A DNA stretch of 64,000 nucleotides from Bdellovibrionales bacterium (GCA_965261545.1 CBDHDF010000002.1:288001-352000), one strand, 5' to 3'. Positions 1 through 64,000 are shown, counted from the stretch's first letter. Notes: generated from the sequence alone by a model not told the origin. Translations and numbers: made by a program.

Positions 1-912
1 TATTAATTCTTCCTTTTGCGCATTGGATTCTTCCTCTTGCGCATTGGATTCTTCCTCTTGCGCATTGGATTCTTCCTCTTCCACATTGGATTCTTCCTCT
101 TCCACATTGGGAGGAGCACTTGTTGGCGGCACAGTGGAAGGAGTGTTTGCCTGCTGTGTCGTGGGAGTCGTGATAGAGGCTGCAGCAAGCTTTGCCGCGC
201 GTCGAGCAGCTAAAATCGACTTAACATTAGGATTCCAATCAGGATGGTGAATGAACTTTCCCCGAGAATATGGGAAAACTAGTGGTTGTGGCTCACTTCC
301 ATCAGACTCAACTGCAGACCAATCCGAAGTTGTTGCCTTCTGTGTGCGAAGCTCAGCGTTGAGGAGAGCCCTCACCTTCGAGATAAATTGTCCGCATATA
401 ATAGTATAGGTATTTATCCAATGCGAACGAGTGCCATCTGTTCTTATGACATGTAGGTTCCAGCTTCTATAGAGCGAAGCATGATTTGGACGAATGGCGC
501 TAACTGTATTTTGATCACGTATGATAGGTTCTGCTGCATTCGAAGAGGTTGCATATGCCACATCATCTGATGATGATTTTTTGTAGTCAAAGCGATTCAG
601 CTGATATCCGGCGAAGTCATCTCCGGTGTACTTTGGCCAAATCAACTTTATTGACTTGTATTTCCAATGTAGGGGCGGAGCATTTTCGTTCCTTGAGCGA
701 TCGACAATAAGTTCTCCTTGGTCATTGATCACACTGTTCAGAGCTACCTTAAAATAATCTTTAATTCCATCTGGGTCTTCAATGCATTTCGCAGCATATG
801 CATTCATGGTCACCAAGGGTGATGCCATGGTCGTGATTAAGAGCACTACACAGAAATACTTCTCCCGACTCGTATTTACAAGATTTTCAAACTTAGATCT
901 TTCAAATTTCAT
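1..912 (-). CDS. Putative exported protein with Pro/Thr linker and acidic SN(V/A)(E/Q)EEE repeats; 3'-partial, runs off the window
   Basis: Manual translation: GGAGGAG RBS, ATG at 912, MKFERSKF...CVVLLITTMASPLVTMNAYAAK (signal-like). The frame stays open to position 1 (...PPTSAPPNVEEEESNVEEEESNAQEEE...). Probably absent from the ORF track because there is no stop in the window. Confidence 0.75.
   Translation of the reverse strand, partial: MKFERSKFENLVNTSREKYFCVVLLITTMASPLVTMNAYAAKCIEDPDGIKDYFKVALNSVINDQGELIVDRSRNENAPPLHWKYKSIKLIWPKYTGDDFAGYQLNRFDYKKSSSDDVAYATSSNAAEPIIRDQNTVSAIRPNHASLYRSWNLHVIRTDGTRSHWINTYTIICGQFISKVRALLNAELRTQKATTSDWSAVESDGSEPQPLVFPYSRGKFIHHPDWNPNVKSILAARRAAKLAAASITTPTTQQANTPSTVPPTSAPPNVEEEESNVEEEESNAQEEESNAQEEESNAQKEELI
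7..110. repeat. 21-bp tandem repeat (~5 units) encoding acidic heptapeptides on the minus strand
   Basis: Units TTCTTCCTCTT(GCG/CCA)CATTGGA are directly visible. Confidence 0.9.
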
Positions 913-988
913 TACTTGTCTCCTCCATCGATTCTACAATTTTATTTTATTCGGTACACTAAACGCCTACTACAAAAACTAATCTCTG

Positions 989-1135
989 GTAACTGCTCAC
1001 CCCTTTGGTGATTTAATTCGTTATCTGCGGCGATGGTTTCTTTCAAAGTACACAAAGTATACCTCCAGTTGCTGCCGCCCTGGTGCCTTCTGTCTCATCC
1101 AAGCGGTTAGCATCTAAAAGGATGTGAGTAGTTAT
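989..1135. mobile_element. MITE-like palindromic element with GTAAC-type termini
   Basis: Imperfect TIR GTAACTGCTCACCCCTTT / AAAAGGATGTGAGTAGTTAT; non-coding; no clear TSD. Confidence 0.45.
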
Positions 1136-1484
1136 GAATGTTTTTCCTCTAAAATACTGGATTTATTAATAAATCCTATTTTAATACACAACTCATGGGC
1201 GTGGGTGGGGAAGCAAGGCGCCCTCATGAATGTTGTAACCTCTGAAGATCTCTGAAGAAAAAAACTCAGCTGAATTATTATTGTTGATTTAATTATATTT
1301 TTTAATATTTACGTTATTAATCTATTATTATGTAAACATTATATTAAAACATAACCTTCATTGTTAGATTAGCAAAATATTATCATTAAATAAAGTGTTA
1401 ATTTAATATATTTCATAGTGCCCTACTTAATTGATGCTGCTCAAAATGAGAAAGTGACGAAAAATGGCACTTGGCGTTTCAAAT

Positions 1485-1865
1485 TTAAGTTATTTTTTGG
1501 GGAGATAGACCTTTTAAAACCCAACCAAATAAAGCCATTGAAGCAGGGATAGTGCCAATTATAGAAACAAGTACCCAGGAATGAACTTCATGTTTAAAAT
1601 AAATAATACATTCAATCAATATAAAGTATATTATATTAAAACAGATCAGAAACTTGAATGTTTTGTCAGCGTAATTTTCCCTAAGTTCCCTTTCTAATTT
1701 AATATCCTTAATCTTCTCCTGTCTCTTTTCATTTTTAAGAATACCCTTTTTAGTGTATTCATCAGGTTCAATGTTAGCTGATCTCTTATCAGTGATTTTA
1801 ATCTCATCTATTTTAGCGTTTGTTTTCGCATCAGAGATTCCTAAAGGTTTATTTTCATTGACCAT
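1485..1865 (-). CDS. Small membrane protein, candidate toxin partner of the Panacea antitoxin
   Basis: Translationally coupled (TAATG overlap at 1865); charged N-half and two C-terminal hydrophobic helices. Confidence 0.6.
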   Translation of the reverse strand: MVNENKPLGISDAKTNAKIDEIKITDKRSANIEPDEYTKKGILKNEKRQEKIKDIKLERELRENYADKTFKFLICFNIIYFILIECIIYFKHEVHSWVLVSIIGTIPASMALFGWVLKGLSPQKIT

Positions 1866-2377
1866 TAGTTAGAAGAATACTCACTGAGTTTTTTTTTGAA
1901 TGATTGCTTTATAACATCAGCTGAGATAATAGGTTTATTATCAAGATTATACTTACAATTTTCAGCAACAATAGTCCATGGCTCACCTTTATCATGAGTC
2001 ATATTAGATAGTTGAATGCCTATCTTATCACCATAACAATTCCATATATTCTCAAGAAAATTATCAATATTTTTTTCTACATGAGGTGCTTTTTCTCCAT
2101 TACTTAAAACAATATTACCTAATCTATCTATATTCCTTCTTCCAAATTCTCTAAATTCATAATAAAGAGACCGAATAACTGGACCGTGAGGCCAAGCCTC
2201 AATGTTTTCTTGAAATAATTGTGTATCGTAATAAACAAGATACCAGCCAGCAGCATAAAACGTGAGTTTGTTAATTTTTATTTGATCGCAAGGTGGAGCC
2301 GATTGATCTTGCCAGTTTTTTATTAAAAACCAATTTGCAATAGCTATTGGATAAGATGGATATATATTATGTGTCAT
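1865..2377 (-). CDS. Panacea (DUF4065)/SocA-family antitoxin
   Basis: Motifs IANWFL, KINKLTFYAAGWYL, LFQENIEAWPHGPVIRSLY, QLSNMTH..EPW are typical of DUF4065. Confidence 0.85.
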   Translation of the reverse strand: MTHNIYPSYPIAIANWFLIKNWQDQSAPPCDQIKINKLTFYAAGWYLVYYDTQLFQENIEAWPHGPVIRSLYYEFREFGRRNIDRLGNIVLSNGEKAPHVEKNIDNFLENIWNCYGDKIGIQLSNMTHDKGEPWTIVAENCKYNLDNKPIISADVIKQSFKKKLSEYSSN

Positions 2378-3362
2378 TTATGATCTCCATTCCTTAATTC
2401 CTTCATGTTACTCACTTACCTTCGAGTTTACTCTATGATTAGTGCGAAGACAATATGCGTCAAGCCGAAGGTGCTCCACCGACTGCCAGCCTTTTGTACA
2501 CCACCATTTAACCTAAGTCTATGGCAAATTGAGTAGTAAATTGACAATCCTTTAATTTATTTCTTGAATGATTTTTGATACTTAGAAGACCGTGTCTCAT
2601 ATTGGCTCATGAAGCAGCATCAATTAAGTAGGGCACTATGATATATTTAATATTTTATTTAATTTAGTACCCGTCAATAACGTCTAGAAATTTAATAGTA
2701 TTTTTATGAGACAATTCAGACTGTGCTGAAGGACTCCAAAAGTTTGACAGTTCCAGGATTCTAGGAAATCCTCCTTAAGAACCGCTCAAAGTTCAATAAG
2801 GAGGATTATATGAGTTATGAAAAACTCAAGCATACAACTTGGGATTGCAAATATCATGTTATATTTATTCCAAAGTTTAGGAAAAAGTCTATTTTTGGTC
2901 AACTCAAAAGGAGTCTTGGCCCTGTGTTTAAGGACTTGGCACGTCAAAAAGAAGCAAATATTGTGGAGAGCCATTTAATGGTGGACCATGTCCACATGCT
3001 TTGTCAGTTCCTCCCAAATACTCTGTTGCTCAAGTGGTGGGTTTTAAGGTAAGAGCGCTATGTGGGTTGCGAAACATGTTGCTGGAAAACAAAGAAATTG
3101 TGTGCCACGAAGTCACGGAGGTGACATGCTGATGTGAAGATGGAGGTAGGCCCTCCGTACTCGGATTTCAGGATTTGAGTGCAAACAACCTTGCTGCTGC
3201 ATGGGAGGCAAGGCCCTTGTAGTGAGCGAGCAAGGAAAAGGCCGTCGTAAACGGTCATGTAAGTACTAGGGAGATGAGCGAAAGCAAACCCACCGAAGAC
3301 GCATCGAAATGTTAACAGTCACGTCAAAACCGAAGGAAGAGTTTCTCCGTCGGGACAAGCCT

Positions 3363-4773
3363 CAATGCCGTTTCCTTAAGAAAAATCTCTTGAAATCATT
3401 AGATAAATCGACAAGAATAAGACTTGTTTTATTTTACACCCAACCCTCAACCAAGGAGTAAGTCACATGCAATCCAATATTGATCTCGAAAGCCCCCAAA
3501 TGACGAGTTCGCGTCACAGATGACCATTTTATTCTACCAAAACTTGATTCTTCCTTCAAGCCAGAGCACCTTGTCGATCCAGAAAAACAAAAAAGGAATC
3601 GAAAATTTAATCCTCAAATTTTCTTTTTTACCATTATCTATCTTATTTCCGGAACAAATTACGAAGGCTACCAAATCGCTCTTAAGACGGTATGGACTCA
3701 TTTTGGTGACCTGCTTCTCATGCCAGTCAAAAGCAGTCTCAGCAAGATACGTCAAAGTATTTCTTACCTATTTTTCAAAGATATCTTTGAATCTCTGATT
3801 ACAGACTACGAACCATTGAGAAAAACGTTTCATGGTTTTTATATCTATGCCATAGATGGCGACCAATTAGCACTTCCTCGCTCTAAAGATCTTTTAAAGG
3901 AGGGTTATTGTGGGTACCCTTGCCCAAATGAGATGGAAACTCATTTCTTACGTATGTATCTATCTCATGCTTATGACGTTTTATCGGGTGTGACAAAGAA
4001 TCTTTGCTTTTCTCCCGCTCTCAACGAAATCGCCAATGCTATTCAAATGATAGGTAGTTTTGAGAGTAATAGCATAACTCTCTACGATAGGCTTTATTTA
4101 TCTACAGAGATTATTAAGGCCCATGCTCAAGCCAGTAACTTCTTTATTGCGCGTTGTAAGCGAGGCTCTACTTTTATCCCCATCGTAAATTTATTTAATG
4201 GCCCAGGTTGGTATTCATAAATGGTTATTGAGGGGGTGGTCATTCATCTCTATAAGTATAAAAACCCAAAGACTGGGGAGTTCTCTGTTTTGGCCACTAA
4301 TCTTCCGCATGGCTCCTTGGACAAGAAGGATATGGTTGCTCTTTACTCTCGTCGTTGGGAAATAGAAACGACATTTCGTGATTTTACATCGACAATGAAA
4401 ATGGAGCAGTGGCACTCAACAAGCCTTAATGGAATATTGCAAGAGCTGTATTCTTATTTTTGGCTCTTCAATTATACAAAGATTCAAATGAGCATAAATG
4501 AGGATGAAGACAGTGTGAATCAGTTGGTAAAAAATGACTACAAAAAACCTAACTTTAAACTGATTCTTGATTTCATAATGGATAGCATCCCTCTTTTTGT
4601 TGCGGGGCTCTATCAGAAATTTAGGAAGCAGATAAAGTTGCTGATGAAGATTTCAATGGAGAAGAGGAGGCACTTCAAAAGAAGCTATGAAAGGTCTATC
4701 AAAAGGGCTGGGAGTTCTTTTAAAAGAAATAGCTTAACGCAGAGGGGTGTGGTGGCTTAAGGAAACGGCATTG
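3363..4773 (+). mobile_element. IS4-family insertion sequence, copy 1
   Basis: 18-bp TIR CAATGCCGTTTCCTTAAG; 10-bp TSD GGACAAGCCT; near-identical to 58539-59949. Confidence 0.92.
3467..4760 (+). pseudogene. IS4-family DDE transposase with an internal nonsense codon
   Basis: YAIDGD, LYDRLY and LYSRRWEIETTFR motifs; TAA at 4218-4220 where copy 2 has CAA. Confidence 0.85.
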
Positions 4774-5327
4774 GGACAAGCCTAGAGGAAGCCTGATGAC
4801 CGATCTAGACGGCGTGCGGTGTATATAGGGGGCTGAACTAGTACAGGCTTCGTATCGGAACGCGGGAACCTGCTGGTGGATGATAAGGGAGACCCCCGAA
4901 GTGCTAAATACCGATGCCACCAACCAGGGGCAGAGTGATTCGTAGTAGTGATGAAGTTCTTGTAATGAGAATGGAGCGAAGGGGTCACATGATTTATGGA
5001 AGTAGTCAGGCCAACTTGGTTATGCTGAGGAGGAGCCTAACAAAACGGAAAATCATAGGAGCCGTGTGAGGGGCAGTGGGGGAAGTTCCCATTGCCTACT
5101 CAATTTTCAGGCCAAAGCTTTTGGTCTAGAGGATACTTTGTATCAACGGTTGGTCGAGATAAGATTGTCATTCGAGAGTACATCAAAAATCAAGAGGTGG
5201 AAGACCAGCGGGTAGATCAACTAAAGTTGTTTTAAATTATAGCCGGCGTAGCCGGCCAGACCGCTTTGAGCGGTCACCTTTTGGAACCTCCAGCTTTACT
5301 GGAGGGGCAACCATTAAGCTATTTCTT

Positions 5328-5431
5328 GTAACTGTTCAGGGGGTAGCAGAGTTCAAGAGGTAAATTGCTCCTTCTTATCAGAGAAAATATAAATCTCTCT
5401 CTGTAAACTCATGCCCCCCCTGAATAGATAC
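5328..5431. mobile_element. ~104-bp MITE with GTAAC-type TIR
   Basis: GTAACTGTTCAGGGGG...CCCCCCTGAATAGATAC; flanks GCTATTTCTT / GTTATTTCTT; reverse-complement copies at 55188-55291 and 58523-60047. Confidence 0.7.
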
Positions 5432-5633
5432 GTTATTTCTTTGTCTTTGTGAAGAAATTCCCTAGATCCATTTAAAAAATATTCTTTGGATTTCAAGCCA
5501 TAGTTTTTAAAATTGTAGTGGGATTGCACGGTGATTAACCTGAATTTCTGCCCAGAAGTATACACCAGGTTTCTTAAGGGCGTATCACATGGTTTTTGAG
5601 AACATTTGAGTCTACTGATCGTAATATTCTTTC

Positions 5634-7521
5634 GAGCCTGTAAACTATTTTGTGTAACTGCCGAATCATATTAGGATGAACTATCATCCTGAAAGGAGAA
5701 GGCAGAATGGATATCAAGACAATAGGCAAGGAACTAGCGAAGAACGTCAAGACCCAAAAGGATTTATCCGACATAACGGGTCAACTGATGAAGGTTGTTT
5801 TAGAGACGGCCCTTAATGCGGAAATGGACGATCACCTAGGTTATGAGAGGCATGAGAAGTCTGAGACCCGCAAATCCAACACTCGCAATGGTTACAGTAG
5901 AAAGACCATAAAGGGAGAGAAAGGCGAGGTGGAGCTTCAGGTCCCCCGTGACCGAAGTGCCTCCTTTGAACCTCAAGTCATTCCCAAGGGTAAGACTCGT
6001 CTTGAGGGCTTTGAAGACAGTATCCTGACCCTCTATGCGAGGGGAATGACGACCAGGGATATTCAAGGAGCTATCAAAGACCTCTACCATGGTGCAGAGA
6101 TATCCCACTCAGTGATAGCCAACGTGACGGATGCTGTTATTGATGAAGTTACGGCTTGGCAGAACCGCCCCTTGGATAGCACTTACCCTATCGTATTTTT
6201 GGACTGTATCGTGGTGAAGGTCCATCAAGACAAGAGAGTTATTAATAAGGCGATTTACCTAGCTCTTGGTATTACAGAGGAGGGTCAGAAAGACTTGTTG
6301 GGCCTATGGATTTCTGAAAATGAGGGTTCAAAGTTTTGGTTGAGTGTTTTGACTGAGCTGCAAAATCGAGGGTTGAAAGATGTATTTATATTTTCTGTAG
6401 ATGGTCTTACAGGTTTTCCTCAAGCCATTTCAGCGGCTTTTCCCAAGTCTAAAGTGCAACTGTGCATTGTCCATATGGTCCGCAATTCCCTTCGCTATGT
6501 TCCTTCCAAGGATATGAAAGCTGTCGCCCAAGACCTCAAGTCCATTTATGGCTCTACGACTCTGACAGAAGCTGAAAAGGCCCTTGAGGAATTTTGTACC
6601 AAGTGGTCTTCAAAGTATCCGAATATTGAAAAGTCTTGGCGTAGGAATTGGGACAATCTCATCACTATTTTCGATTATCCGGATGAAATCAGAAAGATTT
6701 TTTATACCACAAACGCCATAGAGTCGTTAAATAGCGTGATCCGCAAGGCGATCAGAAATCGTAAGATATTTCCCAGTGATCGGTCGGCTTTAAAAGTTGT
6801 ATATTTAGCGATAAAAATGGCCTCTAAGCGATGGACACGACCATTACACAACTGGAAGCCAGCCATGAACAGGTTTGCCATTGAATACGGTGACCGTTTT
6901 GACAACTAAGTTTTTTAATAAGGTCCACCACCTGCCTTATAAGGGGGCTTAAAAGCCCCTCTAAGGCGTTGACAGAAGTACTGGAATACCGAGACTATGG
7001 TTAGGGTAATATAGTATGGGAACCTAAATACATGCCCTCTTGGTGCAGATTTGGGTTTCCATTTTTTTTCATATTTCATCCCAATTCTGGTATTTCTCGA
7101 ATATCCTAAGTTAAAAAAAATAAAAAAAAGGGGGTAATATAGTATGGGAACCTAAACACATGAACCCTTTGATGAGATTGGAATTTCCATTTTTTTGAGA
7201 GAGCCATTGCTGATTTTTTTTCAACCAAGATGATAATTATTTATTTGAGTTCTTTCCAGTTCTGATATGATCCCATTACGGCTCCATAATACAATCAAAA
7301 GTCCAGAGTAACTAAAGAGGCCAATTATATAGACCAGCGAAGATGTCCCCTCCCCATTAACTTATAATGCATTGTGACTGACAAAATCGCTTGAAGGAAA
7401 AAATGTCAATTATACATTGACGAATAATATGGGACTGTGCTTTTTACCAGGAGTGGAGCCACATAAGTGGCTTTAAGATTTAAGAAAAAAATTGCAGTTA
7501 CACAATTATTTTTACAGTCCC
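5634..7521 (+). mobile_element. IS256-family insertion sequence with ~580-bp 3' extension
   Basis: TIRs GAGCCTGTAAACTATTTTGTGTAACTGC / GCAGTTACACAATTATTTTTACAGTCCC; 8-bp TSD ATTCTTTC. Confidence 0.9.
5707..6909 (+). CDS. IS256-family (Mutator-type) transposase
   Basis: NTRNGY, VPRDR, YPIVFLDC, SVDGLTGF, QLCIVH and YTTNAIESLN motifs; GAAAGGAG RBS. Confidence 0.95.
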   Translation: MDIKTIGKELAKNVKTQKDLSDITGQLMKVVLETALNAEMDDHLGYERHEKSETRKSNTRNGYSRKTIKGEKGEVELQVPRDRSASFEPQVIPKGKTRLEGFEDSILTLYARGMTTRDIQGAIKDLYHGAEISHSVIANVTDAVIDEVTAWQNRPLDSTYPIVFLDCIVVKVHQDKRVINKAIYLALGITEEGQKDLLGLWISENEGSKFWLSVLTELQNRGLKDVFIFSVDGLTGFPQAISAAFPKSKVQLCIVHMVRNSLRYVPSKDMKAVAQDLKSIYGSTTLTEAEKALEEFCTKWSSKYPNIEKSWRRNWDNLITIFDYPDEIRKIFYTTNAIESLNSVIRKAIRNRKIFPSDRSALKVVYLAIKMASKRWTRPLHNWKPAMNRFAIEYGDRFDN

Positions 7522-8990
7522 ATTCTTTCTTGATGTTTACTTAAAGTCACAGATCTAATAAATTTATTTTTCTTTTTATTATCACAAAAATAAACATTGT
7601 ACATATCCTCTAAATCTTCAATTGCTTTTTCTGACGATATATCTATGCCTTTAGATTTTAAGTTTAATTTTAAAATTGATAGTATAAGATAAGATAAATA
7701 GCATATAAACACGTGAGTCTCCACACGTTTTTTTAATCTAAATCGAATAGGCCTTAACTTTGATACTCCCTTAAGAGTACGAAATGCTTTTTCTATAATA
7801 TCTTTATCATAATAAAGTCTTACCATATCTTCATCAGGTATATTTTTAGTACAAAAAATACATGAGTATCCATCAAATTCTTCAGCATTTTGAAGTACGA
7901 ATTCTCTTAATCTTCCTGTAGAAGTTAAATATTTATCAAGACCGATCAAAATTTCTTTATTTTCATTTATTAATTTCTGAGCTTCCACAATTTTGTTTCT
8001 TCTAGATTCTTTAATCTCTATTCTCTTAGTCTCATTATAACAAATGGCTAATTTTCCTTTAATCGATCCAAATTTGTGTGGAATTCCTTTGACATAAATA
8101 ACATTTCCATTTATTTGAACCATGTTAGAAAATTGATCCATAGACCCCTTCTTCAACAATTTTCTAATGGCATTCTTTTCTTTTTCTCTCATTGTTAATC
8201 CACAAAGTGTTTTCCAGCCCATTTTACCTATAGAATTTAGGTTTTTTTCAGAGGTGATGCCTCGGTCATATACAAATAAACCTGAATTCAATCGGTACTC
8301 ACTAAAACTATCTGAAAGAGACATTAAGGTTCTACTGTCATGAATATTTCCCTTGAAACTTTTATGAAAAACTGGGATGCCTTCTTTTTGAGTTGTTGCT
8401 AAACCTATTTGTATGAGGTCATTTTGACGTTTGCCATCTTTACTCTTTCCTTTCTCTCCAAAACCACATGTTTTTCCATGAAAATAAGTATTTGTTACAT
8501 CGTAAACAATTCCTTTTGAATTTAATTTATATATCTTCTTTACATTGTTAAAGATATTTCTTTGATATTCATGTATCTTAGATTCATTTAGATTATCCAT
8601 GGCTGAGACTAAACGATTTTCTGTTAGCTTGTCTAAACCTAAAAGAAGATTTAAATCTGTACGCTTATACCATGATGGCATTTTGTGAACACTCTTATAA
8701 TCCATACAATGAGCATAAACCATACTTAATATTTCATTAGAATATTCTCCTAGAATATCTGGAAGATTAATCTTCTTCGCAATACTATGAAATACAAGAA
8801 GTGGGCCATAAATTTTTACACTATCAACTTGAAGATCTTTTGATGAAAGAGAAATTACTGTTTCACCGTCGACTTCTTTGCCAAGATAACGAATGTGTTT
8901 TTGCACAGACTTACCATCAATCCACTTATTTTCAACCTCAGCTAAATAAACTTGACCGTTCTTTTTCTTTATTCTTCTTATAAAACTCAT
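7512..8990 (-). CDS. IS1634-family transposase, C-terminus displaced by IS256 (original end ERILRSVDSNVLKNHVIRP* at 5574-5633)
   Basis: YDVTNTYFHG, GKSKDGKR..LIQIGL, FVYDRG, IEKAFRTLK, LRPIRFR..RVETHVFICYLSY motifs. Confidence 0.85.
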   Translation of the reverse strand: MSFIRRIKKKNGQVYLAEVENKWIDGKSVQKHIRYLGKEVDGETVISLSSKDLQVDSVKIYGPLLVFHSIAKKINLPDILGEYSNEILSMVYAHCMDYKSVHKMPSWYKRTDLNLLLGLDKLTENRLVSAMDNLNESKIHEYQRNIFNNVKKIYKLNSKGIVYDVTNTYFHGKTCGFGEKGKSKDGKRQNDLIQIGLATTQKEGIPVFHKSFKGNIHDSRTLMSLSDSFSEYRLNSGLFVYDRGITSEKNLNSIGKMGWKTLCGLTMREKEKNAIRKLLKKGSMDQFSNMVQINGNVIYVKGIPHKFGSIKGKLAICYNETKRIEIKESRRNKIVEAQKLINENKEILIGLDKYLTSTGRLREFVLQNAEEFDGYSCIFCTKNIPDEDMVRLYYDKDIIEKAFRTLKGVSKLRPIRFRLKKRVETHVFICYLSYLILSILKLNLKSKGIDISSEKAIEDLEDMYNVYFCDNKKKNKFIRSVTLSKHQERMGL

Positions 8991-10199
8991 TTCACCCCCT
9001 TTGTCATGGTGTATATTTTATACACCATTTTTGAGAAAATGAAAATAGATTTTTTATTAAAATCTAAGAAAAAATTGAATTTTCCCTTTGAAAATGAGAT
9101 TTTTTCAAAATTTTTGAAGAAGAATAATCCTGGTGTATATTTTTAACCATGAATTCAGGTGATTAAATAAGAGAAAAAAGGTTTATCTTGATCAAAATCT
9201 TTCTTCATATACTGAACGGATTGTTGGTAAAAAGGAGCATCTAAGGCTCCCATCGTTCCCATCTGTGCTCCTTGAAAGGATTCTTTACCGAAGTGCTTTC
9301 TCTCAATGCCTATGCTTTCATGGAGTTGATTGCGTCTAAAGAAATTAATTTCATTGGCGTGGAAAGAGGCTGTTTGGTAACCTTCTTCTTTGAGAAGATC
9401 GACGAGTGTGAAGTAGGATTTTTTGACATTAAAGGGCTTGGCAGGATGTGGGAAGAGGCTTGTAAAACACCTCTTTCAGGGTCGGAGCTTCCCCCCGAGT
9501 TGTGGATGGCATAGAAATTCTCAAAATTATGAGAAAATTCTTTGAAAGTACTTGAAAAATAGAATTTATAGGAACAATAAGATTCATAAGGACGAAGATA
9601 AAACTATAGAGAACGAGTCTTTTGTACACCATTTTTTTATAAAGTTTTATTTCTTGAAAGTTGGTAAAAAAGAGGAGAGAGGAAGTAAGAACCAACAAAG
9701 TCATGCTGTGGCCAGGGTGAAAAGTCCATAGACTCCAAGAAACAAAAGGAGAATATTGATATAGTTGTATGCAAAACATGAAATAATGAATGAATAAACA
9801 AAAGAACACAAAAAACGAGGCCCCGATGGGCGAGGAGAGAAACCAATGAACAATTCCATTGTGGATGATGTTGGAATTTAGTTTCTTATCCGGACGGGAG
9901 GGCTTACTTGTTATTATGTTATGATGAATATGAAAAAGTTGCACCTGGTCACCATCTGGAGGTTTTTTTATTGAACTTATTATATAAATTTATTATAAAT
10001 TTCCTTATAAAAAGGCACCCTATGCTACCAAGGACACCAATAAGAAATGGTCCAGAGATAAGGTCTTGCAAAAATGACTCTCTACGCACAAGCGGCAATA
10101 ACGAGTCGCATTATTTCTTATCGGTTGCATGAAATCAATAGTGAATGCTAGAAAGTTCAAACAACTTCCCTTAATTTTAATAACTTAGGAGTCAATATC

Positions 10200-10799
10200 A
10201 TGAGTAAAGCAGAGAAAATAAAAACATATTCAAGCTTGTGGGAAGAATTGTGTGATTTACCAGAAAATGTTGTGGGTGAGATTTTTAACGATGAACTTGT
10301 GGTCTCTCCAAGACCGGCTCCCAAATACGCTGTTACTTCTTCTTCTCTTGGTGGTGAACTTGTAAATCCATTTCAAAAAGGTAAAAACGGGGGGCCAGGA
10401 GGTTGGTGGATTATTGATGAACCAGAGCTTCATCTCGAAAAACCTGTTCAAAAAAGAGAGAAGACCAATGTGATTGTACCTGACTTAGCAGGTTGGAAAA
10501 AAGATCGTCTCCCAAAGCTTCCAGAAACGGCTTATTTTGAGCTACCTCCAGACTGGGTTTGTGAGGTTTTGTCTCCATCAACAGCTTGTTATGACAGGGT
10601 TTCAAAGATGAGGATATATGCCATTAATGAAATCCCTTATTATTGGGTGATAGACCCCATCGGTAGAACTTTAGAAATTTTTGTTCTTCAAGATGAAACC
10701 TACCGAATGGAGATAGGTTTTACTGGAAGCGATGAGGTTTTAGCTCCGCCCTTTGAAGCGATCGGGTTAGATTTAGGGGCACTATGGGATTACGAATAA
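10200..10799 (+). CDS. Uma2 (DUF820) family PD-(D/E)XK endonuclease
   Basis: GGPGGWWIIDEPELHL, VPDLAGW, PDWVCEVLSPST, YYWVIDP motifs; GGAG RBS. Confidence 0.9.
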   Translation: MSKAEKIKTYSSLWEELCDLPENVVGEIFNDELVVSPRPAPKYAVTSSSLGGELVNPFQKGKNGGPGGWWIIDEPELHLEKPVQKREKTNVIVPDLAGWKKDRLPKLPETAYFELPPDWVCEVLSPSTACYDRVSKMRIYAINEIPYYWVIDPIGRTLEIFVLQDETYRMEIGFTGSDEVLAPPFEAIGLDLGALWDYE

Positions 10800-10876
10800 G
10801 CCGTCATTTGCCTAGAATGTTACCCATGAGCAGCTTGCCTCTTTGGGTTCGTCGCTGTGTCGGGAAAGAGCTTTTC

Positions 10877-11191
10877 TCAGGATTTTGTGTTTTTGACTTT
10901 TTTACGCAGCTTTTCCACGTCTTTGGAAGTGAGTCTAGTACATAGACAAATCGCTTCTACCTCAAAGCCATGTTGAATCATTCGTAATGCCATCTCTTCG
11001 CGACCCTTCTCGATACCCTTCTCGATACCCTTCTCGATACCCTTCTCGATACCCTTCTCGATACCCTTCTCGATACCCTTCTCAAGACCCTTTTCGATAC
11101 CCTTTTCGATACCCTTCTCGATACCCTTCTTAAGGCCCTTTCTCATCCCCTTTTCCTCAGCTTCATCCAAAGAACATTGCAATGCTGACAT
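10877..11191 (-). CDS. Predicted intragenic small C-terminal protein (RpnS-type antitoxin), 104 aa; the same site is present in all nine Rpn copies
   Basis: Internal GAGGAGG RBS (11203-11209) upstream of an in-frame ATG (MSALQCSLDEAEEKG...). Rpn genes are known to encode internal C-terminal antitoxins. Confidence 0.55.
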   Translation of the reverse strand: MSALQCSLDEAEEKGMRKGLKKGIEKGIEKGIEKGLEKGIEKGIEKGIEKGIEKGIEKGIEKGREEMALRMIQHGFEVEAICLCTRLTSKDVEKLRKKVKNTKS

Positions 11192-11947
11192 AACTCTTTG
11201 ATCCTCCTCGATACTTTCTTTTTCAATCTTACTGAGTACATTTAAAGTAAAATCTGAATCGTTTCGGTGGATATAATCCACTGCTTTTTGAATAAGGAAC
11301 TGTTGATCCTTCTCACCTAAGTTTGTACCCATCTGAAACAGCTCCACAATGGTCTCATGGCGAAGTTTCCAGATACTACTCATTATAAGCAAAATCGGTC
11401 TAGAAAGCAAATTCCTGCCAACTCCACGGTAAAGGTTTATATCATGAATATTCAACAACTTACAACGAAAATTGAGGATATTCTTCCCAAATTTTTGTCT
11501 TAGAACGGGGGTGAGCCCATCCAGAGAATCTTGAAAATTCAGGGGGCCTCTCCAGTGTTTTTGGCGTCCGTGATAGACCAGTATGGGAATGACTGGATAG
11601 TTCCAGCGATTGTAAACAAGGGTCTGGTACCTCAGAATTTGTTGGAGCACTTGAGAATCTTGATGACTTTTGTGTTCGAGCAGAAAAAAAAGACGCACCC
11701 TTTTTTTGGACCCCTTGACTTGAACTGAGAATAAAAGGTCAATACGCCGTTCATTGCCCTCTTCATCTGTAAAGACAGTTATTTCTGGTTTGAGAGTTTT
11801 CCAGTTAAAGAGCTTAAACTCCTGTGTCGTCAAGACAAGACGGAAAATGTCTAGGCAATATCTCTCATTCAGGAAAGTTTCATTGAATAGAGCATTATGG
11901 GCCTGAGACTGTTGTTTTCTTTTTTCTGAGATTTTCTTTGGAGGCAA
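10877..11947 (-). CDS. Rpn/YhgA-like PD-(D/E)XK nuclease (putative transposase), array copy 1; 10 GxEK repeats
   Basis: HNALF, RRIDLLFSV, LLEHKS, LRYQ, PVIPILVYHG motifs; C-terminal (G-I/L-E-K)n GREE followed by MALRMIQ.G. Confidence 0.9.
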   Translation of the reverse strand: MPPKKISEKRKQQSQAHNALFNETFLNERYCLDIFRLVLTTQEFKLFNWKTLKPEITVFTDEEGNERRIDLLFSVQVKGSKKRVRLFFLLEHKSHQDSQVLQQILRYQTLVYNRWNYPVIPILVYHGRQKHWRGPLNFQDSLDGLTPVLRQKFGKNILNFRCKLLNIHDINLYRGVGRNLLSRPILLIMSSIWKLRHETIVELFQMGTNLGEKDQQFLIQKAVDYIHRNDSDFTLNVLSKIEKESIEEDQRVMSALQCSLDEAEEKGMRKGLKKGIEKGIEKGIEKGLEKGIEKGIEKGIEKGIEKGIEKGIEKGREEMALRMIQHGFEVEAICLCTRLTSKDVEKLRKKVKNTKS

Positions 11948-12189
11948 TGTCAGTCTTTCAAGTGAAGAGGGTTTTAGATGGGGCGGCTTAAGAAGATTAT
12001 GGACAAGTGTATGAGCAAGTGAGCGGAGTTATCTGTCCATAAATCATCAAGACAAGGTAAAAGGGGGTGGGTTCTCCGGTCAAGTCAGATCAAGTCAAAA
12101 ATTGGAAAGTCATCATTAACTATCATAAAACCGGAGAATTGATTATTCTTATCCTCCTCTCCGATATGGCTATCGCCGCCCTCTTCCGC

Positions 12190-12520
12190 TGTAATTGTAC
12201 CTGACTTAGCAGGTTGGAAAAAAGATCGTCTCCCAAAGCTTCCAGAAACGGCTTATTTTGAGCTACCTCCAGACTGGGTTTGTGAGGTTTTGTCTCCATC
12301 AACAGCTCGTTATGACAGGGTTTCAAAGATGAGGATATATGCCATTAATGAAATCCCTTATTATTGGGTGATAGACCCCATCGGTAGAACTTTAGAAATT
12401 TTTGTTCTTCAAGATGAAACCTACCGAATGGAGATAGGTTTTACTGGAAGCGATGAGGTTTTAGCTCCGCCCTTTGAAGCGATCGGGTTAGATTTAGGGG
12501 CACTATGGGATTACGAATAA
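12190..12520 (+). pseudogene. 5'-truncated Uma2 endonuclease fragment (unit 2)
   Basis: Matches 10469-10799; lacks the N-terminal ~90 codons. Confidence 0.85.
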
Positions 12521-12597
12521 GCCGTCATTTGCCTAGAATGTTACCCATGAGCAGCTTGCCTCTTTGGGTTCGTCGCTGTGTCGGGAAAGAGCTTTTC

Positions 12598-13680
12598 TCA
12601 GGATTTTATGTTTTTGACTTTTTTACGCAGCTTTTCCACGTCTTTGGAAGTGAGTCTAGTACATAGACAAATCGCTTCTACCTCAAAGCCATTTTGAATC
12701 ATTCGTAATGCCATCTCTTCACGACCCTTCTCGATACCCTTCTCGATACCCTTCTCGATACCCTTCTCGATACCCTTCTCGATACCCTTCTCGATACCCT
12801 TCTCAAGACCCTTTTCGATACCCTTTTCGATACCCTTCTCGATACCCTTCTCGATACCCTTCTTAAGGCCCTTTCTCATCCCCTTTTCCTCAGCTTCATC
12901 CAAAGAACATTGCAATGCTGACATAACTCTTTGATCCTCCTCGATACTTTCTTTTTCAATCTTACTGAGTACATTTAAAGTAAAATCTGGATCGTTTCGG
13001 TGGATATAATCCACCGCTTTTTGAATAAGGAACTTTTGATCCTTCTCATCCAAGTTTATACCCATCTGAAACAGCTCCACAATGGTCTCATGGCGAAGCC
13101 TCCAGATACTACTCATTATAAGCAAAATCGGCCTAGAAAGCAAATTCCTGCCAACTCCACGGTAAAGGTTTATATCATGAATATTCAACAACTTACAACG
13201 AAAATTGAGGATATTCTTCCCAAATTTTTGTCTTAGAACGGGGGTGAGCCCATCCAGAGAATCTTGAAAATTCAGGGGGCCTCTCCAGTGTTTTTGGCGT
13301 CCGTGATAGACCAGTATGGGAATGACTGGATAGTTCCAGCGATTGTAAACAAGGGTCTGGTACCTCAGAATTTGTTGGAGCACTTGAGAATCTTGATGAC
13401 TTTTGTGTTCGAGCAGAAAAAAAAGACGCACCCTTTTTTTGGACCCCTTGACTTGAACTGAGAATAAAAGGTCAATACGCCGTTCATTGCCCTCTTCATC
13501 TGTAAAGACAGTTATTTCTGGTTTGAGAGTTTTCCAGTTAAAGAGCTTAAACTCCTGTGTCGTCAAGACAAGACGGAAAATGTCTAGGCAATATCTCTCA
13601 TTCAGGAAAGTTTCATTGAATAGAGCATTATGGGCCTGAGACTGTTGTTTTCTTTTTTCTGAGATTTTCTTTGGAGGCAA
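12598..13680 (-). CDS. Rpn-family nuclease, array copy 2; 11 repeats
   Basis: Near-identical to copy 1; 360 aa. Confidence 0.9.
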   Translation of the reverse strand: MPPKKISEKRKQQSQAHNALFNETFLNERYCLDIFRLVLTTQEFKLFNWKTLKPEITVFTDEEGNERRIDLLFSVQVKGSKKRVRLFFLLEHKSHQDSQVLQQILRYQTLVYNRWNYPVIPILVYHGRQKHWRGPLNFQDSLDGLTPVLRQKFGKNILNFRCKLLNIHDINLYRGVGRNLLSRPILLIMSSIWRLRHETIVELFQMGINLDEKDQKFLIQKAVDYIHRNDPDFTLNVLSKIEKESIEEDQRVMSALQCSLDEAEEKGMRKGLKKGIEKGIEKGIEKGIEKGLEKGIEKGIEKGIEKGIEKGIEKGIEKGREEMALRMIQNGFEVEAICLCTRLTSKDVEKLRKKVKNIKS

Positions 13681-13922
13681 TGTCAGTCTTTCAAGTGAAG
13701 AGGGTTTTAGATGGGGCGGCTTAAGAAGATTATGGACAAGTGTATGAGCAAGTGAGCGGAGTTATCTGTCCATAAATCATCAAGACAAGGTAAAAGGGGG
13801 TGGGTTCTCCGGTCAAGTCAGATCAAGTCAAAAATTGGAAAGTCATCATTAACTATCATAAAACCGGAGAATTGATTATTCTTATCCTCCTCTCCGATAT
13901 GGCTATCGCCGCCCTCTTCCGC

Positions 13923-14253
13923 TGTAATTGTACCTGACTTAGCAGGTTGGAAAAAAGATCGTCTCCCAAAGCTTCCAGAAACGGCTTATTTTGAGCTACC
14001 TCCAGACTGGGTTTGTGAGGTTTTGTCTCCATCAACAGCTCGTTATGACAGGGTTTCAAAGATGAGGATATATGCCATTAATGAAATCCCTTATTATTGG
14101 GTGATAGACCCCATCGGTAGAACTTTAGAAATTTTTGTTCTTCAAGATGAAACCTACCGAATGGAGATAGGTTTTACTGGAAGCGATGAGGTTTTAGCTC
14201 CGCCCTTTGAAGCGATCGGGTTAGATTTAGGGGCACTATGGGATTACGAATAA
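13923..14253 (+). pseudogene. 5'-truncated Uma2 fragment (unit 3)
   Basis: As for unit 2. Confidence 0.85.
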
Positions 14254-14330
14254 GCCGTCATTTGCCTAGAATGTTACCCATGAGCAGCTTGCCTCTTTGG
14301 GTTCGTCGCTGTGTCGGGAAAGAGCTTTTC

Positions 14331-15389
14331 TCAGGATTTTATGTTTTTGACTTTTTTACGCAGCTTTTCCACGTCTTTGGAAGTGAGTCTAGTACATAGA
14401 CAAATCGCTTCTACCTCAAAGCCATTTTGAATCATTCGTAATGCCATCTCTTCACGACCCTTCTCGATACCCTTCTCGATACCCTTCTCGATACCCTTCT
14501 CGATACCCTTCTCAAGACCCTTTTCGATACCCTTTTCGATACCCTTCTCGATACCCTTCTCGATACCCTTCTTAAGGCCCTTTCTCATCCCCTTTTCCTC
14601 AGCTTCATCCAAAGAACATTGCAATGCTGACATAACTCTTTGATCCTCCTCGATACTTTCTTTTTCAATCTTACTGAGTACATTTAAAGTAAAATCTGGA
14701 TCGTTTCGGTGGATATAATCCACCGCTTTTTGAATAAGGAACTTTTGATCCTTCTCATCCAAGTTTATACCCATCTGAAACAGCTCCACAATGGTCTCAT
14801 GGCGAAGCCTCCAGATACTACTCATTATAAGCAAAATCGGCCTAGAAAGCAAATTCCTGCCAACTCCACGGTAAAGGTTTATATCATGAATATTCAACAA
14901 CTTACAACGAAAATTGAGGATATTCTTCCCAAATTTTTGTCTTAGAACGGGGGTGAGCCCATCCAGAGAATCTTGAAAATTCAGGGGGCCTCTCCAGTGT
15001 TTTTGGCGTCCGTGATAGACCAGTATGGGAATGACTGGATAGTTCCAGCGATTGTAAACAAGGGTCTGGTACCTCAGAATTTGTTGGAGCACTTGAGAAT
15101 CTTGATGACTTTTGTGTTCGAGCAGAAAAAAAAGACGCACCCTTTTTTTGGACCCCTTGACTTGAACTGAGAATAAAAGGTCAATACGCCGTTCATTGCC
15201 CTCTTCATCTGTAAAGACAGTTATTTCTGGTTTGAGAGTTTTCCAGTTAAAGAGCTTAAACTCCTGTGTCGTCAAGACAAGACGGAAAATGTCTAGGCAA
15301 TATCTCTCATTCAGGAAAGTTTCATTGAATAGAGCATTATGGGCCTGAGACTGTTGTTTTCTTTTTTCTGAGATTTTCTTTGGAGGCAA
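14331..15389 (-). CDS. Rpn-family nuclease, array copy 3; 9 repeats
   Basis: 352 aa, same motifs. Confidence 0.9.
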   Translation of the reverse strand: MPPKKISEKRKQQSQAHNALFNETFLNERYCLDIFRLVLTTQEFKLFNWKTLKPEITVFTDEEGNERRIDLLFSVQVKGSKKRVRLFFLLEHKSHQDSQVLQQILRYQTLVYNRWNYPVIPILVYHGRQKHWRGPLNFQDSLDGLTPVLRQKFGKNILNFRCKLLNIHDINLYRGVGRNLLSRPILLIMSSIWRLRHETIVELFQMGINLDEKDQKFLIQKAVDYIHRNDPDFTLNVLSKIEKESIEEDQRVMSALQCSLDEAEEKGMRKGLKKGIEKGIEKGIEKGIEKGLEKGIEKGIEKGIEKGIEKGREEMALRMIQNGFEVEAICLCTRLTSKDVEKLRKKVKNIKS

Positions 15390-15631
15390 TGTCAGTCTTT
15401 CAAGTGAAGAGGGTTTTAGATGGGGCGGCTTAAGAAGATTATGGACAAGTGTATGAGCAAGTGAGCGGAGTTATCTGTCCATAAATCATCAAGACAAGGT
15501 AAAAGGGGGTGGGTTCTCCGGTCAAGTCAGATCAAGTCAAAAATTGGAAAGTCATCATTAACTATCATAAAACCGGATAATTGATTATTCTTATCCTCCT
15601 CTCCGATATGGCTATCGCCGCCCTCTTCCGC

Positions 15632-15962
15632 TGTAATTGTACCTGACTTAGCAGGTTGGAAAAAAGATCGTCTCCCAAAGCTTCCAGAAACGGCTTATTT
15701 TGAGCTACCTCCAGACTGGGTTTGTGAGGTTTTGTCTCCATCAACAGCTCGTTATGACAGGGTTTCAAAGATGAGGATATATGCCATTAATGAAATCCCT
15801 TATTATTGGGTGATAGACCCCATCGGTAGAACTTTAGAAATTTTTGTTCTTCAAGATGAAACCTACCGAATGGAGATAGGTTTTACTGGAAGCGATGAGG
15901 TTTTAGCTCCGCCCTTTGAAGCGATCGGGTTAGATTTAGGGGCACTATGGGATTACGAATAA
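15632..15962 (+). pseudogene. 5'-truncated Uma2 fragment (unit 4)
   Basis: As for unit 2. Confidence 0.85.
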
Positions 15963-16039
15963 GCCGTCATTTGCCTAGAATGTTACCCATGAGCAGCTTG
16001 CCTCTTTGGGTTCGTCGCTGTGTCGGGAAAGAGCTTTTC

Positions 16040-17062
16040 TCAGGATTTTATGTTTTTGACTTTTTTACGCAGCTTTTCCACGTCTTTGGAAGTGAGTCTA
16101 GTACATAGACAAATCGCTTCTACCTCAAAGCCATTTTGAATCATTCGTAATGCCATCTCTTCACGACCCTTCTCGATACCCTTCTCGATACCCTTCTCGA
16201 TACCCTTCTCGATACCCTTCTCGATACCCTTCTCGATACCCTTCTTAAGGCCCTTTCTCATCCCCTTTTCCTCAGCTTCATCCAAAGAACATTGCAATGC
16301 TGACATAACTCTTTGATCCTCCTCGATACTTTCTTTTTCAATCTTACTGAGTACATTTAAAGTAAAATCTGGATCGTTTCGGTGGATATAATCCACCGCT
16401 TTTTGAATAAGGAACTTTTGATCCTTCTCATCCAAGTTTATACCCATCTGAAACAGCTCCACAATGGTCTCATGGCGAAGTTTCCAGATACTACTCATTA
16501 TAAGCAAAATCGGTCTAGAAAGCAAATTCCTGCCAACTCCACGGTAAAGGTTTATATCATGAATATTCAACAACTTACAACGAAAATTGAGGATATTCTT
16601 CCCAAATTTTTGTCTTAGAACGGGGGTGAGCCCATCCAGAGAATCTTGAAAATTCAGGGGGCCTCTCCAGTGTTTTTGGCGTCCGTGATAGACCAGTATG
16701 GGAATGACTGGATAGTTCCAGCGATTGTAAACAAGGGTCTGGTACCTCAGAATTTGTTGGAGCACTTGAGAATCTTGATGACTTTTGTGTTCGAGCAGAA
16801 AAAAAAGACGCACCCTTTTTTTGGACCCCTTGACTTGAACTGAGAATAAAAGGTCAATACGCCGTTCATTGCCCTCTTCATCTGTAAAGACAGTTATTTC
16901 TGGTTTGAGAGTTTTCCAGTTAAAGAGCTTAAACTCCTGTGTCGTCAAGACAAGACGGAAAATGTCTAGGCAATATCTCTCATTCAGGAAAGTTTCATTG
17001 AATAGAGCATTATGGGCCTGAGACTGTTGTTTTCTTTTTTCTGAGATTTTCTTTGGAGGCAA
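16040..17062 (-). CDS. Rpn-family nuclease, array copy 4; 6 repeats
   Basis: 340 aa, same motifs. Confidence 0.9.
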   Translation of the reverse strand: MPPKKISEKRKQQSQAHNALFNETFLNERYCLDIFRLVLTTQEFKLFNWKTLKPEITVFTDEEGNERRIDLLFSVQVKGSKKRVRLFFLLEHKSHQDSQVLQQILRYQTLVYNRWNYPVIPILVYHGRQKHWRGPLNFQDSLDGLTPVLRQKFGKNILNFRCKLLNIHDINLYRGVGRNLLSRPILLIMSSIWKLRHETIVELFQMGINLDEKDQKFLIQKAVDYIHRNDPDFTLNVLSKIEKESIEEDQRVMSALQCSLDEAEEKGMRKGLKKGIEKGIEKGIEKGIEKGIEKGIEKGREEMALRMIQNGFEVEAICLCTRLTSKDVEKLRKKVKNIKS

Positions 17063-17622
17063 TGTCAGTCTTTCAAGTGAAGAGGGTTTTAGATGGGGCG
17101 GCTTAAGAAGATTATGGACAAGTGTATGAGCAAGTGAGCGGAGTTATCTGTCCATAAATCATCAAGACAAGGTAAAAGGGGGTGGGTTCTCCGGTCAAGT
17201 CAGATCAAGTCAAAAATTGGAAAGTCATCATTAACTATCATAAAACCGGAGAATTGATTATTCTTATCCTCCTCTCCGATATGGCTATCGCCGCCCTCTT
17301 CCGCTGTGATTGTACCTGACTTAGCAGGTTGGAAAAAAGATCGTCTCCCAAAGCTTCCAGAAACGGCTTATTTTGAGCTACCTCCAGACTGGGTTTGTGA
17401 GGTTTTGTCTCCATCAACAGCTCGTTATGACAGGGTTTCAAAGATGAGGATATATGCCATTAATGAAATCCCTTATTATTGGGTGATAGACCCCATCGGT
17501 AGAACTTTAGAAATTTTTGTTCTTCAAGATGAAAGTAAATCATCGAGGAACCCCGTCTTTCAATAATTTTGAGATGTAATAGACTGAATCCATAACCACT
17601 AACTACTTACGAGGAGATAGAT

Positions 17623-18021
17623 ATGGATTTAGAGATTTTACGCAAGAAATTGAGCACATATCGTGGCCCAAGCGGCCGCATACGAGGAGCCAGTGATGAA
17701 CTCCTTTATGAGTTGCTGACGGCCTGGGAGAATTGGTCGGGTCCGATGAGCGGCTTCTATAAATCTCTTGGAGTCAGTAGGAATGGTATGGCCTCAATGA
17801 TAGGCAAGGCAAAGAAGCTAAAAAGAGAGGGCCATTTTCCGGAGTCAGAGTTTAAAGAGATCAAGATGGAGCCAAGTTCTTCGCTCCCAGGGGTGAGTTC
17901 TCCCTCCCATTCAGGCATCATTTTGAGATGGTCAAGGGGGCAAGTCATCCGTTTTCCCCATGTGGATGGGCTGATTGAATTTCTAAATAAGACAGATAAG
18001 ACAGAAAAGAAGGCCTCATGA
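17623..18021 (+). CDS. tnpA: IS66 accessory protein TnpA-like
   Basis: First gene of the IS66 operon; GAGGAG RBS; ATGA overlap with tnpB. Confidence 0.7.
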   Translation: MDLEILRKKLSTYRGPSGRIRGASDELLYELLTAWENWSGPMSGFYKSLGVSRNGMASMIGKAKKLKREGHFPESEFKEIKMEPSSSLPGVSSPSHSGIILRWSRGQVIRFPHVDGLIEFLNKTDKTEKKAS

Positions 18022-18410
18022 TAGCTTTGAACCGCAGGACCAAAATATTCGTCTGTAAGGAGCCCACAGATATGAGGGCTTCTTATGATTCTTTATTTCA
18101 TCGAGCCAAGACAGTTTTAGACAAGGACCCTTTTTCGGGTCATTTATTTTTGTTTGTCAACCGCCGTCGTACGTCGTGCAAGTGCCTGTACTATGATGGC
18201 ACAGGATTGGTAATTTTATCCAAGCGTCTTGAGCAGGGAACATTTTCTAGGATCAATCCTTTTCATAGTAAAGAAATTGTATTAACAGAGGCCGAGTTTG
18301 GTTTATTTTTTGAGGGAGCGAATTTAGAAAAAAGGTTTATAGAAAGTCCTTTGGAGATAAAAAAAGTTGCTAAAAAAATATTCCCAATGAGTCAAGAGTT
18401 GTCACTTTAA
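18018..18410 (+). CDS. tnpB: IS66 accessory protein TnpB
   Basis: PTDMRASYDSL, DPFSGHLFLFVNRRR, KCLYYDGTG, KRLEQGTF motifs. Confidence 0.92.
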   Translation: MIALNRRTKIFVCKEPTDMRASYDSLFHRAKTVLDKDPFSGHLFLFVNRRRTSCKCLYYDGTGLVILSKRLEQGTFSRINPFHSKEIVLTEAEFGLFFEGANLEKRFIESPLEIKKVAKKIFPMSQELSL

Positions 18411-18434
18411 AAATATTTGTTTATCCTTTTATTT

Positions 18435-20069
18435 ATGAGCCAAGAAGATCTTTTCAAAGTTGTTCCAAAGACTCGATTTGACTTGATAAAAAAAGGTGAA
18501 GTTGTTTACCTTTTCCAAGAAGCCGAGCACACCATCCGCAAGCTGCAAAAAGAGATCAAAGACTTAAGAAATCTCCATGGAGAACTGAAGCAAAAAACTT
18601 TCTTGGTGGATGAGCAATATATTCTTTTAAAGAACAAGCTTTTTGGCAAAAGCTCAGAAAAGGAATCTCCAGATAATAAGAAAGATTCATCCCACCCAGC
18701 TTCGTTTCAAAATTCTACTTCTGACAAGGATGAAAAAAGAAAAAAGCGTATCCAGCTCCCCTCGGAAAGATATCCCAATGCCCCCGTTGTTGAACAAGAG
18801 GTGGAGCTTCAAGAACCTCCCAAATGCACTTGCTGTGGGGCCGAGATGAAGGACTCAGGTCTTACGGAAGCCAGTGAGTACCTCACCGTGGTTCCTGCCA
18901 AATATCTTATTATTAGACAAAAACGCCACAAATATAACTGTGGCCGTTGTCACGGGAGTCTTAAAACCGCTTCTACCCCCCCTCGAATCAAACCAAAGAG
19001 TTCTTACAGCGATGAAATGATGTTGGATGTGTCTTTGACCAAATACTGTGACCTCATTCCCATAGAGCGCTATGGGGCCATAGCTGGAAGAGCTGGGCTC
19101 GAAGGCTTACCTCCCCAAAGTCTCATAGAGTTGACCCACCATGTGGCCGACTTTACAAAAGGAGCTTACGATAAGCTCAAAGAAGAGATTCAAAGCAGCC
19201 AGGTTCTTCATGCCGATGAAACCCCTCACAAAATGCTTGAGAGAAATGGGGGGAAGAGTTGGTATTTATGGGGATTTTCCAATACAAAGACGAGTTATTT
19301 TGAAATACACAACACTCGCTCTGGGGATGTGTCTTCAAAGATGATAAAGAACTCCAAGTGTGAATATTTGGTCAGTGATGTTTTTTCTGGCTACAGCAAA
19401 ACAGTGAGAGAAGTGAATCAATACCGGAAAGACAGAGAAAATAAAGAAGAATTTAAGAAACTTTACAATGTGTACTGCAATGCCCATGCGAGGAGAAAGT
19501 TCAGGGAGGCCGTGGTGGCGAACTTGAACAAAGAGCCAGATCCATCCCAGTGTGCCCAATATTTTGTGAATATCTATGGAAAGATTTATCGTCTGGCAAA
19601 AATAGCCAAGAATGGGGAGCAAGGCTGTGATAAATTCCTGCGTGCTCAAAGGCTTATGCTCTGTCTATTTGAGAAGATGAAGGTGCGGGCCATGGAAGAT
19701 ATGGGGGGCTACTCTTCCAAAAGCTCTATGGGCAAGGCCATGGGATATCTTCTCAGAAACTATAAAGGCTTGACTTTGTTTGCTCACCACCACGGCTTGC
19801 CCATTGACAATAATTGCCAAGAACGACAGCTTCGCAGTCCTGTGGTGGGGCGCAAGACATGGTATGGAACGCACTCTAAAAGAGGGGCTGAAACAGCCTC
19901 CATATTGTTCTCCTTGGTAGAGTCATGCAAACTCAATCAGGTCAATCCAAGGGAGTATTTCAAAAAACTGGTCCAAGATATCCATCAAGGCAAAAATCCA
20001 TATACACCCTCTCAATACAAGATCTTGTATCCTCCCAACGAAAATAAAGACGATTTATTGCATATGTGA
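18435..20069 (+). CDS. tnpC: IS66 DDE transposase TnpC
   Basis: Coiled coil LFGKSSE, zinc ribbon CTCCG..CGRC, LHADET, CNAHARRKF, IDNNCQERQLR..VVGRK motifs. Confidence 0.92.
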   Translation: MSQEDLFKVVPKTRFDLIKKGEVVYLFQEAEHTIRKLQKEIKDLRNLHGELKQKTFLVDEQYILLKNKLFGKSSEKESPDNKKDSSHPASFQNSTSDKDEKRKKRIQLPSERYPNAPVVEQEVELQEPPKCTCCGAEMKDSGLTEASEYLTVVPAKYLIIRQKRHKYNCGRCHGSLKTASTPPRIKPKSSYSDEMMLDVSLTKYCDLIPIERYGAIAGRAGLEGLPPQSLIELTHHVADFTKGAYDKLKEEIQSSQVLHADETPHKMLERNGGKSWYLWGFSNTKTSYFEIHNTRSGDVSSKMIKNSKCEYLVSDVFSGYSKTVREVNQYRKDRENKEEFKKLYNVYCNAHARRKFREAVVANLNKEPDPSQCAQYFVNIYGKIYRLAKIAKNGEQGCDKFLRAQRLMLCLFEKMKVRAMEDMGGYSSKSSMGKAMGYLLRNYKGLTLFAHHHGLPIDNNCQERQLRSPVVGRKTWYGTHSKRGAETASILFSLVESCKLNQVNPREYFKKLVQDIHQGKNPYTPSQYKILYPPNENKDDLLHM

Positions 20070-20077
20070 CAAACTTT

Positions 20078-20374
20078 TTATCCATTTGGCTTGACGACTT
20101 CCCATACAGCTAGCCTTAAATGCCCCTTAACTTTGTGTGCAACGCCAACAGCATCAAGTAATGCAAGCCGTTCTAGAGGAATACTATCAATATTTTGGTC
20201 GTCTTCAAATTCTAAGTGAATGACCTTTTTGTGAAGAAACTCCTTCATCTCTGGTCGAATATTTTTGTCAATAGTAACAACCAAAAAATTAAAATGATTG
20301 GCCTTTGTCTTCATAGGCCAAAACCCAAGACTTCGAAGTCTGCTCAATTTCTTGTGTAAAATCTCTAAATCCAT
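20078..20374 (-). CDS. Chimeric passenger ORF inside IS66 whose first 11 codons copy tnpA
   Basis: MDLEILHKKLS vs TnpA MDLEILRKKLS; GAGGAGG RBS lies within the right inverted end. Confidence 0.5.
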   Translation of the reverse strand: MDLEILHKKLSRLRSLGFWPMKTKANHFNFLVVTIDKNIRPEMKEFLHKKVIHLEFEDDQNIDSIPLERLALLDAVGVAHKVKGHLRLAVWEVVKPNG

Positions 20375-20641
20375 ATTTACCTCCTCGTAAGTGGTTATGG
20401 ATTCAGTCTATTACACCTTCAAATTATTGAAAGACGGGGTTCCTGGATGATTTACAGATGAAACCTACCGAATGGAGATAGGTTTTACTGGAAGCGATGA
20501 GGTTTTAGCTCCGCCCTTTGAAGCGATCGGGTTAGATTTAGGGGCACTATGGGATTACGAATAAGCCGTCATTTGCCTAGAATGTTACCCATGAGCAGCT
20601 TGCCTCTTTGGGTTCGTCGCTGTGTCGGGAAAGAGCTTTTC

Positions 20642-21676
20642 TCAGGATTTTATGTTTTTGACTTTTTTACGCAGCTTTTCCACGTCTTTGGAAGTGAGTC
20701 TAGTACATAGACAAATCGCTTCTACCTCAAAGCCATTTTGAATCATTCGTAATGCCATCTCTTCACGACCCTTCTCGAGACCCTTCTCGATACCCTTCTC
20801 GATACCCTTCTCGATACCCTTCTCGATACCCTTCTCGATACCCTTCTCGATACCCTTCTTAAGGCCCTTTCTCATCCCCTTTTCCTCAGCTTCATCCAAA
20901 GAACATTGCAATGCTGACATAACTCTTTGATCCTCCTCGATACTTTCTTTTTCAATCTTACTGAGTACATTTAAAGTAAAATCTGGATCGTTTCGGTGGA
21001 TATAATCCACCGCTTTTTGAATAAGGAACTTTTGATCCTTCTCATCCAAGTTTATACCCATCTGAAACAGCTCCACAATGGTCTCATGGCGAAGTTTCCA
21101 GATACTACTCATTATAAGCAAAATCGGTCTAGAAAGCAAATTCCTGCCAACTCCACGGTAAAGGTTTATATCATGAATATTCAACAACTTACAACGAAAA
21201 TTGAGGATATTCTTCCCAAATTTTTGTCTTAGAACGGGGGTGAGCCCATCCAGAGAATCTTGAAAATTCAGGGGGCCTCTCCAGTGTTTTTGGCGTCCGT
21301 GATAGACCAGTATGGGAATGACTGGATAGTTCCAGCGATTGTAAACAAGGGTCTGGTACCTCAGAATTTGTTGGAGCACTTGAGAATCTTGATGACTTTT
21401 GTGTTCGAGCAGAAAAAAAAGACGCACCCTTTTTTTGGACCCCTTGACTTGAACTGAGAATAAAAGGTCAATACGCCGTTCATTGCCCTCTTCATCTGTA
21501 AAGACAGTTATTTCTGGTTTGAGAGTTTTCCAGTTAAAGAGCTTAAACTCCTGTGTCGTCAAGACAAGACGGAAAATGTCTAGGCAATATCTCTCATTCA
21601 GGAAAGTTTCATTGAATAGAGCATTATGGGCCTGAGACTGTTGTTTTCTTTTTTCTGAGATTTTCTTTGGAGGCAA
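20642..21676 (-). CDS. Rpn-family nuclease, array copy 5; 7 repeats
   Basis: 344 aa, same motifs. Confidence 0.9.
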   Translation of the reverse strand: MPPKKISEKRKQQSQAHNALFNETFLNERYCLDIFRLVLTTQEFKLFNWKTLKPEITVFTDEEGNERRIDLLFSVQVKGSKKRVRLFFLLEHKSHQDSQVLQQILRYQTLVYNRWNYPVIPILVYHGRQKHWRGPLNFQDSLDGLTPVLRQKFGKNILNFRCKLLNIHDINLYRGVGRNLLSRPILLIMSSIWKLRHETIVELFQMGINLDEKDQKFLIQKAVDYIHRNDPDFTLNVLSKIEKESIEEDQRVMSALQCSLDEAEEKGMRKGLKKGIEKGIEKGIEKGIEKGIEKGIEKGLEKGREEMALRMIQNGFEVEAICLCTRLTSKDVEKLRKKVKNIKS

Positions 21677-21918
21677 TGTCAGTCTTTCAAGTGAAGAGGG
21701 TTTTAGATGGGGCGGCTTAAGAAGATTATGGACAAGTGTATGAGCAAGTGAGCGGAGTTATCTGTCCATAAATCATCAAGACAAGGTAAAAGGGGGTGGG
21801 TTCTCCGGTCAAGTCAGATCAAGTCAAAAATTGGAAAGTCATCATTAACTATCATAAAACCGGAGAATTGATTATTCTTATCCTCCTCTCCGATATGGCT
21901 ATCGCCGCCCTCTTCCGC

Positions 21919-22249
21919 TGTAATTGTACCTGACTTAGCAGGTTGGAAAAAAGATCGTCTCCCAAAGCTTCCAGAAACGGCTTATTTTGAGCTACCTCCA
22001 GACTGGGTTTGTGAGGTTTTGTCTCCATCAACAGCTCGTTATGACAGGGTTTCAAAGATGAGGATATATGCCATTAATGAAATCCCTTATTATTGGGTGA
22101 TAGACCCCATCGGTAGAACTTTAGAAATTTTTGTTCTTCAAGATGAAACCTACCGAATGGAGATAGGTTTTACTGGAAGCGATGAGGTTTTAGCTCCGCC
22201 CTTTGAAGCGATCGGGTTAGATTTAGGGGCACTATGGGATTACGAATAA
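21919..22249 (+). pseudogene. 5'-truncated Uma2 fragment (unit 6)
   Basis: As for unit 2. Confidence 0.85.
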
Positions 22250-22326
22250 GCCGTCATTTGCCTAGAATGTTACCCATGAGCAGCTTGCCTCTTTGGGTTC
22301 GTCGCTGTGTCGGGAAAGAGCTTTTC

Positions 22327-23313
22327 TCAGGATTTTATGTTTTTGACTTTTTTACGCAGCTTTTCCACGTCTTTGGAAGTGAGTCTAGTACATAGACAAA
22401 TCGCTTCTACCTCAAAGCCATTTTGAATCATTCGTAATGCCATCTCTTCACGACCCTTCTCGATACCCTTCTCGATACCCTTCTCGATACCCTTCTTAAG
22501 GCCCTTTCTCATCCCCTTTTCCTCAGCTTCATCCAAAGAACATTGCAATGCTGACATAACTCTTTGATCCTCCTCGATACTTTCTTTTTCAATCTTACTG
22601 AGTACATTTAAAGTAAAATCTGGATCGTTTCGGTGGATATAATCCACCGCTTTTTGAATAAGGAACTTTTGATCCTTCTCATCCAAGTTTATACCCATCT
22701 GAAACAGCTCCACAATGGTCTCATGGCGAAGCCTCCAGATACTACTCATTATAAGCAAAATCGGCCTAGAAAGCAAATTCCTGCCAACTCCACGGTAAAG
22801 GTTTATATCATGAATATTCAACAACTTACAACGAAAATTGAGGATATTCTTCCCAAATTTTTGTCTTAGAACGGGGGTGAGCCCATCCAGAGAATCTTGA
22901 AAATTCAGGGGGCCTCTCCAGTGTTTTTGGCGTCCGTGATAGACCAGTATGGGAATGACTGGATAGTTCCAGCGATTGTAAACAAGGGTCTGGTACCTCA
23001 GAATTTGTTGGAGCACTTGAGAATCTTGATGACTTTTGTGTTCGAGCAGAAAAAAAAGACGCATCCTTTTTTTGGACCCCTTGACTTGAACTGAGAATAA
23101 AAGGTCAATACGCCGTTCATTGCCCTCTTCATCTGTAAAGACAGTTATTTCTGGTTTGAGAGTTTTCCAGTTAAAGAGCTTAAACTCCTGTGTCGTCAAG
23201 ACAAGACGGAAAATGTCTAGGCAATATCTCTCATTCAGGAAAGTTTCATTGAATAGAGCATTATGGGCCTGAGACTGTTGTTTTCTTTTTTCTGAGATTT
23301 TCTTTGGAGGCAA
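22327..23313 (-). CDS. Rpn-family nuclease, array copy 6; 3 repeats
   Basis: 328 aa, same motifs. Confidence 0.9.
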   Translation of the reverse strand: MPPKKISEKRKQQSQAHNALFNETFLNERYCLDIFRLVLTTQEFKLFNWKTLKPEITVFTDEEGNERRIDLLFSVQVKGSKKRMRLFFLLEHKSHQDSQVLQQILRYQTLVYNRWNYPVIPILVYHGRQKHWRGPLNFQDSLDGLTPVLRQKFGKNILNFRCKLLNIHDINLYRGVGRNLLSRPILLIMSSIWRLRHETIVELFQMGINLDEKDQKFLIQKAVDYIHRNDPDFTLNVLSKIEKESIEEDQRVMSALQCSLDEAEEKGMRKGLKKGIEKGIEKGIEKGREEMALRMIQNGFEVEAICLCTRLTSKDVEKLRKKVKNIKS

Positions 23314-23544
23314 TGTCAGTCTTTCAAGTGAAGAGGGTTTTAGATGGGGCGGCTTAAGAAGATTATGGACAAGTGAGCGGAGTTATCTGTCCATAAATCA
23401 TCAAGACAAGGTAAAAGGGGGTGGGTTCTCCGGTCAAGTCAGATCAAGTCAAAAATTGGAAAGTCATCATTAACTATCATAAAACCGGAGAATTGATTAT
23501 TCTTATCCTCCTCTCCGATATGGCTATCGCCGCCCTCTTCCGCT

Positions 23545-23874
23545 GTGATTGTACCTGACTTAGCAGGTTGGAAAAAAGATCGTCTCCCAAAGCTTCCAGA
23601 AACGGCTTATTTTGAGCTACCTCCAGACTGGGTTTGTGAGGTTTTGTCTCCATCAACAGCTCGTTATGACAGGGTTTCAAAGATGAGGATATATGCCATT
23701 AATGAAATCCCTTATTATTGGGTGATAGACCCCATCGGTAGAACTTTAGAAATTTTTGTTCTTCAAGATGAAACCTACCGAATGGAGATAGGTTTTACTG
23801 GAAGCGATGAGGTTTTAGCTCCGCCCTTTGAAGCGATCGGGTTAGATTTAGGGGCACTATGGGATTACGAATAA
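23545..23874 (+). pseudogene. 5'-truncated Uma2 fragment (unit 7; retains an in-frame GTG)
   Basis: 109-aa ORF IVPDLAGW...LWDYE. Confidence 0.8.
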
Positions 23875-23951
23875 GCCGTCATTTGCCTAGAATGTTACCC
23901 ATGAGCAGCTTGCCTCTTTGGGTTCGTCGCTGTGTCGGGAAAGAGCTTTTC

Positions 23952-24998
23952 TCAGGATTTTATGTTTTTGACTTTTTTACGCAGCTTTTCCACGTCTTTG
24001 GAAGTGAGTCTAGTACATAGACAAATCGCTTCTACCTCAAAGCCATTTTGAATCATTCGTAATGCCATCTCTTCACGACCCTTCTCGATACCCTTCTCGA
24101 TACCCTTCTCGATACCCTTCTCGATACCCTTCTCAAGACCCTTTTCGATACCCTTCTCGATACCCTTCTCGATACCCTTCTTAAGGCCCTTTCTCATCCC
24201 CTTTTCCTCAGCTTCATCCAAAGAACATTGCAATGCTGACATAACTCTTTGATCCTCCTCGATACTTTCTTTTTCAATCTTACTGAGTACATTTAAAGTA
24301 AAATCTGGATCGTTTCGGTGGATATAATCCACCGCTTTTTGAATAAGGAACTTTTGATCCTTCTCATCCAAGTTTATACCCATCTGAAACAACTCCACAA
24401 TGGTCTCATGGCGAAGCTTCCAGATACTACTCATTATAAGCAAAATCGGCCTAGAAAGCAAATTCCTGCCAACTCCACGGTAAAGGTTTATATCATGAAT
24501 ATTCAACAACTTACAACGAAAATTGAGGATATTCTTCCCAAATTTTTGTCTTAGAACGGGGGTGAGCCCATCCAGAGAATCTTGAAAATTCAGGGGGCCT
24601 CTCCAGTGTTTTTGGCGTCCGTGATAGACCAGTATGGGAATGACTGGATAGTTCCAGCGATTGTAAACAAGGGTCTGGTACCTCAGAATTTGTTGGAGCA
24701 CTTGAGAATCCTGATGACTTTTGTGTTCGAGCAGAAAAAAAAGACGCACCCTTTTTTTGGACCCCTTGACTTGAACTGAGAATAAAAGGTCAATACGCCG
24801 TTCATTGCCCTCTTCATCTGTAAAGACAGTTATTTCTGGTTTGAGAGTTTTCCAGTTAAAGAGCTTAAACTCCTGTGTCGTCAAGACAAGACGGAAAATG
24901 TCTAGGCAATATCTCTCATTCAGGAAAGTTTCATTGAATAGAGCATTATGGGCCTGAGACTGTTGTTTTCTTTTTTCTGAGATTTTCTTTGGAGGCAA
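23952..24998 (-). CDS. Rpn-family nuclease, array copy 7; 8 repeats
   Basis: 348 aa, same motifs. Confidence 0.9.
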   Translation of the reverse strand: MPPKKISEKRKQQSQAHNALFNETFLNERYCLDIFRLVLTTQEFKLFNWKTLKPEITVFTDEEGNERRIDLLFSVQVKGSKKRVRLFFLLEHKSHQDSQVLQQILRYQTLVYNRWNYPVIPILVYHGRQKHWRGPLNFQDSLDGLTPVLRQKFGKNILNFRCKLLNIHDINLYRGVGRNLLSRPILLIMSSIWKLRHETIVELFQMGINLDEKDQKFLIQKAVDYIHRNDPDFTLNVLSKIEKESIEEDQRVMSALQCSLDEAEEKGMRKGLKKGIEKGIEKGIEKGLEKGIEKGIEKGIEKGIEKGREEMALRMIQNGFEVEAICLCTRLTSKDVEKLRKKVKNIKS

Positions 24999-25220
24999 TG
25001 TCAGTCTTTCAAGTGAAGAGGGTTTTAGATGGGGCGGCTTAAGAAGATTATGGACAAGTGTATGAGCAAGTGAGCGGAGTTATCTGTCCATAAATCATCA
25101 AGACAAGATAAAAGGGGGTGGGTTCTCCGGTCAAGTCAGATCAAGTCAAAAATTGGAAAGTCATCATTAACTATCATAAAACCGGAGAATTGATTATTCT
25201 TATCCTCCTCTCCGATATGG

Positions 25221-26504
25221 CTATCGCCGCCCTCTTCCGCCATTGCTATCATCGTCCTCGCCATCCCGATTGTCCTCGCTATCCTCTTCGGTCATGGTTA
25301 TCGCCCATCCCCCATTGCCACTATCATCCTCGTCATGACTATCTTCCTCGTCGGTGATAATTCGTGGTCTTCGCCACCACCACCATCGATTATCACTATT
25401 ATCATTATCATCGTCATCTAGGAATCTTCCAAAATACTTTTGCCAGATAATTTGTGGGTTTTGCTGCCTCTTTTCAGTGCGTTTGATTCTGGCTCTTCGT
25501 CTGTGTTTTGGTTTTGGTTTTTGTTTGTCCAGACGTTTTCTTTTTTCTTCCTCGGCTTTTGCTTTGGCTTGAGCTCGGGCTCTTGCCTCCCCATATTCTT
25601 CAAATTCCTCGGCCCCATATTTGTTGCTTCGGAGAAGCCATGGGGGGGTGTAGTAGGGGGGAATTTCTTTATCGTAGAGGGGGAATTTTGGAAGTCGATG
25701 TGGTGGGTCGAAGTATTTCTTAACGATCTTGTTCCACAGGCTCGCAAGACAAACGAGAGAGCAAAATGTGGGAGCCAATATGGGGAAGTAGGCTTCAGTG
25801 AGAAAGAGGGAGGCCGTTAATATGAGGAGGAGTAACCATATAAAGCTTAGGTAGATCCATATATTTGTTATGTCTGTGATCGTGGGGACCCGGTGACGCC
25901 AAAAACAATACCAAATGTACACATAGGCGGGGATTCCCAAGGGAATGGCCGCGACCACAAAAACAAAGCCCGGGAGAGCTGTGCCTAGGAAGGAGGGATA
26001 CAAAAGGGAAGTCACCAAGGGAATGGCAGGTATGACAATATACCAAATGGTGACCTTGTGCCTATAATAGCCTTTCAACCGGGGGCCAATGAAAATCAGA
26101 TGCAAAAGGCAAAGGAGGGAGAAGGCTGAGGTCAAGTAAACATTTTTAAAGAAGGTGTGAAAGGGGATGATGAAGAGAGCGACTGGTAGGAGGGCATGGG
26201 TAGTAATGATTTCAAAGCTCATAAGAGCATAGGAAAAAAACCTGATTTTTTGAGATAAGAAGACCAGGGTGATTATTTCATAAACAATGAGTATTTGTAT
26301 AAATTCTGGGAGGTTGTGTTTAAGTATGAAGCTAAAATCTTGATGGGATTGACCTGACTGGACCCACCAGAGTTCAAGGAGGTGACCTAAGATAAAGCAC
26401 ATGTAGAGAATTTGGCTGAGTTTCCAGCCCCATTCAACCCTCTCTCTTCTCAGGCGAGGAGAAAGCGGAAGGTGCCTTTTGGGTATGGGAGGTTTTTCAA
26501 GCAA
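25221..26504 (-). CDS. Hypothetical multi-pass membrane protein with charged low-complexity C-terminus (start uncertain)
   Basis: 427-aa ORF with about 8-9 hydrophobic segments, then basic and Asp-rich tracts; downstream of the Rhs gene. Confidence 0.6.
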   Translation of the reverse strand: MLEKPPIPKRHLPLSPRLRRERVEWGWKLSQILYMCFILGHLLELWWVQSGQSHQDFSFILKHNLPEFIQILIVYEIITLVFLSQKIRFFSYALMSFEIITTHALLPVALFIIPFHTFFKNVYLTSAFSLLCLLHLIFIGPRLKGYYRHKVTIWYIVIPAIPLVTSLLYPSFLGTALPGFVFVVAAIPLGIPAYVYIWYCFWRHRVPTITDITNIWIYLSFIWLLLLILTASLFLTEAYFPILAPTFCSLVCLASLWNKIVKKYFDPPHRLPKFPLYDKEIPPYYTPPWLLRSNKYGAEEFEEYGEARARAQAKAKAEEEKRKRLDKQKPKPKHRRRARIKRTEKRQQNPQIIWQKYFGRFLDDDDNDNSDNRWWWWRRPRIITDEEDSHDEDDSGNGGWAITMTEEDSEDNRDGEDDDSNGGRGRR

Positions 26505-26867
26505 GGGCCATCTCCACTTCGAGAGGACAAAGTGAAGTGGACTCCCCCATTCTTCCCCTCTTAGCTAAGGGGAAAGCCCCTTTTACCTTCCTCTTTTATT
26601 ATTCTTTTGTGGGCCCCTTAGACTTAACTTTAATTATAATCTATTATTTTTCATGGAGCAAATTTTCGCTTTTACTTGGAGTTTCTTAGCTCTTTATTTT
26701 GACTTTTGTTGAGGGTCTTTTGGGGGGGGCTTCTCGGTGTTGTTGATGGATGAGGCACAGGGAATTCATCTGGTGAACTCCCGGCCTTTTGTAATTACTT
26801 TATCTCTTATGATCTTTTCATTTTTTCTTCTTGTGATCACCTGTTTTTTGTAGCCACCACACCTTCA

Positions 26868-29800
26868 CTATTTTTTCTTCTTTTTAGGTGCAGGTGTGCG
26901 AGGAGGAACGGGAAGACCTGGTGGATTCCTGCGGAGAATGGCACAATTGTTATAGCAATACACATGGCAGCCTGCTATGGAATTATCAGCGGTGCTATCT
27001 GTGCGAGGATCTGGAAAGCATTTCGGTGGGGGAGCCGTATCTTTGTCAGCTTTGTCACAATCTTGAGTGCATTGTCGTATGCACCTTGTGGCTCCCTCCC
27101 AATCATTATCTTTTTTGGGGTTGGGGTCGGGGGGTTTCGGGAAGTTGTTGCAAAGCCAAGGAGCTTGTCGACAATAGTAGGTCCCACCACTTTCTTTGCA
27201 TCTCTTGGTGTAGTACTCACAGCTATTGGTTCCATAGAGTCCAAAGGGGTCCTTAAGGTTGGTGGGATTGTTGGCGGCGTAGGTATAAAAATTGTGACCG
27301 CCATTGAAGCCAAGGGAGTCGGCGCTGAGAAAGCGTCCCATTTCAGGGTCATAGTATCGAGAGCGGTAGTAATAAAGTCCTGTTTCAGGGTCAAATTCTC
27401 GACCTGTGTAGGTGAAGGGGTTTGGTAGGTATTTCGGACTGCTGGGTGTGATGACATTGTTTTGGCCATCGTAGATGGTCATTTTGCCATAGGCATCGTA
27501 GACATACCTTTGCACCACATCCCCTGAAAAATTGGTGATCTCTGTGATATTTCCCAACTTGTCAGCGTGGTAGTGGAAGTACTGCTCTTGGAATGAGGCA
27601 TTGTAGTAGGGATTGCGACCTTGGCGTATCATTCGGAAAGGTTGATCCACCTCGACCCCGTGGATGTATTTGGCATTGGGAAAATCTCCAGTGGGGTATC
27701 TTTCAAATTCTAGAAATATGTTTTTTCGATCGTAGACATACATGATGATGGTTCCATTGACATTTTTATGAACTCTGCGATTCAAAGGGTCGTATTTGTA
27801 GGAAATAGTTTTTGTGGCCGTGGTACTATCGGCAGAACTTTTTTCTTTGACACCGATGAGCCTATTTTTGTAATCCCATTGATACTCGGTGACTTTGCTA
27901 GAGGCTGTATGGGTTCTCTTTGTGAGGTTGCCGTTGTGATCGTAGATATAGGTGTATTTCTTATCATTGGTGAGTTCATTGTTGTCGTTAAAAGTGGAGT
28001 TCACCGTTTCACCATCTCGCTGGAGCCTGTTCCCCAAGGCATCGTAGGCGAAGGTTTCTGACCCCGTACCTATGGGCTTGGTGGCAGAAATCAATCGGTT
28101 GAGATTGTCGTAGCTGTAGGTGAGTGAGGAGTTGATGGAGGGCGTGGTGGTAGCGGTGGTGGAGCCGGAGCTTGTGCCTGCGCTTGTGAGAGTGCCTCTT
28201 GAGGTGGTCAGGCTTGTGATGTGGTCATTGAGGTTGTAAGCGTACCTAAAGGAGGAAAGGGTTTTGGTGACGGTGGCGATGTTTGTGGTGGAGGTGGAGC
28301 CAGGAGGTGGAGCAGAAACTTCAATATGTTGATGTCGGACATCATAGAGCTGATTGGGTTTTCCTGCGAAATAGGAGAAGGTGGTTGTGGGTACTTCTCC
28401 AGGATAGTTGATGCGAGAGATTCTCTGGAGGTGGTCATAGCGAAATCTCAATGAATGGGTACTCGGTAGGGGGTGATGGCCTAGTTCGATAACGCGATTA
28501 TTCTTGTTGTATTTGTAATAAGCCTTGCTATAGGAGTTGTAGTTACTTCCAACACTAGTAACACTTATGACATTGTTATTGCCATCATACCCATAGGTAA
28601 GTTTCACCCTAGGTTGAGTGGGTGTTGTGCCCGTGGCAACAGTGAGAACCCTTCCTGAACCATCATAGGTGTAGTTAAGAGAGGTGTCCCCGTTGGACAT
28701 AGAGAGAACATTTCCATTGGCGGAGTAGGTATAGGCTTCACTGGTGTTATCGGGGTAGAGAATATTTGTAAGCCTATTGAGGGTATCATACTGGTAGGTG
28801 ATGCGAGCGCCATTTCTATCCTGTCGTTCCACCATATTATTATTTCCATCATAGGAGATGGTTTCTGTGCGCCCCAAGGGATTGATCATTCCAACCAGTC
28901 TATTGAGATTGTCGTAGGTAAAAGAAGTGTTGTGCCCTCTTTGGTCATTGAGAGAGGCTAAATTTCCCATAGCATCATAGGTCATGTTGAGAACTCCTCC
29001 CATGGCATCGGTTTGGGTCAACATTCTATTGAGAGAGTCATGGGTAAAAGTGATTGTATTTCCCAGAGTATCTGATTGGGTGAGGAGATTTCCTGCATTG
29101 TCGTAGGTGAGCCTTGCGAAGATGCGATTTAAAATCGAAATATCTTTGACAGTGCTCAGGCGGCCATTGGTATCGTGTTCGTAGCGATACCCTTCATAGG
29201 GCCCAATTTGTAGAGATTCTAGTTGATAGAGGTTTCTATAGGTCATGACAGCATTTCTATTCTCAGGGCTTCTAATACTTGTTATATTGCCATAGTTATC
29301 ATATTGAAAAGTAGTGACATTGCCCCTTTCATCGGTGATAGTGAGGGGTTGGTGAAAGTTAGTGGAGGGGTCTGCCATATAGGTGTAATGAATGGTGCCT
29401 GTGGGTTTTGTGATGGAGAGAACATTTCTATGGGTATCCCGAGGCATGCTGTAGACATTTCCACTTTCATCAGTGGTGCTTGTAACATTGTTATTACTAT
29501 CTCTCACAGTTGTTGTTTGCCCTCCCATGGGGTTGCGAGTTTGGATAATGGCACCAAAGGCATTGGTTTTCATGCGAGTTTCACCGCCTTTAGGATCTAT
29601 AAAGGAGGACGTGAGTTGTTCTTCAAAAAGGGCTGCGAAATTTGAATCTGAAGGGTTGCTACCTAGAAACTTAGAGTTGGCCGATTGAATTTTGACCGTG
29701 GCATTGTCGGGGCGAATGTACTGTGTAACATTTCCCATTTTGCCATAGGTGTAGTTCTTTGTTCGTCCCAACTTATCAGATTGAGAGGTCATAGCTCCGT

Positions 29801-32800
29801 TGAGGGCGTACTCAAAGGTTCTCGATGTTTGATCGGGGTCTGTGATGCGAATCACATTCCCGTGAGTGTCGTGGGTGAGACGGGTGATTCGCCCAGCGGG
29901 GTCTGTGATAGTTTCAACCAAGCCATTGGCTCCGTACCCAAATCGAGTGGTGGTTTTATCACGGGATTGAAAATAGGAGTATTCAATATAAGATAAGTTT
30001 CCATTGGTGAGGTAGAAATAGGTGGTACTTCGGTAATAGCGATCCACACTGCTAAGCAAAGTGCCTGATTTATTAAATATATAATTAGTTCCCTCTTGTG
30101 TCTTTAGGGTGAAGCCACCTATGGGGGAAGGTATGGAAGTTAAAGTGGAATAATCTCCATCGGGTGAGCTATAGCTATGCCACGTGAATTGTTCATTTGT
30201 ATTGGGGTCCTCTTGTGTGATGGTAGTATCATTTTTCGTAAAAATACGATACTTGAAATTGTCATAAACGAGCATGACCTTTTCAGGGGCCACAGGCATG
30301 TCCTCTCCATTAAGTCCATAAAATTGCTTCATCTCTCCGAGTTTCCAGCCCCTTCCGAATTCTGTTTCAGGGGAGACAACGGGATAGAGGGATTTATTGA
30401 TTCTTGTTCTCACCACATTCCCGTTGGACAAACGGAGACCTATTTTTGTTTTCAATTCATAAAGACCTGTTTTTAAACCCTGGGTATTGATGGTTTTATT
30501 TGTAAGAAAGGTTCGATTGAGAAGGGAGGTGAGTGAGGTATTTGATGGAAGTTTAAAAACTGATTTGGGTGTGTTTCTCCCATTGAGTTCAAGGCTCACG
30601 GCAAAAGAGGCACTGAGATCAAAAGGTGCTCTTCCTTGGGCATCCCCTGTGGTGTAGCGATGGGATGTGCGTACACTCATGTTTTCCAATGAACTTGTGT
30701 TGGTGTAAAACAGTGTGGGCGCAATATCCTGTCCAGATATCTTCACTCTTGGAAGTGTGTGATCTTCCCTCAAAGTTCCCGTGGTCATACAGAGATCACT
30801 GCCAGGACAACCACCTCCCCCTCCACTGTTGCCGCCATTGGGACCATTGCCCCCAGAGTTGGGGCTGCCTGCAAGAGAGGGGAGACGAGGCATGGGAAGG
30901 TGCCAAGTGGTGGCTCTCACACCCCCCTCAATCATGGTGATGGTGCGACGATCGCTGGAAACACGACCTGTCCCCACTTTTTCAAAGCCTCCCTTTTCTG
31001 ACAGAGAAAATATATCCAAAAGAAGACCTGCGGCATAGTTATCTGTGTTGGGGAAGGTGATGGGCACAGGGTTGGCAAATCGAAGACCTACGGGTTGCAG
31101 GGTGATAATAAAGTTGGGGCTGAAAAATTCTGGAAGCTCCCTTGGGGTGGCATCAATGGGAACACTAGAAACAGACAAGGGGCCTGTGTACACAGTGCCA
31201 TCGGATTTTTTCACTCCACCGGCGGGCACGGTCATAGAAACACCAATGCTGGTATTGCTCACCACGGTGCTGCTTGTGGCACTCACTGTGGCCACATGGG
31301 CGGGATTCACTCGTGGGAGCATATAGTCCCTAATGGGGCGGTTGAGGATATTTTGCATAATGGGAGTGCGACCACTGAAGTTGGCGTAGAGATGACCGTT
31401 GGGAGCAGTGATTCCTGTGGCGTCAAGGCTTACAATTTTTGCCCCGTGGGGAATGCCCGAAATGGTAAACCTTCCCTGGGCATCTGTGGTGGTGGTGACG
31501 GTGGAGCCTTCCACACTTATTCTCACACCTGCAATGGGAACAATGGATTTATTTTCTGAATAGGCGTTGGCGTCGATGACCCTGGATTGAAAAGCTGTGA
31601 CTTGACCCGTGTCTGCGGGCAGCACTGTGATGACCACTTTTTGAGAATCACTTTCTTTGCCATCGGTGGCGATGAAGTTGATGGTGTGGGTTCCCACTTG
31701 GTTGGGAGCCGGTTTAAAGCGAAATTTTCCTGTTCCTTCATCGAGCCTTGAGTTGGCAGGCAAACCCGTGGCGATAAACGAGATGGTGTCGTGGGTGTCG
31801 GCATCCAGGGCTGAAATGGTGAACCTCACCTCTGTGCCTATTTGCATAGTTTGAGGAGTGGTGATAGTTGCAAGTACTGGGGGGTTGTTCATTTCACCTG
31901 TCACTGTGATGGTGACATCATCGGGGCGGCTATCAAGTGAACCATCGTTGACCACAAGCCTTGCGATATAGGTGCCATCTCTGTCGGTGATAAAAACGGG
32001 ATTGACGGAATTTAGGTTTGCCAACTGGGCACGGCTGGTAAGGGGCCTTGTCACAAGCTCCCACTTGTAGGTCAAAGATTTTTTCTCAGGGTCTGAAGAG
32101 GCCGAACCATCCAAGGTGACAAGTGCGCCCGAAAAGGCTTTTTGGTCTGCTCCTGCATTGGCAATGGGTTTGGTGTTGTAGGCCGCCACATTGATGGTGA
32201 CAAGGGACATGGTTTCAGAGTCCCGTTTTCCATCGTTGGCTTTGTAGGAAAAAACGACAGTTCCAATAAAATCATCCGTAGGTGTAAAGGTGCAGGCAAG
32301 CTCGGTGGTTTGATCGAGGCATCCTGTGAGAGTGCCCGAGGCGGGCTGGTTGACAACAAAATAGGTAAGAGAATCACTTTCAGGATCGGTGGCTCCATTC
32401 AGTGTGAATTCAAAAACTTTGTTTTGCATGGCTGCAAAAGTTTGGTCACCGGTGAGAATGGGGGGAAGGTTGGGCTCTGTCACGGAAATGGTGAAAGGAG
32501 ATGTTTGATGGGTGAGACCATCATCGTCGGTGATTTTTAGAGAAACTTGGTGCTCTCCTGCACGGGAAAAAACTTTTTGAGCCGTGGCTTCGGAACCTGA
32601 AAGGGTGGTTCCGTCGCTAAAAATCCATTCATAGGTGACAATATTTCCATCGCTATCCTGAGAGCTTGAGCCATCTAGGGAAACGGTCAAGGGAGCCGTG
32701 CCACTTTGGGGGCTGGCTGTGAAAGCCGCCACGGGAGAGACAAGATTTTTGGTGGCGGTGATGAGAATTTCTTTTTCAGCCATGGCTCCACCATCATCTG

Positions 32801-34064
32801 TCGCCACAAGTTTTACTTTATGGGCTCCTGCTGTAGTGAAAGTGTACTGAGCTGTGGCTCCCGAAACAGTGGAATCATCGGGAAAAGTCCATGTGTAGCC
32901 ACGAATTTGTCCATCGGGGTCACTGGTTCCCGTGCTGTTAAAATTCACCGTAAAGGGAACTTCCCCAGAGGTGACATCGGCACCAATAACAAGGGTGGGA
33001 ATTTGATTGACTTGATTGGCATTGAGACAAGAGCCTGAGTAAGTTGCCGCTTGGATGGTGGTGTTTCTTTGAATGCGACAGCCTTGGGCTTGGATATGGG
33101 CGTTTTGTTTGGCATAGAGAAAGGACCTTTTTTTAAACTCAAAGAGATTGCTGGAGATTATGGAAACACTGTTTCCTCTTATGTTGGAGCCTTGGCCCAT
33201 GCTGATTCTGTTTCCACCTCCATTTCCTCGACTTTCCACAACAAGAGATCCCCTGGCTGTGATGGACATGCCTGCCAAGTGAATCGTATCATAGCCCACA
33301 ATGCTAAGGTTGTTGGATTCCACAATGGAGCCCGCACCAAAGCGAATGGGAATCAATGATGCTCCCACATGGGTGGAGACAATGCCTGTGTTATCTCTGA
33401 TATTTAAACGAACCCCTTGGTTGATATGAGATTTTCCAGAGGAGAAGATTTCTAATTCGTTGGCTTTTAAAACTGAGGAGTTTTGGACAATGGTGTCTCC
33501 ATTTATGGAGAGAATATGTATTTTTTCAGACATCAAAACAGATCGAGATGAAATGAGCACCTCTTTCTTTCCATCGAGACAGAGGTTTGTGACATTGTGA
33601 GTTTGCCCTCCTCGAAAGTGAATCTTACAGGGCGAGTGAAGGGTGAGATTGGTGCCAGAGAGGGGAAAAGAAATTCTGACATTCTTATATTGCCCATTGG
33701 ATAGGCCAAAGTTCGACTGATAGCTCTGAAGTTCTGCCATATTACGGACTAAAACAAATTCACTGGAACAAGTGGCCGTTGTGTTGTAGTCCGTCTTTGT
33801 TTGGCAAAAGCCACGGGGAGGTGAGGGCACTTCTTGGCTGGGGCTGTTGTTTGTAGAACTGCTTGAAGAATTGCTAGAGGAACTGCCGTCTGTGGTACTG
33901 CTGGAGCTGTTGGAATTACTTTCGGTGGCCTTCAGTGGAGGCGGAGAGATGAATAGGGACAGAGCCAAAAAGGTCAGGGTCAATGCAATCAATATAGAAA
34001 ATATCGGTAATAATAGGCATACACGACGGGATACATACAACTTGGATTGAGTGGTCAAATTCAT
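26868..34064 (-). CDS. Large Rhs/YD-repeat protein with N-terminal signal/TM, PKD and Ig-like domains and a Cys-rich C-terminal extension
   Basis: PKD motifs ([22 protein letters not shown]), YD repeats, Rhs core [35 protein letters not shown]...[11 protein letters not shown]; GGAGG RBS. Confidence 0.92.
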   Translation of the reverse strand: [2398 protein letters not shown]

Positions 34065-34084
34065 TCCTCCTTTTGGAAATATGT

Positions 34085-37000
34085 TTAGTCACTTTCATCA
34101 GTATTATCATCACTTTCGTCACTACTAGTTGTTGTGGTTGCTGCTACGAGATGTAATTTCTTTGAAACACTGTGGGTTTGTGAACTGGAATCTGTCACAG
34201 TGAGAGTTACATCATAGGTTCCAGCTGTGTTAAATGTATGAGTTGCAGTGGACCCTGTTTGAGGTGCACTACTATCTCCAAAGTTCCAAGAATAGGTAGA
34301 AACTCCACCACTGGAACTTGAATAGGAGTCAGAGCCATCAAAACTCACAGATTGACCTGTGGAGTACAAAATATGATCTGTTTTCAACCTTGCAATGAGG
34401 TTGAGCCCCCCACCCTCAATAACAGTTCTTTCCGTGGGTGCTTCATCATCTCCAATGGTTCGGGTATGCCCTAAACCGAGTTGGCCATGGTCATTTTTAC
34501 CCCAGCACTGAAGCTTTCCGTTATCGAGGAGAGTACAACTAAAATTGTAACCCTTACTTGATACATGAATAGCTTTTCCATTAAAAGGGGTCGCAGTGGC
34601 ACTAGATGCATATCTTCGGGAAGAAATACTCGCATCTCCGAGTCCCAGTGCACCATTGCTATTATAACCCCAGCATTTCACAGCACCGCTATTTAGTAGA
34701 GCACAGTTGGTATACCACCCTGAAGATATTTGTTTGACATTCTCACCGAGAGCGAGAAGAGGTTGATTAAGGGGTGATGTTATATTATAGTTATAATTTC
34801 CTCCATGGTAGTTCGCAGCTCCCCAGCAAATTACTCCACGGTCTTCAAGAAGAGCGCAAGTGGAAGAGTAGCCGGATGAGACACTTAAAACTTTTTTTGG
34901 TAATGGAACGATAGATAGAGTTGATAAAACTTCATTGTCACCCATATTGAGACTATGCCCTAACCCTAATTGCCCGGAGCTATTTTCACCCCAACATTTA
35001 AGCGTGTCATCCATAAGAACCGCACAAACATGGGAACTTCCTTCAGCTATCATTTTAGTCTTTTGACCCAAAGGTAAATCACTCAAGTTTGAGATATTAT
35101 CAATGGAATTTCTATGACCCAAGCCAAGCTCTCCACTGGAATTATAACCCCAACATCTTACCCCACCACTGGCAAGCAAAGTGCAGGTGGAGTTTCCAAA
35201 TGCACTGACTTGGAGAATTTTTTGTCCAAAGTCAAGAGTATTTATGGTGGCAGGTCGTTCATTGTCTCCAATATTTTGGCCAGAGCGAATTCCCAATTGA
35301 CCGCTGTAGTTGTATCCCCAGCATCTCAATCCATCACTTTCTAGCACAGCACAAGTATGATGATTTCCAGAGGAAATTTGCAGCACACCTTCACCCAAAT
35401 CGATAAACTCTGTGTCTCCTAAAAGGACAAAATCTCGCATGAGGGGAGTCTCATCATCTCCAATGCTTTGAGTGTGTCCCAAGCCTAGTTGTCCATAGTT
35501 ATTTTGACCCCAACAAGTGACTTTTTTATTTTGGAAAAGGGCACAGGCGTGAGAGTATCCCGTGGTTATTTGAACAATAGGAGAGTGTGGAGATTTGACA
35601 TGGAGAAAAACCGTAAAAGCATACTCTGAGTCAGAAGCTCCATCGTTGGCCTTATAGGTAAACTGAGTACCGGCTGTAGAACTAGAGCTAGGTAAGTAGG
35701 TGCAAGTGAGGTCCGCTGTTCCCCCTAAACAGCCAGACAAAGTTCCGTTTGAAGGAGCTTGCACCAGTGTGTAGGTGAGATTATCATCTGGACTATCTTG
35801 GGCGGCCATAAGATTAAGAGTTGTGGTTTCTCCTTGATAAGCCACAAAAACTTCACTGGCTTGGGTGAAAAAGGGAGAGGTGTTCATTTTAACTCGTATT
35901 GTTTGAGAAAAGATATCGGTTTGCCCTAAACTATCTCTGACTGTCAGGGTGATGGTGTAGTTTCCTGATCTTGCAAACCTATGGGTGACTTTTTGTCCCG
36001 ATCCATGAGTGCTACTATCACCAAAGTTCCAAGAGTAACTGGTTATGGAGGTGTTTGCATAAGAGTTTGAGGCGTCAAATTGAATCTCATTGGAGTCACT
36101 CACATGGGCATTATGGGCAAACCTAGCTATGACAGGGCTGCCCTCTCCTCCTAAAATGGGTGAATCTGCGTATGTCGAAAGCTCATTATCGCCAATGTTT
36201 TCAGTATGAGCCAATCCAAGTTGTCCATAGTTGTTATTGCCCCAAGAACTAACGTGACCATCTTTAAAAAGAGTATGAATATGTCTGGCTCCCAAAGAAA
36301 AACTTGCAATATGACCGCTCAAAGGAATGTCTAGGATACCAGAGTAATGATTAGCTTGAGATTCAGGCACACTGATGCCTAGCCATTGGTGAGCCCTGTA
36401 GCCCCAGCACTTTAAGCCACCACTTACCATAAGTGCACATGTGGTGGTATATCCACTTGCCTTACTCACTTGGATGGTTTTAACCGCTGAACCCAAGGCA
36501 ATGCTGGCTATAGAAGAAGGGAGTTCATTGTCTCCAATATTCTGAGGGTGGCCAGGACCAATGTCACTACGAGCCCCCCAGCATTTGACACTCCGGTTTG
36601 CCAAGAGAGCGCATGTATGTTGAGGGCCTGCTAACACATCCAATACCTTAGAGCCTATGGGAACATTATTTGCTTTAAAGGGGTGTTCATTATCCCCTAT
36701 ATTATGAGTATGACCATAACCGAGTTGTCCATACTCATTCCTCCCCCAGCAACGCACACGTCCATCTTTGAGGAGAGCGCAAGCATGATTATAGCTGGCA
36801 GAAATCTTAATGGCCCTTGCTCCTAAGTTGATAGCTACAAAGGTGTTACTAGTTTCAGAAGAATCATTACCTATGTCATTAGTATGAGCAAGGCCGAGTT
36901 GACCATAATCATTATCCCCCCAGCACTTGATTTTTCCAGAATTTGTAAGGGCACAACTAAAATTATTTCCAGTAGCTATTTGGCGAATAGATTCACCTAA

Positions 37001-40000
37001 ATCAAGAGGGTTGACTGTCGAAGGGAGTTCGTTATCGCCAATCTCATATCTGTGTCCCAAACCGAGTTGGCCATAGTTATTATATCCCCAGCACTTGACT
37101 TTTTCGTTTTCTAGAAGAGCACAAGTGTGTGAATTTCCTAGAGTTATTTGCTTGACGTTGGCCCCTATATTTACAAAATTCACGGAAGCAGGGGTTTCGT
37201 TATCTCCAATATTTTGAGTATGTCCCAACCCCAACTGACCATAGTGATTATAACCCCAGCATTTAATTTTTTTATTCTCATAGAGGGCACAGGTATGGTT
37301 TGTGCCTGCAACAATTTGAATAATAGAGGATGGGGTATCCACAACACGGAGTTTGATAATATTGGCGACAGAATCAGAGTTTCCATCATTGGCTTTGTAT
37401 GAAAAACTAATTTCACCTGTAAAACTAGAGGGGGCTTGGTAGGAGCAGGTCAAATCAGGAGTTCCAGTGAGGCAGTTAGAAAGCGTTCCTTGAAGGGGAG
37501 CTTGAACCAATGTGTAGGTGAGAGAAGATGAGTCTAAGTCTAAGGCAGAATTCAGGTGAATTTGATGGGTTTTTCCCTTGGCTAGAGTAAACTTCTTTTG
37601 AGCACCCTCAAAATAGGGGCGTGAATTATTACTTATGATATCTATGCGCCTTGATGTTGTTGCCGTTTGGTTGAAGTTATCTGTTACAGTAAGGGTCACA
37701 TTAAAAGAGCCAAATTTTGTAAACTGATGAGATGGGTTGGCAAGGTTGGAAGTACTATTATCTCCAAAGTTCCATTGATGGCTCTTAATAGTGCTAGATG
37801 AGAAGCTAAAACTTGAGTCAAATGCAATTGATCGAGGCTTTGCCTTGGATTCTAAATAGTCAAATTGAGCTATGACAGTGTTTCTAACATCTGAAAAGAT
37901 GGAAGAATTCTTTGCCGAAATAAATTCGTCGTCTCCAATACTTCTTGTATGACCTAGGCCCAAGACTCCGTAGGAGTTATTTCCAAAGCATCTTATTTCA
38001 CCATTTCTGAGAGTGACACATGTGTGTGAGTACCCCAAAGCCATTTGATATACAGGTTCACCAAAGTCAACAAACTGGGATTCGCTTGCAAGTGTGGGAT
38101 TTGACACATAAACATGTCCCAATTTTCCATATGAACTAGAACCCCAGCATTTGATTTTATTATTCACCAACAAGGCACAGGTGTGGGTCCCTCCTGTAAA
38201 TACTTTCTTAACATCATCTGAAAAGTCTAAAGAAGAAACGGTAGAAACTAGCTCGTTATCTCCAATAGAGTCTCTATGACCTAGACCCAACTGGCCAAAG
38301 CCGTTATAGCCCCAGCATTTTATATTTTTGTCTTCCAAAAGGGCACAGCTATGATTATAACCCACACTTATATCTAAGGCTCTTTGACCAAGGGGCACAA
38401 GCCCTATGGATGAAGGTAATTCATTATCACCAATGTTATTTCTATGACCAAGTCCTAGCTGGCCATAGTTATTAGACCCCCAACACTTAATATTCCCACC
38501 CATTAAGAGAGCGCAGGAATGATTATAGCCAATTGCTAATTTTTGAGCTTTTCCTCCTAGATTCACAGAAGGAATTCTTGCAAAATTTTCCAAAAGAGAA
38601 TCTCCAATATAGTTTGTATGACCATAGCCTAATTTACCATGGGTATTATCACCCCAACATTTCACTTGGCCACCTTCACCGAGAACACAACTAAAATTCG
38701 ATCCACTAGCAATTTTTTTTATTGGAAATCCAAAATTTAGAGAAGCTATGGAAGAAGGGATTGAGGAGCTTCCTCTATGGTTCGGACCTAAAACTCCATA
38801 CTGGCTTTGACCACCCCAGCATTTTACATTTTTATTTTCTAATAATACGCATGTATGTGAGTTCCCTAGGCTTATCTGTAAAATATTTGCTCCTACATCG
38901 ACAAAAGGTTGAGACCATGGTCTTTCATCATCTCCAATGCTATTCGTATGCCCCAATCCCAATTGGCCATAGTCATTTCTTCCCCAACACTTTATCTTCT
39001 TGTTATCAAAGAGAACACAGTTGTGATTATTAAATGTAGAAATTTGTAGAATAGTAGATTGTCCATTTGGAACAATATTTAAATCTACTTTGGTGGAAAA
39101 TAAAGCATCTGAAGTTCCATCATTGGCAATGTAAGAGAAAGATGATTGACCTTTAAAATTAGTGGGAGCTGTGTATTTGCAAATTAAGTCATTGTTATTA
39201 TTCATGCACTCTGTGAGGACCCCTTGAGAGGGGTTGCCTATCAAGCGATAGGTTAAAGGTCCTTGACTTAATTTCTTTGCTGGCAAAAGTTTGATGATAG
39301 AACTTTTACCTTGCTCCACAGTGAATCTTTGATTAAGAGGCATAATCGGAGGGTCGTTGATTGGATAAACTCTAATCTTCTTTTCTAGAGAAGAAGATCT
39401 ACTATTTTGATCTGTGACTGTTAGATTGACAGTGTATAAACCTGGCGTGGCAAAAGTAGTCATAGATAGTGGTGTTGATCCTTTCGCTACTTTTCCATTA
39501 CCAAAATTCCAGGAATAGAAACGAATAGAAGACTTTAAAAATGAGTTTGAGGCATTAAATTGAACAATGGATAGTGCTCTTGTATTTGTAGGTGTAAAAG
39601 AGAACCTTGGATAAATATAAGAAGAATCTCCACCAACAGGTACATGAGGAGTATTTAAAATATTTTCATCATCTCCTATGTTATTTGTATGAGCCATACC
39701 TAATTTGCCTCGATGGTTATCTCCCCAACATATTACTTTTCCATTCTTTAGAAGAGCACAGGCATGGGACCGTCCTGTAGCAATTTGTATCACTTTTTCT
39801 GGCCCAGAAAATACCAAGGTACCTTGTGATGATGGTAGTTCATTATCTCCAATATTATTTCTGTGTCCTAGCCCAAGTTGTCCACTAAAATTGTACCCCC
39901 AGCACTTGATATGCCCCCCATTCAAAAGAGTACATGCGAAGGAACCTCCTGAAGTTAATTGAGAAGCTTGAGTGCCTAAACTGATAGTTCCTACAGTGCT

Positions 40001-42184
40001 TGGGTGTTCATTATCTCCAATACTATAGGGACGACTTGGTAGGTAGCCAAGTCCTAGTTGTCCATCGCGCCCTCTTCCCCAGCACTTTGTATTCCCTGTG
40101 GTGAGTCTTGCACAAGAAAAGTTACTTCCAGAGGATATTTCTACAGCTTGTCCACCTAAACGGATGGAAGGTATAAAAGAAGGGGCTTCATCGTCACCAA
40201 TATTGTTTTTGTGTGCTAAGCCCAATTGTCCATGGTCATTGTGACCCCAACATTTGACTTGTCCTTCACTTAGAAGAGCGCAAGAATGATCGTCTCCTAG
40301 TGAAATACTTATAGCCTTTGCTCCCAGATCAACAAAATTTACTTCATCTAATTTTTCAGCATCTCCAATATTTTGAGTATGAGCATATCCTAGTTGGCCA
40401 TAGCTATTGTTGCCCCAGCATTTTATCTGTCCTGTTTCAAACAAAGCACAAGCATGACCATAGCCTGCGCTAATATCTTTTACAGGAGCTTGGGTTCCAA
40501 AGTTAATCGTACCTAAAGATGAGGGTGCGAGGTGAGATGTATAATTATTATGGCCTAAGCCTAGGGATCCTATGCTATTTTGTCCCCAACACTTTACCTT
40601 TTGATTTTTCAAGAGAGCACAGGTGAAAAAATCTGCAAGTGCTAGTTTTAATACTTCTTCTCCCACATCGACGTTTCCTAGAGACAGAGGTGTTTCATTA
40701 TCTCCTACGGGTTGGCTATGGCCAAAACCTAAGGAGCCACCTCTATTTTTCCCCCAGCACCTTATGTTTCCATCATTGAATATAGCACATGAGTTATCAT
40801 AACCTAGTGAAATTTGAGTGATGAACTCAGAGAAAGATGTAACTCTTAGCGTAACAATGGAAGGAGAGGAGTCCAGAGATTTATCATTGACTTTATAGGA
40901 AAATTTGATTTCTCCAGTAAAATTCTGTGGAGGAGCGTATAGGCAATTTAAACCCTTTATCCCTCCTAAACCCAAACAGCCGGAGAGTGTTCCTTTGGAG
41001 GGAAGACTCACTATACTATAAGTTAGGAGATCATTTTCTAAATCATTTCCTTGGCGAAGACTAATTTTAGAAGATAAACTATCTTTGTTGACAGATATAA
41101 CTTGGTTAGAAACAAGTTGAGGAGCAGTATTAAATATCACATTAACACTCACCTCTGATACAACTCCCTTTGGTGGAAATCCACTATCATAGCTGAAGAT
41201 GTAAAAGTTATCTAAGCCTTTAAATCCTAGTGGACTGATATAGTTAAATTGATTTGAAATCAGATAAGCGGTTCCTCTGCTTAAGGTAGTATTGTGACTA
41301 TTATAATTATTAATATTGAGAATTTCTGAAGAATGAGATTGGCCTATATCAGCGTCAGAGATAGAGAGGAAGCCAGATACATTTTTTGAATTGATTCCTG
41401 TGTTTAAAGAAAGGTTTGTGACTGATGGAATTGAATTGCTGTCTGTTATTATTCCAGGTTTGACAATTTTAACTTTCACTGAACTTCCTACTCCACCAAT
41501 GACCTTTATGGCGAAATTATTATCTGCCAATAAAGAAATGGGTAATAAGAAGGTTTTGGAGCTTCCTATAAATCCAGAAGGAAGAGACACAAGTGATGAA
41601 TTCAGATTGAGTGATACATTTTCTGCAGCATTATTTGTAATTTTTAAGATATATCTACCTGGTGCGACTGTAAAAGACTTTGATATTGATGTGCACCCGA
41701 TTCTAAGTAAAGCACAGAGGATAGGAGTATAGTAGTTCTGAGAGGTTAATACGGTTTTACCATCAACATGCACTGCTGAAATCACTAAGAATTTAGGTTT
41801 ACTGAAGAGAGTTCTATCACTAACACTTAAGCTCACAACATAAAGGCCAGGGACATCGGCTTGAAAAGATGGCTGTGCAGGACTAGGGGTTGTAAAATAA
41901 GCACTAGAATCTTCAGGTTTTTTAGCAAAAGACCAATGATAGGAGAGGGGACGAGACTCTGGATTACTAGATCCTACAGCACTTAATGATATTTCTGTAC
42001 CTATAGGTACTGCCTGTGGAGATGTGGTAGATAGGTGGGCAATTGGATGTTGATTGTTACTAGGTGATTCTGCTTGATTTTGAGCAATGGACATTAAGGG
42101 GGATAAAAATATGAAAACAACTATAGCTAAAGAAGATAAATACAGATACATCCTGTGGTATAAAAAATTGCTTTTCATTTTCAT
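34085..42184 (-). CDS. Giant secreted RCC1-repeat / PKD / Ig-like (Big_9) protein
   Basis: Signal peptide; four blocks of RCC1 repeats (HxCAL..G.VKCWG.N..GQLGLGH) alternating with PKD (YSWNFGD) and FSYKANDG-type domains. Confidence 0.92.
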   Translation of the reverse strand: MKMKSNFLYHRMYLYLSSLAIVVFIFLSPLMSIAQNQAESPSNNQHPIAHLSTTSPQAVPIGTEISLSAVGSSNPESRPLSYHWSFAKKPEDSSAYFTTPSPAQPSFQADVPGLYVVSLSVSDRTLFSKPKFLVISAVHVDGKTVLTSQNYYTPILCALLRIGCTSISKSFTVAPGRYILKITNNAAENVSLNLNSSLVSLPSGFIGSSKTFLLPISLLADNNFAIKVIGGVGSSVKVKIVKPGIITDSNSIPSVTNLSLNTGINSKNVSGFLSISDADIGQSHSSEILNINNYNSHNTTLSRGTAYLISNQFNYISPLGFKGLDNFYIFSYDSGFPPKGVVSEVSVNVIFNTAPQLVSNQVISVNKDSLSSKISLRQGNDLENDLLTYSIVSLPSKGTLSGCLGLGGIKGLNCLYAPPQNFTGEIKFSYKVNDKSLDSSPSIVTLRVTSFSEFITQISLGYDNSCAIFNDGNIRCWGKNRGGSLGFGHSQPVGDNETPLSLGNVDVGEEVLKLALADFFTCALLKNQKVKCWGQNSIGSLGLGHNNYTSHLAPSSLGTINFGTQAPVKDISAGYGHACALFETGQIKCWGNNSYGQLGYAHTQNIGDAEKLDEVNFVDLGAKAISISLGDDHSCALLSEGQVKCWGHNDHGQLGLAHKNNIGDDEAPSFIPSIRLGGQAVEISSGSNFSCARLTTGNTKCWGRGRDGQLGLGYLPSRPYSIGDNEHPSTVGTISLGTQASQLTSGGSFACTLLNGGHIKCWGYNFSGQLGLGHRNNIGDNELPSSQGTLVFSGPEKVIQIATGRSHACALLKNGKVICWGDNHRGKLGMAHTNNIGDDENILNTPHVPVGGDSSYIYPRFSFTPTNTRALSIVQFNASNSFLKSSIRFYSWNFGNGKVAKGSTPLSMTTFATPGLYTVNLTVTDQNSRSSSLEKKIRVYPINDPPIMPLNQRFTVEQGKSSIIKLLPAKKLSQGPLTYRLIGNPSQGVLTECMNNNNDLICKYTAPTNFKGQSSFSYIANDGTSDALFSTKVDLNIVPNGQSTILQISTFNNHNCVLFDNKKIKCWGRNDYGQLGLGHTNSIGDDERPWSQPFVDVGANILQISLGNSHTCVLLENKNVKCWGGQSQYGVLGPNHRGSSSIPSSIASLNFGFPIKKIASGSNFSCVLGEGGQVKCWGDNTHGKLGYGHTNYIGDSLLENFARIPSVNLGGKAQKLAIGYNHSCALLMGGNIKCWGSNNYGQLGLGHRNNIGDNELPSSIGLVPLGQRALDISVGYNHSCALLEDKNIKCWGYNGFGQLGLGHRDSIGDNELVSTVSSLDFSDDVKKVFTGGTHTCALLVNNKIKCWGSSSYGKLGHVYVSNPTLASESQFVDFGEPVYQMALGYSHTCVTLRNGEIRCFGNNSYGVLGLGHTRSIGDDEFISAKNSSIFSDVRNTVIAQFDYLESKAKPRSIAFDSSFSFSSSTIKSHQWNFGDNSTSNLANPSHQFTKFGSFNVTLTVTDNFNQTATTSRRIDIISNNSRPYFEGAQKKFTLAKGKTHQIHLNSALDLDSSSLTYTLVQAPLQGTLSNCLTGTPDLTCSYQAPSSFTGEISFSYKANDGNSDSVANIIKLRVVDTPSSIIQIVAGTNHTCALYENKKIKCWGYNHYGQLGLGHTQNIGDNETPASVNFVNIGANVKQITLGNSHTCALLENEKVKCWGYNNYGQLGLGHRYEIGDNELPSTVNPLDLGESIRQIATGNNFSCALTNSGKIKCWGDNDYGQLGLAHTNDIGNDSSETSNTFVAINLGARAIKISASYNHACALLKDGRVRCWGRNEYGQLGYGHTHNIGDNEHPFKANNVPIGSKVLDVLAGPQHTCALLANRSVKCWGARSDIGPGHPQNIGDNELPSSIASIALGSAVKTIQVSKASGYTTTCALMVSGGLKCWGYRAHQWLGISVPESQANHYSGILDIPLSGHIASFSLGARHIHTLFKDGHVSSWGNNNYGQLGLAHTENIGDNELSTYADSPILGGEGSPVIARFAHNAHVSDSNEIQFDASNSYANTSITSYSWNFGDSSTHGSGQKVTHRFARSGNYTITLTVRDSLGQTDIFSQTIRVKMNTSPFFTQASEVFVAYQGETTTLNLMAAQDSPDDNLTYTLVQAPSNGTLSGCLGGTADLTCTYLPSSSSTAGTQFTYKANDGASDSEYAFTVFLHVKSPHSPIVQITTGYSHACALFQNKKVTCWGQNNYGQLGLGHTQSIGDDETPLMRDFVLLGDTEFIDLGEGVLQISSGNHHTCAVLESDGLRCWGYNYSGQLGIRSGQNIGDNERPATINTLDFGQKILQVSAFGNSTCTLLASGGVRCWGYNSSGELGLGHRNSIDNISNLSDLPLGQKTKMIAEGSSHVCAVLMDDTLKCWGENSSGQLGLGHSLNMGDNEVLSTLSIVPLPKKVLSVSSGYSSTCALLEDRGVICWGAANYHGGNYNYNITSPLNQPLLALGENVKQISSGWYTNCALLNSGAVKCWGYNSNGALGLGDASISSRRYASSATATPFNGKAIHVSSKGYNFSCTLLDNGKLQCWGKNDHGQLGLGHTRTIGDDEAPTERTVIEGGGLNLIARLKTDHILYSTGQSVSFDGSDSYSSSSGGVSTYSWNFGDSSAPQTGSTATHTFNTAGTYDVTLTVTDSSSQTHSVSKKLHLVAATTTTSSDESDDNTDESD

Positions 42185-42828
42185 GATAATAGATATTTTC
42201 CTTTTACGTTCAAAAGAATTTTTTTAATAAAACTAATTAATTTATAAAATAAAATTCAATTTCTGACTATATTATTTCTAATTATTTTAATTTTTTGGTT
42301 CTTTAAATTTAATCTATTTAAGTTAATACTTACAAATTATTTTTCTTATATTCTAAAAATAATACGAAATAAAAAAATACAATCAACTTCAATTAAGGAA
42401 CGGAACACATCGCCTCTTCAACGTCGCATACTCTATGAAGTGCAATGAGTGTTTTATCAATCTTACTTATTTCGAACCTATACTCAACTCGCATCACCTT
42501 TATAAAAAGAGTGTCGTTTAGAATTTGCTGGGAATGATGATGAAATAGATGAATGTATTGAAATTGTGCTTCGCAAAGTAAGTCTTGATACTCACTCAGA
42601 ACTCAGACACAGATAATTAGTGCTCTCTCATGAAGTTCATATTTTTGGACTTGTGCCCTTGGATTAGGATTCATTTTTGCCTCCTTGTGATCATTTATCG
42701 TGAAATCAGGATATCCAAGGAGTCAGAAAATTAAGATGGAACTGTCGAAGTGCATGCAAAGTATGTTGTTGTTGGAACACTTGCACTTATTTTGGCCTGT
42801 GATCTTATTTATCTTAATCTTAGAAGGA

Positions 42829-42912
42829 ACCCTCACTGACTTTTACTTTAGTGAGGGTGGATCTTAGATTATTCAGGTGGGGGCTGCGAGGAGGAAATGT
42901 GCCGCCTCCTCG
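42829..42912 (-). terminator. Hairpins downstream of pilin, putative terminator/stability elements
   Basis: CGAGGAGG..CCTCCTCG (42887-42912) and ACCCTCACT..AGTGAGGGT (42829-42858) right after the pilin stop. Confidence 0.45.
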
Positions 42913-42913
42913 A

Positions 42914-43558
42914 CTAGAAATCTGTTATATAATTAACTAATTCTTTCTGCTGGTTAATCTTCCATTCATCTAAAGTGGAATCTCCATCTAAATTCGAGGA
43001 GGCAGTGCTTCTAAAGGCTGCCGCATCAGATTCAGCAATGTCACCAGTACCAGTACCTTTTGGTGTTACTGCCGATCCTGTAGTGGTGCAACTATTCTGA
43101 TTCACACTACTTGCGCAATATGCCTTTGAATCTACCTGCTCACCCCTCGCATCAGTTACGCCAGTATTATCAGCCACAGATTTGGTATTCCATGGGTGAC
43201 CGATAGGTAATTTAGTATCATTTTTAGATGCTCCTGTTTTAATGAAATATTTCATATTACCTTCAGGGCTGAATCCAATGACTCCAAATGATGCATGGTA
43301 TGTATTCCATTCACCATGGAAGGATTTTTGGGCTCCATAGGTGGCACCTAGGTTATTCTTAGCTTCTGTTTGTTTGGCTCGTGCCATGAACTTCTGGAAG
43401 TTAGGAATGGCAACGGCCACCAAGACTCCAATGATGGCAACGACAATCATCAACTCAATGAGTGAAAAGCCTTTTTTGTTCTTGAGACTTCTTAAGATTT
43501 TTCTCAAACGGATTTGAAAGCTTTGATTCTTTCTTTTTATACTTTCTTGTACTTCCAT
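42914..43558 (-). CDS. pilA: Type IVa major pilin
   Basis: Class III signal KKG|FSLIELMIVVAIIGVLVAVAIPNF, then ARAKQTEAKNNL; C-terminal Cys pair and NLDGDSTLDEW. Confidence 0.9.
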   Translation of the reverse strand: MEVQESIKRKNQSFQIRLRKILRSLKNKKGFSLIELMIVVAIIGVLVAVAIPNFQKFMARAKQTEAKNNLGATYGAQKSFHGEWNTYHASFGVIGFSPEGNMKYFIKTGASKNDTKLPIGHPWNTKSVADNTGVTDARGEQVDSKAYCASSVNQNSCTTTGSAVTPKGTGTGDIAESDAAAFRSTASSNLDGDSTLDEWKINQQKELVNYITDF

Positions 43559-43888
43559 TAAGCACCCCCTTTATAATCGTTTTATGGTTACTTTTAATTT
43601 ATTGTTGCTTTGACACTACCTAATTTCATACCCCATCTATTAAAATAGTCTACCAGACATTATTACCTTCGACAAGACTTCTTGGAAACTTTAATAGTTT
43701 CTTGAATTTTGATGACTTTAATAAATCATAATACTAAATATATAAATTAATACAATATACTAGTAAGTAGTCGCTCGCCCATCCTCCACATGGTTCTAAA
43801 TAGCTCTAAGTTAGAGTATATGACTTCCTGTTATAATTTTATGTTGAATTATCCATGGGTTATTGTCAATATCAATAGGGGAGTCATT

Positions 43889-46885
43889 TTGAGAAACTTT
43901 CATAACAATCTCTACTTAAGTATTATATTTACCACCGGATTTTGTTCCCTTGGATATCAAGTTATTTGGCAAAGGTACTTGAGCGTTCTGGTGGGCAGCC
44001 ATGCAAGGTCGGCGACCATTATTATATCCGTTTTCTTATTGGGCCTTGCTTTGGGTTATTATGTCTTTGGTCGAGTTTCTGAGAAGATAAAAGATCGCTA
44101 TTTGCTTCTCAAGATTTATGGTTTTACAGAGCTTGCAACGGGAGTTTATGCAGCTTTGTTCCCTTCTCTTTTTAAATTCCTGTTAGACTCCCCCCTGTCT
44201 CATACCAATAATTTTTGGATGCATTTAGGGTTTTCGGGGCTTTTATTGATTCCTGTGACTTTTCTGATGGGAGCGACGGTTCCCGTGATGACGACGGTGC
44301 TTCCTGAGAGTCGGCAGAATGTGAATCTCATTCACTCTCGTATATATGGTCTCAATACACTGGGGGCCTTTGTGGGAACTCTCATTTCGGGACTCTATAT
44401 CATACCCAAATTGGGTTATGATCTCTCTTTGTTTTTATTGGGGGCTCTCAATGTTTTGGTCTCATTGTTTTACATTAAAAATGGCCTCTCTGGCCCAAGC
44501 TATGAAAAAGAAAAACCCCAGGTACTGGAGCACAAATTCAATCAAAAACTCCTTTATGGCCTGGGTTTTGTGGCAGGGTTTACCTGTATTGCCCTAGAGG
44601 TTTTGTGGTTAAGGATTCTTGGTTTGACCATTGGCAACTCCTTTATTGTGTTTCCCTTTGTTCTGTCTATTTTTATTTTGATGATTGGCCTTGGTTCGCT
44701 CACCCTCCGTCAAATCAGCCTTAAGAGCTTTCAAAATGGACTTGGCTTAGCTCTTATCTTTTCAGCTTCTACTTTCTTGACAGTGCCCTATCTTCCCTTG
44801 TTTATCAGCCATATCCGTATCAGTTTGGTCAACCACTGGCTTGCCTTTTACCTTTACCATAGTCTTGTGTACCTCAGTTTATTAGTAGTTTTATCTCCAG
44901 CTATATTTTACCTGGGGCGCCTGCTTCCTCTGGTTTATGCTATGATTCAAAAGGATTCTATGGATTATGGTCTCAAGGTGGGCTATCTCTATTTTTTAAA
45001 TACCCTAGGAACTTTCTTGGGGGCTGTAGGTTTGGGCTACCTTGCCTTTCATTTCTTTGATTTAAAAGCCGTATACTTGCTGAGCCTTAGCTTTCTCTTG
45101 ATTTTGGGTCTTTACTTTCTTTGGTCTCGATGGATGCTTCAGGGATTGATTTTGGTTTTGGCACTCTTTGTGTCTTTGGTTCCCTTTTCGAGGAAGTATC
45201 ACGAGGTGGGTTTGTTCAGGCATAGGTCTGTGATGGGTGAGCATTTTAAGAATATCATTTCGCAAACCAATACCCCTCGTGCAGATAAGAAAGTGGGGTA
45301 TCTGGAGGATGGCCCCAATGCCACAGTGGCTGTCTCACATCAGACTTCTAAAGATAGCCCCGGGGCGGATCAAAATAACAAAAATAGAAAAAAAGGAGAG
45401 ATTTCCCCCCTCAAGCCTATGGTAGTTAATGGCAAGCCCATCGTTGTTAGTAGTAAGTCTATGGCTATACCCAAGTCTATCATCGTGAATGGCAAGTCAG
45501 ATGGGAGCAGCGTGGGCGATTATGGCACAACGACGCTTCTTTCCCTTATCCCCTATATGATGACCAAGGGGACTCAGATTAAATCCATGGTCATAGGTAT
45601 TGGCACGGGCATCAGTGCGGGGGTTTTGACATCGGCACAACGGGTTTCTCAAGTGGATGTGGTGGAAATTTCGGGGGCGGTGATTGATTCGGCTCCTTTT
45701 ATGGCTCCAGAAAACTTTCACTTTTTTGAAAGTCCCAAAGCGAGAATCCACAAGGGTGATGCCTTTCAGTTTCTTAAAACTGTGAATGATTCCTACGATA
45801 TTATAGTTTCTGAGCCTCCAAATCCCTGGGTGGTGGGGGTGGAAAATCTGTACACCCACTATTTCTATGACCTTGCAAGGAAGCAACTCACCAAGGATGG
45901 GGTATTTGTGCAGTGGATACATACTTATGCCATGTCTCCCAAAATCCTTACAACCATTCTCAGTCATTTAAAAAGCCATTTTAAAAATGTGACGATATTT
46001 TGGACGGGACTTGGAGATGATATTGCTTTTTTCTCAAGCAATCGGGAGGAGCCCTTTCTCCTGGGAGCAGAGAATGTGGCATGGCCTGCTTCAGGAGGAG
46101 AGGCTTCATTAGGCTCGCCCCCGAGGGGCTCTGAGGCTTCAGGGGAATCGGTGCCCATTGAGCCCGGGGTGAGGGCGATTTTGAACAACCTCCATATAGA
46201 AAGGGTTTCAGATTTGAATTTTTACAAGATTTATAATTCCCGTGAGGTGGATGTGATTATCAAGACCAACTCCTCTTTCGTCCATGAGATTTTCCACCCC
46301 ACCCTCAATAAAGAAGCTTATGGAGCCTTTTACAGTGGCGAGTCTGTGAATACAGCAAGTTTACTGAGCCCTTTGTACAGGAGGGTACTCAACTTGAAGA
46401 GTCATAGGAACGACAAAGACTATAAGAGCAAGAGCCAAAAGAACAGAAAGAAAAGACTGGAGGAGATTCTAAAAAAGGCGTCTTGTGATGAGAAAACAAA
46501 GTATCTTCATTTTCCATGTGCCTTCTTGGTCAAAAAATATAAGTCGGCTCTTAAGAATATAAATAGCTCTGTGGTCCGAAAGCGTGTGCAGTCTTATTCC
46601 ATTTTGAGAGATGAGGGACTGATTCCCAAGGATATCAGCTTTATTCAAAAGGCCATGGAAAATTTGCCCCCCATTGAGAAGAAGAAAGCGGTTTTGCCCG
46701 TGGCCAATATGGTTGTCATGGAGCTTGTCAAAGAGGGGGAGTTTGACCTTGCCAAGACTTGGATCCACAAGCTTGAATCTGAGGGTTTTCTCACGCCCGA
46801 TGAGTCCCAAGGAATCATCAAAGGACTGGAGCAGAATATCCAAAAGATTCGAGAGGTTCGGGAGATGATGGCTGCTTCGAGGTGA
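43889..46885 (+). CDS. Membrane-fused spermidine synthase-like (SAM-dependent) protein
   Basis: About 12-13 N-terminal TMs (QVIWQRYL..LVG, IYGLNTLGA), then VIGIGTG, VDVVEIS, GDAFQFL, YDIIVSEPPNPW. TTG at 43889 follows an AGGGGAG RBS (the ORF track starts at 43790). Confidence 0.85.
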   Translation: MRNFHNNLYLSIIFTTGFCSLGYQVIWQRYLSVLVGSHARSATIIISVFLLGLALGYYVFGRVSEKIKDRYLLLKIYGFTELATGVYAALFPSLFKFLLDSPLSHTNNFWMHLGFSGLLLIPVTFLMGATVPVMTTVLPESRQNVNLIHSRIYGLNTLGAFVGTLISGLYIIPKLGYDLSLFLLGALNVLVSLFYIKNGLSGPSYEKEKPQVLEHKFNQKLLYGLGFVAGFTCIALEVLWLRILGLTIGNSFIVFPFVLSIFILMIGLGSLTLRQISLKSFQNGLGLALIFSASTFLTVPYLPLFISHIRISLVNHWLAFYLYHSLVYLSLLVVLSPAIFYLGRLLPLVYAMIQKDSMDYGLKVGYLYFLNTLGTFLGAVGLGYLAFHFFDLKAVYLLSLSFLLILGLYFLWSRWMLQGLILVLALFVSLVPFSRKYHEVGLFRHRSVMGEHFKNIISQTNTPRADKKVGYLEDGPNATVAVSHQTSKDSPGADQNNKNRKKGEISPLKPMVVNGKPIVVSSKSMAIPKSIIVNGKSDGSSVGDYGTTTLLSLIPYMMTKGTQIKSMVIGIGTGISAGVLTSAQRVSQVDVVEISGAVIDSAPFMAPENFHFFESPKARIHKGDAFQFLKTVNDSYDIIVSEPPNPWVVGVENLYTHYFYDLARKQLTKDGVFVQWIHTYAMSPKILTTILSHLKSHFKNVTIFWTGLGDDIAFFSSNREEPFLLGAENVAWPASGGEASLGSPPRGSEASGESVPIEPGVRAILNNLHIERVSDLNFYKIYNSREVDVIIKTNSSFVHEIFHPTLNKEAYGAFYSGESVNTASLLSPLYRRVLNLKSHRNDKDYKSKSQKNRKKRLEEILKKASCDEKTKYLHFPCAFLVKKYKSALKNINSSVVRKRVQSYSILRDEGLIPKDISFIQKAMENLPPIEKKKAVLPVANMVVMELVKEGEFDLAKTWIHKLESEGFLTPDESQGIIKGLEQNIQKIREVREMMAASR

Positions 46886-47140
46886 TATTTCTATTAGGGA
46901 CTTTGGTTGATATCCTCTTGGGTTGAAGTGAAGCTTAGCGAGCCAAGACTTACCTGAATTTCAATTGACTTCATGTGTAAATTCCTTTGATTTATCTTCA
47001 ATTCTTTGGACTTCATTGGCAAGCATGGCTTTATTAGGCAAGATGATTGTAGGGAGCCTCAGTATCCTAGGGGAGATGATAAATTACAAGCTGTCATCTT
47101 CAATGAAAAAAGATATGAGCAATTATGCTGGGAGACTCGC

Positions 47141-47914
47141 ATGGATACATCAATTTATTCTGATATGGTTGAATTAGAATATAAGCATTGGTGGTTTATT
47201 GGAAGAAGAGAGATTTTAAGTTCAGAAATATCTCGCCTCGGTATTGACAATAATGCGAATATTCTTGATGTTGGATGTGGCCCCGGTGCAAACCTTATAA
47301 TGCTAGCTAATTTTGGTAAAGTTACAGGCATAGATAGTCATCTTGAGACTCTGAATCATGCAAAAAAGAAGGGTTTCCCAACCATTCATTGCGCATTACC
47401 AGAAATTCCCCCTCTAAAAGAATATTTTGACTTAATTTGTGCCTTTGACATGGTAGAGCATATTAAACATGATCAATTGGCTATTTCGAATCTTGTGAGC
47501 TTATTGAAGCCTAGAGGGAAAATCCTTATAACTGTGCCTATAAACCCATGGATGTGGAGTGAACATGATGTTTATCATCACCATTTTCGTCGCTACACAC
47601 CATCTTCGATTCGATCATTGGTAATGAAATCCGGTTTAATCATTCAACGACAAACTTGTTTTAACAGTTTCCTTTTTCCCATTATTGCAATGAAGCGTTT
47701 GTTAAATGTGCTCACTAAGGCAAGAGGCGCAATGGACCATAAAATACCTCATCCCTTCTTAAATAATATATTTAAGCATATATTTAGGTTAGAAAAATAT
47801 CTACTTCCTTATACGACACTTCCATTTGGCGTAAGCTGTATGATTATAGCAGAGCGTCCACCCGGCAATAATTCTATGGGCGAGATCGGAAATGAAAAAA
47901 ATGGATCAGAATAA
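47141..47914 (+). CDS. Class I SAM-dependent methyltransferase
   Basis: HWWFIGRR, ILDVGCGPG, FDMVEHI, LITVP...WSEHD..HHFRRY motifs; ATG after GGGAG. Confidence 0.88.
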   Translation: MDTSIYSDMVELEYKHWWFIGRREILSSEISRLGIDNNANILDVGCGPGANLIMLANFGKVTGIDSHLETLNHAKKKGFPTIHCALPEIPPLKEYFDLICAFDMVEHIKHDQLAISNLVSLLKPRGKILITVPINPWMWSEHDVYHHHFRRYTPSSIRSLVMKSGLIIQRQTCFNSFLFPIIAMKRLLNVLTKARGAMDHKIPHPFLNNIFKHIFRLEKYLLPYTTLPFGVSCMIIAERPPGNNSMGEIGNEKNGSE

Positions 47915-47990
47915 TCTCAGGGTTTTATGCCTTAAGTCATCAAACCAACCTATGATTTTCGATCATTTTTAAGTCAATTCACCACCTGGG

Positions 47991-49961
47991 TCAGCTACGA
48001 CGCTCAAATATTCTCATTCTCAGTGAATCAATAGGTTTTATTTCCCTATAATTTGACCAAGCTTCTTTAAACTTTGGGTCTTCTAAGTAGAAATCCAATA
48101 TATCCGAAGATCTTTGAGGAACTGCAACTATCACAGGTCTTTTAGCTATTTCTATCATAACTTGTTCACGCTCTACCTTCTCAAGTTCATCCAATATTAC
48201 CTGCATTTCTATTGTTCGTTTTTTAGAGCGCAACTTCTTAATTGCACGAAGGTGTCTCTTCGTTAAGTCGATTCCTGCCCATTGAGGTTTGGCATAAATT
48301 GCGTGAAATTTTGGCAAAACATAATAACTCAAAATGAGAAATGATTCATCCGAACCATAGTTGTTGAGAAAGCTAATAAATCGATCCGTTGCGGATCGTT
48401 CTTTTTGCTCCCCCCATGGTTTTTTATTAAAGTTATACCAATACCTTGTCTTCTCTAAATGAAAGGCCATGAGAAAAACTAAAACAGTCGTTGCTATATA
48501 AATTGGTTTAGAAATTTTACTCCAACCTAAGCTCCGGCTACGACCAATGCCCTCCACAATCAGAACAGCCAACGCCATAGTGGCAAGTGCATGCACTGGA
48601 AATCTATGGTAGGGAAATCCCTTTTTTTGTATAAGGTAAGAGATGATAAATCCAAAACCTGAAGCTATTAAAAAATATGAAATTCGTGTCACACACAAGC
48701 GTGAGTACAGAATGGCTGATATAGGGATACCTATAATGCTAATTCCAGCTAGTGTAATCAGGGGTAAATACTCTTCTACTTCGTAAGCCCAATAACTTTT
48801 TAGAACTAGAGGAACAACCTCAAATAAATAAACTCTCTCAAAAGTGAGGAGAATAACTCCATAAGCTATCATTGTCATAACACCAGCGATAAATTCAGGA
48901 CGTCGAAGATAGATCCATCGCCTAGACAGGGTCAGCACAGTTAATTCAACAGCCAATGGAACTCCAAGGAAATAGGGTTTAAGTGCTATACCAATGCCCG
49001 CTATAATACCCACAAGAAGAGACTCCATTTTCATCGTTTTGAATCCATTTAAACGAATCATAGCCGTAATGATATAGGGTAAACTTAAAAGAACTGCAAT
49101 ATATTCTCTCTGTCCCATATTTCCGTTACTGGCTATTAAGAAAACGTAGAATCCTACTAGCACAAGAGCATTGATACTTAGGGATGCTTGCATAGTAACA
49201 GATGCTCGCCTCATCAAGGATAAAACCCATAGTAAAATGAGGGTTGTTACTAGAATCCAGAATGCCTGAAAGACAGTGGCCATGTGAATTCCTGTGATTT
49301 GTGATAAAAAAACAACAGGATACGACAGGTACCAAATTAAGGGAGGATTGTTGTCAATGACATCTTGACCAAAAATGGCCCCCTCCATCAGTCGTTTTGC
49401 AGAATAGGTAATCCAAGCCATATCAGCATATAAATAGCTTCTTAGGTGAAGAAAGAAACCAAGTAATACAATAGCTACTATGGCCATGCTTATAAGCCAC
49501 CTCTTGTGAGGCTGTTTTAATGTCAGAAATTTCATTATAATAAGAATCATAGCAAAAGTCGGGGTTATAAATATCCCTACGCAAGCAATGAAACCAAACA
49601 AAAGAAGTTCATTTCTCTCCAGATCTATTCCTGCTGATTGGGATACAATCATAAATATATATGGTAGAATAAATAGAATAGATAAATAGTTTCCTGCGCT
49701 GAGATACGAATCACTAGATTTAAAGAATATATAACTAGCACCCAACAAAAGAAGACTTGAAGCCATAGATCTTAGATTCCATAGATAGCCTTTATCTGAG
49801 ATCACTAAGAAAGATATCCAAGCAAGAATTGCTGGTAACCACACTATGTAATAATTATTACTATTTGCCGTAGAAAGAATACCCCAAGTAATTATAGACA
49901 TTATAGAAAGTATTGACCATGGGTGAGAAATCATTTTGTTTATGTCATTAGGTAACTTCAA
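47991..49961 (-). CDS. Integral membrane protein, GT-C-like (Gtr/ArnT-type) glycosyltransferase candidate
   Basis: Many TMs; YADMAW, DVIDNNPPLIWYL, GQREY and LKPYF motifs; adjacent to a GtrB-like gene. Confidence 0.6.
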   Translation of the reverse strand: MKLPNDINKMISHPWSILSIMSIITWGILSTANSNNYYIVWLPAILAWISFLVISDKGYLWNLRSMASSLLLLGASYIFFKSSDSYLSAGNYLSILFILPYIFMIVSQSAGIDLERNELLLFGFIACVGIFITPTFAMILIIMKFLTLKQPHKRWLISMAIVAIVLLGFFLHLRSYLYADMAWITYSAKRLMEGAIFGQDVIDNNPPLIWYLSYPVVFLSQITGIHMATVFQAFWILVTTLILLWVLSLMRRASVTMQASLSINALVLVGFYVFLIASNGNMGQREYIAVLLSLPYIITAMIRLNGFKTMKMESLLVGIIAGIGIALKPYFLGVPLAVELTVLTLSRRWIYLRRPEFIAGVMTMIAYGVILLTFERVYLFEVVPLVLKSYWAYEVEEYLPLITLAGISIIGIPISAILYSRLCVTRISYFLIASGFGFIISYLIQKKGFPYHRFPVHALATMALAVLIVEGIGRSRSLGWSKISKPIYIATTVLVFLMAFHLEKTRYWYNFNKKPWGEQKERSATDRFISFLNNYGSDESFLILSYYVLPKFHAIYAKPQWAGIDLTKRHLRAIKKLRSKKRTIEMQVILDELEKVEREQVMIEIAKRPVIVAVPQRSSDILDFYLEDPKFKEAWSNYREIKPIDSLRMRIFERRS

Positions 49962-50379
49962 GCTTCATACTTCCCAGTAATATAGGGTTCATTTACATAA
50001 TGTCACTTTTCTGGGTCATGGCTAGGATGATTCATCTGGTTGATTGAGCTAAATAGACTTAACAGATTTATCAGTTTTATCTCTTGCACATTCCCATTTG
50101 CTCACCTCTGCCCCGACCTTGAAGATCAGTTCAGGTTTGTCATCTTTTGTGTTGATTTCTTTATTCATTATACATTCTTTTACCTTGGCTATGGAAGAAA
50201 TTTCTAATATGATGTCTAAACATTCATCACAAATAAGGTACGGAGGGGCGACAAAATTACTTGATAGTTACAGTTCTTGATAAAATCTATACAAAAGTCT
50301 GGCAATACTAATAATAGTCCTTTACGCTACCACAAGCGACAAAATTAAACTATGATAAAAAAACCTTTCAAGGAGTCAC

Positions 50380-51384
50380 ATGAGGGGAGATATAAAAGAA
50401 TCAATTGCAACTCCATTTTTAATGAAATCCGATGGTGTGTATCTATCTTTCGTTATTCCTGCATTTAATGAGGAAGATAACATTAAGGAGGTTATTTCAC
50501 AAATAGGTTTAGAAATGGCTTCCCATAAAGATAAGATATCTTTTGAGATATTAGTTATAGATGATGGAAGTGCAGATAATACTTTTAAAAATGCCATTAA
50601 TATGGGAGAAAATTTTCCTGTTCGAGTGATAAAATTATCACGTAATTTTGGCAAAGAGCAAGCTATCACAGCAGGACTAGAGCGAAGTCGGGGCTCTGCT
50701 GTTGTTCTTTTAGATGCTGATTTGCAAGAACCTATATCTTATCTGTCAGAATTCTTAAGATATTACGAAGATGATTATGATGTGGTTTATGCTGTAAGAA
50801 ATCACCGACGAGATGAATCGCCTTTAAAGCGTATCTTAGTTAAGGTTTTCTATTGGCTCTTGTCTTTGTCCTACGGCAACAAGGTACTTATTCCACCAGA
50901 TGCTCGTGATTTTCGCATTATGGATAGACGTGTTGTGAATGCACTTATTCAACTCCCTGAACGTAATCGATTTATGAAAGGTCTCTATGCTTGGGTTGGG
51001 TTCCGCTCGAAAGCTGTTCCAGTGGAACTGAAGGAGCGTGCGAATGGAGTGTCCAAATTTGGATTGATGAATTATATATATTTAGCGGTGACTGGGATCA
51101 CATCATTTACAACTTGGCCATTAAATCTTTGGATAATCGTAGGATTTCTATTTACATCTTTATCTTTTATTTACGGAATCTGGATTATTATTCAGGAAGT
51201 TCTGTGGGGGATTGAAGGATCTGCATTTATTGCTCTAACTATTTTGATATTTTTTATGGGAGGTGTGCAAATCCTATCAATCGGTATTATAGGAAAGTAC
51301 TTAGCTTGTGTTTATACTGAAGTTAAGGGTCGACCCAATTTCATTATCTCTGAGGATTCGAGTCATACATATTTGAATTCTTAG
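50380..51384 (+). CDS. GT2 bactoprenol glycosyltransferase, GtrB-like
   Basis: VIPAFNEE, IDDGSAD, LSRNFGKE, LDADLQ, DFRIMDR, ERNRFMKGL, EVKGRP motifs; two C-terminal TMs. Confidence 0.9.
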   Translation: MRGDIKESIATPFLMKSDGVYLSFVIPAFNEEDNIKEVISQIGLEMASHKDKISFEILVIDDGSADNTFKNAINMGENFPVRVIKLSRNFGKEQAITAGLERSRGSAVVLLDADLQEPISYLSEFLRYYEDDYDVVYAVRNHRRDESPLKRILVKVFYWLLSLSYGNKVLIPPDARDFRIMDRRVVNALIQLPERNRFMKGLYAWVGFRSKAVPVELKERANGVSKFGLMNYIYLAVTGITSFTTWPLNLWIIVGFLFTSLSFIYGIWIIIQEVLWGIEGSAFIALTILIFFMGGVQILSIGIIGKYLACVYTEVKGRPNFIISEDSSHTYLNS

Positions 51385-51436
51385 ATGAGTTGGTTTACCC
51401 GAATAGAGCATTCGTAAGGAGTGGGACAGTGGGACT

Positions 51437-53968
51437 ATGAAAAAACAGAGATTTCTCTTCTATACAGGGCTTTTCATCACAACTTCCTCTATATTGATGC
51501 TTCAACTCCTTCAGACACGAATACTCTCTGCTGTTACTTGGTACCACTTGGCTTTTCTATCCATTAGTACGGCTATGCTAGGAATGACGGTGGGCAGCAT
51601 TTATGTTTATCTAAAACCAGAAAAATTTATGAAAGAACAATTCTTTCAAAATTTAGCATGGTATTCTATAGCTTCAGCTTTGACAATAGTTTTTGCTTTT
51701 GCTATCCAAATAATTCTCCTTCCTTCTATAAACAGTAGTGGAATCTTAGGAGTTTTAACTTGGGTTCAAATAGTTTTCTTTATGACCATCCCCTTTTTCT
51801 TTTCAGGCATTGTAGTGGCTTTAGCCTTAACTCGAAGTCCTTTTCCATGGGGGCAGGTTTATGCTGTGGATTTACTGGGAGCTGCGAGTGGGGCTATATT
51901 TGTCATTGGTTTATTAAATCACTTTAGTGGACCTCAATCTATTTTGTGGACTGCTACTTTCATGGTTTTAGCAGGCTTATTTTTTACATGGGCTCATTCC
52001 GGGGCTCAAGTCATAAAAGTAAAAGAAGAGAATGTAGAGAATGCAGAAAATCAGAAAGCTAGATCAAGAATTTCCTTGTTGTGGTTTAAAAGTTCATGGC
52101 AATTTTTTGTTCTTGTAGTTGTCTTCGCTCTACTTGGAATATGGGGAGAATATTTTTTTTCTCTCAACTCGGTAAAAGGTGACAGTTCTACATCACAAAG
52201 TCTTTGGCGTGACAAATGGAACTCTTACTCTCGTATCACAGCAGCTCCTCCGATAATTGCAACTCCTCGACTTTGGGGACCTTCGCCTAAATTTGACAAA
52301 AGTCAGTGGAAACTTCCTTTGAGTGATTTACTTATTGATGGGCTCGCTGCTACAGAGCTTTTGGGCCTTAAAGGAAATATCAATCAGGCTGAGTTTTTGC
52401 GCTACGATGTTACCAATCTGGCTTACCACCTGCCATCTCGGGACAAGGTTGCGATCATAGGCGTTGGAGGAGGACGTGATATTTACAGTGCTCTACTTTT
52501 TGAAGCGAAGAGTATTACAGGTATCGAAGTTAACCCAACTTTTATTGATTTTCAACTTGTTGATGATGAAATAAGTTCCTTTGTTGGGTTGAAACAATTT
52601 TCTAATGTGAATCTTATTGTCGATGAAGCTCGTAGTTGGTTTGCTCGTAGTGAAGATCGGTTTGATCTTATTCAAATGAGTCTTATTGACACTTGGGCTG
52701 CTACGGGGGCTGGAGCCTTTAGTTTGACGGAAAATGGGCTTTACACTACTGATGGATGGAAAATCTTTCTTCAAAGTTTAAGTGATGATGGAGTCTTTAC
52801 TGTAAGTCGTTGGTATTATCCCCAAAATAGTGATTTTGTAGATGGAGGACGTATAGTGAGTCTAGCCATGTCGACACTTTTCGAAATGGGTATTAAGAAA
52901 CCTAGAGATCACATTTATTTAGCCACAAGTGGGATTATTTCAACGATTGTTGTTTCGTTGTCTGGTTTTTCAGAGGAAGACTTACAAAGTTTGGATAAGG
53001 CTGCTGAGGAATTGGAGTTTGTGACTCATCTCCGGCCAAACAAGGAAATACAACATGCAGATCCATATCTCAAGGAGATGATCCAGGTTAAAGATATGAG
53101 TTCACTCAAAGAGTATTTACAAAAATCTATTTGGGATTTAACTCCACCTGATGACAATCGTCCTTTTTTCTTTAATCAACTTCCCTATTCTTCTTTAACG
53201 AATCTATTGATGGTGTTGACTGAAAGTCATAAGGGCTTAGTCTCAGGTAATATTAAAGCCACAAGAACTCTTTTATTGTTATTTTTTATCTCACTTCTAT
53301 TTGTTATTTTAACTGTTATTTTTCCCCTTCTACGTGGTTTACGTGGAGTGAGTCCTCTTTTGGCTGTGGGTGGAAGTGCATATTTTATGTTTATTGGTAT
53401 TGGTTTTATGTTAGTTGAGATAGCTTTTCTGCAACATTTTAGTATTTTCTTAGGACACCCAGTTTACTCTCTTTCTGTTGTTCTCTTTTCTCTCATTTTG
53501 TCAACTGGAGTGGGTAGTTTTCTTTCAGACAAGATATCTTTGGATAGTAGTCTTTCCTTTGTGATTTGGTCGCTTCTTATTAGTGGATATCTCTTATCCC
53601 AATCTTTGTGGTTGCCCCATCTACTTGCAGAAAATGAGAGTGCTACTCTCATCATTCGTGTGAGTCTTACAGTATTGATTCTCTTGCCAGCAGGTATTCT
53701 GATGGGCTTTGGTTTTCCTACAGGCATGAAGCTTGTAGAACCCATTGATAGCAAATCCACCCCTTGGTTTTGGGGGATAAATGGAGCTTCTGGCACCTTG
53801 GCCGCAAGTGTGGCTGTTCTTTGCAGTATTTCACTGGGCATTACAACTACGATGAGGTTAGGTGGAATTTGTTACCTATTTCTTATACCTGCTATGTTCA
53901 TTATTCGAAAGTCATCTGAGGGTAGTCATATAGATCGTAACAAAAAAATAGTTACAAAATTTTCATGA
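51437..53968 (+). CDS. Membrane spermidine-synthase-like SAM-dependent protein (TM - SAM domain - TM)
   Basis: YAVDLLGA, IIGVGGGRD, GIEVNP, DEARSW, DLIQMSLIDTWAA, PPDDNRPFF, WGING motifs. Confidence 0.82.
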   Translation: MKKQRFLFYTGLFITTSSILMLQLLQTRILSAVTWYHLAFLSISTAMLGMTVGSIYVYLKPEKFMKEQFFQNLAWYSIASALTIVFAFAIQIILLPSINSSGILGVLTWVQIVFFMTIPFFFSGIVVALALTRSPFPWGQVYAVDLLGAASGAIFVIGLLNHFSGPQSILWTATFMVLAGLFFTWAHSGAQVIKVKEENVENAENQKARSRISLLWFKSSWQFFVLVVVFALLGIWGEYFFSLNSVKGDSSTSQSLWRDKWNSYSRITAAPPIIATPRLWGPSPKFDKSQWKLPLSDLLIDGLAATELLGLKGNINQAEFLRYDVTNLAYHLPSRDKVAIIGVGGGRDIYSALLFEAKSITGIEVNPTFIDFQLVDDEISSFVGLKQFSNVNLIVDEARSWFARSEDRFDLIQMSLIDTWAATGAGAFSLTENGLYTTDGWKIFLQSLSDDGVFTVSRWYYPQNSDFVDGGRIVSLAMSTLFEMGIKKPRDHIYLATSGIISTIVVSLSGFSEEDLQSLDKAAEELEFVTHLRPNKEIQHADPYLKEMIQVKDMSSLKEYLQKSIWDLTPPDDNRPFFFNQLPYSSLTNLLMVLTESHKGLVSGNIKATRTLLLLFFISLLFVILTVIFPLLRGLRGVSPLLAVGGSAYFMFIGIGFMLVEIAFLQHFSIFLGHPVYSLSVVLFSLILSTGVGSFLSDKISLDSSLSFVIWSLLISGYLLSQSLWLPHLLAENESATLIIRVSLTVLILLPAGILMGFGFPTGMKLVEPIDSKSTPWFWGINGASGTLAASVAVLCSISLGITTTMRLGGICYLFLIPAMFIIRKSSEGSHIDRNKKIVTKFS

Positions 53969-54378
53969 TTTACCAATGAAATAAGAGCGACGGTGGGGCA
54001 TTTTAATTGTCAGCTAACATTTATTCAAAAAGCCATGGAAAATTTGCCCCCCATTGAGAAAAAAAGGTGGTCTTGCCCGTGGCCAATATGATAGACAGAA
54101 AAAGTCATGTAGGGGGCCAGACACCTTCTTGGCTGATTGGCTCATTTAGTTTTACAATCTGATCCCTTCAAAAGATAACACCACACCTCCTTACCTCCTT
54201 AGGAATTTGCGGAGATGGTGGGGGTGGTGGGTATGGGAGCGATTCTTGCATATGTGCTTGTGAGGAGATATAAGTTTTATTGAGGCCCTAAAATGGCCGA
54301 TTTTAATCCATTCACTGTTCATTTGATCATTTGATCATTTGATCATTCGAATGAAGGCGATGAATGAAGGAGGCGTCA

Positions 54379-55161
54379 ATGCCAGATAGTGCTAAGAAAG
54401 TAGGTCCTGAAGTTGTGTGGAAGCTTATGGAGAAGGTCGCAAAATCCCAAGAAGAGACAGACCGTCATTTTAAAGAGATGTCCAAGGAGGCTGATCTCCA
54501 ACGGCAGGAGGCCGATCTCCAAAGGAAGGAGACAGACCATCACTTCAAAAAGATGTCCAAGGAGGCCGATCTCCAAAGGAAGGAGACAGACCGTCATTTT
54601 AAAGAGATGTCCAAGGAGGCCAAACTTCAAAGGGAGGAAGCCAAACTTCAAAGAAAGGAGACAGATCGTTATTTGAAAGAAATATCCAAAAAGGCAGATA
54701 TTCGCCATGCCCACTTGGAAAAAAGAACAAGAGAACTCAATGAATTGTTTACGGGTCCATGGGGAAAACTGATAGAAAGTCTTGTTAAAGGTGACTTGGT
54801 AAGGCTTCTCAATGAAAGAAATATCCAAGTGATGGGGCTTGCCCAGGAAAGTTTTCGCAGGCGGAATGGAGAAGAATACGAGGTTGATATCATTGCAGTC
54901 AATGGGCGGGAGGTTGTTGTTGTGGAAGTAAAAACCACTTTAAAGCTGAAGCACCTTGACCATTTTATAGAAAAGCTCGGCATGTTTAAAGATATTTTTC
55001 CAGAGTACAAAGACAAGATAGTTTATGGAGCCATAGCTTATTTGAAGGCTGATGAAGGGTCTCATCACAGGGCTGAAAAAGAAGGTCTTTTTGTGATCCG
55101 AGCCACGGGGAATAGTGCGACCCTTACGAATAAGAAAAAGTTTTCCCCCAAGGTGTTTTAG
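54379..55161 (+). CDS. DUF3782-like PD-(D/E)XK nuclease-fold protein with modular coiled coil, copy 1
   Basis: WGKLIESLV, EVDIIAVNG..VVVVEVKTTL, FPEY, YGAIAY motifs; GGAGG RBS favours ATG 54379 over 54364. Confidence 0.8.
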   Translation: MPDSAKKVGPEVVWKLMEKVAKSQEETDRHFKEMSKEADLQRQEADLQRKETDHHFKKMSKEADLQRKETDRHFKEMSKEAKLQREEAKLQRKETDRYLKEISKKADIRHAHLEKRTRELNELFTGPWGKLIESLVKGDLVRLLNERNIQVMGLAQESFRRRNGEEYEVDIIAVNGREVVVVEVKTTLKLKHLDHFIEKLGMFKDIFPEYKDKIVYGAIAYLKADEGSHHRAEKEGLFVIRATGNSATLTNKKKFSPKVF

Positions 55162-55187
55162 AGGTATTTGGGTGTTCTTAAGGCACT

Positions 55188-55291
55188 GTACCTATTCAAG
55201 GGGGCAGGGAGTTTACAGAGAGAGATTTATATTTTCTCTGGTAAGAAGGAGCAATTTACCTCTTGAACTCTGCGACCCCCATGAATGTTGC
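55188..55291. mobile_element. ~104-bp GTAAC-type MITE (reverse copy of 5328-5431)
   Basis: Sequence similarity to 5328-5431; TIR GTACCTATTCAAGGGGG / CCCCCATGAATGTTGC. Confidence 0.7.
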
Positions 55292-55344
55292 TCATGAGCA
55301 GCTTGCCTTTTTGGGTTCGTCGTTGTGTCGGAAAAGAGTTGTTC

Positions 55345-56319
55345 TCAGGATTTTGTGTTTTTGACTTTTTTACGCAGCTTTTCCACGTCTTTGGAAGTGA
55401 GTCTAGTACATAGACAAATCGCTTCTACCTCAAAGCCATTTTGAATCATTCGTAATGCCATCTCTTCACGACCCTCTTCGCGACCCTCTTCACGACCCTT
55501 TTCAAGACCCTTCTTAAGGCCCTTTTCCTCAGCTTCATCCAAAGAACATTGCAATGCTGACATAACTCTTTGATCCTCCTCGATACTTTCTTTTTCAATC
55601 TTACTGAGCACACTTAGCGTGAAATTTGAATCGTTTCGGTGGATATAATCCACCGCCTTTTGAATAAGGAACTTTTGATCCTTCTCACCCAAGTTTGTAC
55701 CCATCTGAAACAACTCCACAATGGTCTCATGGCGAAGCTTCCAGATACTACTCATTATAAGCAAAATCGGCCTAGAAAGCAAATTCCTGCCAACTCCATG
55801 GTAAAGGTTTATATCATGGATATTCAACAACTTACAACGAAAATTGAGGATATTCTTCCCAAATTTTTGTCTTAAAACGGGAGTGAGCCCATCCAGAGAA
55901 TCTTGAAAATTCAGGGGACCTCTCCAGTGTTTTTGTCGTCCGTGATAGACCAGTATGGGAATGACTGGGTAATTCCAACGATTGTAAACAAGAGTCTGGT
56001 ACCTCAGAATCTGCTGGAGTACTTGAGAATCCTGATGACTTTTGTGTTCGAGCAGAAAAAAAAGACGCACTCGTTTTTTGGACCCCTTGACTTGAACTGA
56101 GAATAAAAGGTCAATACGCCGCTCATTGCCCTCTTCATCTGTAAAGACAGTTATTTCTGGTTTGAGAGTTTTCCAGTTAAAGAGCTTAAACTCCTGTGTC
56201 GTCAAGACAAGACGGAAAATGTCTAGGCAATATCTCTCATTCAGGAAAGTTTCATTGAATAGAGCATTATGGGCCTGAGACTGTTGTTTTCTTTTTTCTG
56301 AGGTTTTCTTTGGCAACAA
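55345..56319 (-). CDS. Rpn-family nuclease, second locus, GLEK/GREE repeats
   Basis: 324 aa; highly similar to array-1 copies but with a different repeat type. Confidence 0.9.
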   Translation of the reverse strand: MLPKKTSEKRKQQSQAHNALFNETFLNERYCLDIFRLVLTTQEFKLFNWKTLKPEITVFTDEEGNERRIDLLFSVQVKGSKKRVRLFFLLEHKSHQDSQVLQQILRYQTLVYNRWNYPVIPILVYHGRQKHWRGPLNFQDSLDGLTPVLRQKFGKNILNFRCKLLNIHDINLYHGVGRNLLSRPILLIMSSIWKLRHETIVELFQMGTNLGEKDQKFLIQKAVDYIHRNDSNFTLSVLSKIEKESIEEDQRVMSALQCSLDEAEEKGLKKGLEKGREEGREEGREEMALRMIQNGFEVEAICLCTRLTSKDVEKLRKKVKNTKS

Positions 56320-56622
56320 TGTCAGTCTTTCAAGTGAAGAGGGTTTAAGATGGGGTGGTTTAAGAAGATTATGGACAAGTGTATGAGTATGAGCAAGTGA
56401 GCGGAGTTATCTGTTCATAAATCATCAAGACAAGATAAAAGGGGGTGGGTTCTCCGGTCAAGTCAGATCAAGTCAGAAAGTGGATTGGGGATGGTACCTC
56501 TAGTGAAATTACATCCCATGATGACAGCGATATCACTCATACCTAGCCGATTCAGGAGACCATACCGTCATTATTTCGGGGGAGCTTGAGGCTTGGTATT
56601 TCAACAACAACATAGAAAAAGT

Positions 56623-56713
56623 GTGAGTTCTGACTGGATATAAAATTTACTTGCAAGGCACTGTCGAGGCTCATGCCCTTTTACCTATATTTTTATATCC
56701 AGTCAGAACTCAC
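56623..56713. mobile_element. 91-bp MITE
   Basis: Perfect 23-bp TIR GTGAGTTCTGACTGGATATAAAA; 8-bp TSD GAAAAAGT. Confidence 0.85.
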
Positions 56714-57397
56714 GAAAAAGTTTCAGATTTGAATTTTTACAAGATTTATAATTCCCGTGAGGTGGATGTGATTATCAAGACCAACTCCTCTTTCGTCCAT
56801 GAGATTTTCCACCCCACTCTCAATAAAGAAGCTTATGGAGCCTTTTACAGTGAGGAGTCTGTGAATACAGCGAATTTACTGAGCCCTTTATACAGGAGAG
56901 CGCTCCGCTTGAAGAGTTATGGGAACGACAAGGACTATAAGAGCCAAAAGAACAGAAAGAAAAGACTGGAGGAGATTCTAAAAAAGGCGTCTTGTGATGA
57001 GAAAACAAAGTACCGCCATTTTCCATGTGCCTTCTTGGTCAAAAAATATAAGTCGGCCCTTAAGAATATAAATAGCTCTGTGGTCCGAAAGCGTCTGCAG
57101 TCTTATTCCATTTTGAGAGATGAGGGACTGATTCCCAAGGATATCAGCTTTATTCAAAAGGCCATGGAAAATTTGCCCCCCATTGAGAAGAAGAAAGCGG
57201 TTTTGCCCGTGGCCAATATGGTTGTCATGGAGCTTGTCAAAGAGGGGGAGTTTGACCTTGCCAAGACTTGGATCCACAAGCTTGAATCTGAGGGTTTTCT
57301 CACGCCCGATGAGTCCCAAGGAATCATCAAAGGACTGGAGCAGAATATCCAAAAGATTCAAGAGGTTCGGGAGATGATGGCTGCTTCGCCCGTATGA
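56714..57397 (+). pseudogene. Duplicated 3' domain of the 43889-46885 gene
   Basis: VSDLNFYKIYN...EMMAAS is near-identical to ~46205-46880; the ORF-track start (56651) lies inside the MITE. Confidence 0.8.
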
Positions 57398-57413
57398 TAA
57401 CCCTTCTTGGGGT

Positions 57414-57461
57414 GTAATTCATGGGGGCGCCTTGCTCCCCACCCACGCCCATGAATGTTAC
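57414..57461. repeat. Short GTAAC-type palindromic element (also at ~62180-62235 and reversed at ~1190-1235)
   Basis: GTAATTCATGGGGGCG...CGCCCATGAATGTTAC flanked by CTTGGGG(T/C). Confidence 0.6.
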
Positions 57462-57767
57462 CTTGGGGCATTGGGGACTTCGGGGGTGGCCCATTCAATC
57501 GAAATAGACAGAGAAAGTCATGTAGGGGGCCATACACCTTCTTGGCTGATTGGCTCATTCAGTTTTACAATCTGATCCCTTCAAAAGATAACACCACACC
57601 TCCTTAGGAATTTGTGGAGATGGTGGGGGTGGTGGGTATGGGAGCGATTCTTGCATATGTGCTTGTGAGGAGATATAAGTTTTATTGAGGCCCTAAAATG
57701 GCCGATTTTAATCCATTCACTGTTCATTTGATCATTCGAATGAAGGCGATGAATGAAGGAGGCGTCA

Positions 57768-58496
57768 ATGCCAGATAGTGCTAAGAAAGTAGGTCCTGAA
57801 GTTGTGTGGAAGCTTATGGAGAAGGTCGCAAAATCCCAAGAAGAGACAGACCGTCATTTTAAAGAGATGTCCAAGGAGGCTGATCTCCAAAGGAAGGAGG
57901 CCGATCTCCAAAGGAAGGAGACAGACCGTCATTTTAAAGAGATGTCCAAGGAGGCCGAACTTCAAAGGGAGGAAGCCAAACTTCAAAGAAAGGAGACAGA
58001 TCGTTATTTGAAAGAAATATCCAAAAAGGCAGATATTCGCCATGCCCACTTGGAAAAAAGAACAAGAGAACTCAATGAATTGTTTACGGGGCAATGGGGA
58101 AAACTGATAGAAAGTCTTGTTAAAGGTGACTTGGTAAGGCTTCTCAATGAAAGAAATATCCAAGTCATAGGGCTTGCTCAGGAAAGTTTTCGCAGGCGGA
58201 ATGGAGAAGAATACGAGGTTGATATCATTGCAGTCAATGGGCGGGAGGTTGTTGTTGTGGAAGTAAAAACCACTTTAAAGCTGAAGCACCTTGACCATTT
58301 TATAGACAAGCTTGGCATGTTTAAAGATATTTTTCCAGAGTACAAAGACAAGATAGTTTATGGAGCCATAGCTTATTTGAAGGCTGATGAAGGGTCTCAT
58401 CACAGGGCTGAAAAAGAAGGTCTTTTTGTGATCCGAGCCACGGGGAATAGTGCGACCCTTACGAATAAGAAAAAGTTTTCCCCCAAGGTGTTTTAG
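57768..58496 (+). CDS. DUF3782-like nuclease, copy 2 (18 aa shorter coil)
   Basis: Same motifs as copy 1. Confidence 0.8.
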   Translation: MPDSAKKVGPEVVWKLMEKVAKSQEETDRHFKEMSKEADLQRKEADLQRKETDRHFKEMSKEAELQREEAKLQRKETDRYLKEISKKADIRHAHLEKRTRELNELFTGQWGKLIESLVKGDLVRLLNERNIQVIGLAQESFRRRNGEEYEVDIIAVNGREVVVVEVKTTLKLKHLDHFIDKLGMFKDIFPEYKDKIVYGAIAYLKADEGSHHRAEKEGLFVIRATGNSATLTNKKKFSPKVF

Positions 58497-58538
58497 AGGT
58501 ATTTGGGTGTTCTTAAGGCACTGTACCTATTCAAGGGG

Positions 58539-59949
58539 CAATGCCGTTTCCTTAAGAAAAATCTCTTGAAATTATTAGATAAATCGACAAGAATAAGACT
58601 TGTTTTATTTTACACCCAACCCTCAACCAAGGAGTAAGTCACATGCAATCCAATATTGATCTCGAAAGCCCCCAAATGACGAGTTCGCGTCACAGATGAC
58701 CATTTTATTCTACCAAAACTTGATTCTTCCTTCAAGCCAGAGCACCTTGTCGATCCAGAAAAACAAAAAAGGAATCGAAAATTTAATCCTCAAATTTTCT
58801 TTTTTACCATTATCTATCTTATTTCCGGAACAAATTACGAAGGCTACCAAATCGCTCTTAAGACGGTATGGACTCATTTTGGTGACCTGCTTCTCATGCC
58901 AGTCAAAAGCAGTCTCAGCAAGATACGTCAAAGTATTTCTTACCTATTTTTTAAAAATATCTTTGAATCTCTGATTACAGACTACGAACCATTGAGAAAA
59001 ATGTTTCATGGTTTTTATATCTATGCCATAGATGGCGACCAATTAGCACTTCCTCGCTCTAAAGATCTTTTAAAGGAGGGTTATTGTGGGTACCCTTGCC
59101 CAAATGAGATGGAAACTCATTTCTTACGTATGTATCTATCTCATGCTTATGACGTTTTATCGGGTGTGACAAAGAATCTTTGCTTTTCTCCCGCTCTCAA
59201 CGAAATCGCCAATGCTATTCAAATGATAGGTAGTTTTGAGAGTAATAGCATAACTCTCTACGATAGGCTTTATTTATCTACAGAGATTATTAAGGCCCAT
59301 GCTCAAGCCAGTAACTTCTTTATTGCGCGTTGTAAGCGAGGCTCTACTTTTATCCCCATCGTAAATTTATTTAATGGCCCAGGTTGGTATTCACAAATGG
59401 TTATTGAGGGGGTGGTCATTCATCTCTATAAGTATAAAAACCCAAAGACTGGGGAGTTCTCTGTTTTGGCCACTAATCTTCCGCATGGCTCCTTGGACAA
59501 GAAGGATATGGTTGCTCTTTACTCTCGTCGTTGGGAAATAGAAACGACATTTCGTGATTTTACATCGACAATGAAAATGGAGCAGTGGCACTCAACAAGC
59601 CTTAATGGAATATTGCAAGAGCTGTATTCTTATTTTTGGCTCTTCAATTATACAAAGATTCAAATGAGCATAAATGAGGATGAAGACAGTGTGAATCAGT
59701 TGGTGAAAAATGACTACAAAAAACCTAACTTTAAACTGATTCTTGATTTCATAATGGATAGCATCCCCCTTTTTGTTGCGGGGCTCTATCAGAAATTTAG
59801 GAAGCAGATAAAGTTGCTGATGAAGATTTCAATGGAGAAGAGGAGGCACTTCAAAAGAAGCTATGAAAGGTCTATCAAAAGGGCTGGGAGTTCTTTTAAA
59901 AGAAATAGCTTAACGCAGAGGGGTGTGGTGGCTTAAGGAAACGGCATTG
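58539..59949 (+). mobile_element. IS4-family insertion sequence, copy 2, inserted in a MITE
   Basis: Same TIR as copy 1; 10-bp TSD ATTCAAGGGG; the empty site is visible in the paralogous unit at ~55194-55203. Confidence 0.92.
58896..59936 (+). CDS. IS4-family transposase (open frame extends upstream to ~58660)
   Basis: DDE motifs as in copy 1, without the internal stop. Confidence 0.85.
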   Translation: MPVKSSLSKIRQSISYLFFKNIFESLITDYEPLRKMFHGFYIYAIDGDQLALPRSKDLLKEGYCGYPCPNEMETHFLRMYLSHAYDVLSGVTKNLCFSPALNEIANAIQMIGSFESNSITLYDRLYLSTEIIKAHAQASNFFIARCKRGSTFIPIVNLFNGPGWYSQMVIEGVVIHLYKYKNPKTGEFSVLATNLPHGSLDKKDMVALYSRRWEIETTFRDFTSTMKMEQWHSTSLNGILQELYSYFWLFNYTKIQMSINEDEDSVNQLVKNDYKKPNFKLILDFIMDSIPLFVAGLYQKFRKQIKLLMKISMEKRRHFKRSYERSIKRAGSSFKRNSLTQRGVVA

Positions 59950-60100
59950 ATTCAAGGGGGCCGGGAGTTTACAGAGAGAGATTTATATTTTCTCTGGTAA
60001 GAAGGAGCAATTTACCTCTTGAACTCTGCGACCCCCTTGAATGTTGCTCATGAGCAGCTTGCCTTTTTGGGTTCGTCGTTGTGTCGGAAAAGAGTTGTTC

Positions 60101-61087
60101 TCAGGATTTTGTGTTTTTGACTTTTTTACGCAGCTTTTCCACGTCTTTGGAAGTGAGTCTAGTACATAGACAAATCGCTTCTACCTCAAAGCCATTTTGA
60201 ATCATTCGTAATGCCATCTCTTCACGACCCTCTTCACGACCCTCTTCACGACCCTTTTCACGACCCTCTTCACGACCCTTCTTAAGGCCCTTTTCCTCAG
60301 CTTCATCCAAAGAACATTGCAATGCTGACATAACTCTTTGATCCTCCTCGATACTTTCTTTTTCAATCTTACTGAGCACACTTAGCGTGAAATTTGAATC
60401 GTTTCGGTGGATATAATCCACCGCCTTTTGAATAAGGAACTTTTGATCCTTCTCACCCAAGTTTGTACCCATCTGAAACAACTCCACAATGGTCTCATGG
60501 CGAAGCTTCCAGATACTACTCATTATAAGAAAAATCGGCCTAGAAAGCAAATTCCTGCCAACTCCATGGTAAAGGTTTATATCATGGATATTCAACAACT
60601 TACAACGAAAATTGAGGATATTCTTCCCAAATTTTTGTCTTAAAACGGGAGTGAGCCCATCCAGAGAATCTTGAAAATTCAGGGGACCTCTCCAGTGTTT
60701 TTGTCGTCCGTGATAGACCAGTATGGGAATGACTGGGTAATTCCAACGATTGTAAACAAGAGTCTGGTACCTCAGAATCTGCTGGAGTACTTGAGAATCC
60801 TGATGACTTTTGTGTTCGAGCAGAAAAAAAAGACGCACTCGTTTTTTGGACCCCTTGACTTGAACTGAGAATAAAAGGTCAATACGCCGCTCATTGCCCT
60901 CTTCATCTGTAAAGACAGTTATTTCTGGTTTGAGAGTTTTCCAGTTAAAGAGCTTAAACTCCTGTGTCGTCAAGACAAGACGGAAAATGTCTAGGCAATA
61001 TCTCTCATTCAGGAAAGTTTCATTGAATAGAGCATTATGGGCCTGAGACTGTTGTTTTCTTTTTTCTGAGGTTTTCTTTGGCAACAA
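60101..61087 (-). CDS. Rpn-family nuclease, second locus, GREE/GREK repeats
   Basis: 328 aa. Confidence 0.9.
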   Translation of the reverse strand: MLPKKTSEKRKQQSQAHNALFNETFLNERYCLDIFRLVLTTQEFKLFNWKTLKPEITVFTDEEGNERRIDLLFSVQVKGSKKRVRLFFLLEHKSHQDSQVLQQILRYQTLVYNRWNYPVIPILVYHGRQKHWRGPLNFQDSLDGLTPVLRQKFGKNILNFRCKLLNIHDINLYHGVGRNLLSRPIFLIMSSIWKLRHETIVELFQMGTNLGEKDQKFLIQKAVDYIHRNDSNFTLSVLSKIEKESIEEDQRVMSALQCSLDEAEEKGLKKGREEGREKGREEGREEGREEMALRMIQNGFEVEAICLCTRLTSKDVEKLRKKVKNTKS

Positions 61088-61390
61088 TGTCAGTCTTTCA
61101 AGTGAAGAGGGTTTAAGATGGGGTGGTTTAAGAAGATTATGGACAAGTGTATGAGTATGAGCAAGTGAGCGGAGTTATCTGTTCATAAATCATCAAGACA
61201 AGATAAATGGGGGTGGGTTCTCCGGTCAAGTCAGATCAAGTCAGAAAGTGGATTGGGGATGGTACCTCTAGTGAAATTACATCCCATGATGACAGCGATA
61301 TCACTCATACCTAGCCGATTCAGGAGACCATACCGTCATTATTTGGGGGGAGCTTGAGGCTTGGTATTTCAACAACAACATAGAAAAAGT

Positions 61391-61481
61391 GTGAGTTCTG
61401 ACTGGATATAAAATTTACTTGCAAGGCACTGTCGAGGCTCATGCCCTTTTACCTATATTTTTATATTCAGTCAGAATTCAC
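61391..61481. mobile_element. 91-bp MITE, copy 2
   Basis: As 56623-56713, with two substitutions in the right TIR; same GAAAAAGT flanks. Confidence 0.8.
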
Positions 61482-62164
61482 GAAAAAGTTTCAGATTTGA
61501 ATTTTTACAAGATTTATAATTCCCGTGAGGTGGATGTGATTATCAAGATCAACTCCTCTTTCGTCCATGAGATTTTCCACCCCACTCTCAATAAAGAAGC
61601 TTATGGAGCCTTTTACAGTGAGGAGTCTGTGAATACAGCGATTTACTGAGCCCTTTATACAGGAGAGCGCTCCGCTTGAAGAGTTATGGGAACGACAAGG
61701 ACTATAAGAGCCAAAAGAACAGAAAGAAAAGACTGGAGGAGATTCTAAAAAAGGCGTCTTGTGATGAGAAAACAAAGTACCGCCATTTTCCATGTGCCTT
61801 CTTGGTCAAAAAATATAAGTCGGCCCTTAAGAATATAAATAGCTCTGTGGTCCGAAAGCGTCTGCAGTCTTATTCCATTTTGAGAGATGAGGGACTGATT
61901 CCCAAGGATATCAGCTTTATTCAAAAGGCCATGGAAAATTTGCCCCCCATTGAGAAGAAGAAAGCGGTTTTGCCCGTGGCCAATATGGTTGTCATGGAGC
62001 TTGTCAAAGAGGGGGAGTTTGACCTTGCCAAGACTTGGATCCACAAGCTTGAATCTGAGGGTTTTCTCACGCCCGATGAGTCCCAAGGAATCATCAAAGG
62101 ACTGGAGCAGAATATCCAAAAGATTCAAGAGGTTCGGGAGATGATGGCTGCTTCGCCCGTATGA
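61482..62164 (+). pseudogene. Frameshifted duplicate of the spermidine-synthase-like 3' domain
   Basis: 1-bp deletion near 61640 relative to 56714-57397. Confidence 0.8.
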
Positions 62165-62548
62165 TAACCCTTCTTGGGGTGTAATTCATGGGGGCGCCTT
62201 GCTCCTTGCTCCCCACCCACGCCCATGAATGTTACCTTGGGGCATTGGGGACTTCGGGGGTGGCCCATTCAATCGAAATAGACAGAGAAAGTCATGTAGG
62301 GGGCCATACACCTTCTTGGCTGATTGGCTCATTCAGTTTTACAATCTGATCCCTTCAAAAGATACACACACCTCCTTAGGAATTTGCGGAGATGGTGGGA
62401 GTGGTGGGTATGGGAGCGATTCTTGCATATGTGCTTGTGAGGAGATATAAGTTTTATTGAGGCCCTAAAATGGCCGATTTTAATCCATTCACCCGTTCAT
62501 TTGATCATTTGATCATTCGAATGAAGGCGATGAATGAAGGAGGCGTCA

Positions 62549-63385
62549 ATGTCAGATAGTGCTAAGAAAGTAGGTCCTGAAGTTGTGTGGAAGCTTATGG
62601 AGAAGGTCGCAAAATCCCAAGAAGAGACAGACCGTCATTTTAAAGAGATGTCCAAGGAGGCTGATCTCCAAAGGAAGGAGACAGACCATCACTTCAAAAA
62701 GATGTCCAAGGAGGCCGATCTCCAAAGGAAGGAGACAGACCATCACTTCAAAAAGATGTCCAAGGAGGCCGATCTCCAAAGGAAGGAGACAGACCGTCAT
62801 TTTAAAGAGATGTCCAAGGAGGCCGAACTTCAAAGGGAGGAAGCCAAACTTCAAAGGGAGAAGGCCGACCTTGAAAGGAAGGAGACAGATCGTTATTTGA
62901 AAGAAATATCCAAAAAGGCAGATATTCGCCATGCCCACTTGGAAAAAAGAACAAGAGAACTCAACGAATTGTTTACGGGACAATGGGGAAAACTGATAGA
63001 AAGCCTTGTTAAAGGTGACTTGGTAAGACTTCTCAATGAAAGAAATATCCAAGTGATGGGGCTTGCCCAGGAAAATTTTCGTAGGCGGAATGGAGAAGAA
63101 TACGAGGTTGATATCATTGCAGTCAATGGGCGGGAGGTTGTTGTTGTGGAAGTAAAAACCACTTTAAAAAATCATCACCTTGACCATTTTATAGAAAAGC
63201 TCGGCATGTTTAAAGATATTTTTCCAGAGTACAAAGACAAGATAATTTACGGTGCCATAGCTTATTTGAAGGCCAATGAAGGGGCTCATAACAAGGCTGA
63301 AAAAAAAGGTCTTTTTGTAATCCGAGCTACCGGCAATAGTGCCACCATCACCAATCAAAAAGAATTTTCTCCGAAGGTGTTCTAG
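62549..63385 (+). CDS. DUF3782-like nuclease, copy 3 (longest coil, diverged C-terminus)
   Basis: Same motifs; ANEGAHNKAEKK vs ADEGSHHRAEKE in copies 1-2. Confidence 0.8.
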   Translation: MSDSAKKVGPEVVWKLMEKVAKSQEETDRHFKEMSKEADLQRKETDHHFKKMSKEADLQRKETDHHFKKMSKEADLQRKETDRHFKEMSKEAELQREEAKLQREKADLERKETDRYLKEISKKADIRHAHLEKRTRELNELFTGQWGKLIESLVKGDLVRLLNERNIQVMGLAQENFRRRNGEEYEVDIIAVNGREVVVVEVKTTLKNHHLDHFIEKLGMFKDIFPEYKDKIIYGAIAYLKANEGAHNKAEKKGLFVIRATGNSATITNQKEFSPKVF

Positions 63386-63748
63386 GCAAAAAGGACTTTG
63401 ATACCTCGTTAAAGAAGCTTATGGAGCCTTTTACAGTGACGAGTCTGTAGATACAGCGAGTCTACTGAGCCCTTTGTACAGGAGAGTGCTCAACTTGAAG
63501 AGTTATGGGAACGACAAAGACTATAAAAGCCAAAAAAAAAGAAAGAAGAGGCTGGAGGAGATTCTTAAAAAGCGTCTTGTATTGGCTTTTTTGTAAACCT
63601 TGGTGTTTTTGAATGCTTTGTGGGCATAGAAGATGAGGTTAAAATGAAGATAATGGACTTATTTTTGCATGTGCCTTTGTTGTGTGATATTTGTGAAATG
63701 AAACCAATGGGTGAAGTCAAGTGAAGCCAATGAATGATGGAGGTATCA

Positions 63749-64000
63749 ATGTCAGATAGTGCTAAGAAAGTAGGTCCTGAAGTTGTGTGGAAGCTTATGG
63801 AGAAGGTAGCAAAATCCCAAGAAGAGACAAGTCTCCAACAGAAGGAGACAGACCGTCATTTCAAAGAGATGTCCAAGGAGGCTGATCTCCAACGGAAGGA
63901 GACAGACCATCACTTCAAAAAGATGTCCAAGGAGGCCGAACTTCAAAGGGAGGAAGCCAAACTTCAAAGGGAGAAGGCCGACCTTGAAAGGAAGGAGACA
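63749..64000 (+). CDS. DUF3782-like nuclease, copy 4, 3'-partial
   Basis: GGAGG RBS and MSDSAKKVGPEVVWKLMEKVAKSQEETSLQQKETDRHF...; runs off the window. Confidence 0.75.
   Translation, partial: MSDSAKKVGPEVVWKLMEKVAKSQEETSLQQKETDRHFKEMSKEADLQRKETDHHFKKMSKEAELQREEAKLQREKADLERKET

Follow-up and report, generated by a model that had tools for sequence, protein, structure and literature searches.

The genome of a Bdellovibrionales bacterium carries a tandem array of seven Rpn genes in which the in-frame 12-bp repeat near the 3′ end of the gene has a different number of units in every copy. Seven units, each roughly 1.7 kb long and with an intact minus-strand Rpn gene, follow one another head to tail within the window, by which we mean the whole 64,000-nt stretch of DNA analysed here (Table 1). 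At a probability of roughly 0.6, we read the array as the product of a recent tandem amplification of a single Rpn-type gene, coding for a PD-(D/E)XK nuclease (RpnL) and an internally translated C-terminal antitoxin (RpnS).

In Escherichia coli, RpnS is reported to be translated internally and to block the toxic RpnL (Zhong et al., PNAS 2023, PMC10400941), in line with the summary of the Rpn literature in a preliminary description of this DNA. The same paper reports that RpnL of RpnC is blocked only by RpnS of the same repeat number, a result obtained with a single E. coli protein and repeat numbers differing by just one, and that tandem rpn arrays arise through direct duplication. A 2023 commentary (PMC10400984) proposes that co-resident rpn copies escape inhibition in trans by varying in their repeats. 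As far as these two sources go, the existence of rpn genes in tandem, the specificity of repeat number and the idea of insulation were already published in 2023; a search of the literature by its text returned nothing on repeat numbers within rpn arrays beyond them.

Table 1. Features of the window
Feature	Position	Strand	Unit start	Unit length (bp)	Protein	Repeats (pattern)	Candidate RpnS	Basis or remark
Full-length Uma2 gene (DUF820-type PD-(D/E)XK), left edge of array	10200..10799	+						PF05685 E 3.8e-25; PADLOC PDC-S03 E 7e-20
Tandem array, seven units	10469..25240	.						Repeat families, alignment, junction sequences
Rpn copy 1	10877..11947	-	10469	1721	356 aa	10 (A a a L A A A A A A)	10877-11191, 104 aa	
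Rpn copy 2	12598..13680	-	12190	1733	360 aa	11 (A A a a L A6)	12598-12924	
Rpn copy 3	14331..15389	-	13923	1709	352 aa	9 (A A a a L A4)	14331-14633	
Rpn copy 4	16040..17062	-	15632	1673	340 aa	6 (A6)	16040-16306, 88 aa	
IS66-family element with target duplications	17527..20463	+						Pfam, flank sequences, terminal inverted repeats
IS66 ORFs	17623-18021; 18018-18410 (TnpB_IS66); 18417-20069 (DDE_Tnp_IS66)							Pfam
Rpn copy 5	20642..21676	-	17305	4614	344 aa	7 (A6 + L′, CTC replacing CTT)	20642-20920	
Rpn copy 6	22327..23313	-	21919	1625	328 aa	3 (A3)	22327-22557, 76 aa	12 bp upstream of gene missing
Rpn copy 7	23952..24998	-	23544	1697	348 aa	8 (A A a L A4)	23952-24242	
Dispersed Rpn paralog, GREE-repeat subtype	55345..56319	-				GLKK GLEK GREE x3		
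Dispersed Rpn paralog, GREE-repeat subtype	60101..61087	-				GLKK GREE GREK GREE x3		

Array structure and assembly support

Each unit contains a 3′ fragment of Uma2, the Rpn gene with its 242-bp upstream region, and the last 20 nt of the ORF at 25221-26504. The 3′ part of the full-length Uma2 gene, from 10469 onward, makes up the opening 331 bases of each repeat; PDC-S03, the PADLOC class that this gene matches, is a candidate system class. All six internal junctions are identical in sequence, and the join, ...CTCTTCCGC/TGT(A/G)ATTG, is without microhomology. Unit 5 comprises 1685 bp plus a 2929-bp IS insertion, and length differences between units are always exact multiples of 12. Outside the repeat tract, units 2 to 7 differ from one another by 0 to 5 SNPs. 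About 12 SNPs in the 3′ half of the Rpn gene are private to unit 1 and give C-terminal residues resembling those of the dispersed paralogs, and unit 6 has its 12-bp deletion upstream of the gene. Seven open minus-strand Rpn ORFs were found in the array and, with the alignment and the identical junctions, they confirm the seven intact, near-identical tandem genes of the preliminary description; its repeat counts agree exactly with a regular-expression count of G[IL]EK (10, 11, 9, 6, 7, 3 and 8 for copies 1 to 7, all different). TRF recovered the 12-bp arrays with 93-100% matches.

The IS66 element proper (17535-20455, 2921 bp) lies in the Uma2 fragment of unit 5 between two copies of the 8-bp target duplication AGATGAAA (17527-17534 and 20456-20463). 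Its terminal inverted repeats are near-perfect, and its transposase is 100% and 99.8% identical to those of two other copies in the genome. That all seven Rpn ORFs stay open while the IS66 hit the Uma2 fragment, which had been stressed before, is correct as an observation but counts for little as evidence, because the array is of very recent origin and changes of 12 bp leave the reading frame intact; a single IS in the non-Rpn part of the unit (38% of the unit) is unremarkable.

The assembly is of the metagenome type, with 96.8% completeness and 3.7% contamination. K-mer contigs from four runs of one sample are fragmentary: none spans a unit, the pieces end 30 letters past unit boundaries and IS ends without bridging them, and 12-bp tracts longer than the word are not resolvable in them. 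An artefact, in which the assembler inflated one or two true copies or the tract lengths are sequencing errors, is nonetheless highly improbable. Each unit has its own signature, whether SNPs, tract pattern, the 12-bp deletion or an IS with its 8-bp target duplication; the lengths differ by nothing other than multiples of 12; the IS leaves blocks of about 7 and 5 kb on its two sides; and the same architecture is found in independent assemblies of other genomes. Word depth in the same runs is 21-44 for Rpn-internal contigs versus 2-10 for the flanks, a depth that is not equal to copy number.

The array is young, since the 0 to 5 SNPs between units 2 to 7 contrast with a pS of about 0.15 to the dispersed paralogs. 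The Rpn family is under strong purifying selection, with pN/pS of 0.03-0.12 among paralogs (over 250 codons), and the protein therefore matters to something. The genome holds about 16 intact paralogs and about a dozen broken or truncated ones, so not all copies are maintained. Active IS elements surround the array, and the 64,000-nt window contains no tRNA.

Rpn family assignment and predicted structure

The family search against Transposase_31 suggested in the preliminary description was run and gave a clear match: PF04754 (Pfam) covers residues 16-202 with a score of 83.8 bits, the cut-off being 21 (E 1.6e-23), and it also matches copy 6 and both dispersed paralogs of the window. The NCBIfam Rpn family model TIGR01784 aligns end to end (residues 19-347 on profile positions 4-273) with 46.1 bits, below its curated cut-off of 52.1, and the source name given for the closest homologues is 'Rpn family recombination-promoting nuclease/putative transposase'. 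The residues D70 and E91-H92-K93 do not vary among the homologues aligned (17/17), and each of the seven copies has them; we take them, from general knowledge of the fold, to be the PD-(D/E)XK catalytic signature (Asp ... Glu-x-Lys).

Copy 4 was used for structure modelling. Its AF2 model has an alpha/beta core followed by helices 253-309, 314-321 and 325-339, with the tract inside the first of these at low pLDDT (51-54). The structures nearest to the N-terminal part are PD-(D/E)XK nucleases (Z 5.7-7.5), led by NucS 2vld_B (Z 7.5), and model residues 285-330 superpose on E. coli RpnA-S 7th0_A (46/46 residues, Z 6.5, rmsd 1.4 Å), scores that, being below 8, are middling and can reflect a common arrangement. 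Foldseek against the PDB gave no match at E <= 0.001, and a PDB sequence search left the C-terminal domain unrecognised, with one low-complexity match, to a rhoptry protein. PADLOC yielded no Rpn system model and, apart from Uma2, returned only a C-terminal match to 'putative invertase'.

The candidate start of RpnS is the ATG at codon 253 (Met253), which has GGAGG 11 nt before it; codon 268 is another ATG, preceded by GAGGA at 7 nt. Met253 is near-invariant in the homologue alignment, and the repeats, 3 to 11 units, begin 18 aa after it, inside the published range of 8-20 aa. Among the surveyed Rpn ORFs, many of which are paralogs, 68/69 have a Met 4-30 aa before the tract, and an SD-like motif precedes that Met in 57/68 versus 28/272 of the other internal Mets. 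RpnL starts with TTG, and the 20 nt before it contain no SD-like motif. A sigma-70 scan of the 242 bp upstream of the Rpn gene found no promoter-like site, and promoter and terminator counts across 10100-12300 were not above those of shuffles. PF14261 (DUF4351) did not match the 76-aa candidate RpnS or the whole proteins even at E up to 10, and a Pfam scan of the candidate RpnS yielded nothing but sub-threshold HTH-like matches; PF27070 is the label listed for many homologues in precomputed annotations. Motifs and models together support the view that the genes carry the published RpnL/RpnS anatomy, and we infer that RpnS is translated from Met253.

Two chains of RpnS(253-340) were predicted to form a homodimer with an ipSAE of 0.50 versus 0.00 for the best control, the ipSAE mark being reached by 20/30 solved homodimers and 1/23 single chains. 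At least 98% of contacts agreed between runs, and partner pLDDT was at least 84. The predicted dimer is parallel and in-register, with self-contacts at 263, 267, 271 ... 291 made through the Gly/Ile of each repeat. This pass may stem from the model's memory of the solved RpnA-S dimer.

The array protein resembles E. coli RpnA-E, as reported in PMC10400941, in its N-terminal Transposase_31 PD-(D/E)XK domain, in an internal start for a small C-terminal protein (here a candidate), and in four-residue repeats of one hydrophobic plus charged or Gly residues, 8-20 aa past the RpnS start. The repeat inserted in RpnC in that work, 'KGIE', is the same tetrad as in the present array. Both also have a long first helix, and the distal C-terminal part of the present protein superposes, in prediction, on RpnA-S. 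The E. coli genes, in contrast, are described as dispersed single copies whose repeat number was compared between strains, whereas seven near-identical copies stand in tandem in one genome here. The present protein shows little identity to the E. coli models (NCBIfam RpnA, E 6e-7, far below cut-off), and the E. coli counterparts are known by experiment, the present protein from sequence and prediction. A Parabacteroides sp. Marseille array (PMC10400941 SI Fig. S1B) is likewise described as a tandem direct duplication carrying rpn without target-site duplications; it belongs to another lineage, and the present unit adds the Uma2 fragment and, in one unit, IS66. A further parallel, cited in PMC10400941, is the HsdS 'TAEL' repeat of EcoR124I and EcoR124II, where the number of four-residue repeats in a helical spacer changes specificity. 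In that type I restriction enzyme the repeat determines the spacing of the DNA target, whereas the present one is proposed to determine protein-protein pairing.

Repeat variation and related arrays

The DNA unit patterns of the copies are related by one- or two-unit steps, and ordinary repeat slippage is enough to explain the repeat counts. A four-gamete recombination signature was considered, as copies 1, 2, 3 and 7 mimic at the protein level all {3,4} x {4,6} combinations around GLEK. It was dropped because the left blocks differ in composition at the DNA level (Aaa, AAaa, AAaa and AAa), where one- or two-unit steps suffice.

A survey for tandem Rpn arrays in other genomes, another suggestion of the preliminary description, found further arrays that differ copy by copy. 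Two related Bdellovibrionota assemblies have five copies with 9/7/6/8/4 tetrads (L024) and four with 6/4/7/5 (L019), and a Clostridia genome (L067) has three with 4/8/3. As here, the units are near-identical (in L019 and L024, 1-6 mismatches for every 1.4-1.6 kb), and the length of the same tract varies from copy to copy by multiples of 12 bp. On the other hand, the tetrads differ (GRQE, GIEK, GEK-type), copies are fewer, and no Uma2 fragment was noted; the L019 and L024 proteins are 45-51% identical to the present Rpn, and that of L067 is more distant. In separate PF04754 searches by taxon, matches occurred in 7/301 genomes of the same phylum, 19/250 Clostridia, 4/301 Bacteroidia and 38/251 Spirochaetota, and near-identical tandem sets in those searches, with at most 10-12 candidates scored per genome, were seen only in Clostridia (L067, L068 and L070).

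Over-dispersion of repeat counts, which the preliminary description had raised, was assessed as avoidance of ties in 12 sets of near-identical neighbouring copies and was not significant: 3/50 pairs were tied against 7.1 expected (P 0.07). As the present array was picked for its all-different lengths, P was also computed without it (0.42); under a uniform 3-13 null it was 0.33. We therefore make no claim of selection for distinct lengths. The count left out fragments below 290 aa, other-subfamily neighbours in L036, L041 and L042, diverged neighbours in L069 (83%), L072 (76%) and L073 (23% identity), and dispersed copies in separate loci of L020 and L022; a fifth L019 copy (3 units) was counted within the L026 pair.

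These figures bear on a somewhat unlikely alternative, that the array is a neutral by-product: a duplicative, possibly selfish gene amplified by unequal crossing-over, whose unstable 12-bp repeat drifted with no adaptive meaning, so that there is no library and no defence. The lack of significance suits it, as do the ties themselves (L026, 3/3; L013, 4/4; L025, 8/8), the first two of which fall in short or non-repetitive tracts, as a mutational model predicts; so do the simple steps between unit patterns, the many decayed paralogs and the active IS elements near the array. The strong purifying selection argues the other way, as do the four largest near-identical arrays (7, 5, 4 and 3 copies), which have no ties and tightly packed counts, the first three alone giving P between 0.0003 (null uniform over the observed range) and 0.1 (null uniform over 3-20). 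The published effect of repeat number on RpnS-RpnL pairing (PMC10400941) also makes functionally silent length differences unlikely.

Origin and possible function of the array

In the amplification that we favor, an illegitimate join of the 3′ end of the ORF at 25221-26504 to the middle of the Uma2 gene would have produced the first duplicate, and unequal homologous exchange between the 1.7-kb units would have raised the number to seven. The 12-bp KGIE-coding repeat, to judge from the unit patterns, would gain and lose single units in a slippage-like manner. Such change would outpace point substitution within the unit, so that the long C-terminal helix differs in length in every copy.

Amplification for dosage, in which the array was selected for more of one defence or nuclease activity and the repeat differences are incidental, appears improbable. 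In general, young tandem arrays most often reflect the amplification of a beneficial gene, and the upstream region and gene are common to every unit. If pairing is length-specific as published, however, the copies would not be interchangeable doses (PMC10400941).

Under the amplification reading, each copy would be a self-contained toxin-antitoxin pair. RpnS probably neutralises solely its own RpnL, because the published RpnC result and the predicted in-register RpnS dimer agree. Toxicity, length-specific pairing and any defence role we infer by analogy with the E. coli proteins. The earlier interpretation, in which amplification and slipped-strand change create a diversifying defence library, is supported as to tandem duplication and stepwise 12-bp change, and the tie count gives no significant support for selected diversity; as a reading of the array, such a library is plausible by analogy.

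A broader and more doubtful proposal is that tandem Rpn arrays serve as banks that diversify themselves, made up of mutually orthogonal toxin-antitoxin modules, with KGIE number as the length code for RpnS-RpnL pairing. If so, slippage in a fresh duplicate would mint a module beyond the reach of the resident antitoxins, and equally of any single RpnS mimic encoded by a phage; same-length copies would be redundant and free to be lost, and arrays would therefore keep only distinct lengths.

The array is a natural, nearly isogenic allelic series of 3, 6, 7, 8, 9, 10 and 11 units, which makes RpnS-by-RpnL cross-neutralisation, and phage defence by one versus many variants, directly testable. It bears on questions that the 2023 work, as we cite it, left: what drives four-residue repeat variation, and whether co-resident rpn copies are insulated. 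Should pairing be length-coded, the slippage-prone repeat would be a mechanism generating new toxin-antitoxin specificities; should it not be, the array would simply be a recent, ordinary amplification of a multicopy gene whose in-frame repeat is unstable.

The dispersed paralog at 55345..56319 is convergent with an Hjc-like gene at 54364-55161. In this second nuclease-fold family of the same genome region, coiled-coil repeat numbers are specific to each paralog, which hints at length-coded pairing as a possible wider principle.

As assembled, the array consists of seven head-to-tail units at 10469 to 25240, with unit starts taken from repeat families and the array end from a MAFFT alignment of the units. 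Every unit comprises the 3′ portion of the nuclease-type Uma2 gene, an Rpn gene convergent to it on the minus strand, 242 bp 5′ of the Rpn gene, and the final 20 nt of the adjoining ORF. All seven Rpn ORFs are open (328 to 360 aa), and a recount of the GIEK/GLEK tetrads encoded by the in-frame 12-bp tract matched exactly, both as claimed in the preliminary description. Six of six internal junctions are identical (...CTCTTCCGC joined to TGT(A/G)ATTG), and no microhomology was found when they were compared with both outer boundaries. Because the junctions lack microhomology, the first duplication was probably an illegitimate join; after it, unequal exchange between units would suffice for further growth. 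No k-mer contig bridged a unit in four runs on one sample, the pieces ending 30 letters past unit or insertion sequence (IS) boundaries; word depth was 21 to 44 inside Rpn versus 2 to 10 in the flanks, a depth that is not a copy number.

Features of the array and its surroundings (window positions; for units, the start, Rpn ORF length, tetrad count, and tract pattern)
Feature	Position	Strand	Details
SocA/Panacea-domain gene	1485-2377	-	PF13274, E 1.7e-16
Full-length Uma2	10200-10799	+	PF05685, E 3.8e-25; sole complete copy at the array locus
Unit 1	10469		356 aa; 10; AaaLAAAAAA
Unit 2	12190		360 aa; 11; AAaaLAAAAAA
Unit 3	13923		352 aa; 9; AAaaLAAAA
Unit 4	15632		340 aa; 6; AAAAAA
Unit 5	17305		344 aa; 7; AAAAAAL′
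IS66-family element	17535-20455		2921 bp; ORFs TnpB_IS66 and DDE_Tnp_IS66
First IS66 ORF	17623-18021	+	
Small IS66 ORF	20078-20374	-	98 aa
Unit 6	21919		328 aa; 3; AAA
Unit 7	23544		348 aa; 8; AAaLAAAA
Adjoining ORF	25221-26504		
Giant protein	26868-34064	-	2398 aa; RHS-repeat with PKD/Ig domains
Giant protein	34085-42184	-	2699 aa; many RCC1 repeats and PKD/Ig domains
Hjc-like gene	54364-55161	+	weak PF01870
GREE-type Rpn copy	55345-56319		
Hjc-like gene	57753-58496	+	weak PF01870
GREE-type Rpn copy	60101-61087		
Hjc-like gene	62534-63385	+	weak PF01870

Once the tract and the IS are set aside, units 2 to 7 are almost identical, with a handful of differing positions; between units 2 and 3 there is one SNP and a difference of two repeat units. 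About 12 SNPs are private to unit 1, at the array edge; they lie in the 3′ half of its Rpn gene and encode residues found in dispersed paralogs. Four types of tract DNA unit occur, namely, A (GGTATCGAGAAG), a (a GAA variant), L (CTT), and L′ (CTC), and the seven patterns are interrelated by steps in which one or two units were gained or lost. Because the patterns differ by such steps, the tract appears to change no more slowly than point changes build up across the entire 1.7-kb unit. Such a pace is usual in tandem repeats of 12 bp. Unit 6 (22327 to 23543) has a 12-bp deletion (CAAGTGTATGAG, plus strand) about 70 to 80 nt upstream of the Rpn start, and paralogs with the GREE-type tract have 6 extra bases at the same site, a coincidence that points to a hot spot for small indels in the Rpn leader.

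The IS66 element was correctly described as interrupting a Uma2 fragment, that of unit 5; it is flanked by an 8-bp target duplication (AGATGAAA), and its terminal inverted repeats are near perfect. Two further genomic copies have transposases with 100% and 99.8% identity to that of the element, so the insertion is recent. A small ORF close to its right end and the first IS66 ORF have nearly identical first residues (MDLEIL.KKLS), which suggests that the element contains an inverted partial duplicate.

Unequal tract lengths recur in Rpn loci of other assemblies. In one Bacteriovoracaceae assembly, a five-copy array (L024) has 9, 7, 6, 8, and 4 tetrads and a four-copy array (L019) has 6, 4, 7, and 5, with 1 to 6 mismatches per 1.4 to 1.6 kb between units and gaps that are multiples of 12. 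A three-copy array in a Clostridia genome (L067) has 4, 8, and 3 tetrads, a pair in another Clostridia genome (L068) differs by one, and near-identical pairs with differing counts also occur at L013, L035, L040, and L070. Tied pairs were found at L013 (4/4, three substitutions), L025 (8/8, different sequence, 93% identity), and L026 (3/3, identical, with a short, nonrepetitive tract). Across all 12 sets, 3 of 50 pairs were tied, with 7.1 expected from pooled counts (P 0.07); a uniform null of 3 to 13 gave a P value of 0.33. The 11 sets other than the window array gave a P value of 0.42 with pooled counts, and this is the fairer test because the window array was picked for its all-different feature. 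The three largest arrays, a chosen subset, gave P values of 0.0003 to 0.1 under various nulls. In our reading, within-array length variation is real and typical of Rpn arrays, and the counts by themselves do not show selection for distinct lengths, a fast-mutating repeat being a sufficient explanation. The earlier proposal of a diversifying array is plausible; across the 12 sets, ties are fewer than expected, but not significantly so.

Tandem rpn arrays, four-residue repeat variation, and length-specific RpnS-RpnL pairing are already in print (PMC10400941). A 2023 commentary (PMC10400984) voices the idea that differing repeats keep rpn copies in one cell from being inhibited in trans. In the text passages of the literature searched, no statement of differing repeat numbers among copies of one array was found. 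The seven-copy array is an extreme case of already described behavior, with a small cross-genome replication, and its copies form a nearly isogenic natural series in which the length code could be tested.

The Rpn/YhgA-like identity proposed initially was confirmed by a match to Transposase_31 (PF04754, E 1.6e-23). The Rpn family model TIGR01784 matched end to end, although at 46.1 bits versus a cutoff of 52.1. The closest of 1231 database relatives share 72 to 84% identity, those with names being Rpn family nucleases, and the nearest genomic relatives are in MAGs of Bdellovibrionales, Bacteriovoracaceae, and Oligoflexia. An alignment of 17 sequences shows no variation at D70 or E91-H92-K93 and very little at Met253. 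The AlphaFold2 model of copy 4 (mean pLDDT 76.7) has an alpha/beta core, a helical middle, a long helix (253 to 309) that holds the repeats and is of low confidence in that part, and two short helices. Foldseek returned no match to the model at E <= 0.001. For the N-terminal part, a wide structural search placed the NucS endonuclease 2vld_B at the top (Z 7.5, rmsd 2.8, 104 aligned), followed by further PD-(D/E)XK nucleases, and residues 285 to 330 aligned with E. coli RpnA-S (7th0_A) over 46 of 46 residues (Z 6.5, rmsd 1.4); both Z values are middling, and the search tool itself cautions about them. The RpnA-S match, full-length and of low rmsd, is the informative structural result for this predicted fold.

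The text of Zhong et al. (2023, PMC10400941) describes rpn genes as encoding a toxic nuclease, RpnL, and an antitoxin, RpnS, translated from an internal start, with four-residue repeats that vary in number among strains and begin 8 to 20 residues past the RpnS Met. One "KGIE" repeat added to E. coli RpnC-S or RpnC-L abolished neutralization unless present in both, and plasmid Rpn protected E. coli from some phages (PMC10400941). The paper also describes tandem rpn arrays produced by direct duplication, as in Parabacteroides sp. Marseille. In the window array, GGAGG lies 11 nt before ATG253, and the repeats start 18 residues after it; codon 268 is also an ATG, with GAGGA 7 nt before it, but GREE-type paralogs lack this codon. 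Starts were surveyed in 69 Rpn ORFs, each with a tetrad tract and no shorter than 290 aa, from the window and the other loci analyzed, many of them paralogs. A Met lies 4 to 30 aa ahead of the tract in 68 of the 69, and an SD-like motif precedes 57 of these 68 versus 28 of the 272 remaining internal Mets of those ORFs. For RpnL, the annotated start codon is TTG, and the 20 nt upstream of it contain no SD-like motif, which would fit low translation of the toxin and higher translation of the antitoxin.

A two-copy complex prediction for residues 253 to 340 gave an ipSAE of 0.50 versus 0.00 for the best control, with at least 98% of contacts common to runs and a partner pLDDT of at least 84; among solved homodimers, 20 of 30 attained the score mark, and among single chains, 1 of 23 did. 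In the predicted dimer, the two chains lie parallel and in register, and each fourth residue (263, 267, ... 291) contacts its own counterpart; these residues are the Ala or Gly of each tetrad, with Ile beside. Because the RpnA-S dimer is already solved, this score may reflect the predictor's memory of it, and the prediction speaks for likeness, not for binding. If the predicted geometry is right, unequal repeat numbers would displace the partners' flanking segments relative to each other, by four residues for each repeat of difference, which would explain the published RpnS-RpnL length specificity. We infer toxicity, neutralization, and a defense role of the array's copies from the E. coli work. 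At L068 (G461:C1:1198000-1207000), both tandem Rpn genes are followed by a small ORF (2438-2875 and 6629-7156) resembling the Rpn C-terminal part only; the two differ by one GIEK unit and are like the free-standing RpnSs genes described for E. coli.

The genome (G000) contains about 16 full-length and about 12 broken or truncated close Rpn paralogs (92 to 100% nucleotide identity), most at 279 to 381 kb of contig C2, which fall into GIEK and GREE tract types. An eighth GIEK-type copy, with 5 units and its own Uma2 neighbor, lies immediately left of the window; five GREE-type copies have 5, 6, 7, 8, and 10 tetrads. Over the first 250 codons, array copies and dispersed paralogs show 23 to 25 synonymous and 3 to 9 nonsynonymous differences (pS about 0.15, pN/pS 0.03 to 0.12). 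Purifying selection acts on the family, which is much older than the array. None of 40 related genomes contains a close homolog. The convergent Uma2(+)/Rpn(-) pair occurs twice, as an older duplicate (G000:C2:284851-286538 and window 10200-11947; Uma2 92% identical), so the array grew from a founder that was already one of two copies of this gene pair. In PADLOC, Uma2 matches PDC-S03, a candidate defense gene (E 7e-20). Rpn paralogs at G000:C2:785203-786147 and C5:13206-14150 have identical search rows and, in the parts printed, identical N- and C-terminal sequences, and are either a very recent dispersed duplication or one locus assembled twice.

The neighborhood is rich in transposases (IS4-like, Mutator, and IS66), and two genes for giant proteins adjoin the array. 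The SocA/Panacea-domain antitoxin-like gene is followed, with a one-base overlap, by a 126-aa ORF of no family, together a possible toxin-antitoxin pair. Another nuclease-fold family has expanded as well, with about 20 paralogs at G000:C2:342-401 kb that match Pfam Hjc weakly (PF01870, E ~1e-5). Their charged, coiled-coil-like N-terminal part contains repeated modules of about 18 and 7 aa that vary in number (protein lengths, 247 to 347 aa). Five of these genes are convergent with GREE-type Rpn copies, and tandem runs without Rpn occur at C2:384-401 kb.
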